A DNA stretch of 53,000 nucleotides. Origin: Pseudomonadota bacterium (GTDB lineage Archaea; Thermoplasmatota; SW-10-69-26; JACQPN01; JAJPHT01). The position numbers were made by a program, and so were the translations under genes. Positions 1 through 53,000 of the stretch are shown here, piece by piece. The notes below the pieces were generated by a model. The model was not told where the DNA came from, did not search any database, and saw only the letters and a program-made list of their open reading frames with translations. The stretch lies in the NCBI GenBank assembly GCA_021325135.1, contig JAJPHT010000008.1, positions 1-53,000 on the forward strand. The letters run 5' to 3'. The stretch's first letter is position 1, and every line of letters begins with the position of its first letter.

Positions 1-6
1 ATTGTC

Positions 7-184
7 CGGATTCCTTGTAGGGGGCCGAAGTCGCCGCCGAAGGCGGCGACGGAGCGCCCCCTAAGGGCAATTCTGATCGGAATCCGCGGTCGCCGGGGGT
101 CCGAAGGACCCCCCGCCACCGCTGCAAGAAGAAAGAGGCAAACACAAAAGAGCGTCTGCAACGCGAGCGAAGCGAGCGTTGCAG
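7..184. repeat. Cluster of three GAA-loop hairpins (REP-like palindromic element / possible terminator downstream of gap)
   Basis: Nested stem CGGATTCC(7-14)/GGAATCCG(79-86), TAGGGGGC(18-25)/GCCCCCTA(56-63), GTCGCCGCC-GAA-GGCGGCGAC(30-50); second hairpin GGGGGTCC-GAA-GGACCCCC(95-113); third CTGCAACGC-GA-GC-GAA-GC-GA-GCGTTGCAG(156-184) abutting the gap stop codon. Confidence 0.7.
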
Positions 185-1240
185 TTAGTATTCCTTCAGC
201 AGGTACTGGTCGAACACGCTCATGCGCTTCTGCCAGTCCTCGGGGTGCAGCTTCCGCGTGGCCATGGCAATGCTGGAGAGCAGCGCGTTGCCGTCCTGGG
301 GCGTGAAGGCGTAGCCCGTGACGTCCTTGCCGTTCTCGCTGACGTGCAGGCTGGGCGTGACGACGACGGTCTGGCTCAGGATGCGGCCGAAGGGGCCGTG
401 CTCGCGGGCGAAGCTGAAGACGAGGTTGGTGGCCGTCTTGTCGGTAAGGCCGACGAAGCGGTCGTTCTTGAGGAGCTTCTTGACGTCGTCCAGCGTCGTC
501 GGGCTCTTGAGGCGGAAGTGGAAGTGCGCGGTGTGCATGAACTGGGTGTTCAGCTTCATCGCGCTGCTGAAGAGGTTGACGTCCTTGTTCAGCGTGCTCT
601 TGTAGAGGTTGGCGGCGTCGGTGGCGTGGTGCGTGCCGCGGGCCTCCTTGTGCTTCTCCACGGTGGGCGCCTGGATGAACTTGGAGTCGCCCACGTCGCC
701 GGCGCGGCGGATGAGGACGAGGCGGCCCTCCTCCAGGTTCGCGCCGTCGTGGGTCAGCGCGTGGACGAGGCGGACGGTGGTGTGCGTGTTGCAGGACACC
801 ACGTGGACGTAGCGCTCCTTGGCGGGGTCGACGGCGGCGTCGTTGATGCCCAGAGCGTACATGGCGCCGAAGCCCTCCTCGCTGCCCTGCGCCATGAAGA
901 GCTTGTCGCCCTGGAGCTTGGAGTAGATGTGCTCCTTGTTCTCCAGGCCCGAGTCCTCGGGCGTGCAGTCGATGACGACGCGGGCGCGCTCCAGGGCGGC
1001 CTGCGCGGAGAGGTCGGGGGCGAGGCCGATCTTCTCGAACTCGGCCTTCTTGTCGTCCGCGACGGCGAGCTTCGCGCCGGCCTTGCGCAGCGCGTTGACC
1101 ATGGGGCGGTCCTCCTTGCGCGGGGAGTGCTTGTAGAAGGTGACCTCGTCGATGCCCAGCTCGTTGCGGTACTTCGCGAGCAGGCCGACGATGGGCTCGC
1201 CGATGGTGCCGGTGCCGACCACGTGGACGATGTTCGCCAT
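185..1240 (-). CDS. gap: Archaeal-type (type II) glyceraldehyde-3-phosphate dehydrogenase-like protein
   Basis: 351 aa; N-terminal Rossmann motif VVGTGTIG, VIDCTP, QGSE, catalytic-type VVSCNT motif, THHATD and QFMH segments typical of archaeal GAPDH; strong GC3 codon bias on this strand. Confidence 0.8.
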   Translation of the reverse strand: MANIVHVVGTGTIGEPIVGLLAKYRNELGIDEVTFYKHSPRKEDRPMVNALRKAGAKLAVADDKKAEFEKIGLAPDLSAQAALERARVVIDCTPEDSGLENKEHIYSKLQGDKLFMAQGSEEGFGAMYALGINDAAVDPAKERYVHVVSCNTHTTVRLVHALTHDGANLEEGRLVLIRRAGDVGDSKFIQAPTVEKHKEARGTHHATDAANLYKSTLNKDVNLFSSAMKLNTQFMHTAHFHFRLKSPTTLDDVKKLLKNDRFVGLTDKTATNLVFSFAREHGPFGRILSQTVVVTPSLHVSENGKDVTGYAFTPQDGNALLSSIAMATRKLHPEDWQKRMSVFDQYLLKEY

Positions 1241-1345
1241 GGGGCTCGATTTTCAGAATCCCGAGGGGGTCTTCAAGGATTCGGGTCGGAGGGTGGTTCT
1301 CCGTGACACCTCCGGGGTGGCAGAGGGTGGGCCCCCCGCTCGCTC

Positions 1346-1448
1346 GGGTCCAAAGAACGCGACGAGCGCAAAGAGCGCCAAGGTCGCCACGGCGTCTTTC
1401 GTCGTCGCGTCCTTCGCGCTCGTGGCGCTCGTCGCGTTCTTTGGACCC
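1346..1448. repeat. ~103-bp palindrome with perfect 24-bp terminal inverted repeats and internal 9-nt periodicity (MITE/REP-like)
   Basis: GGGTCCAAAGAACGCGACGAGCGC (1346-1369) is the exact reverse complement of 1425-1448; imperfect pairing continues inward to a TCTTT loop (1395-1399). Confidence 0.85.
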
Positions 1449-1470
1449 TTGACCAGGGAGCCGATCAGGC

Positions 1471-4400
1471 TCAGCGCCGGCGCCTCAGGAGCAGCGCCCC
1501 AGCGACGACCGCCAGCGCGACGAGCCCCACGCCGGGCCCAGGAAGCGCGTTCCCGGCCTTGGCGCTGAAGACGACGGCGCCTTCGGAGAGCTTCTGGTTG
1601 CCCGCGGCGTCCTGCGCCGTGACGTCCAGCGTGTAGGCGCCCGCGGAGGGGTTGAGGGGCACCTCGAAGACGCCTGCGCTCTTGCGGATGGCGTTGAGGG
1701 TCTGCACGACCTGGCCGTCCTTCTTCACGAGCACCTGGACGGCGGTGACCTTGGCGTCGGTCTCGACGCGCACGGTGGCGTCCTCCCCGGCCTTGGGCGC
1801 GCTGGGCGTGAGCGTCACGCTGCGGATGCCCGGAGGCGTGTTGTCGACGGTGAAGTTGAAGAACGCCACGTTGGGGACGTGGTAGAGGTTCTGCGCGCTC
1901 ACCATGACCTGCACCGTGCCGCTGGCGAAGCCGCTGGTGTCGAGGGTGTAGTTCCGGCCCATGTCGTAGGTCACGCCGCGCACGGTGTAGTTCGCCGACG
2001 CGATGCCCAGGGGGTCGCTGATGGCGAGCTTCACGGGGGCGCCCGTGCGGATGGTGGTCGGCTGGCCGGGGGCCAGCGCGATGGTGGGCAGGCTTCCGGG
2101 CGTGATGGTGAAGTGGGCGAGGATCTCATGCGTGTCGTTGGCGTTGGGCGTGGGCGCGTTGTCGATGGCCGCGAGGGTGACGCCGTAGGCGCCGGCCGCG
2201 GTCCAGGGCTGCGTCACGGCGTAGACGCCGTCGCTGCCGGGGAGCATGAGGAGGCTCACCACGTCGTTGGCCGGCGTCACCACGTTGGCGCGGACGCTGG
2301 AGAGGCCCGTCGCGTCGGTGATGGACGCGCGGATGGTGACGTTCTGGCCCAGGGTCGCGGTGGGCGGGTCCACGCTCACGGCGGAGATGACGGGCTTCGC
2401 GTCGTCGATGACCGTGGTGGTGGCGGTCGCGAGGACCACCGCGCCGGGGCGGAAGGTGGGGACGACGCGCACGGTGACGAGGTCGCTGGACGTGCCAGGC
2501 AGGTCCGGGATCGTCATGTCGACGCGGATGGGGATCAGCGCGAGGCGCGGCAGGTCGAGGTCCAGCGAGGTCTTGCCGACGGGGACCCAGCCGTGGGCGC
2601 TCTGGATCTCCACGTGCACGGGCTCCGAGGGCTGGTTACCCGTGTACTGGACCTGGAAGACGTTGGGCGGCTGGCTGTAGGAGATGGCCTCGCCCGGGTG
2701 GCCGTCGAGCCCCTGCGCGGGGACGAGGCGGATGGCGTTGGCGGTGCGCAAGGTCACCGCGCGCGTGGCGGCGTTGTTCGTCTCGTCGATCTCCGAGATG
2801 GCGTTGGCGGGGTCGATGGTGGCCTGGAGGACGACGGAGCCGTCGAGGCCCGTCGTGTCCCACACGAGGGGCACGTCGCGCAGCGCGCCCGCGCGCAGGT
2901 CCGAGGGGCCCAGGGTGACGTTGCCCACGAGGGTCTGCGCGCCGTCCTTCACGGCGACGACGCCCACGGTGACCGGGCCCGCGGGCGGGTGGTTGCCCTG
3001 GTTGCCCACGCGCAGCGTGAGCGCGACGGGGTCGCCCGCGTAGGGCGTCGTGGTGTTGAGGTCGATGCGCGTGACGAAGAGGTCGGGGCCGCTGATGCGC
3101 CCTTCGACGACGGTCTCCTTGGGGCGGCCGTGGTCGCCGCTGGGGGAGAAGGTGAGGGTGAGGCGCGAGATGTCGCCCACCTCGCCGGCCGCGGGCGCGC
3201 GCAGCGTCACGACGACGTCGCCCTCCGAGGCGCCCGTCCCCGAGGAGCCCACGGGGTTGAGCACGAGGGAGGTGGGGCTCGCGGTGGCGCCCCAGCTGGC
3301 GTCGGAGTTGTCCAGCTTCACGCTGAAGTTGCTCGCCTCGTTGCCCACGTTGCGGACGTGCACGGTGTAGGTCGTCGTGTTGCCGGGGTCCACGAACTGG
3401 GAGGAGGGCGTCGCGGTCAGCTCCGCGTTGGGGCCCTGGATGACGCTGACCTTGGCCTCCATGGGGGCCGCCACGGGGCGCAGCGCGGGGCGGTCCTGCG
3501 GGTCGGTGGAGGAGACGTTGACGAAGAAGTCCGCCAGCGTGTCGGGGGGCGTGTTGGGCGGGACCGTGGCGTTGAGGGAGAACGCCGCGGAGCCGAAGGG
3601 GGGCAGCGTCAGCGTGGTGTTGGAGACGGACCACGTCCAGCCGGGCGGCTGGTGGGCCACGGCGATGGTGAGGTTCTCGGGGCCGTTGCCCGGGTTGCTG
3701 ACGCTCATGCTGAAGCTCGCCGTGTCGCCGGGCACCACGAGCTGCAGGGGGTTGACCAGCTGCGCGCTGAGGCCGTACTGCTGGTCCAGGAGCAGCGTGA
3801 ACGCGACGCGCGCGGGCGTCGTCGCGTCGGTGGAGGTGCTCTGCACGAGGTACGAGACGGTGTAGTACCCCTTGGTCGCGTTCGCGGGGGGCGAGAGCGT
3901 GGCCGTCGCGGTGGCGTGCTGGCCCGCGTCCAGGTCGACGGGGGCGGGGATGGACGTGGAGCCGAGCCACGAGTCGTTGATGGTGGAGTGGTCGCGGTCC
4001 AGCGTGATGGCGTACTGGTCGTGGGCGTTGCCGGTGTTGGCGATCACGAGAGGCAGGCTCGTGACGTTGCCGATGCTGGCGCCGGTGAAGTTGTCCTTGA
4101 GCGTCGTCGTCACGTTGAGGCCGTGGCGCGTCGCGACGAGGAAGGGCAGGAGCGTGGAGGCCTTGCACTCGCCCGCGTCGTTGAGCGAGTCGGGGCAGTC
4201 CTGCGTGCGGTCGCTGCGGACGGTGGCGTCGGTCTGCGAGACCCACGCGACGGTGAGGTTGGGCGCGTTGCCCATGTTGAAGCTGATCCCCGCCGCCTCC
4301 GTGGAGGGGACGACCACGGTCACGGTCACGGTCTTGGAGTCGCCGGGGTTGACGTAGACGGGCGGCGCGGGCGAGTAGCTCACGAGGTAGTGCGAGGGGT

Positions 4401-5184
4401 CGAAGCCGCCGGGCCACGCGATCTGGGGCACGAACGTGTCGGCCTGGTTGCCGGCGTTGGTGAGGCGGTACGTGGACGCGATGGCCTGGCCGGGCTGCGC
4501 GGTGCAGGCGGCGGCCGTCACGGCGGGCGCGTCCTTGCAGCGCGCGGCCGCGTCCGCGGGCTTCCACGGGTCGTTGACGAAGGTGACGACGTCGCTGCTG
4601 GGCCGCGGGGGCGCGGGGCGGTCCGGGTAGGAGAAGACCTTGGGCGTCTTGGCGACGATGGTGAAGTACGCGACGTTGTTGTCGGTGGCCGCGTCGGGGC
4701 CGGGGCCCACGTTCCCGAGGCCCGTGGGGTCGGTGCGCGGGCACCCGTTGTCCTGGCTCACGCAGGTGTTCTCGATCTTGGTGCCGATGTAGATGGCCCC
4801 GTGGTTGGAGTACGCCATGGCAGGCGTGACGTTCCACGAGAAGGTCTTCTCCTGCTCGACGTTGGGGGCAAGGCCGGGCGCGAACTGCACGTAGCACGCG
4901 GGGGGCTGCGTGTTGTCGCGGCCGCTTCCCGCGGTGGTGAGGCAGTCGGAGGAGTGCGTGACGTCGTTCCAGCCGACGAAGACGGTGAAGGTGGGCGACT
5001 GCGCGGTGCCCACGTTGCGGACCTTGACGTGGACCGTCGTGGTCTGGTTCACGATGGGGTTGTCCACGGTGAAGGACGTGACGACGAGGTCGGAGCCGGT
5101 GCCCTGCGCGTGGGCCGTGAGGGGGAGCGAGCTGAGGGCCATGAGGGCCACGAAGGCGACGGCGACGGTCCTATTCGGCAGCAT
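1471..5184 (-). CDS. Large cell-surface protein (signal peptide, CARDB, NEW3-like Ig repeats, C-terminal PGF-CTERM-like anchor)
   Basis: 1237 aa; signal peptide ending AHA-Q; CARDB-like SDLVV...VRNVG and PDLFV...ISEIDETNN; repeated NxGNxxD motifs; tail LPGPG + hydrophobic stretch + RRRR; many N-x-S/T sequons. Confidence 0.9.
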   Translation of the reverse strand: MLPNRTVAVAFVALMALSSLPLTAHAQGTGSDLVVTSFTVDNPIVNQTTTVHVKVRNVGTAQSPTFTVFVGWNDVTHSSDCLTTAGSGRDNTQPPACYVQFAPGLAPNVEQEKTFSWNVTPAMAYSNHGAIYIGTKIENTCVSQDNGCPRTDPTGLGNVGPGPDAATDNNVAYFTIVAKTPKVFSYPDRPAPPRPSSDVVTFVNDPWKPADAAARCKDAPAVTAAACTAQPGQAIASTYRLTNAGNQADTFVPQIAWPGGFDPSHYLVSYSPAPPVYVNPGDSKTVTVTVVVPSTEAAGISFNMGNAPNLTVAWVSQTDATVRSDRTQDCPDSLNDAGECKASTLLPFLVATRHGLNVTTTLKDNFTGASIGNVTSLPLVIANTGNAHDQYAITLDRDHSTINDSWLGSTSIPAPVDLDAGQHATATATLSPPANATKGYYTVSYLVQSTSTDATTPARVAFTLLLDQQYGLSAQLVNPLQLVVPGDTASFSMSVSNPGNGPENLTIAVAHQPPGWTWSVSNTTLTLPPFGSAAFSLNATVPPNTPPDTLADFFVNVSSTDPQDRPALRPVAAPMEAKVSVIQGPNAELTATPSSQFVDPGNTTTYTVHVRNVGNEASNFSVKLDNSDASWGATASPTSLVLNPVGSSGTGASEGDVVVTLRAPAAGEVGDISRLTLTFSPSGDHGRPKETVVEGRISGPDLFVTRIDLNTTTPYAGDPVALTLRVGNQGNHPPAGPVTVGVVAVKDGAQTLVGNVTLGPSDLRAGALRDVPLVWDTTGLDGSVVLQATIDPANAISEIDETNNAATRAVTLRTANAIRLVPAQGLDGHPGEAISYSQPPNVFQVQYTGNQPSEPVHVEIQSAHGWVPVGKTSLDLDLPRLALIPIRVDMTIPDLPGTSSDLVTVRVVPTFRPGAVVLATATTTVIDDAKPVISAVSVDPPTATLGQNVTIRASITDATGLSSVRANVVTPANDVVSLLMLPGSDGVYAVTQPWTAAGAYGVTLAAIDNAPTPNANDTHEILAHFTITPGSLPTIALAPGQPTTIRTGAPVKLAISDPLGIASANYTVRGVTYDMGRNYTLDTSGFASGTVQVMVSAQNLYHVPNVAFFNFTVDNTPPGIRSVTLTPSAPKAGEDATVRVETDAKVTAVQVLVKKDGQVVQTLNAIRKSAGVFEVPLNPSAGAYTLDVTAQDAAGNQKLSEGAVVFSAKAGNALPGPGVGLVALAVVAGALLLRRRR

Positions 5185-5854
5185 CGGAAGCGGGCTCCTG
5201 GGAAGACGAGGTCGACGGGCGGCGCCACGGGGGGCGCGCGCCGCGGAAGAGGACGAGGACGCTCCCCGCGCCCATGAGGGCGAGGGAGGCGAGGGCCACG
5301 CCCAGGGGGGACGTGGTCTCCAGCGCGGCGCGCCACTGGGCGGGGCCCGCGAGGGAGAGGAGGAAGGCGAGCCCCACGCCCGCGCCCGCCAGCGCCAGGG
5401 CGAGGCCGAGGCGCCCCGCCAGCGTGGCGAGGGCCTCGTCGGTCACGCGGTTGAGGTGGTCCTCGGGGAGGCCGTCGGACTCCACGGCGCGGTGAGCGGC
5501 CTCGTAGCGGCCCATCATGTGGACCAGCTCGCCGTAGGCCAGCGCGGCGCCCGCGAAGGCGAGCCCCACGGCGTAGGCGAGGAGGCCGGGCGATAGCATT
5601 CCGCCGGGCAGCGCGGCGAGGACGAGGAGGAGGACCGCGGCGAGGGCCAGGGGCGGCGACCGGCGCAGGACGCCCACGACGCCCGCGAAGGCGCCCGCGG
5701 CGAGGAGGGCGTAGGAGAGCGCGGCGGGGACCTCGACGCCGAAGAGGCGGTCCGCGCCCTGGCGCGAGGCGGCGAAGGCCAGCGCGGAGGCCGCGGCGAG
5801 GGCGCCGTAGGCGATGCCCTGGAGGCGGCGCTCGTGGGGGAAGGGCTTGCTCAT
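5171..5854 (-). CDS. Multi-pass membrane protein associated with MoxR/DUF58 cluster
   Basis: 227 aa from ATG at 5854 (MSKPFPHERR), which overlaps the upstream stop as ATGA; GGGAGG SD upstream; about 6 hydrophobic segments. The ORF-track extension to 7096 is spurious. Confidence 0.8.
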   Translation of the reverse strand: MSKPFPHERRLQGIAYGALAAASALAFAASRQGADRLFGVEVPAALSYALLAAGAFAGVVGVLRRSPPLALAAVLLLVLAALPGGMLSPGLLAYAVGLAFAGAALAYGELVHMMGRYEAAHRAVESDGLPEDHLNRVTDEALATLAGRLGLALALAGAGVGLAFLLSLAGPAQWRAALETTSPLGVALASLALMGAGSVLVLFRGARPPWRRPSTSSSQEPASDAAE

Positions 5855-7098
5855 TGGACCAGCAGCCTCCCCTTCTCCATGACGGCGGCGAGGCTCTGGT
5901 CGGGCTCGAAGTCGATGACCACCGCGCCGTAGCCGCGAAGCTCGTTGAGCGTGGCCTGGCGCTCGGCGAGGAGCGCTTCGGCGAAGACGGGCTCCAGGCC
6001 CGGAAGGCTCGTGGGGCGGGGGGAGACGACGGCCACGAGCATGTCGTTGGCCAGGAGGATGCTGGCGGCCTCCACCACGGTGCCGTCGTCGAGCATGGGC
6101 GAGACGAGGAGGACGGGCGTCCTCGGCTTGAGGGTGGGGAGCGTCTGGCTGACGGCGAGGCGCAGCGGCAGGGCGCCGGTGGGCTGCAGCTCCGCCAGCG
6201 TCTCCAGGAGGAGGGGGATCATGCGGTCGGCGGGCTGCGGCTCGATCTCGCGCACGCCCTCGCCGTAGAGGATGACGCGCGGCTGGTCCTTGCGGGAGAA
6301 GACGAGCTCGAAGAGGCTCGCGGCGGCGCGGGCGACCAGGACGCGGCCGCTCTCGCTCTCCTTGCCGGCCGCGGTGATGGCGCGGCCGTCCACGAACACC
6401 GCGACCTCCGCGGCGGTGGTGCGCATCATCTGGTTGACCATCATCTTGCCCGAGCGCGCGCTGGCCTTCCAGTTGATGGCGCGCATGGTGTCGCCGGGGA
6501 CGTACTCGCGCAGGGCGAAGAAGTCGAAGCCGTCGCCGGGGCGGTTCACCTGGTGGTCGCCCATGAGCGGCATGGGGAGGTTTGATATCAGGGCCGCCTT
6601 GCGGAGGTCCTCGCGGCGCGGCAGGACCCAGAAGGTGCTGGTGCCCTCCACGGACCTCTCCTCGTAGAAGAGGCCGAAGGGGTCCTCCAGGCGCAGGTCG
6701 GTGGGGCCGATCTCGTGGACGCCGAGAAGGGGCGCCTGCATCGTGTAGCGAAGCTCGTCGACGCCGCCCGAGGGGAGCGCCACGAAGTCGTAGGCGGCGC
6801 CGCCGGCGACCTTGATCTGGCGGGGGAGGCGGTCGCGGACCTCCAGGAAGAGGAGGCGCTTGCTGGGGTTGCGCACGACGACGCGCGCCTCGGTGGACTC
6901 GCCTTCGGTGACGCGCTGGAGGTCCAGGTGGCGCGTGGCGGTGACCTCCTCGCTGCCGCGGAAGAGCCAGCGGTTGACCAGGACGAAGGCGAGCGCGACC
7001 GTGCCGGCGGCGAGCGCAGCGGGGCTGCGCGCGGCGACGCCCAGGACCGCAAGCGCGATCCCGAGGCCGGTCAACAGGCTCGACTTCCTCGTCCACAT
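5851..7098 (-). CDS. DUF58 family (vWA-like) MoxR partner with N-terminal TM segments
   Basis: 415 aa from ATG 7098 (MWTRKSS); N-terminal hydrophobic helices; EDPFGLF; hallmark GDGFDFFALREYVPGDTMRAINWKASAR; directly downstream of moxR. Confidence 0.92.
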   Translation of the reverse strand: MWTRKSSLLTGLGIALAVLGVAARSPAALAAGTVALAFVLVNRWLFRGSEEVTATRHLDLQRVTEGESTEARVVVRNPSKRLLFLEVRDRLPRQIKVAGGAAYDFVALPSGGVDELRYTMQAPLLGVHEIGPTDLRLEDPFGLFYEERSVEGTSTFWVLPRREDLRKAALISNLPMPLMGDHQVNRPGDGFDFFALREYVPGDTMRAINWKASARSGKMMVNQMMRTTAAEVAVFVDGRAITAAGKESESGRVLVARAAASLFELVFSRKDQPRVILYGEGVREIEPQPADRMIPLLLETLAELQPTGALPLRLAVSQTLPTLKPRTPVLLVSPMLDDGTVVEAASILLANDMLVAVVSPRPTSLPGLEPVFAEALLAERQATLNELRGYGAVVIDFEPDQSLAAVMEKGRLLVQ

Positions 7099-7100
7099 GG

Positions 7101-8132
7101 TCAGACCTTGGGCACGGGCGTGCTGTCGAGGATGCCCTGCATGATGTCGGACGCCTTGACGCCCTTGATGCGGGGCTCCGGCTTCAGGATGACCCTGTGC
7201 GCGAGGACGGGCACCATGAGGCGCTTCACGTCGTCGGGGACGACGTAGTCGCGCCCGTGGAGCGCGGCCCAGCCGCGGCTGAGCTTGAAGAGGTTCTGCG
7301 TGCCGCGGGGCGAGGAGCCCGCCACGAGCTGCGGGTGCCTGCGCGTGGCGTCGATGAGCGTCGCGATGTAGCGGATCAATTCGTCCGCGACGTGGACGTT
7401 CTCGATGGCCTTCTGCATGGCGACGATCTGCTCGGCGCTGCTCACGGGCTTCACGTCGAAGTCGTCCTTGCCGCGCTTGGCGCGGCGGATGAGGATCTCC
7501 GCCTCCTCGTCCAGCGAGGGGTAGCCCATGCTGAGCTTCATGGCGAAGCGGTCCATCTGCGCCTCGGGGAGCGGGTACGTGCCGGCCTGCTCCACGGGGT
7601 TCTGCGTCGCCATGACGACGAAGGGCTTGGGGAGCTTCTGCGTGAAGCCCTCCACGGTGACCTGCTTCTCGGCCATGGCCTCCAGCATGGCGGACTGCGT
7701 CTTGGGCGAGGCGCGGTTGATCTCGTCCGCCAGCAGGTAGTTGGTGAAGATGGGGCCGGGGCGGAAGTCGAACTCGTGCGTCCTCTGGTTGAGGATGAAC
7801 GTGCCGTTGATGTCGCTGGGCAGAAGGTCGGGCGTGAACTGCACGCGCTTGAAGTCGCAGCCCGACGCGCGGGCCAGCGCGGCGGCGAGCACGGACTTGC
7901 CCAGGCCGGGCATGTCCTCCAGCAGGACGTGGCTGCCTTCGGTGAAGATGGCCAGCACCACGAGCTTGAGCTGGTCCTTCTTGCCGACGATGACGCGGCC
8001 CACCTCGTCGGTGAGGGCGGTGCCCGTGACGCCGACCTGGCGGATGGCCTCGCGGATCTTCGGGTCGCGGGGCGGGCCTTGCGCGGCAGGGCCCGCGGGC
8101 GTGATGCGGGTGGTCGTCTCGGGCGGGGTCAT
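7101..8132 (-). CDS. moxR: MoxR family AAA+ ATPase
   Basis: 343 aa; HVLLEDMPGLGKS (Walker A), RVQFTPDLLPSDI, LLADEINRASPKTQSAMLEAM (Walker B), ATQNPVEQAGTYPLPEAQMDRF, GRDYVVPDDVK. Confidence 0.97.
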   Translation of the reverse strand: MTPPETTTRITPAGPAAQGPPRDPKIREAIRQVGVTGTALTDEVGRVIVGKKDQLKLVVLAIFTEGSHVLLEDMPGLGKSVLAAALARASGCDFKRVQFTPDLLPSDINGTFILNQRTHEFDFRPGPIFTNYLLADEINRASPKTQSAMLEAMAEKQVTVEGFTQKLPKPFVVMATQNPVEQAGTYPLPEAQMDRFAMKLSMGYPSLDEEAEILIRRAKRGKDDFDVKPVSSAEQIVAMQKAIENVHVADELIRYIATLIDATRRHPQLVAGSSPRGTQNLFKLSRGWAALHGRDYVVPDDVKRLMVPVLAHRVILKPEPRIKGVKASDIMQGILDSTPVPKV

Positions 8133-9355
8133 GGGGGAGCCTCAGCTGCGTAGAGCTTGAAGATGGGAGAAGGGTCGGCGCGGAGCGTGCCGGCCGCCGC
8201 GTCCGCCAGGAGGCGATCGCCGCAGACGGCAAGCAGCTGCCCGGCGGTCATCGCCGCCACCTGCTCCAAGGGGATATTATGCTTTTCGCTGATGCGGCGG
8301 CGGGCGAGCCGCTGCGCGCGATCGAGGTCGGGGCGCACGGCCTCGGGGGCGGGGACCTCGTGGTCCGCGGAGTGCGCGTGGTGGCTCCAGTCCTGCGTCG
8401 CGCGCGTGAGCAGGACGCCCACGACGGTCGCGACGAGGAGGAGCGCGAGGAGCGCGTAGGTGACGAGGCCGCCGGAGGTGGCGCGGCCCAGCGCGCGGGC
8501 GGCGTCGTCGAAGGGCGCCAGGGGCGCGGCGGGCGCGTGGCGGCTCTCGTCCACGAGGATCGTGCCGCCGTTGCCCACGAGGCCGGTGGCCAGCGCGCGG
8601 ACGTAGGCGGCGTTCTCGTAGTCGGGCAGGTCCACCTGCTGGTTCATGAAGAGGCCCGTGTCGGAGACCAGGACCAGCGTGCCGGCGCCCAGGTGCGTCC
8701 GCACGAGGAGCGGGAAGGGCCCCGCAGGGTCCGCGCGGTCGATCTCGCCGTTGCCGTTCACGTCGCGATAGCTCCCCTGGGGGAAGGAGGAGCCCGCGCT
8801 GGAGGCGGCCAGCACGTCGTAGGCGCCCACGCGGTCCGGCAGCGGCACGAGCGCGGTGGGCGCGTTGAGGAGGAGGCGATAGCTGCGCCCATCGAGGGTG
8901 CTGTTGGTCACGACGAGCCGAGGGTCGCCGCGGTGGTTGCTGGAGTCCAGCACGCGGCTGCTGTCGAAGGCGAAGCCCGCGTCCTGCGCGATGGCCGTGG
9001 CGAAGCCGCCCTCGTCGGCGAGGATGACGCTGCCCCCCGCGCGCAGGAACGCCGCGACGGCGTCGGCCTCGCTGGCGTCGTAGCGCCGCTCGGCGCCCAG
9101 CACCAGGAGCAGTGTGCGCGAGGGGTCCTTCACGTCGGAGAGGAGCGTGGGCGTGGAGACGACGGCCTTGACCGTGGCGCCGGTGAGGCCAAGCTCGTCC
9201 TTGAGGTGCGAGGCGTCCTCGGCGCCGTCCTCATAGGCGGAGAGGTGCCGCTGCGCGCCGAAGAGGAGGAAGGGCGCGACGGCGACGAGGGCGAGGAGGG
9301 CCACGAGGGCGGCCGCGACGAGGCCCCGCTGCCGGGGGTCCTGAAGGAGCTTCAC
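8129..9355 (-). CDS. DUF4350-like membrane-anchored protein
   Basis: 408 aa; GTG start overlapping upstream stop (GTGA); N-terminal TM; FLRAGGSVILADE, GAGTLVLVSDTGLFMN and ILVDESRH motifs typical of DUF4350/GATase-like fold; second TM near C-terminus; canonical position before moxR. Confidence 0.8.
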   Translation of the reverse strand: MKLLQDPRQRGLVAAALVALLALVAVAPFLLFGAQRHLSAYEDGAEDASHLKDELGLTGATVKAVVSTPTLLSDVKDPSRTLLLVLGAERRYDASEADAVAAFLRAGGSVILADEGGFATAIAQDAGFAFDSSRVLDSSNHRGDPRLVVTNSTLDGRSYRLLLNAPTALVPLPDRVGAYDVLAASSAGSSFPQGSYRDVNGNGEIDRADPAGPFPLLVRTHLGAGTLVLVSDTGLFMNQQVDLPDYENAAYVRALATGLVGNGGTILVDESRHAPAAPLAPFDDAARALGRATSGGLVTYALLALLLVATVVGVLLTRATQDWSHHAHSADHEVPAPEAVRPDLDRAQRLARRRISEKHNIPLEQVAAMTAGQLLAVCGDRLLADAAAGTLRADPSPIFKLYAAEAPP

Positions 9356-12300
9356 GCGCCCACCCCCGGGGAGGGCGCCGCGGCCTTGCGGCCCAGGAGC
9401 GCGTCAAGCTCGTTGCGCACGGCGGCGAGGGACTCCACGGCGCGGTCGCGCTCCTCGCTGCCGATGGCGTGGTCGGAGTAGCGCGCCTCCTCGAAGAGGC
9501 GGATCAGCTCGCGCATCGCGACGGCGCCCACGGGGAGCGCCTTGCGGACGCCGGCCGCGAACTCGCGGGGCGTCTCGCTCTCCTTCTCGGCGTAGCCGTA
9601 GCGGGCCAGGTGCGCGCTGAAGCGGCGGTACGCCAGGAAGATGGTGCCCTGGTACTCGTTGCCCGCGAGCAGCTCCTGGATGGCCTCCTGGAGGATCTCG
9701 CGCGCCTCGCCGAGCTGGCGGCGGCGCAGCATGGCGACGGCGATGACGCCCGCGACGAGCACGAGCGCGACGAGGACGAGGAGGATGAGCCCCGCGTAGG
9801 CGACGGGCGTGCCGGGGCCCACGACGGCGATGGCCTGGCTGCGGTACTCCGTCCCCAGCACGTCGCTGCCGCCGCGCACGGTGATGGCGAAGGCGGCGTC
9901 GCCCGTGAGCGGCGTGACCGAGGCGAGGGTCGCCTTGCCGGCCACGTCGGTCTGGCCCACGACGGGGGCGCTCCCCTTGCCCAGCGCGTAGACGAAGGTG
10001 GTGTTGCGCAGCGGCTGGCCCTTGTCGTCCAGCAGCGTGATATCACCCGCGACGGAGAAGCCGCGCACGGCGAGGGCGGGGAGGTGGACGTCCACCTTGG
10101 GGCGCACCTTGACGACGACGTCCAGCGGCACGGAGAGCGCGTCGTAGCGCGCGTCGCCGCTGGCGTTGAGCCAGAGCGTGCTGGCGCCGCGGGGCGCGTC
10201 GGCGGGCACGCTGAGCGTCCCCGCGACGCGGCCGGCGTGGACGGGGAGCTTGCCCAGGTCGAGGCCCGCGAGGCTCGCCGTGAGCGTGGCGTCCACGGGC
10301 GCGCCCTGGTCGTCGGCGAGCGTGCCCGCGAGGGCCGCCGGCTCGCCGCGCACCAGCGGGGCGAGGCTCGCAAGCTCCAGCGTGAGGGGGCTGCGCACGG
10401 ACCAGGGCGCGGTGGCGTTGGCGCCCGCGATGGCGTCGGTGCCGGGGTAGCTCGCGGTGGCGTTGACGGGGCCCAGCGCGAAGCCCGCGGGGAGGGGCCG
10501 CTGGAGGAGGAAGGAGCCGTTGCGCGCGGTCCGCGCCTCGCCCAGGTCCGCGCCGCCCACGCGCACGCGCACGGCCGCGGCGGGGATGGGGTGCCCCTCG
10601 TCGTCCAGGAGGACGCCGCTGGCGGCCACGAGCCCGCGCGTGGCGCGCTGCGGGTCCAGCCTCAGCGTGGAGCCTTGGAGCACCGCGACGCTCGCGGAGG
10701 CGGAGGAGCCCTGGTAGAGGGAGTTGGAGCGCGGCGCGTAGACGAGGGCGACCTGGCCGAGGCTCGCGCGCTCGGTGCGGTTGGTCTGCACGAGGAAGGT
10801 GAGGTTGCCCGTGTCGTCCGTGACGGCGGTGCCCTGCTTCTCGCCGCGCCACGAGACGGCGACGGCCTGGCGAGCGACGGGGGCGCCCGCGTCGTCGAGC
10901 ACGGTGGCGCTGACGCTGAACGCCCCGCCGCGGACGAGGCTGAAGGGCGTCGGGCCCAGCGTGAGCGTCGTCGCGCTGGTCACGGTGGCGGTGGTGAGGT
11001 TGCTGGTGTCGCCGTGGTCGCGGTCGCCCGCGTAGGTGACGTTCACCGTGGAGGTGCCCAGGGGGAGCGCGTTGAGCGGGACCGCGATGGCAAAGGCTCC
11101 GGAGTCGTCGGTCTGCGCGAAGCCCAGGCGCCCCTTCTCGCCCGTGGCGACGACCTGGCCCAGGATGCCGTCGCCCTCGTTGTCCACGAGGCGGCCACGC
11201 AGCGTGGTGTCCAGCGAGCGGGGGCCCGTGAGGCTCGTGAGGTCGACGATTTCGGAGGTGCGCTTCACCGCCAGGGGCAGGTCGATCTCCGAGGGCGAGG
11301 AGACGGCGTCGCCCGCGAAGCGCGCCTGCACGCTCTGGGGGCCCGCGCTGAGGCTCCCCGGGATGGGGAAGGAGAGGTTGAACCGGCCCGTGGCGTCGGT
11401 GGTGGCGGTCTGGTCGAGGCCGCCCAGGAGGATGCGCACCGGGGCGTTGGGGACGGGCGTCCCGGAGACGACGCTGCCGTCGACGAGCGTCACCTCCGCG
11501 GTGGAGAGCGTGCCGGCGACGGAGACGAGGTCCCCCACGGTGCCTCCCGGCGCGGAGAGCGCGGCCTGGATGGCGGTGGGGCTGCGCACGTCGATGGCGA
11601 ACTCCCGCGCGACGCTGGTGAGGTTGGCGTCCGTGGAGTCGAAGCGCGCGGAGAGGATGTAGCGGCCCGGCTGGCGCGCCGAGATGGGCACGTGGAGGCT
11701 GGTGAGGTTGAGGTGCCCCGAGCGGTCCGTGGTCGCGCGCTGCGTGATGGCCGTGGGCGCGCCGTTCCAGGTGAACGTGACGGGCTCCTCCAGCGCGCCG
11801 CCGCCCGCGTCGGTCAGGCGCAGGTCGCCCTGGAGCGTGCCGCCGTTCTCCACGACGCCCGCGACGGTGGTGTCCAGGCGCGTCGCGCTGTGGACGACGA
11901 TGGGGAGGGGCGCGCTGGCGGCGAACGCGGTGGCGTGCACAGGGGTGGACGCGCCGCTCACGGTCGCGGTGGCGGTGAGGTAGGTGGGCGAGCTCACGCC
12001 CGCGGTGGCGCTGGTGTTGTAGACCCAGACGACCAGCGCGTTGGGCGCGCCCGCGGTGGCGGCGCCGGTGGCGACGCGGGAGGGGTCGAAGGGGAGCGAC
12101 ACCGCGCCCTGGGTCGCGCCCAGGAGCGTGAGCCCCGGCGCGGGGATCGCGACGGTCTGGTCCGCGGTGAGGTTCGCGACGATGCGGAACGAGCCGTTGG
12201 CGGCGGTGAAGCCCGCGCCCACGATGGCCGCGGGGTCCGCGCCGAAGGCGGAGACGAGCACGGTGCGGTTGGCCGCGGGCCGGTCCGCGCCGGTGGAGTC

Positions 12301-15300
12301 GCGCAGCACGAGGACGCCGGTGACGTTGAACGCCTGCCCCTTGGTCACGACGCTGGAGCTGCCCAGGGAGACGTTGAGGAGGCGCGTCGGCACGCGCAGG
12401 CGCGAGACGGCGAGCCCCGAGGCGGGGTCGACGTGCGCCTGGGAGCGGCCGAAGGCGGGCTCGCCGGGCGAGTCGCCCCAGGATTGCGCGCGCAGACGCG
12501 TCTCGTCGGGCGTCGCCGCGGCCTGCACCCAGGCCTGCGCCTCCTTGGGATCGCCGAAGCGCCCCGCCACGGTGTTGTTGAACAGCGAAGGGAACGGGTC
12601 CTCGCCGTTGCGGTCGTGGAGGCCGTCGTTGTCGGCGTCCACGGGGGCGGCGCCCGCGTCGGGGCTCGTGCCCCACCACCAGACGCCGTCCTTCGTCTCG
12701 TCCCACCACGCGGGGCGCCCCGCCTGGTACGCCGCGGTGGGCGCCGCGCCCTCGGAGGGGTTGCGGAGGTAGTACGCGTACCACCCATCGGGGATGCCCG
12801 TGCCGCTGCTGTCCAGCGTCGTGGGCACGCAGCCGCAGGTGCTGTGGAAGGCGCCCTCGCCGTAGAACTCCACGGTGCCGTTGGAGAGCGTCTTGTGCGC
12901 GATGCCCGACGCATTCCACTGCGCGGTGACATCAGGGCCGACCTGCGTGGAGAAGCGGTCGGGGCCGTCCAGCAGGCCGTCGCCGTCGGTGTCCGCCCGC
13001 TGCGGGTCGGTCTTCACGTTCTCGTCGAAGTTGAACTGCGTCTTGCCGAAGCCCGTCAGCTCCAGGAAGTCGGGCACGCCGTCGTGGTCGCTGTCCTTGT
13101 TGCCATTCCTGAAGTCGTCCACGTCCTTGGGGACGAGCGGGCTCACGGTGCCGGCGGAGACCTCGATGCCGTCCTCCACGCCGTCGCCGTCGGTGTCCGC
13201 GAGGTTGGGGTCGCTGCCCGCGCCGTAGGCGTGGGGCAGGCCCGAGGCGTCGGGGAGCGTGAAGGTGAGAATGCTGCACTGGCCCGACGCCGCGTGGCAC
13301 TCGTCGGAGAGCGAGAGGCCGTCCTTGTCGGGATCGGCGCGGTCGCCCGTCTCGGGGTTGGCGGGGTCGGGGAACGCGGCGTTGGGGCTGCGCAGCTTCG
13401 CCTGCTGGAGCATGTACGCCTCGTAGGCGTCGGGCGCGCCGTCGCCGTCGCTGTCGGCGAGGAACGGGTTGACGCGGAGGCGCTGCTGGTCCGCGTAGGA
13501 GAGGCGGTACACGCCGTCCACCGAGAGGACCTTCACCGCGACGCCCTTGAGCGTGTCCCCCTCGAAGCAGCCCGCGGGCGAGCCGTCGATCTTCTCGGTG
13601 AGCGGATCGGGGCGCGCGAGGGTGGCGAGCGCCGCGCAGCGGTCGTTGGCCGTGCCGGCCGGCATGGGGCTGCACGGGATGGAGACGGACTCGGGCGCCT
13701 GGGCAGAGCAGACGAAGCGCACGTAGCCCGTCTCCTTGCAGCCGCCCCCGTCGCACGAGAGCTTGGCCAGGGGCTGGATGGGCGAGGTCGCCATGGCCGT
13801 CTCGACCTCGTGGCGGCGCGCCTGCGCGGCGGGGTCGCCGCCAATAATGCTATCACCGACGCGCGGGTCGTTGGCGGCCAGGAGCGAGGGGAACGTGCCC
13901 GGATCGATGCGGCTCCCCCAGAAGGCCTTCCAGCCGTCGGAGACGCCGTCGCCCGCGGTGCTCAGCTTGTTGGGGTCCGTGCCGGCGAGGTACTCGTCCA
14001 CGACGCTGAACGAGAACTGGTGTGCCATGCGTGCCGCGCCCGCGTGCGAGTCGTAGGAGTACCACGCGACGACGTCGCCGTCCAGGTTCTCCTTGTCGTC
14101 GGTCACGCCGTTGCCGTCGCTGTCCGCGCGGGAGGGGTCGAGGTTCCAGCCCCCCTGCTGGCCGCCCACGTGGATGGAGGCGTCGAAGCCGCCATAGCGG
14201 ATCTCCCACGAGTCGGGCAGGCCGTCGCCGTCGGTGTCGGGGTTGGCGGGGTCGCTCCCGGGGCGCGGCACGCTGCTGGCGAACTCGGTGAGCTTGTAGA
14301 GCGAGGGGTCCATCTTGGGGCCCGCGGGGAAGAAGACCTTCGTCTTGGGGACGCTGGCGCCCTGCTTCTCGGCGAAGAGGCCGCCCGAGGGGTCGCTGTC
14401 GAGGACGTTGGGGATGCCATCGCCGTCCACGTCGCCGTCGGGGCGGAGCTCGTCCACCACCTGCTGCTGCGAGAGGCCCGAGAAGCGCTGGTAGAGGCGC
14501 GTCCAGTCGAAGAGCGTCTTGTACGCGCTGCCGTTGTACGGATACACCGGGCTCGCGCGGTACTGGTCGTAGCGGTCGGCCCAGAACTGGAGGCGCGGCC
14601 CGTCCTTCATGAGGTCGCCCGCCGAGTCGGCGCGCGTGGGGTCCAGGAAGGGCTGGCCCGGCGCGGCGGCGCCCAGATCGTATTTGCTATCGCCGCGGAC
14701 GACGCCGCAGACCTTCTCGAAGTCCGAGAGGCCCGAGAAGGCGGTGTCGCGGTTGAGGGGGTCGGTGGGGGGGAAGCTCCGCGTGGGCGCGTCGGAGGCG
14801 CCGCACGTCGTCTTCCCCGCGTACTCCTCCAGGTCGGTGAGCCCGTCGGCGTCGCTGTCGGACTCCAGGGGATTGCTGCGGGCGCGGTAGGCGTGCGCCT
14901 TGGCGTCGGGGCCGGTGTCCAGCGTGGCGTTGGCGTTCCAGCCGCGGATCTCCACGGCGTCGGGCACGCCGTCGTGGTCGGTGTCGCCGGTGGCGGGGTC
15001 CGTGCCGCCCCACCAGACGCCCTCCACGCTCTCGTTCCACGAGGAGGGGCGCCCGTAGAGGTACGCGTCCTGGATGGTCATGACGCAGTCGGGGATGGGC
15101 TGGCCGGGCGCGGGCGGGCTCGCGGCGACTTCCGTGCAGTGGGAGAGCGGGCCCGAGGGTGGGCTCGCGGGGAGGTCGCGGACCTGGGGCCAGTCGCTGG
15201 CGTTGGCGATGACGCGGTCCACGTCCTCGCCGAAGGGGGAGAGGCCGTACTTCACGTACCAGCCGTCGGGAATGCCGGTGTTGGCCGTCTCCCACTGCGT

Positions 15301-16263
15301 GGGATCAAGGCCCTTGGCGAAGAGGACGTCGATCCCCTTGGCCTGCACGTCGGCGCGGAGGAGGTCGTAGCCGTAGACGAACTCCTCCAGGTTGGTGAGC
15401 CCGTCGCGGTCGGGGTCCTGGCTGCCCGCGGAGGGGTCGAAGGCGTTGAGCCCGTAGTGGAGGAGCCACCCGTCCGCGACGCCGGTGCCGGCGGTGCTGA
15501 ACTTCGCGGGGTCGGTGTGCGTGACGTGGATCTCCATCCAGTCGGAGAGCCCGTCCTGGTCCGTGTCCAGCGCGAGGGGGTCGACGTTGGCGTCGAAGGC
15601 CTGCCTCACGGTGAGGTTGCCCTTGCTGCCCGGCGCCACGGCGTCCACGTTGGGGTGCAGCGGATCGAGCCCGTAGTGGAGGAGCCACCCGGTGGGGACG
15701 CCCGTGCCGGCCTGGTCCCACTGGGTGGGGTCCACGGTGGCCTGGCCCACCCACCAGGGGGCGTCCACGCCGGGCTGATAGCCCGCGGGCTTGCCGTAGG
15801 CGTAGTACGCCGAGAGCGGCGGGCGGTACGCGTCGGGGTAGCCCTGCTGGTACGCGGGGTGCTGCGCGAGCACGTCGGCGGGGGGCGCCGCGCCGCGGGC
15901 GGTCTTCGTCACGGGCGAGAGGGGGTCGTAGCCGTGCTGCGCGAGCCAGCCATCGGGGATGGAGAGGCCGCTGCTGTTCCAGTTGCCCGCGTCCGTGCCG
16001 TAGAGGTAGTTCTCCAGCGCGTCGGGCAGCCCGTCGTGGTCCGCGTCCTTGGCGTTGAGGCCGGCGGACTGGAACGTGTCGGGAAGCTCGCGCGTCTCGG
16101 CGATGCGCGCCGCGCTGATGCCCAGGGCGCCGGGCGAGACGAGGGCCGCCACGGCGAGGCCCGCCAGGAGGATGACGAGGACGACGGCGACCACCAGGGG
16201 CACCGCGCCCTTGGCAAGGCGCCGCGTGAGGCCACCGGGGAGGATCTTGAGGAGGCGCTCCAT
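9352..16263 (-). CDS. Giant membrane-anchored protein: Ca-binding DxDxDG repeats + Ig-like tandem + TM + C-terminal DUF4129
   Basis: 2303 aa from ATG 16263 (MERLLKILPGG; TGATG overlap with upstream stop, AGGAGG SD); N-terminal TM; over a dozen D-[ST]-D-x-D-G-[LV]-x-D motifs; Ig-like repeats in C-half; TM, then ESETPREF...LFEEARYS (DUF4129 signature). Confidence 0.88.
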   Translation of the reverse strand: MERLLKILPGGLTRRLAKGAVPLVVAVVLVILLAGLAVAALVSPGALGISAARIAETRELPDTFQSAGLNAKDADHDGLPDALENYLYGTDAGNWNSSGLSIPDGWLAQHGYDPLSPVTKTARGAAPPADVLAQHPAYQQGYPDAYRPPLSAYYAYGKPAGYQPGVDAPWWVGQATVDPTQWDQAGTGVPTGWLLHYGLDPLHPNVDAVAPGSKGNLTVRQAFDANVDPLALDTDQDGLSDWMEIHVTHTDPAKFSTAGTGVADGWLLHYGLNAFDPSAGSQDPDRDGLTNLEEFVYGYDLLRADVQAKGIDVLFAKGLDPTQWETANTGIPDGWYVKYGLSPFGEDVDRVIANASDWPQVRDLPASPPSGPLSHCTEVAASPPAPGQPIPDCVMTIQDAYLYGRPSSWNESVEGVWWGGTDPATGDTDHDGVPDAVEIRGWNANATLDTGPDAKAHAYRARSNPLESDSDADGLTDLEEYAGKTTCGASDAPTRSFPPTDPLNRDTAFSGLSDFEKVCGVVRGDSKYDLGAAAPGQPFLDPTRADSAGDLMKDGPRLQFWADRYDQYRASPVYPYNGSAYKTLFDWTRLYQRFSGLSQQQVVDELRPDGDVDGDGIPNVLDSDPSGGLFAEKQGASVPKTKVFFPAGPKMDPSLYKLTEFASSVPRPGSDPANPDTDGDGLPDSWEIRYGGFDASIHVGGQQGGWNLDPSRADSDGNGVTDDKENLDGDVVAWYSYDSHAGAARMAHQFSFSVVDEYLAGTDPNKLSTAGDGVSDGWKAFWGSRIDPGTFPSLLAANDPRVGDSIIGGDPAAQARRHEVETAMATSPIQPLAKLSCDGGGCKETGYVRFVCSAQAPESVSIPCSPMPAGTANDRCAALATLARPDPLTEKIDGSPAGCFEGDTLKGVAVKVLSVDGVYRLSYADQQRLRVNPFLADSDGDGAPDAYEAYMLQQAKLRSPNAAFPDPANPETGDRADPDKDGLSLSDECHAASGQCSILTFTLPDASGLPHAYGAGSDPNLADTDGDGVEDGIEVSAGTVSPLVPKDVDDFRNGNKDSDHDGVPDFLELTGFGKTQFNFDENVKTDPQRADTDGDGLLDGPDRFSTQVGPDVTAQWNASGIAHKTLSNGTVEFYGEGAFHSTCGCVPTTLDSSGTGIPDGWYAYYLRNPSEGAAPTAAYQAGRPAWWDETKDGVWWWGTSPDAGAAPVDADNDGLHDRNGEDPFPSLFNNTVAGRFGDPKEAQAWVQAAATPDETRLRAQSWGDSPGEPAFGRSQAHVDPASGLAVSRLRVPTRLLNVSLGSSSVVTKGQAFNVTGVLVLRDSTGADRPAANRTVLVSAFGADPAAIVGAGFTAANGSFRIVANLTADQTVAIPAPGLTLLGATQGAVSLPFDPSRVATGAATAGAPNALVVWVYNTSATAGVSSPTYLTATATVSGASTPVHATAFAASAPLPIVVHSATRLDTTVAGVVENGGTLQGDLRLTDAGGGALEEPVTFTWNGAPTAITQRATTDRSGHLNLTSLHVPISARQPGRYILSARFDSTDANLTSVAREFAIDVRSPTAIQAALSAPGGTVGDLVSVAGTLSTAEVTLVDGSVVSGTPVPNAPVRILLGGLDQTATTDATGRFNLSFPIPGSLSAGPQSVQARFAGDAVSSPSEIDLPLAVKRTSEIVDLTSLTGPRSLDTTLRGRLVDNEGDGILGQVVATGEKGRLGFAQTDDSGAFAIAVPLNALPLGTSTVNVTYAGDRDHGDTSNLTTATVTSATTLTLGPTPFSLVRGGAFSVSATVLDDAGAPVARQAVAVSWRGEKQGTAVTDDTGNLTFLVQTNRTERASLGQVALVYAPRSNSLYQGSSASASVAVLQGSTLRLDPQRATRGLVAASGVLLDDEGHPIPAAAVRVRVGGADLGEARTARNGSFLLQRPLPAGFALGPVNATASYPGTDAIAGANATAPWSVRSPLTLELASLAPLVRGEPAALAGTLADDQGAPVDATLTASLAGLDLGKLPVHAGRVAGTLSVPADAPRGASTLWLNASGDARYDALSVPLDVVVKVRPKVDVHLPALAVRGFSVAGDITLLDDKGQPLRNTTFVYALGKGSAPVVGQTDVAGKATLASVTPLTGDAAFAITVRGGSDVLGTEYRSQAIAVVGPGTPVAYAGLILLVLVALVLVAGVIAVAMLRRRQLGEAREILQEAIQELLAGNEYQGTIFLAYRRFSAHLARYGYAEKESETPREFAAGVRKALPVGAVAMRELIRLFEEARYSDHAIGSEERDRAVESLAAVRNELDALLGRKAAAPSPGVGA

Positions 16264-19200
16264 CACGGGGCCTTCCTCCTGCGCGCGGAGAGGAGCGCGG
16301 CCGCGCACGCCACGGCGAGGGCCGCGAGGGCGCCGGGCGCGGGCGTGAGGCGCGACCCGAAGGTGACCACCTGCTGCGTGTTGTCGCGGGTGGACTGCAC
16401 GATGTCCTGCTGCGGGTCGATCACGACGCGGACTTCCTTGGGCTTGCCCGTCGCGACCCAGTTGAGCGTCGCGACCTTGGTGTCGTTGACGGTGATGCGG
16501 GAGAGGACGACCTTGTCCACGGCGGCGCCGTCCACGACCAGCGCCACGGTGACGTTCTCGGCGGCGATGGCGCCCTTGTTGCCCACGGCGGCGGAGACGA
16601 GCACGAGGTCGCCCGACGAGAGCGTGCCCGTCGTCTGGACGCTGGAGAGGTAGAGAAGGGGGCGCGCCAGCGTCGTCGTGACGTTCGCGCCGCCCGCGGG
16701 CCCGTCGGCGAAGGAGGCCTGGAGCGCCACGGGGAAGTCGCCGTCGGCCGCGTCGCGGGAGGCGTTGAGCAGCAGGCGCAGGGGCAGCGAGTCGCCCACG
16801 CCCAGCGTCGCGCGGGCGGGGACGAGGGTGGCGTTCCACCCTTGGGGCGCCGCGGCGGAGAGGTCGAACTCGCCGGCGAGGTTGCCCACGTTGGTCACGC
16901 GCCCCTCCAGCGAGGTGGGCTTGCCCGGGCTCGTGAGGAGCGCGGCGGGCGCCTCGACGAGCAGGCGCGCGACCTGGCGCACCTGGATGGGCACGGTGAG
17001 GTTCTCGGTGGCCTCGCGGGAGAGGCGCACGGTGAACGTCAGGTTCGTGAGGCCCGCGGCGGCGCCGGGCGGGACCTCGATGGAGAGGGGCAGGTCCTCG
17101 GTGGCGTTGTAGTCGACGGCCAGGCTGGGCGAGTCGGTGGTCAGGCGCCACGCGGGATCGACCGCGCCGGGGAGGATCTCCACGATATCATTCCCATTCC
17201 CCGCGTTGGCGACGGGGAGGAGGTAGCGCAGCGTCTCGCCGGGCTCCGCCTCCGCGTCGGGGAGGTTGGGCGTCGTGATGTCGTGGATGCGGCGCACGAC
17301 CACCACCGCGCCCACCTCGTCGCCGGGCTGGAGCGTGCGGTCGTCCTCGCCCACCAGCGCCGTGACCTTCAGCGTCGCCAGGTCCCCCGCGCGGCTGCCC
17401 AGGGGCGGCGTGACGTCCAGGCGGAAGGTGAAGTTCGTGCCGGGGTCGAGGTTGATCTCGGGGGGATCGACGCTGAAGCGCGACGTCCACCCCTTGGGCA
17501 GGTCGCTGTCGTTGGCGAGACGGATGAGGAACTCGCCGTTGCCCGAGTTGTTCACGGTGAGGTTGAACGTCGCGTTGGCGCCCGGCGCCACCACCTGCGC
17601 GGCGGGGTCGAGGGCGAGCGTGATGTTGATCTTGGGGCGGATCTGCGTCGCGGTGTTGACGACGTCGCCCGCGGTGAGCGCGCTCTCGCTCTGCGCGGTG
17701 ATGGAGACGAAGTTCTTGGGCGCCGTCTCCTGGTTGGGCGCGGTCACGGCGAAGTCCAGCGTCTTCGTCTCGCCCGCGTCCAGCGTCACCGTGCGCGCGG
17801 GCTTGCCGTCCAGGAGAAGCGCCTGCGACCACCCCTCCTGGGGCGCCTTCACGGTGAGGTCGTAGGTGTCGCCCGTGCTGCCGGTGTTCTTCACCAGCAC
17901 GTTGTAGTGGTACGTCTGGCCAGGGTCCACGCCCACGGGGGGGTCGATGGTCTTGCGGCCCCCCTCCACGTCGAACCACATGCCCACGCCGTAGTTGACC
18001 TCCACGTGGATGTGGAACGTGAACGTGGCGGGGCTGCCGCCGGCCTTGGACTGCGCGGTGACGGTGACGGTGCGCGTGAGGTTCACGTCCGCGGCGCTGG
18101 GCGTGATGGAGAGCTGGAGGCGCTCCACGGCTCCCGAGGCCAGGGGCACGTCGCGCGAGCAGCCGGCGACCTTCCAGTCCTGCGGCGCGTCGCACGAGAC
18201 GCTCACGGTGTCGGGCAGGCCGTCGCCCGCGATCCAGCGGCCCAGGTTCACGACGTCCAGGCGGAAGTCCATGGGCTCGCCGGGGCCGCCGCTGCGCACG
18301 AGGAGGTTCCTCCCGGGGGCGTCGGGGCTGCGCAGCGCGACGAGGGGGCCGCGGAACTCGGCGGGGCCGAAGGTGCCCCTGGGGCCCACGGGCTCGCTGG
18401 GCACCATGCGCGCGTAGGCGTAGCTCGCGAGCCCGTCGGCGGACTGCATGGGGTCGTCGTAGACGACGCTCACGGGCTTGGTGGCCGAGATGTGATAGCT
18501 CGCCAGCGAAAGGGGATCGCGCGTGGGGTCGAGGACGAGGAAGCCGTCGGCGTTCACGCCGTAGGTGGCGTTGACCTTCGTGGGCAGGCCCGCCTTGGTG
18601 AGCTTGTCCTCGGTCACGGTGAGGAAGGTCTGGTTGTAGTGGCCCAGGATCGCCACGCGCCCCGAGATGCCGGGCTGGCCATAGGTGTCGAAGTCCACGC
18701 CGCCCACGCCCCCCACGGGTCCGAAGGAGGGGCGCGCCAGGGCGTCCGTGTTGCGCGTCGCCGCACCCACCGTCATGCGGAAGGGGACCTGCGTGGAGTC
18801 CTCGCCAGTGCGCGGGTCGATGGCGCCGTAGAAGTCCAGGGGCGCGGCGGGCGTCGTCGTCTGCGCGTGCTGATCTGCGCAGCCGGTGTCAAGGTGAAGG
18901 GGCGCCGTCGTGTCGGCGGGCCCCTCGGGGAACGCCTGGAGCGAAGGCTTGCCGAGGCTTACGGCGCGCAGCACGAGGCGCTCCTCCGTGCAGACGCGGT
19001 AGAGGCCGCCGTCGTTGGGCGCGCCCACGTAGAACTCGGTGCCCTCCGGGCCCCCGGTGAGCGCGGGGACGGAGTGCGCGACCTCGCCCTCGCTGGACGC
19101 CACGGCGAAGGGGTGCAGGCGCACGAGGACGGGCGCGCTGGCGGTGAGCGTGCTCCACTGGCCCGCAGGGATCGACATGACGGCGGTGGGCGAAGCGGGG

Positions 19201-20360
19201 GAGAGCGTGACGGAGGAGGGCGTGGCGCCTCCGCCGCAGCCGAAGGGCGCGCCGCACGACCAGGTGACGGTGGCGGTGCCCGAGCCCGACTTGACCAGGG
19301 TGATGGAGCCCGCGCTGCCGCCCACCTGGTCGCCCTTGAAGCCGTAGACGAGGAAGCGCGTGCCCGCGTAGGAGCCGTCCAGGCTGGGCACGTAGGCCTG
19401 CGACTCGACGCCCGCGCAGCAGGGGCCCGCCGCGGAGCCCTTGGCGTCGGCGCGGAAGTCGGCGACCACCACGGGGTTGTCGCTGGTGATCTTGTACGCC
19501 TTGTTGGGCGGGATCTGGTAGATGGCGTCCACGCCGAAGCCGGTCCGCGTGGGGTTCTGCGTGCCGGCGGAGCCGGGCGCCACGCTGAACTTGCCGTTGT
19601 CCAGCGTCCAGAGCGTGACGATGGCCTCCCCCTGCGTGGGATGCACGACGACGTAGCGCTGCGTGCCCCCCTGCTGCGGGACGAGGCCGTAGAAGGTGGT
19701 GCCCTCCTCGGAGCCCCACAGGTAGGCGTCCAGCGGCGCGCGGTCCTGGAGGCTGAACGTCGGGGGCGACGCGGGCGCGGCCTCGAACTCGCGCGGGTTG
19801 GCGTAGACGTAGAAGTAGCGCTTCTCGTGGGGCGCGAGGGTGAGCCCCTTCAGCGAGACCAGCAGCGTGCCCACGGGGTTCGTCTGGTTGTTGTAGGGCG
19901 CGGAGTGGTCCGCGTGCCACGGGCCGGGATAGAAGACCGCGGGCGTGGGGAGCGTGGACTGGCCGTTCACGGGCCCCGTGCTCCACCCGCTGCGGCCGTA
20001 GTCGACGACGCGGATGCTCGCCTCGTCCAGCGTGAAGGCGGTGAGGCTCGCGTTGGCGCCCGCGCGGATGGCGCTGGACCAGCCCGCGTCCAGGAGGAGC
20101 TTCCCGAAATCGATATCGACCGACGCGACGGGGTTGACCAGGGCAAAGGCGAACGGGTTCTCGAAGACCAGGGGCGCGCGGATGGCGTATCCCTGGGTGG
20201 GGTGCGCCTTGTCGCTGACGCCCCACCACGGGTCGCCCGAGGACTGCGCGTCCGCCGCGTGGAGCGGCAGCGCGGGCAGCACCAGGAGCGCAGCCAGAAG
20301 GAGAGGCAGGGCTCGCGCTGCCTTCAGCCCGTGTGCCCCGCGGTCCCCCCCATGGCTCAC
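16263..20360 (-). CDS. Large cell-surface protein (DUF2341-like N-terminus, IgGFc-binding-like region, NEW3 repeats, CARDB, PGF-CTERM-like anchor)
   Basis: 1365 aa; GTG start overlapping upstream stop, GAGGAGG SD; signal peptide; WW...YAIRAPL...LDEASIRVV...RYFYVY; ITSDNPVVV/ISATKPVSV motifs; NxGxxxD repeats; tail TPAPG + hydrophobic + RRRK. Confidence 0.85.
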   Translation of the reverse strand: MSHGGDRGAHGLKAARALPLLLAALLVLPALPLHAADAQSSGDPWWGVSDKAHPTQGYAIRAPLVFENPFAFALVNPVASVDIDFGKLLLDAGWSSAIRAGANASLTAFTLDEASIRVVDYGRSGWSTGPVNGQSTLPTPAVFYPGPWHADHSAPYNNQTNPVGTLLVSLKGLTLAPHEKRYFYVYANPREFEAAPASPPTFSLQDRAPLDAYLWGSEEGTTFYGLVPQQGGTQRYVVVHPTQGEAIVTLWTLDNGKFSVAPGSAGTQNPTRTGFGVDAIYQIPPNKAYKITSDNPVVVADFRADAKGSAAGPCCAGVESQAYVPSLDGSYAGTRFLVYGFKGDQVGGSAGSITLVKSGSGTATVTWSCGAPFGCGGGATPSSVTLSPASPTAVMSIPAGQWSTLTASAPVLVRLHPFAVASSEGEVAHSVPALTGGPEGTEFYVGAPNDGGLYRVCTEERLVLRAVSLGKPSLQAFPEGPADTTAPLHLDTGCADQHAQTTTPAAPLDFYGAIDPRTGEDSTQVPFRMTVGAATRNTDALARPSFGPVGGVGGVDFDTYGQPGISGRVAILGHYNQTFLTVTEDKLTKAGLPTKVNATYGVNADGFLVLDPTRDPLSLASYHISATKPVSVVYDDPMQSADGLASYAYARMVPSEPVGPRGTFGPAEFRGPLVALRSPDAPGRNLLVRSGGPGEPMDFRLDVVNLGRWIAGDGLPDTVSVSCDAPQDWKVAGCSRDVPLASGAVERLQLSITPSAADVNLTRTVTVTAQSKAGGSPATFTFHIHVEVNYGVGMWFDVEGGRKTIDPPVGVDPGQTYHYNVLVKNTGSTGDTYDLTVKAPQEGWSQALLLDGKPARTVTLDAGETKTLDFAVTAPNQETAPKNFVSITAQSESALTAGDVVNTATQIRPKINITLALDPAAQVVAPGANATFNLTVNNSGNGEFLIRLANDSDLPKGWTSRFSVDPPEINLDPGTNFTFRLDVTPPLGSRAGDLATLKVTALVGEDDRTLQPGDEVGAVVVVRRIHDITTPNLPDAEAEPGETLRYLLPVANAGNGNDIVEILPGAVDPAWRLTTDSPSLAVDYNATEDLPLSIEVPPGAAAGLTNLTFTVRLSREATENLTVPIQVRQVARLLVEAPAALLTSPGKPTSLEGRVTNVGNLAGEFDLSAAAPQGWNATLVPARATLGVGDSLPLRLLLNASRDAADGDFPVALQASFADGPAGGANVTTTLARPLLYLSSVQTTGTLSSGDLVLVSAAVGNKGAIAAENVTVALVVDGAAVDKVVLSRITVNDTKVATLNWVATGKPKEVRVVIDPQQDIVQSTRDNTQQVVTFGSRLTPAPGALAALAVACAAALLSARRRKAP

Positions 20361-23300
20361 TTCGGGGGCCTCCTCGACCCCGTCTTCGGGGTCACGACGA
20401 GGGCCGCCGCGATGGCGGCGAGCAGCGCGACGATCTCGAACCCGGGGACGTTGGAGCGCTGGGCCGCGAGGCCGCCGGGCGAGCCCGCGCCCGAGACGGT
20501 CACGAGGGCCGAGACGGCGTTGTCCGCCGTCGCCGGGTCCACGGTGTCGTTGTACGGGTCCACGACGGCCGTGAGCGTGTGGGCCCCCGGCTGCGCGGTC
20601 CAGTTGAAGCTGACCTCGGTCTTGGCGCCGGCGTCCAGCGAGGGGATGCGCGTCTCGCCGACGAAGTAGTCGTCGACGAAGAGGTGCACCGGCACGTCGC
20701 TGGCCGGGCCGCTGCCGCCGTTGGCGACGGGCAGGCGCACGGTGACGCGGTCGCCGGGGGAGAGGCCCTGGCGCGGCGCGTACTCCAGCGCGTTCACCTG
20801 GAAGTCGGGGCGCGCGATGCTCACGTGGAGCGCCTGCACGTTGGCGCGGCCCTCCGCGGTGTCGGGCGTGACGCCGGGGAAGAGGGCGTAGGCGACCACG
20901 GGGTAGCTGCCCGCGGGCACGGTGGCGTTGGGCTTCACCAGCAGCGTGGCGACGGTCTTCGCGCCGGGCGCGAGATCGAACGTGCTGGGCTCCAGCGAGG
21001 CCTCGACGCCGGGGGGCACGCTGGTGAGGACGACCTGGAAGGGCGTCTTCGTGTTGCCGGCGTTCTCCACCGCGACGGGGTACGCCAGCGCGCCCTCGGC
21101 GGGCTTGGCGACGGAGTCCACCACCTTGGCGCTGGCGACGCGGAAGGGCTGCACGTTGACGCTCACGGAGCCGTCGCGCGCCTCGCCGTCGGGCATGACC
21201 GCGTGGGCCTGCACCGCCTGGGCGCCGGGCGCGGTGCCGGGGGGCACGCTCACGTGGAGCGCGAGCGTCGCCTGCCCGCGCGGGGGCACGACGAGCTTGG
21301 CGGGGAGCGTCTCTTGCGCAGTCCAGCCTGGGGGAAGCGTGGCGCTCACGGTCCAGGGGGCCACGCTGTTGCCCTCGTTGCGCGCGGTGATGGGCACCAC
21401 GATGGTGGGGGGCGACGCGGAGGCGACGGTGGCCACGAGCGAGCCCGCGTACTCGGCGCGGACCGCAAGAGGCGTCTCGCCGGAGGCCACCTTCATCGGG
21501 TTCTCGCGCGAAACCGCGAGCACCCTAATGAACTGTGGCTCAGCGGCGCCAGCGACGGCGTCGGGGCCCACGTCGACCCGCGCGAGGCCGCTGAACGTCT
21601 CGCCCGCGCGCAGGAAGAGACCGTCGCGCGGCAGCGTGACGCTGACGCCCGGAGGCGCCTGCGCGACGAACTGCAAATCCTCGCCCGCGTTGCCGTCGTT
21701 GGTCACGTTGAAGGGGAGCTTCAGGTCCGCGCCCGCGGCCACGGCGTCCGCAAGCTGGCCCAGATCAAGCCGCACGTCATAGCCCTTGACGATGAGCAGC
21801 GTGAGGCCCGTCCCGGGGTAGTGGTCGTTGTCCGTGGAGAGCTGGAGCTGCTCGTTGCGCACGTCGAAGCTGAGGTTGTACTCGCCCTTCTGCGCGAGCC
21901 AGTTGAACGTCACGACGGCCTTCCCGCCCGCGGGGATGAACGCGATGGACTTGGCGGGGAGCGTCAGCGAGCCGATGCTCGCGCGCACGTCGACGTTGGT
22001 CGCGGCGGCGCGGCCGGGGTTGGAGACGGTGAGCTCGAAGCTGGCCAGCTCTCCCGCGGTCACCTCGTAGCGCGAGACGTCCGCGTCCTGCGCGGGGTCG
22101 ACGACGCCGCCCAGCGAGTTGCGCAGCGTCAGCGCGTCCTGCGCAGAGACATCAAGGTCGGGGATGAGGAGCGCCGTGACGGGGAGCGTCGCCTGGACGA
22201 CGTTGTCGCTGCGGCTGTACTCCTCGCCCACGGAGGCGGGGTCCGCGACGAAGGTCAGCACGTGCTGGCCGATGGCGCCGCGCGCGGGCTTCCAGTGGAA
22301 CTCGATGACCGCCGTGCTCTCGTCCGGGCTCGTGTAGTAGCTCTTGATGGCCGGGAGCGGCAGGTCGTAGGCGACGTCGGTGCCGCCCTCCACCCAGTGG
22401 TCCACGACGTGGAGCGTGCTGGGCTGGGAGTCCACGAGGCCGTGGTTGTCCACGGTGACGGGGAGGAACGCCTCGGTGCCCTCCTGCACGAGCGCCTGCG
22501 CGCCCACGGGGAGCGCGACCGAGACGCCCAGGTCCGCGAGCTGGCGCGGCGCGAAGACGAGGTCCACCAGGGTGGGTCCGCCCACGGCGCCGTCGAGGTC
22601 GCTCTTGACGCGCAGCGTCGCGCGGTAGGTCGTGGGGAGGAGGCCCGGGTCGCGGGGCAGCGTGACGGTGACGGGCACGAGGCGCGTCTCGCCGGGCTGG
22701 AGCGCGAAGGCGTCCGCCGGGGGCCGCACGGAGCCCTCGGGCGCGGAGGAGTTGTCCGCGTCGTAGGTCACGCGCGCCAGGTCCGGGAAGCTGCCGCGGT
22801 TGGTGACGACGACGTTGAACGTCTTCGTCACGTTGTCCAGGAGCACCGCGTGCTGGCTCTGGGGGTGGATCTCCAGGTTGTAGGGGCCCACGCTGAGGTC
22901 GTCCACGAGCATCGCGTGGCCCTGGCCGCGCGCGAGGGGCGACTTCTGCGCCGCCTCGATGGCGGAGCCGGGGCCGACCCAGACGCGGAAGACGAGGCGG
23001 ATCTTGTGGCCCAGGAGCGAGAGGCGCGTCGCGGGCTCGGCGTCGCCCTTGCCGGGGTTGTAGCCCACGGGGTGGCAGTGGGGCTGGTTGGCCAGGTCGA
23101 AGACGGCCTTGGACCAGGTCTCCTCCCAGCCTCCGGGGCTCGTGAAGTAGTCGTTGCCGGAGGAGAACTGGAAGCCGCTGGCGCCCGCGCTGGGCAGCGC
23201 CGTCTCGTTGCCGAAGGCGGCGTTCATGTCCTCGGTCTGGGGCTTGCTCTGGCCGCCCGTCGGGGGGGGCTGGGGGCCCCACCAGCCGGTGATGGGGCCT

Positions 23301-26300
23301 TCGTAGCCGCCCACGGGGACGAGCTTGCACGAGAAGGCGCCCGTGGCGGGCTTCTCGGCGGAGGCCGTCTCGTCGAGGACGACCTGCGCGGAGACGCTGG
23401 CGCCGTCGTAGCGCGCGAGGCGGTCCTCGTGCCAGAAGGTGAGGAACGCGGGCTGCTGCGCCGTGAAGTTGTGCAGGTCGATGACGGGGCTCACGGCCTG
23501 GTAGTACGAGCCGCCGGGGCCCACGCCGTCGTTGTACGACGCGCCGAAGGCCAGCGTGCTCTCGTTGACGCCGATCTCCAGGGCGCCCGCGCCGTCGTGG
23601 CCGCGCGTCGTGGACCAGCCGAAGCCGTTGGGCGCGTTGCCCTGCGACCAGTTGGCCTTGGCGTCGTCCGGGTTGTCGAAGCCCGTGGCGTAGGCCTGGG
23701 GCGCCGCGGCGATGGCCATCTCCAGCGTGGTGGGGAAGACGTCGGGGGTGAGGTTGAAGCCGCCCACCGTGCCGTCGGCGACGCTGCCGCCCACGTGGAA
23801 GGCGAGGACGCCCGCCGCGTGCGGCGTCGCCTGGAACGAGACGACGGCGCTGCCGCCCACGGGGAGCGGCACCGAGGCGCTGCCGCACGAGGGGATCGTC
23901 TCGCGGTCGACGTCGGCCTCGCGGCCCGGCGAGGTCTGGTGGTTCGTGGGCACGTTGTGGTCGTACACCTCGGCCGAGCAGGAGAGCGCCGCGTTGAGCG
24001 GCACGCCCCCGGCGTTGGCCAGCCGGAGGGTGAGCGTGGCGTTCTCGCCCACGCGGGCGTTGACCGGCGTCGTGGTCGCGGAGACGACGGAGAGCGAGCC
24101 GTGGTCGAGGACCTCGAACTGCACGTGGCGCTCCAGGAAGCCCTGCACCTCGTTGTCGCGGATGGGCACGTAGGGCGTGTTCTGCGACGTGGGGTTGAAC
24201 TCGCGCAGCTCCAGGAGGAGAAGGTCCTGGAAGCCGTTGGGCAGCGTCTTGTCCGCCGTGAGCGTCACGTGGATCGTCGTCGACTGGCCCGGCGCCAGCG
24301 GGCTCGCCAGGAAGAGCATGGCGCCCGGGTGGCTGGCGTCAGGGTCGGCGAGGAGGCCCGCGGGCGCGTCGCCGGAGAGGACGACGGCGGGGTTGGCGCC
24401 GTTCACGGGCGCCATGCGCGCGTCGATGGCGAGGCCGCGGCGCACCGTGGAGCCCATGTTGCGGATGGTGACGGGGATGGTCACGTTGTGGCCCGGCGTC
24501 GTGGAGTGGAGCGCGGACTCGTCGGCGAAGATGCCGACGTTGCGGCCGTAGCGCTGGCCGAAGACGCTCACGTCGTCCACCTGCCAGTGGCCGTCGTCCA
24601 CGCTGCCGTCGGTGGCGGCGCGCAGGCGCAGCTGGATGGGCGAGCCGGAGAGCACGTCGCCCACGACGCTGACGTTGGTGATCCACCAGCCGCCGTTGTC
24701 GTCGGGGCGCAGGCTCCCCGTGGAGCCGTCGGGCTTCGTGAGCGTGGCCGCCTTCTGCTGGATGGCGGGCTGGCCGCTGAAGAAGACGTGGAACCCGAAG
24801 CGGACCTTCTTGCCGATGAGGTCGGAGACGTCGAAGGACGCCGGAACCCAGCCGTGGTGCGCCGCGCCGTAGGGCGTGTCGGTGGAGAACTGCGAGTAGA
24901 GGAACTGCACGTCCTGCCTCACGGGGGAGCCCTTCACGGGCGGGACCGCCTGGAAGGGCGGGTCGTAGCGCCGCGTCGCGCCGTTGTTGGTGGGCGTGGA
25001 GTTCACGGTGAAGTAGCTGTAGCCGCCGCGGGCGGGCGCCGCGGGGTTCGCGCCGTCGTACCCCTTCCCCATGTCGAGGCCCGTGTTGTACGAGCCGTCG
25101 GCGTTCCGGGGGTAGGGCGTCATGGCGTCGTTGGCGTAGATCTGGCGCCAGGGGCCCCAGGTGCCGGAGGCGTCGTCGTAGACCTGCGCCTCGACGACGC
25201 CGCCGGAGGCGAGGGGGTAGTCGGAGTCGGCGTACTTCTGCGCCTCGAAGGCGTAGCGGTGCTGGAAGGACAGCACGGCGTTCTCGCCCGCGATCTGCGA
25301 GAGGTCGAAGACGGGCGTCACCAGGCGCGACTCGGAGCCCGGCAGCGGGCAGGGCATGCTGGTGAGGCCCAGCGTCTTGGAGTACTCCTTGGCGGCGCCG
25401 TCGCCGTTGGTGGCGTCGGTGAGGTCGCGGCAGCGCGGGTCGCCGGGGTAGCCCGAGTACCAGGCGCGGGGCGTCTCGCCCAGCGCGTTCTGGAGGTTGC
25501 CAGGCGTCATGCCCTTGCCGTCCAGGTCCATGACGGGGACGACGCTCCAGTTGCTCTGGACGCCGGGCACGTAGGGGACCAGCGACCAGTTGCGGCCCAC
25601 GAGCGCGGCGTAGTTGGCCGAGGCGGGGTCGCCCTTCTCGAAGCGGGTGTACGTGTCGAACGTCATGTTGGGCGAGGAGCCGGGCACCGAGTAGCAGGGC
25701 AGGTAGGAGGTGCCGCCCGTGGCCCAGAGGTGCTCGCCGCCGGTGAAGTTGGCGCAGCCGACGACGGAGGCGGCGGCCCACGCGGTCTTGGGGTCGAGGA
25801 GCGTCACGCCGTTGGCGGGCTTGCCGTTCACGACCTGCGTGACGTTGACGCGGAAGCCGTCGATGGCGAAGCCGCGGTCGTCGAGCATGTTGCCGTAGCA
25901 CGAGATGCGCTTCGTGACGCTGGTGTTGCCGCAGCCCGAGAGCGCGTCGCCCACCTTGGGCGCGTAGGCGAAGCTGACGTTGACGTTGAGGCCCTTGAGG
26001 TTGCTCACGTCGGCCACCATGTGGTACCAGCGGCCGCGCGTCTCCACGATCGCGGGCTTGCTGACGTTGAAGCGGTACGTCTGGCCGGGGTGCTGGCCGT
26101 CGCCCACGACGCCCGCGAAGGCGTTGTAGAAGCCCGTGACGCCGGGCTGGGGCGAGTAGAGCGACGTGTTGTCGTAGTAGCGCAGCGTCTGGCCGAAGCG
26201 GTCGGCCCACTCCCACCAGTCCAGCGTGACCTTGGCGCGGGGGTCCGTGACGCCCGTGAGGTTCAGCGGCACGTTGAGCATCTCGTTGCCCGTGACGTTG

Positions 26301-29300
26301 CGCTGGTCGTCCTCGAAGGAGGCGGAGCCGGACCACCAGAGCGCGCCGTCGCCCGCGACGGGGAGGATGGCGTCGCTGCCCAGGGAGGCCTGCGCCTCGC
26401 CGCCGGGCTGCGTGAGGTTGTCGTACTCCCAGTAGCCGCGCTTCCCGAGGTCGCCCGTGGCGCCCCACTTCACGTCGGTGTAGACGGCGGGGTTGGCCAG
26501 CGAGGGGGGCAGCGTGGTGGCGTTGCCCAGCGTGCCCGCGAACTGCTGGAGCTGCGGGTTGCGGTAGAACGCGTAGGCGACGCTCTGCTGCGTGACGTTG
26601 GGGAACCGCGTGAGGTCGAACTGGCTGAAGACCCAGCCGCCGGGCGCCGCGGGGAGCGTCGAGGAGTCGCCGCTCACGGCGAACGCCGCGTCGTCGGGGT
26701 TGCCCGTGGGGTGGAGCGGGCTCGCCGCCGAGAGGGGCGTGTCGCCGATGACGCCCAGGGGGAGGCCGTTCAACGGGTCGGCGGAGGCGGGGAGGTTCGT
26801 CCACGTCTTGCCGCCGTCGGCGGAGGCCTGGAGGACGCCCGCGTCGAAGCCAGGCTCGAACTGATAGCGCTGGTAGAACGCGACCTTGGCGTCGCGCGCG
26901 CTGCCTACGTCCACGAGGGGGAGCGTGGCGGACGCGTCGGCGTCGGCGGGGTAGCGGTTGGTCGCGGGGTCGCCGAAGCCGTAGGCGGCGTCGCTGCGGA
27001 AGCCGGGGCTCTGGAGGCTCCAGCTGGGGTCCAGGCTCCAGTCGCCGCGGAAGGCCTCGCCCTGGACGCCGGTCTCGGCGTCGTCGAAGAGGAAGGCGTC
27101 CAGCGAGCGGATGGTGCGCGTGAGGCCGTCCGCGAGGTGCTGGCCGGTGGAGTCCACCGTGGCGCTGGCGACCATCTTGTAGTCGCGGTTCTGGGGCGGC
27201 TGGAAGAAGACGTCCGTGGAGGGGTCGAGGTCGGCCACGCTGGCCAGCGCGACGCGCGTGCCTTCGGGGACGGGGCGCACGGTGCTGTACACGCGGTGGT
27301 CGACGACGAGGCCCGTGAGGTCCTGCACGTCGCGCGTCACGCGGAAGCCCGAGAGGGGCACGTTGCCCGTGTTGTCCAGGTAGAGCGTGATGGCGCGCGG
27401 GATCTGGCTGGTGGCGTTCTCGGGGCGCACGAGGGCGTCCAGGTGGAACTCGGGGCGGCTGTGCGCGACGACGGGGTTGGCCAGCGTGCCCAGGAGCGCC
27501 ACGTTGTCCGTGGGGTCCTCGTCGCGGTCGATGCCCAGGGGCGTCGCGTGGAACGAGATGGAGTAGAGCTGCCCCTCGGCGAAGGGGACGTCCCAGAAGA
27601 ACGTGTGGTTGACGCTCGCGCCCGCCTCCAGGAGCGGCTGCTGCGCGAGGGGGATCGTCTGGAGGAGCGTGGAGGTCTTCGCCACGGGGTCCAGGACGCG
27701 GCGGATCTCCAGGCTGCCGGTGTAGCCCAGGGCGTCGTAGATGCCGTTGTTCCTCACGGTCACGTTGATGGGGACGCGCGTGCCGGGGCCGACGCCCAGG
27801 CGGTCCGCGTCGTAGCCCACCTTGAACTGGAGGTTGGTGGCCGCGAGGTCGATGCCCAGGGGGCGCGCGCCCACGACCTTGAAGTCGGTGACGTACCAGC
27901 CCTCGCCGGGGTAGCTCGCGGGGCTCACGGCCTGCTGCGCGGCGTTGGCGGCGTTGAACTCCCAGTTGTTGTCGCCGGCGTCGGCGACGGTGAGGTTGTT
28001 GGGGCTCGTCCACGTGAGGAGGTGGAACGCGACGCGCACGAGGTGGCCCGAGAGGTCCACCTGGCCGCCCGCGGCGTTGGGCGGGATGCAGTCGGTGGCC
28101 GTGGGGGAGTCGAAGCCCGGGCGACACGCGGCGTCGTTGAGGTCCACGCTGGCGGGCTCGTAGGTGGAGGTGTCCAGGGGGTCGCGGAAGACGCCGCTGG
28201 CGTCGGGGCGCATGTCGCGGGCCCAGTAGGAGCCGGCGCGGCCCGTCGCCGGGTTCTGCTGGTTGGGGCCCAGCCCGATGCCCGAGTAGTCGTTGTACGA
28301 GGAGGAGGCGACGATGCCGCCGCGGTAGGACGTGTAGTCGCCGAAGCCCAGCGCCTTGCCGTTGGGGTAGTCGCCGTCGGGCCTCACGCGGTAGAAGGGG
28401 CTCCAGCCGCAGGTGGTGGCGGAGGTGGCCGGGGGCGGGCACTCGTCGGGGCCCTGGCGGAGGTACTGCACCTCGATCCAGCCCGCGTCGCCGTCCACCA
28501 GGGAGTGCGTCGTGCCCGCGTCGTTGGTGATGGTGCGGAACGCGAACTTCTGGCGGAAGGAGACGACGGGGTCGTAGGCGCCGCGCAGGTCGAGGACGGG
28601 GGAGACGAGGCGCGCGTTGTAGCCGTCCATGAGGCGGGGCGAGGAGCCGCCGCCCATGAGCTCGTTGTTGGCGGCCCACACGGGGCGGTCGCCCTCGGTG
28701 GTGACGTGCCACGGGGAGGCCCGCGTGTAATAATACGGCGTCTGGACCTCCTGCCAGTCGTTGGCGACGTCCACGAAGTTGGCGTTGCTGACGCCCTGGC
28801 TGCTGCCGGTGCTGCTCACGACGTAGTACGGGCGCCACGCGTCGCCGGTGTGGTTGGAGGCGCCGTCGTAGTGCATCAGCTCGTGCCAGCCCGTGTCGTT
28901 GAGGCCCTCCACGGAGACGTGGTCGACCGCCCAGCGGACGCCGCTCTCCTTGTAGAGCTCCAGGCCGTAGAACATGCCCGTCTGCGACTTGGCGGCGCTC
29001 TCGTAGACGCCCGGCGCGATGTTGTCGATGACGAGGTGCTCCCACCCGCTGGAGGCGGTGGGCGCGGAGAAGGCGGCGACGTCCTGGAGGAAGACGTTGC
29101 CCAGCTGCACCATGGAGCCGCTCACGTGGCACACGTCGCCCAGGGGCGCGGTGGGGGGCGTCAGGGCGGAGTTGAGGTTGGGGATGCCGCCGGAGGCGAG
29201 GCCGGCCGGGCGCGGGCAGGTGTTGTAGGCGCCGTTCTCGGGCAGCGTCGAGTCGGGGTACTGCTGGTAGAGGATGCGGACGAACGCCTCGCCGGCGGGC

Positions 29301-32300
29301 GAGGCGGACATGACGTTGTGGTCGAGGACGACGCGGAAGAGGCGGAAGCCGTTCTGCGAGCCGCCCACGGGAAGGGGCGCCGGGAGGACGCCGCGGAAGG
29401 CCTGGTTGCTCTGGGTGTTGATGCCCGTCTGCACGGCGCCGTCCTTGGCGTAGAGGAGGGGGAGCGTGGTCCAGTCCTGCTGGTTGGCGTAGGTGGCGCT
29501 GCCGGGGACGTGGTCCAGGAGGACGCCGCCCTCGGCGAGGAGCGTGGCGACGCCGTCGCCCACGACGGCCGCGACGACGCCCGCCTCGTGCGCGGGCGAG
29601 CCCACGAGGGGCAGGGGCACCTCGGCGAGGCCCCAGCCGGGCGCGGCGGGGTTGTCGCACGCGGTGCAGTACGCGAGGTCGCCCTGCGCGTCGATGACGT
29701 AGAGCGTGCCGTCGGGCGCGGGGAAGGCGCGCACGAGCCGGGGCGCCGCCTTGGGGTCGACGGTGGGGATGCCCGCGTAGGGGATGAACGAGACGGCGTT
29801 GTGCGCGAGGTCGACGCGGGCGCGCAGGAGCGAGTTGCCCTCGCCCACGGCGTAGACGACGCCGTTGCGCACGGCGAGGCCCAGCATGTCGGCGGCGAAG
29901 CCGTCGGGCGTCGCCGTGTGGTTCCACTGGCGGCCGTCGTTGACGAGGAGCTGGCCGCCAGGGCCCGCGAGGTAGAGGTAGGGGCCGTTGGCGACGAGGG
30001 CCGCGACGGGGCCTCCGAAGGCGATGGGGACGACGCCGTCCTCGGTGGCGTGGGGGTACTCGATGGGGCCCGTGGGCTCCATGGTCTTGCTCGTCTGGTT
30101 CCAGACGAGGATGACGGGCGAGTCGCCAGCCGCGACCAGCGTGCCGTTCCACCACGTGGCGGACGTGAGGGCGAAGCGCGCCGCGACGGACGCGTTGAGG
30201 GGGATGGCGGTGAGCGCGCCGCGCGCGTCGCGCACGACGGCGCCGCCGTCGCCCACGAGGTAGACCGCGTCGGGGCCCTGGAGCATCGCGCGGATCGTGC
30301 CCACGCCGGAGAGGTTGCCCTGCGGCGTCTCGTTCCACGTCCCGTCGGGCGCGCGCAGGAAGAGCGCGGCGCCGGTGGCGTTGGACGCGGCGACCAGGAG
30401 CCCGTCGGGCGTCTCGACGCCCGCGGTGAAGCTGCGCCCCTTGAGGAAGTCGGGCTGCGAGAGCTGGAACGTCGCGCTGCACTCGCGGTCGTCGCCCTGG
30501 TTGTCGAAGCAGATGGTGCCGGTGGTGCGCTGCACGTAGACCTGGCGCGACGCGGTGGCGAGGGCGCCCGAGGCGCTGACGAAGACGGCCTCGGCGTCGT
30601 AGATGCCCGGGTCCGAGGGCACGATGGTCCAGGTGACGACGCGCGTCTCGCCGGGCTCCAGGTCGCCCAGGACGCGCTGCGGGCCGTCGAGGACGGCCGC
30701 GCTCTTGTCCACCTTGTCGAGGCTGAGGAGAAGCTGCGCGTTCACGGTCTCGGGCTGGCTGCCCTCGTTGCGCACGGCCACCTGGAGGACGCGGTTCTCG
30801 CCCTTCTTCGCGGTGAAGCTGGGCGTGCACACGAGGGAGTGGACCTCGGCGCAGACCTCCAGCGCGGGGCCGCTGGACCCCTTGGCGGGCACGGCGGAGA
30901 GCGCGTGGCGCGTGTAGGCGCGCACGTCGACGGTCGCGGTGGTGCGGTCGTTGGTGGGGTCCGCCGCGTGGTTGGGCACGCGCACGGGCGTGCTGCCCGG
31001 GTTCGTCTCGCGGGTGCGGTTCAGGCTTTCGATATCACCCGTGTGGCCCGTGATCTCGTCGGGGACCAGCGTGGCGGTGACGCGGTAGAGCGTGCCCGCG
31101 CGCGGGGGCGAGGCGGCGCCGCCCCAGGGGACCTGGATCGCGCGCACCTCGCTGGGGGTGAGGTTGGAGACGAGGATGGGCGCGCCCATGGGCGAGGCGG
31201 CGCCGAAGGCGCCCTGCGCGTCCGCGACGGCGAGGCTCACGGTGAGCGTGCCGTTCTCGGTCTGCATGCCCGCGTTCATGACGTTGACGACGACGGGCGC
31301 GGCGTGCAGGTCGGGGGAGACGGTGCGCACGGCGGAGACGCTGTCGTGGTACGGGTTGCCTTCCGCGGAGAGGGGGAGGTTCGCGCCCACGTCCTCGACG
31401 CGCGCGTTGCGGTACCACGCCTGGCCCGTGGCGTTCACGCGGTAGAGCGTGAAGCCGTAGCCCGTGGAGCGGGGGAAGAGGGTGCGGTCGCTGAAGAAGC
31501 CGCCGCCACGGCCCGAGTCCGGCGTCGTCTTGACCTCGAAGAGGACCCACGCGCGCTTGCCGGTGAGGTTCGTGAGGTCGATGCTGGCGTGCGCGACGCC
31601 GGGGTGGTCCCCGGTGAAGGAGGTCGTCTCGCCGGGGAGCGCGGCGTCCTGCAGGAACGCGGCGGTGGGGCCCGACATGCCCTCGACGGGGACGTCGTAC
31701 TGCGGGTCGGCGGAGTAGCCGTAGGACTGGCCCAGGAGGAAGCCGCCCGAGGGGTCGTGGCGGCACGTGACCTGCGGCGCGGGGCTGGAGCCGGGGCCGA
31801 AGCCGGTGGAGACGATGGAGCCCGCCGTGAGGGTGTCCGCGGGGTTGGTCGCGCACGCGGCGGCGTCGGAGCCCTGGCCGAAGGTGTCGGAGAAGAGCGT
31901 CGCGCGGTCGGGCGCGTGGTCGCCGGTGTAGATCCACAGGCGCACGCCGTCGGTGAGGTTGGCGAGGTTGAAGCCGTAGTCCAGGTCCAGCTGCGCGGTG
32001 CGGCGGACGACGGGGAGCTTGGCCGTCGCGTCGCGGACCTCCTGCGCGAAAGCGCCCACCAGGAGGCGCACGGGCGAGCCGCTGCCGGGGGTGACGCCGA
32101 AGGTGGTCTGGTCGCAGAGGAAGCCCAGGGAGCCCGTGGTGGAGGGCAGGCCATCTCCGGGGGTCTGCGCGGGCGTGGAGGGCGAGGCGCCGGCGCGGCC
32201 CGGGGAGGCCTGCACGTCGCAGAGGCTCGCGAGGCGCTGGATGGCGTCGTTCTCGGCCGCCATGACGGAGGAGACGGTCTGCGCGTCGCCGCGCACGGCG

Positions 32301-32926
32301 TCCAGGTCGATCATGGGGCTCACGAGCCACTGGTGGATGCCGCGCGGGTAGCCCGAGTCGTCGCCGAAGCGGTACGTGCCGCGCGTGCCGTTGGCGTCGA
32401 CGGCCTGCTGCACGCTGAACGCGTCGGGCTCGCCCTGCTGCGTGACGACGCTCCAGGGGCCGGCGCCGCCCACGCGGTGGCCGGCGAAGTCGTCCTTGAG
32501 AAGCGTGACCTCGGGGTAGACGAGGTCGCCCTGGGGGACGGTGGCCGCGTCGCGCTGGTCGGCCTGCTGCTGGAGGAGCGCGATGGTGGACGTGTAGTTG
32601 TCCAGCACGTCCTTGCCCTGCGCCATGAGGATCGAGTAGGCGACGAGGGGCTGGCCGTCGAGGCCGCAGAGGACGGGCGATCCGCCCTGGTCCGCGAAGT
32701 AGGTGGTGGGGTCCTGCCCGGCGAGGGCCGCGTTGAGGGCGAGGAGCAGGTTGGGCTCGGTGATCTCGCTCTGGACGCACTGGCTCCCGGGCCCCGGAAG
32801 GGGGAGGCCCGGGATGCGCGGGACGCCCGGCGCGGACTGCGCGTCCACCACGGAGCCCGCGGGCAGGGCCATGAGCAGCGTCACGAGGAGGGCGGCCGTC
32901 TTGGGGTAGCGCGTCGCGATCTTCAC
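20357..32926 (-). CDS. Giant surface glycoprotein with multiple jelly-roll (InhA/MAM-like) modules, beta-propeller, CARDB/NEW3 repeats and canonical PGF-CTERM
   Basis: 4189 aa from GTG 32926 (MKIATRYPKTAALL; GTGA overlap, GGAGGG SD at 32933-32938); repeated LVSPxxDL...W-x-V-D-D/N-V motifs; propeller-like repeats ~29500-30450; tail VPGFEIVALLAAIAAALVV + basic residues. Confidence 0.9.
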   Translation of the reverse strand: MKIATRYPKTAALLVTLLMALPAGSVVDAQSAPGVPRIPGLPLPGPGSQCVQSEITEPNLLLALNAALAGQDPTTYFADQGGSPVLCGLDGQPLVAYSILMAQGKDVLDNYTSTIALLQQQADQRDAATVPQGDLVYPEVTLLKDDFAGHRVGGAGPWSVVTQQGEPDAFSVQQAVDANGTRGTYRFGDDSGYPRGIHQWLVSPMIDLDAVRGDAQTVSSVMAAENDAIQRLASLCDVQASPGRAGASPSTPAQTPGDGLPSTTGSLGFLCDQTTFGVTPGSGSPVRLLVGAFAQEVRDATAKLPVVRRTAQLDLDYGFNLANLTDGVRLWIYTGDHAPDRATLFSDTFGQGSDAAACATNPADTLTAGSIVSTGFGPGSSPAPQVTCRHDPSGGFLLGQSYGYSADPQYDVPVEGMSGPTAAFLQDAALPGETTSFTGDHPGVAHASIDLTNLTGKRAWVLFEVKTTPDSGRGGGFFSDRTLFPRSTGYGFTLYRVNATGQAWYRNARVEDVGANLPLSAEGNPYHDSVSAVRTVSPDLHAAPVVVNVMNAGMQTENGTLTVSLAVADAQGAFGAASPMGAPILVSNLTPSEVRAIQVPWGGAASPPRAGTLYRVTATLVPDEITGHTGDIESLNRTRETNPGSTPVRVPNHAADPTNDRTTATVDVRAYTRHALSAVPAKGSSGPALEVCAEVHSLVCTPSFTAKKGENRVLQVAVRNEGSQPETVNAQLLLSLDKVDKSAAVLDGPQRVLGDLEPGETRVVTWTIVPSDPGIYDAEAVFVSASGALATASRQVYVQRTTGTICFDNQGDDRECSATFQLSQPDFLKGRSFTAGVETPDGLLVAASNATGAALFLRAPDGTWNETPQGNLSGVGTIRAMLQGPDAVYLVGDGGAVVRDARGALTAIPLNASVAARFALTSATWWNGTLVAAGDSPVILVWNQTSKTMEPTGPIEYPHATEDGVVPIAFGGPVAALVANGPYLYLAGPGGQLLVNDGRQWNHTATPDGFAADMLGLAVRNGVVYAVGEGNSLLRARVDLAHNAVSFIPYAGIPTVDPKAAPRLVRAFPAPDGTLYVIDAQGDLAYCTACDNPAAPGWGLAEVPLPLVGSPAHEAGVVAAVVGDGVATLLAEGGVLLDHVPGSATYANQQDWTTLPLLYAKDGAVQTGINTQSNQAFRGVLPAPLPVGGSQNGFRLFRVVLDHNVMSASPAGEAFVRILYQQYPDSTLPENGAYNTCPRPAGLASGGIPNLNSALTPPTAPLGDVCHVSGSMVQLGNVFLQDVAAFSAPTASSGWEHLVIDNIAPGVYESAAKSQTGMFYGLELYKESGVRWAVDHVSVEGLNDTGWHELMHYDGASNHTGDAWRPYYVVSSTGSSQGVSNANFVDVANDWQEVQTPYYYTRASPWHVTTEGDRPVWAANNELMGGGSSPRLMDGYNARLVSPVLDLRGAYDPVVSFRQKFAFRTITNDAGTTHSLVDGDAGWIEVQYLRQGPDECPPPATSATTCGWSPFYRVRPDGDYPNGKALGFGDYTSYRGGIVASSSYNDYSGIGLGPNQQNPATGRAGSYWARDMRPDASGVFRDPLDTSTYEPASVDLNDAACRPGFDSPTATDCIPPNAAGGQVDLSGHLVRVAFHLLTWTSPNNLTVADAGDNNWEFNAANAAQQAVSPASYPGEGWYVTDFKVVGARPLGIDLAATNLQFKVGYDADRLGVGPGTRVPINVTVRNNGIYDALGYTGSLEIRRVLDPVAKTSTLLQTIPLAQQPLLEAGASVNHTFFWDVPFAEGQLYSISFHATPLGIDRDEDPTDNVALLGTLANPVVAHSRPEFHLDALVRPENATSQIPRAITLYLDNTGNVPLSGFRVTRDVQDLTGLVVDHRVYSTVRPVPEGTRVALASVADLDPSTDVFFQPPQNRDYKMVASATVDSTGQHLADGLTRTIRSLDAFLFDDAETGVQGEAFRGDWSLDPSWSLQSPGFRSDAAYGFGDPATNRYPADADASATLPLVDVGSARDAKVAFYQRYQFEPGFDAGVLQASADGGKTWTNLPASADPLNGLPLGVIGDTPLSAASPLHPTGNPDDAAFAVSGDSSTLPAAPGGWVFSQFDLTRFPNVTQQSVAYAFYRNPQLQQFAGTLGNATTLPPSLANPAVYTDVKWGATGDLGKRGYWEYDNLTQPGGEAQASLGSDAILPVAGDGALWWSGSASFEDDQRNVTGNEMLNVPLNLTGVTDPRAKVTLDWWEWADRFGQTLRYYDNTSLYSPQPGVTGFYNAFAGVVGDGQHPGQTYRFNVSKPAIVETRGRWYHMVADVSNLKGLNVNVSFAYAPKVGDALSGCGNTSVTKRISCYGNMLDDRGFAIDGFRVNVTQVVNGKPANGVTLLDPKTAWAAASVVGCANFTGGEHLWATGGTSYLPCYSVPGSSPNMTFDTYTRFEKGDPASANYAALVGRNWSLVPYVPGVQSNWSVVPVMDLDGKGMTPGNLQNALGETPRAWYSGYPGDPRCRDLTDATNGDGAAKEYSKTLGLTSMPCPLPGSESRLVTPVFDLSQIAGENAVLSFQHRYAFEAQKYADSDYPLASGGVVEAQVYDDASGTWGPWRQIYANDAMTPYPRNADGSYNTGLDMGKGYDGANPAAPARGGYSYFTVNSTPTNNGATRRYDPPFQAVPPVKGSPVRQDVQFLYSQFSTDTPYGAAHHGWVPASFDVSDLIGKKVRFGFHVFFSGQPAIQQKAATLTKPDGSTGSLRPDDNGGWWITNVSVVGDVLSGSPIQLRLRAATDGSVDDGHWQVDDVSVFGQRYGRNVGIFADESALHSTTPGHNVTIPVTIRNMGSTVRRGLAIDARMAPVNGANPAVVLSGDAPAGLLADPDASHPGAMLFLASPLAPGQSTTIHVTLTADKTLPNGFQDLLLLELREFNPTSQNTPYVPIRDNEVQGFLERHVQFEVLDHGSLSVVSATTTPVNARVGENATLTLRLANAGGVPLNAALSCSAEVYDHNVPTNHQTSPGREADVDRETIPSCGSASVPLPVGGSAVVSFQATPHAAGVLAFHVGGSVADGTVGGFNLTPDVFPTTLEMAIAAAPQAYATGFDNPDDAKANWSQGNAPNGFGWSTTRGHDGAGALEIGVNESTLAFGASYNDGVGPGGSYYQAVSPVIDLHNFTAQQPAFLTFWHEDRLARYDGASVSAQVVLDETASAEKPATGAFSCKLVPVGGYEGPITGWWGPQPPPTGGQSKPQTEDMNAAFGNETALPSAGASGFQFSSGNDYFTSPGGWEETWSKAVFDLANQPHCHPVGYNPGKGDAEPATRLSLLGHKIRLVFRVWVGPGSAIEAAQKSPLARGQGHAMLVDDLSVGPYNLEIHPQSQHAVLLDNVTKTFNVVVTNRGSFPDLARVTYDADNSSAPEGSVRPPADAFALQPGETRLVPVTVTLPRDPGLLPTTYRATLRVKSDLDGAVGGPTLVDLVFAPRQLADLGVSVALPVGAQALVQEGTEAFLPVTVDNHGLVDSQPSTLHVVDHWVEGGTDVAYDLPLPAIKSYYTSPDESTAVIEFHWKPARGAIGQHVLTFVADPASVGEEYSRSDNVVQATLPVTALLIPDLDVSAQDALTLRNSLGGVVDPAQDADVSRYEVTAGELASFELTVSNPGRAAATNVDVRASIGSLTLPAKSIAFIPAGGKAVVTFNWLAQKGEYNLSFDVRNEQLQLSTDNDHYPGTGLTLLIVKGYDVRLDLGQLADAVAAGADLKLPFNVTNDGNAGEDLQFVAQAPPGVSVTLPRDGLFLRAGETFSGLARVDVGPDAVAGAAEPQFIRVLAVSRENPMKVASGETPLAVRAEYAGSLVATVASASPPTIVVPITARNEGNSVAPWTVSATLPPGWTAQETLPAKLVVPPRGQATLALHVSVPPGTAPGAQAVQAHAVMPDGEARDGSVSVNVQPFRVASAKVVDSVAKPAEGALAYPVAVENAGNTKTPFQVVLTSVPPGVEASLEPSTFDLAPGAKTVATLLVKPNATVPAGSYPVVAYALFPGVTPDTAEGRANVQALHVSIARPDFQVNALEYAPRQGLSPGDRVTVRLPVANGGSGPASDVPVHLFVDDYFVGETRIPSLDAGAKTEVSFNWTAQPGAHTLTAVVDPYNDTVDPATADNAVSALVTVSGAGSPGGLAAQRSNVPGFEIVALLAAIAAALVVTPKTGSRRPPK

Positions 32927-35900
32927 TTGGATCCCTCCTTCTTCCTGCGCATGGCGAGCGCGGCGATGCCCACCGCCGCCACCGCGGCCGTCGTGACCAG
33001 CGCGACGCCTCCCATGGGGACGCGCTGCGCGAACGCGGCGAGGCCGGCGGCGGGTCCCGCGGCGGCGCCTTCGGCGCTCACCAGCGGCCCGCGCACGGCC
33101 TTGCCGTCGGGGAACGAGACGGTGTAGCGCCCGTCCGACGCCTCGAAGGCGTAGGTGTGCGGCGCGTCGCGGCGCTCCGGCGAGAGGCGCGTCTCGTAGA
33201 CGTACTGCACGCCGCTGGCCAGCGACCCGCCCTCGACGCGCGTCATGTTCTGGGGCACGCCGTCGAGGATCAGGTGCACGTAGGTCGGCGCGACGCCGCC
33301 CGGGCTCATGTAGGTGACGACGTAGCGGAAGAGCGTGGTCGCGCTTCCCAGCGTGGGCGTCGCCGCTCCGGCGGTGAGGCGCGGCAGCGCGGTGGCGCTG
33401 GCGCGCAGCGTCTCCGAGACGGGGCCCTCGTTGTTGCCATAGTCGACCGCGACGACCTGGTACGTGTAGGGCTTCTCCAGCGCGAGGCCGGAGTCGTCGA
33501 ACGTCGTGCCCTGCACCTCGGCGACGGGGCGGAACGTGGCCGCGTCGTCGCTGCGGTAGACGCGGTAGAACGCCACCGCGACGTTGTCGGTGGCGGGGGG
33601 CCACGAGAGGCGCAGCGTGCCGTTGAGGAGGTCGACCACCGAGAGCGGCCCGACCTTGGTGGGCGCCTGCGCGTCGACCTTCGTCGCGAGGGTGCCGCTG
33701 ACGCGCACGGCGTTGCCGGCGGCGTCCACGACGTCCAGGGTGTAGGAGTACGTGCGGCTGGGCAGCAGGCCCGCGAAGGAGAGCGTGGGGCTGCGCTGGA
33801 GCGTGGCGGTGGCCGCGCTCACGGCGGGGCTGCCGGGGGCCGTGGCGTTGCCCACGAGGAGCACGGGCTCGCTGGTGTCGACGCGCACCTGGGCGGTGGT
33901 GTAGTCCTCGCGGCCGGGCGTCGGCTCGCCCGCGCTGGGCGCCACGTTGTCCACGGGCACCTGCGCGACGAGGTGGAGCTCGTTGCCGGCGAGGTCCGTG
34001 GCGACGATGGGGATGGACACCAGCGCGGCGGGGCTCGCCAGCGTGACGGGCGCCGTGCCGGCGTAGAGGTCGGTGCCGGGGAGGCGCACGAGCTTCGTCT
34101 CCTTCTGGCCCGAGAGGCCCGACGTGTCGGCGATCGCGAGGGCGATGCCGCTCTCGTCGGTGAGCGTGAGGTTCAGCGTCACGGTGCCGCCCGCCTTGGC
34201 GGCCGCGGTGCCGGGCGCGAAGGACGCGGGGTTCACCACGGCGACGGGGGGCGCGTCGTCGACGACGACGGTCCACGTCTCCTCGTCGAGGTTGCCCGCC
34301 TTGTCCACGACGCGCAGGTCGAAGGCGTGCGGGCCGGGCGAGAGCGGGAAGGGCAGGGCGTAGGCCAGCGAGGCGCCCGCGGCGGTCGCGGACGCGGTGA
34401 GGTTCGTCGAGACGATATCACCATCGATGGCCAGCGTGGCGGGCGCGGCGCCGAAGCCGGCGAGGTTGTCGGCGACGTTGGCCTTGAGCGTGGGCTGCGC
34501 CTCGCGCGTGGCCACGAGGGGCGAGACGACGTCCACCGTGGGCGGCGTGTTGTCCAGCAGGAAGGGCCCGAGGACCAGGGACGCGGTGTCCACGTGCGCG
34601 GGGTCGGGGCCGGCCTCGGCGGTGACGCGCAGGCGGTAGGCCGCGCCGTCGAGGTAGCGGCTGCTGTTGAACGTCAGCGCGTGGTCCGCGCCGCCCTCGG
34701 TGCGCACGGTGTAGAAGCTCCAGGGCGCGCCGGGCGCGGGCTGGACCTCCAGCGTGTAGCGCACGAGGCCCGCGGAGCCGTGCAGGCCGCCGCGGAACTG
34801 GAGGGGCACGGCGCCCGAGAGCGCGCTGCCCGCGGCGGGCGAGACGCCCTCCAGGAAGAGGGCCGAGGAGGTGGCGGCGGAGAGGGCGTCGCTGAGGTTC
34901 ACGAGGCCACCCGCGGTGGCCGAGCCCGCGCGCACGAGGTAGCGCGTGGAGGGCGAGAGGCCCGAGACGGTGACGACGTGGGACCAGTTGAGCGTCTCGT
35001 TGCGCGGGCCGTCCACCATGGTCGCGTTGCTCGTGCCGTAGCGCACGTAGCCGGTGGTGGGCACGGTGGTGTTCCACGCCAGCGTCAGCGAGTCGTAGGA
35101 CGCGTTGACGACGCGCACGTCGGGCGCTCCGGCCGCGGTGAGGTTGAACTGGAAGCTCTGGAAGCTCACCGGGATCTGGAACGTGACCGTGGCGGGGTTG
35201 CCCGCGTTGTCGTACACGGTGGCCGTGACGGGGTAGACGGAGTCGTCCACGAGGCCGGGCTTGTCGACCTTGAAGGTGACCTCGCGGTAGACGACGGAGC
35301 CGTCGCGGGCGGGGCGCGCGTCCAGGATGCCGGTCCGGTTGAGCGAGCGGGCGTCGAAGCGAATGCCGTCCGCGACGCCGAACGCGTCGCCGGCAAGGAT
35401 GCGCAGCGAGAGCGTGTCGCCCGGCTTCACGGCGCTCTGCCCCTCGGGGTAGAGGGGCGGCTGCGCCTGCACGTCGGGGGCCTTGCCGTCGAGGACGACG
35501 TTCTGGAAGGAGACCTCCAGCTCGTTGCCCGCCTGGTCGAACACCTGGGCCGACGCGCTCCAGACGCCGTTGGGGTAGAGCGTGCCGTTGCCGTTGACGG
35601 AGCCCCAGCCGTTGTACGCCCACTTGTCGTAGCCCGAGGGGCAGGGCGCGCCGGAGGCGTCGGGGCTCGCGGCGTAGGAGCGCGTGAGCACCGCCAGCGT
35701 CGTGGGGTCCACGTAGTCGAAGTTGACGTTGACGCTGGCGACGCGGCCGTTGGGCGTCTCGTCGTCGTGCGCGCAGAGGCGGAACGAGACGGGCGCGCCC
35801 GCGCGCACGAAGTACGCGTCCTGGCCGAGGAAGGTCAGGAGGTTCGCGCCGACGACCTCGTCCTGCGCGACGAGCGCCTTGGGGAGGCCGGGGTCCTCGC

Positions 35901-38900
35901 GGATGGCGGCGTAGAGTCCGCCGTCCAGCTTGTGCTTCAGCGCGGCGGCGTAGGCGGCCTCGCGCTCGTGGGGGCAGTCGGTGGGCGTGCACGCGCCTTC
36001 GACGTTGCCCGCGCGGTCCTCGGAGATGGCGACGAAGTAGGACGTGGGCGTGCTGGTGGGCGAGACGTCGATGGAGGTGACGTCGGGGCCGAAGTCCTTC
36101 TGGCCCGGCGCGAGGGGCTTGTCGGGGCTGGCGTGGGGCGCGGCCCAGTTGGCGGGGCTGCGCAGGTCGCCCGAGCCGGTGTATTCCAGGATGCGCGTGC
36201 TGCGCACGCCGGAGCCGCGCTCGTCCACGATCCAGCCCAGCGGGATGGCGGAGCCGTTGAGGAAGGGCTGGCCCACGACGGCGCGCGTGGCGAAGACGGT
36301 CTTGGGGGGCGTGGCGTCCACGAGCACCGAGCGCGTGGCGGTGGTGGGCAGCGTGGCCTTGTCCGCCGCGACGACGCGCAGCGTGTAGACGCCGTCGGGG
36401 AGGACCTGGCCCGCGTCGCCGCGGCCGTCCCAGCCGGCGCTGAACCGCGCGTAGGGGGCGCGGGCCGCGTCGCGGTAGTAGCTCACGTGGCCCGACTGGA
36501 GGACGAAGCTGCTGGCGGCGTCGGGGAGGACGCCCTCGGCGGGGCGGCCCGCGAAGAGGGTGCGCACGACGGCGCCGCTGGCGTCCACGACCTGCATGGT
36601 CACGTTGGTGGAGGGCTCGGTGGGCACGCGCACGTCGAGGCGGCTCTGCGTCGTGTCGTCGCCGTTCTGCGACTCGCTCACGACGAAGTAGGAGATGGGC
36701 GTCCCGAGGTCGAAGGTGCTGCCCAGCGTGTTCTCCACGGGCTGGCGCACCTTCTGGTCGAGGATCGCGTTGTCCAGGAGGTCCGTGAGGTCGAGGATCT
36801 GCTCGCCGCCGATGCCGTTGACGACGGGGACCCGCACGTCGTTGGGGTCGAGCCTCTGGTCCTGGAGCGGGTTGCCCGGGACGGGCAGGGTCGACAGGGG
36901 CAGCGTCTCCACGGGGATCGCGGCGATCTCGGTCGCGATGGCGGCCTGCGCCTGGCGCATCGCGCTGTCGAAGGGGCCTTCGACGTCGCCGCACACGTTG
37001 GCGGTGGGGACGCAGGTGCCGGCGAGGGTCTGCTGCACGCTGAGGTTGGGCAGCGACTCCACGATCTCCAGCTTCAGCGAGTAGCCGGAGGGGATGTCGA
37101 CGCCCAGGCCGTCGGGGGTGGGCTGGATGCCAAGCTCGCGCAGCGCGGGGGAGTCGTTGAGGTCGAGCCAGAAGTCCTGGAAGGCCGGCGTGGGCGTGAG
37201 GCTGGGGTACGTCGTCTGGTTGACGGTCCCCAGCTCGGCGCGCGCGGGGGCCAGGTCGTTGTCGATGCCGGCGCCCTGGCTGTCCACGGCGTTGCCGGGG
37301 GAGGGCGCGGGCGAGGCGCCGTTGGCGTAGATGGGGCACACCGGCGTGACGCTGCACGCCTCGGCGCGCGCGAGGCCGGCCAGCGCGGTGCCGGGGCCGA
37401 GGCTCGCGGCGCTGGCGATCTGGTCGCGCACGGGCGTGAGGAAGGGCTGCGCGGGGCCGGGGAGGCTGTCCGCGAGGCGGTCGACGCGCGTGTCGAACGT
37501 CTGGTCCGCGAGAAAGACCTTCTCGCCGCCCACGCTGGCGTCGCCGCCGGTGGAGTTGACGAGGCCGATGCGGATGTGCGTGGCGTAGTCGGTGATCAGC
37601 GGGATGAGGCCCGTGTGCTGCGCGAGGTGGACGTGGAAGGCGTCCTTGGCGACAATGGTCATGTCGCCCGCGAGGCGCGAGGTCTGCGCGCTGTACTTCT
37701 TGTCCTCGCCCGAGGACTCGGTGACGTAGCCGCCCGCCGCGCTGCGCGAGGGCGTCGTCGTCAGCGTGGGCGTGCCCGACGAGGAGGGGAGGTAGAAGGG
37801 CAGCAGGCTGCAGAGCCGGTCCACCGCGGGGTCGGGGACGCACGGGATGGTGGCGTTGGCGCCGGAGGGGCGCCAGCCCATGAGGGCCGCGAGGCGCTCC
37901 TCGTCGGCGTCGTGGGAGACGCTGTAGTTGGCGACGAGGCGCTCCTCGCCGGGCGCCGCGCCAAGGGGAGTGAGGATGCCGTCGGCGGCGCCCTGGAAGC
38001 GCGGCGCGACGTCCAGGTCCACCACGGGGCGGTTGCTCACGACGGAGGTCGCGTGGCCGTGGTCGACGACGCCCGCGCCGGTGGGCGGGATGTCGTAGAA
38101 CGCGATGCTGGACGCCTTCTCGCCCCCCTCGGAGAGGGAGAGGCTGATGGCGGCGCGGGCGCGCAGGTCCACGATGCCGTCGCGCAGCTGGGTGGTGTCG
38201 AAGGGCAGCACGACGTCCTCCACCTGGCGCGCGCCGCTGGCGAGCTTCGACGCGACGGGCACGCCGTCCACGAGGAAGTCCACGCCGTCCACGAAGAGGT
38301 CGTTCTTCGCGGCGGAGGCGCCCGGCGCGGCCTGCGCGGGGAGGCCGTTGCGGGTGAGGTCGACGTGCGCGCGCAGGCACACGGTGCCGTTGAGCACGGG
38401 CGCGTGCAGCGTGGCGGTGTAGTCGCGGGTGGGGACGAGGGGCGCGTCGTCGGCGCAGCCCTTCAGGGGATCAAGAGCGCCCGCGAGGGGGTCCCACCGC
38501 GTGATGGTGAGCGTCGTGCGGCCATCGCCGCCCAGGAGCGAGGTGCTCAGGAGGCCCGCGAGGCGGTCGCGCACGAGGTTGTCCGTGACGTCGTGGTCGA
38601 CGCCGATGCCGCCCTGGCTGGACGAGGGCTCGCTGCCGCTGGCCCACGCGACGCCGTTGTGCGGCGGGGGCGCGGGGGAGTTGGGGTCGCTGGGGAGGAC
38701 CGCGCACGCGACCGCGCCGGGGCAGAACGTCCGCGTCGCGATGGTGTAGAGGTCGTTGCCCGCGAGGTCGAGGAAGGTGGCCGTCGCGTTGGCGTGGGCG
38801 GGCACGTAGCCGTCGTCCGCGAAGCCGCCGGGCGTGAGGTAGCGATCGTCGCCGTCGCTCTCCAGGAAGACCGCGACGCCGTTGTGGCTGGCCGCGCCCT

Positions 38901-41900
38901 GGGAGGCGTCGCCCGCCTGGTACGTGTCGCTGCCGCCGTTGTCCACGAGGAGCGAAAGCCCGCCGTAGTCCGCGAAGGACTGCGAGCGCGCGCCCGAGGT
39001 CATCACGCCGTCGCTGCCGGCGGAGCCGAGGTTGGCGAGGATGCCGACGCCCGCCACCGAGGCGGCCTGCGTCAATTCGGGGACGTGGGCCGCGAGGGGC
39101 GCGGACGCGTTCTGGCCAAGCTGCGCGAGCTGGATCGTGGCCCACTGCGCCATCTCGGGCGAGGGGTCGCCATCCGGCGCCGCGCCGGTCGCGCTGAAGG
39201 CGCTCTCCTGGTCGGTGGTGCCGGCGGGGTAGACGAAGTCGCTCTGCGTCGCGGCCTCGTGATAGCTCATGCGCACCGCCACGTCGCGGTCGAGGTACTG
39301 CGCGTCCGTGCACGAGGGCGTCGTGGGGTCCAGGGGGTCGCAGTAGTGGAAGCCCTGCGAGTCGTAGGTGAAGCCGAAGGCGAGGCTGTCCGCCTGGAGG
39401 CCGCGGCGCAGGGGGCGCTGGAGCTCGGCGAAGAAGCGGCCGTCGACCACGCGGCAATTGGCGCGGCCCTTCACGGCGTCGTTGGGGTCGTTGGAGACCC
39501 ACGCCCCGTTGGCCTGCGCGGCGGAGCGCACGACGTTGCACGTCCCGTCGGGGTTGAACCCGAGGACGATGCGCTCCAGGCTCGTGCGGCCCAGCGCGGC
39601 GTCGTAGGGGCGGAGCGTGGCGCCCGCGTTGATGTCGATCGTCAGGCTGTCGCCGTTGGCGCCCGCGTAGGTGGCGGGGTCGGAGAGGCCCATGGAGCTG
39701 CGCGTGGGGCCGTCCACCGCGACGTAGAGGTTGCGCTCGTCGTTGCCGAACGCGACGCGGAAGGGCGCCTGCTGGCGCGCGTCCTGGAGGCTCGTGAAGG
39801 GGAGCACGAGGGGCGCGGCCACGCTGGCCGAGGAGAGGTTCAGGGTGACGTTCCACTCGGACTCGTTGCCGTAGTTGAGGTTCGCGTCCACGAGGGGCGC
39901 GCGGGGGAGCCACGGCGAGCCGTAGGAGTCGGTGAGGGTCCTGCCCACGCCGTAGGCGTCGGCGCCGCCCGCGTCCACGAGGACGCCCACGCTGAAGAAG
40001 CCGGCGCCCTGCGCGAGGCTGCGGTCGGCGCTGTGCGTGCTGGCGCCGCTGCCCGCGTCGAAGAGGAGGCTCACGGGGTAGAGCGTGAGCGTGGGGCGCG
40101 TGCAGGAGAGCGCGCTGCACGCGGCGAGGGGGCTCGCGGGGGGCGCGCCGCTGGCGAGGACCTCGCCCACGAAGCCGCCGCCCGTGTTCTGATAGCTGTT
40201 CTTGCCGCCCAGGTCCACGATGAGCGCGTAGTCGGTGGCGTTGTACGTCGTGTCGCCCAGGCCGCCGATGGCGAGGCGCGCGGCGGGGAAGTCCAGGAGC
40301 ATGCCGTTGGGGTCGGTGCCCGCGGGCGAGTCGCTGCCGCTCACGGCCGCGAGGAGCGCGTTGGGGTCCTTCGCGTCGGTGTCCAGGTGGACGCCCACGT
40401 CGGCGTAGAGGTGGATGCCGGAGTCGCCGTTCTGGAGGGGCGAGTCGGCGCGCTGCACGGTGAGGCGGTCCTCGCGGTCCGCGCGCTGCTGGTAGGCGCG
40501 CAGGACGGGGTCGAACGCGCTGTAGGAGTCGAAGCCGCCCGCGTCCACGAGGAGGCCCACGCCAGGCTCGGCCGCGCGGCCGCTGCCGGTGTTGGCCGCC
40601 GCGCTGGGGTTGAAGGCCTCGCCCAGGGGCGCGCCCTGGCTCACGACGCCGCCGGCCTTGTACGCGTCGTTGCCGCCCAGGTCCACGAGGGCGCCCACGG
40701 CGCGGCCGCCGCCCACGCCCTGGGCGTCGATGCCGGTGGCGGTGTAGAAGTCGGACGTGGAGGCGTCGCCCGCGAGGAGGACGCCCACGGCGTCGGGGCC
40801 CTGCTGGCAGCCGCCCGCGAAGTTGCTGGTGGAGAGCATGTCGCAGCCGCTGGGGAGGTCCGAGCCGTTGGCCGACGCCAGGGGGAAGCCGCGGGCGAAG
40901 CCCTGGCTGTTGGAGCCCGCGGTGAAGACGTTGAGGCCCGGGTCGCTGCCCAGGTCGAAGAGGAGGCCGGGCACGGCGCGGCGGTCCGCGGAGTCCTTGC
41001 CGGGGAGGCGGCCGTCGCCGTTGGGGAGACCCGTGGCGCCGTTGAGGCCCGTGCCGTAGCCGGCCAGCGAGGCGCCCTGGGAGAGGTTGCCCGCGGTGTA
41101 GCGGTCGAAGGCGCCCGCGAGGTCCAGGAGGACGCCGCCCACGGCGCCCTGGCTCACGTCGCCCGCACGGTAGACGTCCGAGCCCGCGGTGTCCACGAGC
41201 ACGCCGTACATGGAGCCTTGCGTATAGCTCACCGAGGGCGTGTTGTACGAGTCGCAGCCGCAGTCGCCCGCCTGGGGGTCCTGCACGGTGCCCGTGGGGA
41301 TCGTCATGGCGGGGTCGACGTTGAGCGTGAGCGTGGGCGCGAGGAACGACTGCCTCAGGCTCACGGGGGAGGACTTGTCGGTGGCGTCGTCGCCGGGCGC
41401 GGTCACGATGGGGGTGGCGCCGCCGGCCACGCCGAAGAAGCGGTCGTTGCCGCCGAGGTCGATGGCGACGAGGTAGTCCACCGAGTAATTGGTGGCGACG
41501 GAGTCGCCCACGGCGAGGATGCCCGCGGGGAGGCGGAAGGCGTAGGCGTCGCTGCTGCCGGGGCTCGTGCCGGCGGGGGGCGTGGAGGCGGTGCCGCTGC
41601 CGGTGGCGTTGGGGCCGAAGGTGGCGGAGGAGCCGACGCAGTTCGCGCCGTCGAGGTTGGCCTGGCTGGGGAGGCCCGTGCTGGAGGAGCCGCCCACGAC
41701 GCGGGGCCCGGAGTCGTCGACGATGCTGGTGTTGAGGTGCACGGTGCCCAGGCACGCGCCGCTCACGCTGCCCAGGTCGTTGATGGGCAGGCGCAGGTCG
41801 ATGATCTTGTCCGAGCCCTTGGGCGTGCCCTGGGGCGCGTCGTCGCTGAGGGGCCCGCCGTTGCCGTTCACGGCGTTGCCCTCCAGGGGGAGGTTGAGCG

Positions 41901-48530: not shown

Positions 48531-48595
48531 CGATATCACTCCACGGGGTGTTTAAGGTTGTCGGATATCCGTCACCGGGCCGGGATTCGATATCG
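48531..48595 (-). promoter_or_regulatory. RHH-gene promoter bracketed by three GATATC palindromes
   Basis: CGATATCA 48531-48538, GGATATCC 48563-48570 and CGATATCG 48588-48595 surround the minus-strand CTTAAA box. Confidence 0.65.
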
Positions 48596-48638
48596 CTTGC
48601 TGCGGCAAGGCGGTGTCTGCTCCCCATTTATGCGCTCG

Positions 48639-48769
48639 CTGGGGGCTCCGCCCCCTTTCCCCCGCCACAACCCGAACCCACGAACCACTGGACCACGGAA
48701 TCTTCGGCGTTGGTTCGGGGGTCCCGTGGTCCGGTGGTTTGGCGGGGGAAAAGGGGGCGGAGCCCCCAG
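48639..48769. repeat. ~130-bp long palindrome (MITE/REP-like or structured RNA)
   Basis: CTGGGGGCTCCGCCCCCTTTCCCCCGCCA (48639-48667) matches the reverse complement of 48740-48769 with one extra base; inner stem AACCACTGGACCACGG (48683-48698)/CCGTGGTCCGGTGGTT (48724-48739); 8-nt periodic units inside. Confidence 0.85.
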
Positions 48770-48836
48770 GCAAGGCGCCCCACTCGAAAACGCAACGGGC
48801 GAAATGATCAAAAACGGCCATCGGTTTGCCCGGCCC

Positions 48837-50216
48837 ATGGAGCCCCTCGACCTGCCCACCCTACCGGAGCCGTACCGCATCAAGGCGGTGGAGCGGATCC
48901 GCCGCACGACGCGGGGGGAGCGCGAGCGCCTGCTGGCGGACGCGGGGTACAACGTGTTCGCGCTGCGCAGCGACGACGTGTACGTCGACCTGCTCACGGA
49001 CTCGGGCGTGGGCGCCATGAGCGACCGCCAGTGGAGCGCGCTCATGGCCGGCGACGAGTCCTACGCCGGGGCGCGCAGCTTCGCCCGCTTCGAGGAGGCC
49101 GTGCGGCGCCTCCTGGGCTTCCCCCGCGTCATCCCCACGCACCAGGGGCGCGGCGCGGAGCACGTCCTCTGCGCGGCGCTGGTCAACGCGGGCGACGTGA
49201 TCCCGGGCAACGCGCACTTCGACACGACGAAGGCGCACATCGAGCACCGCGGCGGCGTCGCGCTGGACGTCACCATCGACGAGGCCTCCAAGCCCCAGAG
49301 CCGCCACCCCTTCAAGGGGAACGTGGACGTGGCGAAGCTGCGCGCCGCGCTGCGCGAGCACCAGGGCAAGGTCCCCTTCGTGCTCGTGACCGTCACCTGC
49401 AACACCGTGGGCGGGCAGCCCGTCTCGCTGGCCAACCTGCGCGAGGTGCGCGCCGCCTGCGACGATGCCCGCGTGCCCCTCATGCTGGACATCGCGCGCT
49501 ACGCGGAGAACTCCCTCTTCATCAAGCGCCGCGAGCACCCGGAGATGGGCGTGCGCGAGATCGCCCGCGCCACCATGGACCTCGCGGACGCCGTGACCAT
49601 GAGCGCGAAGAAGGACGCCTACGTGAACATCGGCGGCTTCCTCGCGCTGCGCTCCGAGGCGCTCTTCGAGAAGGTCGCGCCCTACGCGGTGCTCTACGAA
49701 GGCTTCCTCACCTACGGAGGCCTCGCGGGGCGCGACCTGGAGGCCATGGCCGTGGGGCTGGAGGAGGGGCTCGACGAGGACACCCTCGCGCACCGCATCG
49801 GCCAGGTGCACGGCCTCGGGCGCGGCCTGGAGGCGGCGGGCATCCCCGTGCTCACGCCCTACGGCGGGCACGCCATCTACGTCGACGCCGCCGCGTTCCT
49901 GCCCCACCTGCGCCGCGAGCAGTTCCCCGCGCAGGCGCTCGTCGCGGAGCTGTATCTCGAAGGCGGCGTGCGCGCCGTGGAGGTGGGCGCGGTCATGGCC
50001 GGGCGCGACCCCGCCACCGGGAAGCACCGCTTCCCCGACCTGGAGCTGGTGCGCCTCGCGGTGCCGCGCCGCACGTACACCCAGGCGCACCTGGACCACG
50101 TCGTGCGCACCGCGAAGGCCGTCTGGGAGCGCCGCTCCAAGGTGAAGGGAGTGGCGTTCGCCCGCGAGACGCCCATCCTGCGCCACTTCACGAGCACGTT
50201 CGCGCGGACCGAGTGA
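48837..50216 (+). CDS. tnaA: Tryptophanase (tryptophan indole-lyase; PLP beta-eliminating lyase)
   Basis: 459 aa from ATG 48837; PEPYRIK, DLLTDSG, GDESYAG, PTHQGRGAE, HFDTT, MSAKKD (PLP Lys), LRHFT. SAKKD and RHFT favour tryptophanase over tyrosine phenol-lyase (SGKKD, RFFT). Confidence 0.9.
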   Translation: MEPLDLPTLPEPYRIKAVERIRRTTRGERERLLADAGYNVFALRSDDVYVDLLTDSGVGAMSDRQWSALMAGDESYAGARSFARFEEAVRRLLGFPRVIPTHQGRGAEHVLCAALVNAGDVIPGNAHFDTTKAHIEHRGGVALDVTIDEASKPQSRHPFKGNVDVAKLRAALREHQGKVPFVLVTVTCNTVGGQPVSLANLREVRAACDDARVPLMLDIARYAENSLFIKRREHPEMGVREIARATMDLADAVTMSAKKDAYVNIGGFLALRSEALFEKVAPYAVLYEGFLTYGGLAGRDLEAMAVGLEEGLDEDTLAHRIGQVHGLGRGLEAAGIPVLTPYGGHAIYVDAAAFLPHLRREQFPAQALVAELYLEGGVRAVEVGAVMAGRDPATGKHRFPDLELVRLAVPRRTYTQAHLDHVVRTAKAVWERRSKVKGVAFARETPILRHFTSTFARTE

Positions 50217-51036
50217 GCTCCCACGCGCGGCGCGCGACGGGCAGCAGGCGCGCGCGAGGCGGCGCCATCGCGCCGCGCTCCTGGCCGGGGCCTCCGCCGC
50301 TCAGGCGGCTGCGGACCCACGCGGGCGGCTTGTACGCGGCGAGGATCATGAGCGTCGCCACGAGGCCCACGACGCGCGCCGTGAGCGGCCACCAGTACCA
50401 CTGGCCCAGGGGCGTCGCGCTGGCGACGCCCGCGCTGCCGAACCAGAGCAGGAACGCGCCGCTGGTCATGCCGATGCGATAGCGCACGATGCGGTCCTCG
50501 GTGCGGAAGTAGAGCGTGCCGTAGGCCAGCGCCACGGCGAGCACGGGCACGAGCACGGTGACGAGCACGCCCACGATGACCCAGCCGCCCGGCTCGGCCA
50601 CGTACTGGAGCGAGACCATCCAGTCGTCCACCTTGACGGCGGAGGGCGTGAGCGAGGCCACGACGTAGCCGTAGAACGCGAGGATCGCCAGGTGGAGGAT
50701 GGTGATGGGGAAGAACACGCGCGCGCTGCCCGTGTAGATGAACGCGAGGTACGAGACGAGCCCCCAGAGGAGCGCGACCAGCGGGATCACCGAGAGGTCG
50801 TTGAGGACGACGTGCGTCGCGAGGTCGCGGTTCCCCGCGAGCACCAGCGCGGAGCGCACGGCTCCCAGGAGCGTGACGACGGCGAGGCCGTACCACCAGA
50901 CCGCGAAGAGGCGCAGCGCGCGCCGGCCCCCGTCGTCGGCCGCGGAGCGGCGACGCACGATCTCGCCCACGTAGGCGAAAAGGAGCGCCGTCACGACGGC
51001 GAGCAAGGCATCCAGCGCAAGGGTGCCAGTCGTCAT
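50188..51036 (-). CDS. Multi-pass (~7 TM) membrane protein, hypothetical
   Basis: 282 aa; seven hydrophobic segments; CTTAAG TATA-like box about 30 nt upstream (51064-51069); 29-nt convergent overlap with tnaA. Confidence 0.8.
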   Translation of the reverse strand: MTTGTLALDALLAVVTALLFAYVGEIVRRRSAADDGGRRALRLFAVWWYGLAVVTLLGAVRSALVLAGNRDLATHVVLNDLSVIPLVALLWGLVSYLAFIYTGSARVFFPITILHLAILAFYGYVVASLTPSAVKVDDWMVSLQYVAEPGGWVIVGVLVTVLVPVLAVALAYGTLYFRTEDRIVRYRIGMTSGAFLLWFGSAGVASATPLGQWYWWPLTARVVGLVATLMILAAYKPPAWVRSRLSGGGPGQERGAMAPPRARLLPVARRAWELTRSARTCS

Positions 51037-51064
51037 ATCGCGCTGGGCACTCGGGGCTGGACGC

Positions 51065-51334
51065 TTAAGCCGCTCGGCTTCGATCCGTCTGCACCCGGGT
51101 GATGTGGTAGCCTTCGCGCGGCCCCTTGAGATGTACGACTCCGTTGGCGAAACGTTTCACAACACGCAGAGGTGCGAGGCGCGGCGGATGGCCTGATGCG
51201 GGGTCCTCGACGAACGCCAGCCACTTGGGGCGCCCATGCCGGTCTGCCTGCACGCCCACGACGACGCCCAGGTCCTCGCCGATGCCGCTGAGCAGGCGCG
51301 CGCCCTCCAGCGGAGTGCCCCGCGCGGGGATCAT
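51065..51334 (-). CDS. Small PRC-barrel-like protein
   Basis: 89 aa from ATG 51334 (or GTG 51337): LEGARLLSGIGEDLGVVVGVQADRHGRPKWLAF...APLRVVKRFANGVVHL resembles the PRC-barrel pattern; starts 22 nt after the HTH gene stop. Confidence 0.5.
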   Translation of the reverse strand: MIPARGTPLEGARLLSGIGEDLGVVVGVQADRHGRPKWLAFVEDPASGHPPRLAPLRVVKRFANGVVHLKGPREGYHITRVQTDRSRAA

Positions 51335-51356
51335 CACGTCCCCCAGGGAAGGGCCT

Positions 51357-51932
51357 TCATCCGACGCGGAGAGGGGGCTCGACGGGGTGCTCGGGAAGCT
51401 CAGGCTCTCCGGACCCGAGGCCTCCCTCGGGCTCGCCCGCGGCGCTGGAGACCTGCGAGAAGTCGACGGCTCTTGCATGTGGCTCACCCAGGACGACGTC
51501 CAACACCTGACGGAACTCCGGCACGAGGTAGTACTCCTTGACCCCGCGGCGCTGGCTCGCGACCAGCATCATCTCCTCCAGCTTCCCCATGTGCCACGCG
51601 ACGGTGCTCTGCGAGAGGCCCGTCATCTGCACGAGCCCCGCCTGGCTCACACCCGGGTGCTGGCGCACCAGCTCCACCATGCGGCGCGTGGGCGCGTGCT
51701 CCAGGGCGGAGAACATGCGCTTCTCGTGGTCCGTGAAGCGCCGGCGGCGCGGGAAGTAGTGCCGGCACCGCCCCTTCTTCACGGTCGTCACCATGTCGAA
51801 GCTCCTGAGGATGTTCAAGTGATACTTCAGCGTGCTCGTGGGCACGCCCAGGTCGCGGCCCATCTTCCCGAGATAGCTTCCCGGGGTCTGGACGAGCAGA
51901 TCCATGATCCGCTCGCGCAGCCCATTGTCCAT
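51357..51932 (-). CDS. Archaeal double winged-helix transcriptional regulator (COG3398-like)
   Basis: 191 aa from ATG 51932; two wHTH units: RERIMDLLVQTPG...STLKYHLNIL and RRMVELVRQHPGVSQAGL...STVAWHMGKLEE. Confidence 0.85.
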   Translation of the reverse strand: MDNGLRERIMDLLVQTPGSYLGKMGRDLGVPTSTLKYHLNILRSFDMVTTVKKGRCRHYFPRRRRFTDHEKRMFSALEHAPTRRMVELVRQHPGVSQAGLVQMTGLSQSTVAWHMGKLEEMMLVASQRRGVKEYYLVPEFRQVLDVVLGEPHARAVDFSQVSSAAGEPEGGLGSGEPELPEHPVEPPLRVG

Positions 51933-52170
51933 GAGCTCGCCGCGCTCTAGCAGCTTGTGCGCCAATGCACCACCTCGCGATGGACCATTGGCATGACGTT
52001 GGACGCGGGATGCGTCATCACGATACTGGTACGGGCAGCGAAGACGCGGCCACCGGCGCGGGGGAGGACCGGGGCGAGCGACCGGACGCCTGGCGCCTGG
52101 ACGCGTCAAGCGTGCGCAAGCCCGGCTGCACGCCCGAAACGGCTAACAAGGCAAGCAGGCTCGCGGCCGC

Positions 52171-52554
52171 GTGACCGCCATCCGCGCCCTCCTCCTTGCG
52201 ACCCTGACGATCCTTCCTGCCGCCCTCCTCCTCGCCCCCGGCGCCTCCGCCGCGTGCGCGAGCCAGCCCGTCGACGCGGGCCCCGTCACGAGCGAGGCCC
52301 ACGCCTGCGCGACGCCGGGCGTCACGGGCACGTGCAACCTCTCGCCCCTGCCCCGCGTGGATGAGGGCTTCGATGCGGGCTACGTCGCCACGGCGACCGT
52401 CCCCGCGGGCGTCGACACGCTCAGCGTGACCGCGGGCCCCCAGCTCGTGAACGTGGGCGACGACTGCGCCGGCACCACGACCTACCCGACGTTCCGGTGC
52501 GACGTCCGGGACTCGGCCGCGCTCGTGGGCCGCCCCTGCGCCGTCGCGGTCTGA
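52171..52554 (+). CDS. Small secreted Cys-rich protein
   Basis: 127 aa; GTG start; signal peptide ending ASA; 6 Cys; GC3-biased codons; AT-richer box GAAACGGCTAACAA upstream. Confidence 0.65.
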   Translation: MTAIRALLLATLTILPAALLLAPGASAACASQPVDAGPVTSEAHACATPGVTGTCNLSPLPRVDEGFDAGYVATATVPAGVDTLSVTAGPQLVNVGDDCAGTTTYPTFRCDVRDSAALVGRPCAVAV

Positions 52555-52585
52555 GGCCCGCGCGCGACAGCGCCCTCGCTGAGGG

Positions 52586-52590
52586 AAAAA
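52586..52590 (-). terminator. Oligo-T terminator after tRNA-Trp
   Basis: TTTTT on the minus strand 3 nt downstream of the tRNA discriminator base. Confidence 0.55.
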
Positions 52591-52607
52591 GAGTGGGGGC
52601 ACTGGGA

Positions 52608-52639
52608 ATTTCACCCACCCGGTCGCGAAGCCGGGGAGC
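52608..52639 (-). other. 32-nt non-canonical tRNA intron in the T-loop (position 59/60) with strict BHB motif
   Basis: GGG-TTCA-AA|G-CTC-CCCGG...CCGGG-T-GGG-TGAA-AT|T-CCC: 4-bp TTCA/TGAA helix flanked by two 3-nt bulges; cutting after the 2nd bulge base restores TTCAAAT. Confidence 0.9.
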
Positions 52640-52660
52640 TTTGAACCCAGACAAGCAGGT

Positions 52661-52768
52661 CTCTTCTACGATTGCGCGTTCTGCGCTCCAGTCACACGTC
52701 AACGCTCCCCCTGCCTCGGCCGAGGCGGGGTCGCTCAGCAGACCTGGTGATCGTCATGTGGCTCGTAA
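52661..52768 (-). ncRNA. 108-nt tRNA-Trp intron (37/38) encoding a box C/D guide RNA for 2'-O-methylation of C34 and C39
   Basis: C box ATGACGA (52757-52751), D' CTGA (52738-52735), C'-like TTGACGT, D-like CAGA; guide CAGGTCT pairs with AGACCTG (N+5 = C39); guide ACTGGAGC pairs with GCTCCAGT (N+5 = C34), matching the known euryarchaeal pre-tRNA-Trp arrangement. Confidence 0.9.
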
Positions 52769-52886
52769 CTGGAGCCTGCCGTCATGCCTGGTTAGACCAT
52801 GCCCCCGGTGGGAGCCCGCCCGGGGAGCGGGTGTCGGGGCCGCGTCTGGGGCGGCCCCCGCGAAGCGCCGAAGCGCCGGTGCCTGC

Positions 52887-52997
52887 CTACAGGCCACGGC
52901 GCATCTTGGCGGCGCGCCTCCTTCGGCGCATCTTCTTCTTCCGCCACTTCCAGCGCTGGTTTCCCTTCTTCTTCCAGACTCGGGAACTCCTCTTCAT
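52887..52997 (-). CDS. rpl41e: Ribosomal protein eL41 (L41e)-like (not in ORF track)
   Basis: 36 aa MKRSSRVWKKKGNQRWKWRKKKMRRRRRAAKMRRGL; the RWKWRKKxMRR core and extreme basicity match archaeal eL41. Confidence 0.85.
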   Translation of the reverse strand: MKRSSRVWKKKGNQRWKWRKKKMRRRRRAAKMRRGL

Positions 52998-53000
52998 GGG

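Follow-up and report, generated by a model that had tools for sequence, protein, structure and literature searches.

What does a soil archaeon of the Thermoplasmatota do with a 43.5-kb operon in which five very large predicted surface proteins are joined to a small membrane-bound ATPase module? The operon lies in the window, which is the whole 53,000-nucleotide stretch of DNA analyzed, and consists of nine genes, all on the minus strand. With a probability of roughly 0.5, its products make up a platform in the membrane for assembling, anchoring or remodelling a surface coat of giant glycoproteins, and not a transport channel. The genes from P0001 to P0009 are as follows.

32923..44946, minus strand: P0001, 4007-aa surface giant, TTG start after GAGGAGG
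20357..32926, minus strand: P0002, 4189-aa surface giant, signal-like N-terminus, two CARDB domains and NPCBM_assoc
16263..20360, minus strand: P0003, 1365-aa surface protein, three NPCBM_assoc domains, Ig_VWA7, CARDB and C-terminal TM
9352..16263, minus strand: P0004, 2303-aa module giant, N-terminal TM, TM at residues 2160-2178 and DUF4129
8129..9355, minus strand: P0005, 408-aa DUF4350 protein (arCOG01314 type), PF14258 at 56.3 bits (cut-off 30.4)
7101..8132, minus strand: P0006, 343-aa MoxR-type AAA+ ATPase, AAA_3 at 208 bits and AAA_lid_2 at 81 bits
5851..7098, minus strand: P0007, 415-aa DUF58 adaptor, TM hairpin, Ig-like and vWA-like domains
5171..5854, minus strand: P0008, 227-aa polytopic membrane protein, 4-6 hydrophobic segments
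1471..5184, minus strand: P0009, 1237-aa surface protein, signal-like N-terminus, two CARDB domains and NPCBM_assoc/Ig-like domains

Translation revealed no internal stops in the nine ORFs, which total 14,494 aa across 43,476 bases. Translation and coordinates confirmed the nine genes, their lengths and their junctions as given by a first, sequence-only reading of this DNA. The junctions are listed below.

32923-32926, minus strand: P0001/P0002, GTGA start/stop overlap
20357-20360, minus strand: P0002/P0003, GTGA start/stop overlap
16261-16265, minus strand: P0003/P0004, TGATG
9352-9355, minus strand: P0004/P0005, GTGA start/stop overlap
8129-8132, minus strand: P0005/P0006, ATGA
7099-7100, minus strand: P0006/P0007, 2-nt gap
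5851-5854, minus strand: P0007/P0008, ATGA
5171-5184, minus strand: P0008/P0009, 14-nt overlap

Shine-Dalgarno (SD)-like motifs, which had been reported ahead of most genes, were found as purine runs (GAGGAGG, GGAGGG, AGGAGG, GGGGAGG, and CAGGAG) 7-17 nt ahead of six of the nine starts and were weak ahead of P0005, P0006, and P0007. The DNA is 73% GC, and GC3 ranged from 0.946 to 0.987 across the nine frames; in antisense ORFs of equal length, the GC excess fell on codon position 1. The nine frames are coding and not chance ORFs of GC-rich DNA. The tblastn alignments with genome G002 began at residue 1 for all nine proteins, which supports the chosen start codons.

Two features flank the operon.

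44947..45399, no strand assigned: intergenic region between P0001 and a divergent secreted-protein gene, putative promoter region
1346..1448, no strand assigned: near-perfect palindrome of 103 nt, 23 nt past the P0009 stop

The promoter presumably sits in the former region, and an AT-rich octamer scan recognized no TATA-like AT-rich box within 300 nt upstream of P0001. Only four AT-rich spots occur inside the operon. One of them, at 8273-8281, lies approximately 140 nt ahead of moxR and was considered as an internal promoter, but it is too weak for such a call. A sigma-70/terminator scan, which is ill-suited to archaea, gave nothing above shuffled expectation. The palindrome folds at -99 kcal/mol (z -10.8) and may mark the transcript's 3' end; at least 30 copies of this repeat are dispersed through the genome, which rules it out as an operon-specific terminator.

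Pfam analysis bore out the MoxR AAA_3, DUF58, DUF4350, and DUF4129 domain calls of the sequence-only reading. P0005 has hydrophobic segments at residues 12-30 (TM or signal) and 297-315 (TM), and its predicted layout places the DUF4350 domain outside the cell, with a cytoplasmic tail of approximately 90 aa. P0006 carries Walker A (PGLGKS) and Walker B (LLADE) motifs and matched PDB 2r44 (E value, 6e-75). With a single AAA_3-type AAA+ module and an adjoining DUF58 gene, it fits the DUF58-linked (MRP) MoxR subfamily (Snider and Houry, 2006, as cited in PMC12067865). In the structural model of P0007 (pLDDT 84.9), residues 4-45 form a TM hairpin, residues 53-159 an Ig-like beta-sandwich, and residues 231-413 a vWA-like alpha/beta domain, which matched the vWA domains of Rpn10, Ku80, ITIH1, and CLCA1. 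The canonical MIDAS motif DxSxS is absent from P0007, where the position reads D237-G-R239-A-I241; among 22 homologues, the aspartate is invariant and the arginine is kept in at least 90%. Without a canonical MIDAS, P0007 may not bind clients through a metal in the usual way. Sequence searches of the PDB with the DUF58 and DUF4350 proteins gave chance-level matches only. P0008 belongs to no NCBIfam family, had no Pfam match even at E values up to 5, and yielded only Atlas leads below 0.9. It is nevertheless a positionally conserved member of the module, as a 5-8-TM protein comes after DUF58 in 14 of 17 loci. As proposed earlier, the predicted topology keeps the ATPase and the DUF58 protein inside the cell, exposes the DUF4350 domain and the giants to the exterior, and places the DUF4129 tail of P0004 on the cytoplasmic side.

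A signal-like segment at the N-terminus, a membrane anchor at the C-terminus, and an acidic composition are common to all five giants (P0001-P0004 and P0009). The proposal that they are glycosylated held up at the level of predicted sites, since N-glycosylation sequons occur at two to three times shuffled expectation in each of them. In P0001, the signal-like N-terminus and a helical N-terminal region are followed by 13 DxGGxDxY-type repeats (residues 740-2067); FlgD_ig/Big/fn3 domains are also present, and the protein ends in a TM and a basic tail. The C-terminus of P0002 runs from PGF through a TM to a basic tail, and that of P0009 consists of a TM and an RRRR tail. Matches to choice-of-anchor T, CARDB, NPCBM_assoc, and Ig_VWA7 fall among P0002, P0003, and P0009, and PDB sequence searches with P0001 and P0002 returned fn3/CARDB-type matches only. 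The N-terminal 600 aa of P0003 form a beta-sandwich array with no assigned family; a model of residues 1-625 was of low quality (pLDDT 60.7), and its only matches were generic beta-sandwich arrays. Evidence for lectin-like domains consists of one sub-threshold MAM-like Pfam match in P0002 and language-model leads. Among the sorting-signal models, P0009 cleared the GC_trans_RRR (MYXO-CTERM) cut-off (16.6 versus 15.85 bits), P0002 had sub-threshold Loki-CTERM/Heimdall-CTERM matches only, P0003 had sub-threshold matches only, and P0001 had none. A homologue of ArtA (archaeosortase A), whose PGF-CTERM substrates end in a PGF motif, a TM helix, and a basic tail, is encoded on contig C36 (148.5 bits; cut-off 75), away from every MoxR locus.

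These export signals bear on the possibility that the module is a dedicated secretion system, in which the DUF4350 protein, the polytopic protein, and the DUF58 protein form a conduit, energized or gated by MoxR, that moves the giants across the membrane (Makarova et al., 2015). Such a system was predicted for the arCOG01314 neighbourhood, whose DUF4350 protein is called GldG-like in the account of that neighbourhood (PMC5898192). Weak ABC_transp_aux matches in P0005 and its paralogue on contig C27 point the same way, as do the constancy of the 5-8-TM neighbour and the co-encoded, cargo-like giants. However, the ordinary N-terminal signal-like segments of the giants suggest Sec export, the sole polytopic protein is small (227 aa), the DUF58 protein is cytoplasmic and not secreted in the model, no MoxR protein is known to act as a translocation motor, and the module also accompanies small DUF4129 proteins. 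A secretion role is considered unlikely.

P0004 links the giants to the module. Its DUF4129 domain (PF13559, 58.3 bits) spans residues 2212-2280 (bases 9427-9633) and follows the TM at 2160-2178, while the rest of the protein carries CarboxypepD_reg/MG4/Ig-like repeats and ten TSP3-type DxDxDGxxD motifs. The latter are of the calcium-binding type and fit the calcium-stabilized scaffold suggested by the sequence-only reading. A PDB sequence search with P0004 gave no match. With this receptor-like topology and these repeats, P0004 could act from the outside in, its ectodomain detecting contact or calcium and its DUF4129 tail switching MoxR/DUF58 onto other cytoplasmic targets; in bifidobacteria, the kinase of the related PFNA cluster phosphorylates its MoxR (PMC8430577). 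The operon, however, has no kinase, response regulator, or transcription factor, and the nearest regulator gene, of ArsR type, is found on the opposite strand, 2.3 kb upstream. Sensing or adhesion signalling of this kind is highly improbable.

Another possible role is membrane-proximal, ATP-dependent processing or quality control, in which DUF58 recruits a substrate, MoxR unfolds it, and a transglutaminase-like peptidase cleaves it (Zhang and Aravind, 2012); here, this would amount to turnover or maturation of the anchors of the giants. The published prediction of a MoxR-vWA-TGL operon (PMC3495828) favors this reading. Moreover, the distant P0004 homologues P0031 and P0038 have a Transglut_core in the same architecture, with a terminal DUF4129, and the only PF01841 match in the host genome is a TGase-DUF4129 protein adjoining a MoxR gene on contig C42. 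Yet no transglutaminase core (PF01841) was matched in any of the nine operon proteins at E values up to 0.01, and a hidden transglutaminase in P0004 was rejected. In P0031, the homologue examined most closely, the core precedes the last TM, within a long stretch whose counterpart in P0004 is predicted to face outward, away from MoxR. Processing is thus distinctly unlikely as the role of this operon. TGase-DUF4129 proteins of roughly 3000 aa occur in metagenomes.

Gene content and order are conserved. In same-genus genomes, tblastn recovered the complete nine-gene order with the same tight junctions. Full-length orthologues of P0001 are present in G001 and G002, and orthologues of P0002 and P0009 in G001, G002, and G004. 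The full-length pair of approximately 4000 aa (P0001 and P0002) was found within the genus only, plus diverged paralogues. Samples from soil and from mines contain this DNA. The host genome contains two to three paralogous clusters of giants plus module, which occupy approximately 3% of its DNA. Contig C27 carries a full paralogous cluster with unchanged internal order, and contig C19 a P0004-like/DUF4350/MoxR/DUF58/CARDB set. Contig C6 carries a trio similar to P0001, P0002, and P0003, followed by unrelated small ORFs at the contig end; with no module genes adjoining this trio, giants may exist without an adjacent module. Of the six MoxR genes in the host genome, five have a DUF4129-tailed neighbour, which was Pfam-positive at four loci and, on C19, deduced from the P0004 alignment.

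P0003 homologues occur upstream of a P0004-like gene in ten related loci. Of 26 related loci, which reach out to phylum level, 16-17 have a DUF4129-tailed protein longer than 1000 aa directly ahead of DUF4350. Such an ORF (1089-2556 aa) was found in five of six closer loci and 11 of 20 further ones, reaching phylum-level relatives of 38-54% GC; in a twelfth of the 20, a 2091-aa ORF upstream of DUF4350 had no DUF4129 tail match. In the 121 phylum genomes sampled, DUF4129 was detected in 79 and AAA_3 in 85, with an almost identical family-by-family presence, and manual reading of both match lists gave at least 50 DUF4129-AAA_3 pairs no more than approximately 4 kb apart. Among the control genomes, that of Haloferax volcanii matched both DUF4129 and AAA_3. 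In two families of the phylum, DUF4129 giants of 2700-3000 aa do not adjoin MoxR. MoxR was not found in cis in the related clusters G011, L041, L044, L047, and L056, and the ATPase may therefore be dispensable or shared.

The four giants outside the module might be mere neighbours that have no function in common with it, given that full-length P0001/P0002 homologues were found within the genus only and that, at 8 of 20 distant loci, the module stands with no large neighbours. On the other hand, the same order recurs, with start/stop overlaps, in the C27 paralogue, G011, G009 (L040), G010 (L052), and G017 (L057), which makes mere adjacency very improbable. As first supposed, the MoxR/DUF58/DUF4350/DUF4129 genes and the giants belong together as a genuine conserved unit, their order being kept in relatives. 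The expectation that relatives' MoxR cores would be accompanied by the giants stood for relatives of the same order or class, which keep homologous large genes in an unchanged gene order, but failed for those eight distant loci. A further alternative is a pre-export chaperone, with MoxR and DUF58 holding or unfolding long precursors at the membrane in a translocation-competent state. Precursors of 4000 aa plausibly need help, and MoxR1 and RipA of Mycobacterium tuberculosis provide a precedent in the account of MoxR chaperones (PMC12067865). This role leaves the conserved extracellular DUF4350 domain and the DUF4129 tail unexplained, however, and the module is equally conserved beside proteins of only 300-1000 aa; we regard it as quite improbable.

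The platform reading is based on the tight conserved order, the paralogous clusters, the DUF4129-MoxR pairing, the predicted topology, the match of DUF58 to vWA domains, the signals, anchors, and sequons of the giants, and the MoxR precedents. It is weakened by the absence of MoxR in cis at several loci, the missing MIDAS, the unpaired DUF4129 giants, and the C6 trio. In this platform, the module would have five parts, namely, the DUF4129-tailed 2303-aa ectoprotein, the DUF4350 protein, the 6-TM protein, the DUF58 protein, and MoxR. The DUF58 protein would be tethered to the inner membrane face through its TM hairpin and would bring the ring of the otherwise soluble MoxR to the membrane. The other four giants would be exported via signal peptides, held by C-terminal TMs or sorting-type tails, and N-glycosylated, and together these four would build a large outer protein coat or adhesive layer. 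ATP hydrolysis would then act on the cytoplasmic tails (DUF4129 and the DUF4350 tail), and this action would assemble, anchor, or remodel the extracellular complex. The physical contacts, the direction of energy use, and the standing of the four giants as module clients are what we infer from the observed gene content, order, and conservation and from the domain folds and predicted topology. A bolder version, in which a MoxR ring docked by the MIDAS-less DUF58 pulls the DUF4129 tail from the inside and changes the conformation or extension of a multi-megadalton, calcium-stiffened five-giant apparatus, is improbable. If true, it would make the apparatus an archaeal equivalent of integrin-type or gliding-adhesin machinery, in two to three paralogous sets.

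The MoxR/DUF58/DUF4350/DUF4129 set ranks with the most widespread membrane systems, archaeal and bacterial, that lack an explanation. Here, it is joined to presumptive clients, with DUF4129 forming the tail of a surface protein of 2303 aa and four further giants encoded alongside, and this arrangement recurs in paralogues and across an order. It yields a concrete hypothesis for the module, surface-coat biogenesis or remodelling, and suggests how wall-less Thermoplasmatota may build an outer layer. New here are the paralogous clusters, the DUF4129 partner of more than 1000 aa, the 5-8-TM neighbour, the MIDAS-less DUF58 model, and the occasional absence of MoxR in cis; no new category is opened.

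The sequence-only reading had called the system a candidate undescribed one, which is not supported: the DUF4350/MoxR/vWA/S-layer-like neighbourhood (PMC5898192) and the MoxR-vWA-transglutaminase operon (PMC3495828) are both published as predictions. Makarova et al. (2015) put the former forward as a complex predicted to serve secretion or membrane remodelling in archaea, and the TON_1832 cluster of Thermococcus is named in that account (PMC5898192). As far as the account of arCOG01314 goes, the operon shares with it a DUF4350 protein with an N-terminal signal, a large outside domain, and a single C-terminal TM; an adjoining MoxR/GvpN-family AAA+ ATPase (COG0714), here P0006, whose start overlaps the DUF4350 stop; a protein with N-terminal Ig-like and C-terminal vWA domains, here the DUF58 protein P0007; and neighbouring S-layer-like Ig-domain proteins and small membrane proteins in one predicted operon. 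In contrast, the proteins in that account are of ordinary size, with no mention there of a DUF4129-tailed partner or giants of 1200-4200 aa, and its vWA protein is outside the cell, whereas P0007 is cytoplasmic via its TM hairpin in the model (PMC5898192). The COG4743/PF07760 membrane proteins (2 or 4 TMs) named in that account were not found here, where another, 5-8-TM family takes their place.

With the TgpA/YebA-type operon, the locus shares MoxR and DUF58/vWA genes beside a membrane protein that ends in DUF4129 past its last TM. It differs in that P0004 has no detectable transglutaminase core, is 2303 aa long, and carries calcium-binding and Ig-like repeats, and in that DUF4350, the 6-TM protein, and four more giants are added. 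In Pseudomonas aeruginosa, we take PA2875 to be a MoxR, PA2874 to be of the DUF58 type, and TgpA to end in DUF4129. The tgpA gene is essential in this bacterium and belongs to the operon PA2875-PA2874-PA2873 (PMC3507681), and the YebA-type operon was predicted to be a membrane-proximal degradation system (Zhang and Aravind, 2012; PMC3495828).

The PFNA cluster of bifidobacteria (pkb2-fn3-aaa-atp-duf58-tgm), for which operon transcription was shown in one strain, likewise has a large secreted FN3-type surface protein directly ahead of MoxR, DUF58, and a transglutaminase-like membrane protein. Unlike the present operon, it is bacterial, includes a Ser/Thr kinase, and has one surface protein instead of five, and DUF4350 is unmentioned in its description (PMC8430577). 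In the account of MoxR ATPases with vWA partners as assembly chaperones, M. tuberculosis MoxR1 is needed for the export of the envelope enzyme RipA (PMC12067865). There too, the MoxR belongs to the DUF58-linked subfamily and works on an exported protein of the cell envelope, but the client in that account is a small Tat-exported peptidoglycan hydrolase, with no DUF4350/DUF4129 partner and no giants. Set against these systems, the operon is an unusually large variant of a module already predicted from genomes in 2012-2015.

The window covers bases 1-53000 of contig C14; the genome spans 3.77 Mb in 51 contigs, and the DNA is present in metagenomes from soil and mine. A same-genus orthologue carries the NCBI label 'Candidatus Thermoplasmatota archaeon'. 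Nine minus-strand genes (P0001-P0009 in transcription order, 1471-44946) were cleanly translated to 4007, 4189, 1365, 2303, 408, 343, 415, 227, and 1237 aa, a total of 14,494 aa encoded by 43,476 bases. Their junctions were as the sequence-only reading had described them (three GTGA overlaps, one TGATG, two ATGA, one 14-nt overlap, and one 2-nt gap), and the SD-like motifs it reported were recovered as clear purine runs ahead of six of the nine starts. Because the window is GC-rich (70-75%) and very long ORFs lie on both strands, the coding strand was examined. GC3 was 0.946-0.987 across the nine frames, the same GC excess fell at codon position 1 in the antisense ORFs, and the minus strand as coding strand is consistent with Pfam domains and orthologues. 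The operon is genuine and conserved, and the following genes flank it:

185-1240, minus strand, GAPDH-like gene, ordinary flank
45400-47115, plus strand, divergent gene for a 571-aa protein whose N-terminus is signal-like
47258-50216, plus strand, ArsR-type HTH regulator, DUF4383 membrane protein, and beta-eliminating lyase (248 bits), ordinary flank

The GAPDH-like gene downstream and the divergent secreted 571-aa protein upstream recur in same-genus genomes. No Pfam family matched the latter, which is kept upstream of the operon in G001 and, as a tandem pair, in G002, and is possibly linked to it. A near-perfect 103-nt palindrome (1346-1448; 49-nt arms; -99 kcal/mol; z -10.8) lies 23 nt past the P0009 stop; the genome has 30 or more copies (84-98% identity) dispersed over many contigs, so the palindrome resembles a REP- or MITE-like element. 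Within the end of P0005, about 140 nt before the moxR start, an AT-rich octamer at 8273-8281 (CATAATATC, coding strand) is one of only seven in the whole 53-kb window and could be an internal promoter serving the moxR-DUF58 part.

In each of the large surface proteins P0001, P0002, P0003, and P0009, the N-terminus is signal-like, long beta-sandwich stretches follow (CARDB, NPCBM_assoc, fn3, FlgD_ig, and Big), and the C-terminus consists of a TM and a basic tail. Their proposed glycosylation gained support from sequons at 2-3 times the shuffled expectation. The C-terminus of P0002 runs PGF, TM, basic tail, and an archaeosortase A homologue (148.5 bits) is encoded in the genome; sorting-signal models scored only near or under threshold. 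The lectin-like domains suggested earlier persist as leads short of an assignment, namely one sub-threshold MAM-like match and Atlas leads to MAM/Cleaved_Adhesin clusters.

Among the module proteins, P0006 is a MoxR ATPase (AAA_3, 208 bits, plus AAA_lid_2; PDB 2r44 match, E 6e-75). P0004, the fourth large protein, comprises an N-terminal TM, ten TSP3-type DxDxDGxxD motifs, CarboxypepD_reg/MG4/Ig-like repeats, TM 2160-2178, and DUF4129 at 2212-2280. P0005 (DUF4350) has an N-terminal hydrophobic segment, TM 297-315, and then a tail of about 90 aa, and P0008 is a polytopic membrane protein for which no family was matched. A structure model of P0007 (DUF58) based on 22 homologues (pLDDT 84.9) contains:

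residues 4-45, TM hairpin
residues 53-159, Ig-like sandwich
residues 231-413, vWA-like domain

In model comparison the last domain resembles the vWA domains of Rpn10, Ku80, ITIH1, and CLCA1. Its MIDAS position holds D-G-R-A-I in place of a canonical DxSxS, which was not found there; all homologues keep the Asp, and nearly all keep the Arg.

Because of its TM hairpin topology, DUF58 is predicted to be cytoplasmic, on the same side as MoxR and the tails of DUF4129 and DUF4350, and the DUF4350 domain and all giant ectodomains are predicted to lie outside the cell. The best-supported reading is that the module is a membrane platform for a surface complex. From linkage, folds, and topology, we infer that a MoxR ring would be docked by DUF58 and that ATP hydrolysis would work on the cytoplasmic tails, so that a surface complex, probably glycosylated and calcium-binding in at least one component, would be assembled, anchored, or remodelled. 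A dedicated secretion conduit for the giants is an alternative, but these proteins carry ordinary signal peptides. The ATPase might also act as a pre-export chaperone, or the module in outside-in sensing.

Mere adjacency of giants and module is argued against by a conserved order that recurs repeatedly. All nine genes keep their order in same-genus genomes; G004 preserves the operon as far as its contig reaches, and a short contig of G003 carries the final four genes. The comparison was widened to G007, G011, and 20 further loci fetched around DUF4350 matches. A DUF4129-tailed ORF of 1089-2556 aa lay immediately upstream of DUF4350 in 11 of these 20, one more had a 2091-aa ORF there without a tail match, and a large neighbour was absent at eight; loci with the pattern extend to phylum-level relatives of 38-54% GC. 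A P0003-like gene preceded the DUF4129-tailed ORF at 10 loci overall, and no full-length relatives of the 4000-aa pair (P0001 and P0002) were found outside the genus among the loci compared. Of 17 loci, 14 had a 5-8-TM ORF after DUF58, and six of these ORFs were connected to P0008 by iterative profile searching. The order DUF4350-DUF58-MoxR was also seen. MoxR was not found in the fetched flanks of G011 (L028), G024 (L041), G035 (L044), G013 (L047), and G037 (L056); these clusters hold DUF4350 and DUF58, three (G011, G013, and G037) also a DUF4129-tailed giant, and their ATPase may be supplied in trans.

The host genome has six MoxR genes. A second full cluster (C27:121136-153846) comprises a 1871-aa DUF4129-tailed TSP3 protein, DUF4350, DUF58, and MoxR, with four upstream ORFs of 1430-3266 aa in the same relative order as in the window. 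C19:5203-17694 holds a P0004-like 2073-aa gene, DUF4350, MoxR, DUF58, and a CARDB protein, and C6:80888-103841 a P0001/2/3-like trio close to a contig end. Together with the window operon, the giant clusters occupy about 3% of the genome DNA. Smaller relatives are a DUF4129-MoxR-DUF58 trio (C15:223480-226928) and, adjoining a MoxR, a 1083-aa open frame that combines Transglut_core with DUF4129 (C42:43421-47517).

Of 121 sampled genomes of the phylum, 79 have DUF4129 and 85 have AAA_3, and presence by family is nearly identical for the two; related genomes are non-independent, so these counts describe a pattern and do not test it. Most DUF4129 domains fall within open frames above 1000 aa (maximum 4726 aa), and manual comparison of the two match lists placed DUF4129 and AAA_3 within about 4 kb of each other in no fewer than 50 cases. 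Every sampled genome of families f11 and f28 (e.g., G054:C1:270973 and 937847) has DUF4129 proteins, about 2700 and 3000 aa long, that are not MoxR-adjacent and, where checked, bear transglutaminase. Distant homologues of the P0004 tail (2500-3000 aa) share its layout (TSP3, Ig/MG repeats, TM, and DUF4129) and include Transglut_core, so P0004 belongs to a giant TgpA-like architecture but lacks the transglutaminase. Another alternative to the membrane platform, ATP-dependent processing or quality control, is disfavoured by this missing core.

Related modules have been described. A MoxR-vWA-TGL operon was predicted to be a membrane-proximal degradation system (Zhang and Aravind, 2012; PMC3495828). 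PA2875-PA2874-tgpA are transcribed together in P. aeruginosa, where tgpA is an essential gene (PMC3507681), bifidobacteria have the set pkb2-fn3-MoxR-duf58-tgm (PMC8430577), and RipA export in M. tuberculosis reportedly requires MoxR1 (PMC12067865). Our literature search found no experimental work on the archaeal module. The view of this system as undescribed had to be given up: Makarova, Galperin, and Koonin (2015; PMC5898192) placed arCOG01314 (DUF4350) in a neighbourhood with membrane proteins, S-layer-like Ig proteins, an Ig-vWA protein, and a MoxR ATPase, which they termed a predicted novel complex for secretion or membrane remodelling. The operon is a giant, multiplied variant of this module, already predicted but functionally unsolved.

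Follow-up and report, generated by a model that had tools for sequence, protein, structure and literature searches.

A tRNA-Trp gene with a second, T-loop intron shared across a class of Thermoplasmatota

The window analysed here, a 53,000-nt stretch of DNA from a soil Thermoplasmatota archaeon, holds a tRNA-Trp(CCA) gene (trnW) in three exons, whose unspliced form spans 52806-52594 on the minus strand (213 nt). With a probability of about 0.85, we read this locus as a single functional tRNA-Trp(CCA) gene with two protein-spliced bulge-helix-bulge (BHB) introns, the one in the T loop being old and having no recognisable cargo. On this reading, a whole class of Thermoplasmatota would depend on removing a T-loop intron for its only tRNA-Trp, with a splice motif as strict as an alpha'2 endonuclease needs, in contrast with reviews that describe only single introns at 37/38 in euryarchaeal-type lineages with alpha2 or alpha4 endonucleases (PMC4090602, PMC4033280).

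Gene anatomy and tRNA census

The gene and its parts lie as follows.

52594-52806, minus strand: complete pre-tRNA-Trp(CCA) gene, with G1 at 52806 and A73 at 52594; CCA is not encoded
52806-52769, minus strand: exon 1, 38 nt, positions 1-37 (acceptor 5' strand, D arm, anticodon stem 5' strand, anticodon CCA, loop to G37)
52768-52661, minus strand: intron 1, 108 nt, between positions 37 and 38
52660-52640, minus strand: exon 2, 21 nt, A38-A59 (anticodon stem 3' strand, 4-nt variable loop, T stem 5' strand, T loop U54-A59)
52639-52608, minus strand: intron 2, 32 nt, in the T loop between A59 and U60
52607-52594, minus strand: exon 3, 14 nt (U60, T stem 3' strand, acceptor 3' strand, discriminator A73)

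Joining the exons yields 73 nt that ARAGORN calls as tRNA-Trp(CCA), so that a canonical cloverleaf is restored on intron removal. This call and the exon mapping reproduce exactly the gene structure, coordinates, intron positions and intron lengths given in a first-pass annotation of the window. The exon sequences are highly conserved, with exon 1 identical or near-identical among relatives, and the precursor folds with a z of -2.85. Unspliced, the gene was missed by ARAGORN and found no match in any Rfam model, permissive mode included, as had been anticipated in the warning that standard finders may miss it. Because both tools miss the gene, genomes of the class will seem to be without tRNA-Trp unless the finder handles non-canonical introns.

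No second trnW was found in the assembly (51 contigs, 94% complete), where a BLAST of the mature sequence matches this locus only. Run without introns, ARAGORN returned 51 calls covering 42 anticodons, with Trp, Tyr(GTA) and Ala(TGC) the only ones missing, and the RF00005 model gave 39 tRNA hits, none of them at the trnW locus on contig C14. The question of another intact trnW, raised with the first annotation, is thus answered in the negative by ARAGORN, RF00005 and BLAST for this 94%-complete assembly. With unlimited intron length, ARAGORN made 127 calls, including three 'tRNA-Trp' genes with introns of 229-1430 nt; these were rejected as false positives because the intronless run gives 51 calls and the mature tRNA-Trp matches this locus only.

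A census of intact tRNAs in this genome places a T-loop intron only in the tRNA that also bears the C/D guide intron described below. This census was used in place of a loose genome-wide scan for T-loop splice motifs, whose 60 hits were all noise apart from trnW. Besides trnW, the one intron-bearing tRNA that is convincing among the ARAGORN calls here is tRNA-Tyr(GTA), whose 50-nt intron lies close to the anticodon (G000:C24:104080-104205, G000 being this genome), and tRNA-Ala(TGC) was not found by ARAGORN, perhaps reflecting an rRNA operon that was left unassembled.

Splice motifs, guide RNA and processing enzymes

The T-loop intron sits on a strict hBHBh' motif, in which two 3-nt bulges on opposite strands flank a 4-bp helix. 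The outer helix is the T stem itself (CTGGG/CCCAG, 5 bp), while the central helix joins U54-U55-C56-A57 (TTCA, 52645-52642) to TGAA (52613-52610) near the 3' end of the intron. The bulges are A58-A59-G and A-T-U60, and the inner helix, CTC/GGG (3 bp), is followed by a 1-nt bulge, a 5-bp stem and a hairpin. Cleavage after the second bulge nucleotide would place the two cuts at 59/60 and after intron nucleotide 32, before U60. The original description of a strict bulge-helix-bulge in the T loop, with TTCA/TGAA, 3-nt bulges and helices on both sides, therefore holds.

The pairing in this motif is more than chance, because standard pairs fill 95.6% of the motif's pair cells in an alignment of 15 relatives, compared with no more than 58.8% in controls with slid partners. 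Across the class, the central helix retains all four pairs in 16 of 18 distinct sequences and three of four in the other two; within those 16, the only substitutions replace A with G opposite U54 or U55. Inner-helix pairs vary on both sides in the 15-sequence alignment. The central helix is weak and A/U-rich and does not appear in the minimum-free-energy fold, an absence to be expected of a short A/U-rich helix between bulges. Outside the splice motif, the sequence of the T-loop intron is not conserved across the class, and a BLAST of the genome returned no other copy of either trnW intron.

The 37/38 intron is conserved in all relatives. Its motif has a central helix of CUCC (C32-U33-C34-C35, 52774-52771) with GAAG (52666-52663), bulges AGU and AGA, and an inner helix TACGA/TCGTA. 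The C·A mismatch that had been noted in this central helix is present, at C34, but it is no peculiarity of this trnW, as GAAG recurs in relatives both inside and outside the class; family f6 carries a perfect GGAG. The earlier designation of this intron as a C/D guide is likewise sound, its boxes and guides being read directly in the sequence:

52751-52757, minus strand: box C, ATGACGA (AUGACGA in the RNA), one base off consensus
52735-52750, minus strand: guide 1 (12 nt, 52750-52739) and box D' CTGA (52738-52735), read directly
52680-52701, minus strand: box C' TGACGTG (52701-52695), guide 2 (11 nt, 52694-52684) and box D CAGA (52683-52680)

Guide 1 is complementary to AGACCTG, which spans the 3' splice junction, and places the fifth nucleotide upstream of box D' opposite C39; guide 2 pairs with GCTCCAGT of the anticodon loop, with the fifth nucleotide upstream of box D facing C34. 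The two guide-tRNA duplexes, read directly, are 7 bp and 8 bp long. Box D is one base off consensus (CTGA, CGGA or CCGA in relatives), and no Rfam C/D family reached its gathering score over intron 1, the best being sR3 (13.3 bits, E 0.67), which covers box C. Intron 1 is the same box C/D guide RNA that euryarchaeal pre-tRNA-Trp is known to carry, and its predicted targets of 2'-O-methylation are C34 and C39. The pre-tRNA-Trp of Haloferax volcanii bears such a guide intron (Clouet d'Orval 2001, Singh 2004, reviewed in PMC4090602), and the likeness extends to the 37/38 position, the tRNA-Trp host, the two guides and the predicted targets at 34 and 39 (PMC4090602). Position 39, however, is C here and U in Haloferax, and the published euryarchaeal C/D pre-tRNA-Trp genes are without the second intron found here.

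The genome encodes a single EndA gene (G000:C15; L031:718-1779; 353 aa) composed of two tandem N+C units, with Pfam finding the N and C domains twice; we found no second endonuclease locus and no separate beta subunit gene in the genome. From end to end the protein can be aligned with 1r0v, the dimeric enzyme of Archaeoglobus, and the motifs FRAY, EH and VRKR (Y, H, K), which we take to be the seats of the catalytic Tyr-His-Lys triad, are retained in the C-terminal unit. Because of the two tandem units, the full-length alignment and the retained C-terminal motifs, EndA is assigned to the alpha'2 type, a predicted homodimer of two-unit chains. According to reviews, alpha2 and alpha4 endonucleases cleave the strict motif only (PMC4033280), and both trnW motifs fit this need of the enzyme, the C·A pair excepted. 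The gene for the RtcB ligase is split at two contig ends (G000:C4:1-861 and G000:C30:3-551, profile positions 1-284 and 250-426), which is an assembly break and not a broken gene, and fibrillarin is also encoded in the genome.

Taken together with these enzymes, the motifs lend themselves to a simple processing route. The transcript would present both introns on bulge-helix-bulge motifs, the genome's one alpha'2-type EndA would cut both, and RtcB would join the three exons, with the 108-nt intron and fibrillarin directing 2'-O-methylation of C34 and C39.

Distribution and age of the T-loop intron

The class comprises 21 species genomes, one of them the MAG SW_10_69_26, and is probably the GTDB class that bears the name of this MAG. 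A T arm of trnW could be located in 19 of the 21. In 18 of these 19 the 59/60 site is interrupted, across two orders and five of six families, with the motif kept. The intron ranges from 30 to 117 nt in length, mostly 30-34 nt, with longer cases of 46, 75 and 117 nt. Introns of the two orders are similar even with the constrained last six bases removed (z 2.9-4.2). Because the intron is shared by two orders and five of six families, and is similar across orders, comparison argues for one origin at least as old as the class ancestor; the proposal in the first-pass annotation of a recent intron gain in this lineage is wrong on these same counts. The exception, family f5 (G012), has an uninterrupted T arm and retains the C/D intron, a state most simply explained as loss of the T-loop intron.

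Two species of one genus carry the 117-nt and 75-nt introns (L021 in G013, 1445-1578, and L017 in G014, 1420-1511, respectively), which are enlarged by extra G/C-rich hairpins with the splice motif unchanged. In JGI soil metagenomes, six contigs have a genus-type exon 2, all with a 32-34-nt intron and an intact central helix, and these copies show further compensatory stem changes. The same scan, of DNA data, returned no contig with an intronless (spliced-type) exon 2-exon 3 junction of the genus type.

A sample of 401 Thermoplasmatota genomes yielded 71 outside the class in which a T arm and acceptor of the Trp type could be matched, and in 70 of these the T arm is uninterrupted. The remaining genome (G075, family f33, titled 'Halobacteriales' at NCBI) has a 43-nt intron at the 59/60 site, and the other matched members of its class show no interruption. 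A wider scan covered all species genomes with a pattern for this particular Trp T arm, so that differing trnW genes, such as those of the large families f8 and f28, fall outside its scope. It brought up two more f33-like MAGs interrupted at the 59/60 site, a three-species order of another class with all three interrupted (that class being otherwise uninterrupted where matched), two small low-GC MAGs labelled Methanosarcinales, one Woesearchaeota contig and one Aenigmatarchaeota contig; a hit in a Nanoarchaeota cell (L055) reads as tRNA-Phe. Compared with those of the three-species order (the G402 group), the introns of our class show no similarity (z at most 0.6), and with those of family f33 the similarity is modest (one pair reaching a z of about 3). 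The intron in these three Thermoplasmatota lineages may go back to a single ancient intron that was lost many times, to independent gains at a favoured site or to transfers.

Several of these hits carry puzzling database names. Loci L044, L049 and L056 (CAYVGY01, CAZXJU01 and CAYOZB01) come from entries titled 'uncultured Halobacteriales', whose phylum is Thermoplasmatota by kinship labels (G075), and L046 and L048 come from entries titled 'uncultured Methanosarcinales' of 1.1-1.3 Mb and low GC; the NCBI labels of these MAGs look unreliable. The trnW of L046 has two introns, and that of L048 has extra sequence in the D-arm region that resembles a third.

Most likely, the T-loop intron was gained once in the class ancestor. 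Because this is the only trnW, any mutation that breaks the splice motif would be lethal, and the motif would be kept for that reason. Precise loss is rare and has been seen once (family f5). The simplest reading is that the T-loop intron is a neutral insertion locked in place within an essential gene that exists in one copy, given that there is no conserved sequence beyond the motif and no other copy, that length changes are tolerated and that the intron appears to have been lost once without loss of the C/D intron. For the debate on gain and loss of archaeal tRNA introns, the case supplies a non-canonical intron that is old, has been inherited stably, has one documented loss and sits at a site also occupied in other lineages.

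Competing readings, precedents and surroundings

An alternative is that the T-loop intron is selected for a job of its own, either by delaying the L shape until C34 and C39 are methylated, with T-loop modification following splicing, or by giving rise to a stable circular RNA. Class-wide retention at a stable length, mostly 30-34 nt, would suit such a role, as would its restriction in this genome to the tRNA with the C/D guide intron and the fact that trnW is interrupted at the same site in two further Thermoplasmatota lineages and in some genomes of DPANN archaea. We nevertheless consider this unlikely: the sequence beyond the splice motif is not conserved across the class, the length grows to 46, 75 or 117 nt, family f5 lost the T-loop intron and kept the C/D intron, and in some 70 further Thermoplasmatota genomes the gene that hosts the C/D intron has no intron in its T loop. 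The link to tRNA-Trp is moreover partly an ascertainment effect, as the scan pattern was specific to the Trp T arm and the L055 hit proved to be a tRNA-Phe.

A related proposal treats position 59/60 of tRNA-Trp as a site used repeatedly (by one Thermoplasmatota class, a three-species order of a second class, one family of a third class and DPANN) under a strict-motif alpha'2 enzyme, which is shown to be the only endonuclease for this genome among the hosts of 59/60 introns. Retention would then stem from a tie to the C/D guide intron, for example by delaying the folding of the precursor until C34 and C39 have been methylated, as opposed to mere inability to lose the intron. We regard this combination as improbable, and favour the neutral insertion frozen in a single-copy gene.

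Quite doubtful is the idea that the T-loop intron is a recent gain, possibly one that blocks integrating elements. The intron does split the T arm, and in an unrelated member of the Thermoplasmata (G466:C47:2342-2475) an uninterrupted trnW has its 14-nt 3' end (TCCCAGTG.CC.CA) repeated 110 nt downstream, which may be an attachment-site remnant of an element integrated into trnW. The distribution over two orders and five of six families, with similarity across orders, refutes the 'recent' part, however, and in this genome neither intron has another copy, no integrase or element is tied to trnW, and exon 3 is still contiguous with the downstream flank.

Least probable of all is that the insert stays unspliced, either because the gene is a pseudogene or because the RNA works with a replacement T arm folded from the intron 3' end and exon 3 (TGGG-TGAAATT-CCCA), the 5' half of the true T stem then serving as a long variable arm: the substitute hairpin can be drawn, and in some relatives has a perfect 5-bp stem and 7-nt loop (CTGGG-TGAAAAT-CCCAG), but this is the only trnW in the assembly, its exons are highly conserved, the substitute loop is without the conserved T54-Psi55-C56, and substitutions in TGAA are confined to those that still pair with TTCA (A to G opposite U), which fits a helix and not a loop.

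Introns at 59/60 and two-intron tRNAs have already been published, and the class-wide tRNA-Trp case is a new example of both. In ARMAN-2 (Micrarchaeota), pre-tRNA-Cys(GCA) and pre-tRNA-Pro(GGG) have introns at 59/60 (Fujishima et al. 2011, PMC3239211). The T-loop position is the same as in our gene, and the ARMAN-2 tRNA-Pro is also a two-intron gene with a strict hBHBh' motif (PMC3239211). By contrast, the ARMAN-2 cases concern other tRNAs in another phylum, whereas the intron described here is fixed across a class; the ARMAN enzyme is a three-unit epsilon2 of broad specificity and the ARMAN tRNA-Cys motif is relaxed, whereas here an alpha'2-type enzyme meets a strict motif. Table S7 of tRNAscan-SE 2.0 lists 25 non-canonical introns and 7 two-intron genes in 144 Euryarchaeota, with 6 and 1, respectively, in Methanomassiliicoccales and 1 and 0 in Thermoplasmatales, as counts that come without tRNA identities or positions (PMC8450103). 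Tabulated genes of this kind share with trnW protein-spliced BHB introns outside 37/38 and more than one intron per gene, and so provide precedent in cultured Thermoplasmatota orders. Multi-intron tRNA genes with non-canonical introns are also on record for Thermoproteales, Thaumarchaeota and a few Euryarchaeota (PMC8450103). Our literature search turned up no description of a tRNA-Trp intron at 59/60, of T-loop introns in Thermoplasmatota or of such an intron being fixed in a Thermoplasmatota class.

Two minor features of the genome deserve mention. A repeated G/C hairpin unit (GGGGG..GGGCGAAGCCCCC, then TGACGT or GAAGC) turned up three times in the motif scan, at scan offsets near 24140 on G000:C15, at 1208 on the minus strand of C29 (along the reverse complement) and near 101595 on C33, and looks like a small dispersed repeat. 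In the window itself, an extremely basic ORF of 36 aa lies about 80 nt upstream of trnW (52887-52997, minus strand), starting with MKRSSRVWKKKG and ending in KMRRGL. It has no Pfam or NCBIfam match and resembles the archaeal ribosomal protein eL41. A similar basic ORF ends just upstream of trnW in relatives from the class and from another Thermoplasmatota class, a gene order that suggests conserved synteny and perhaps co-transcription with trnW.
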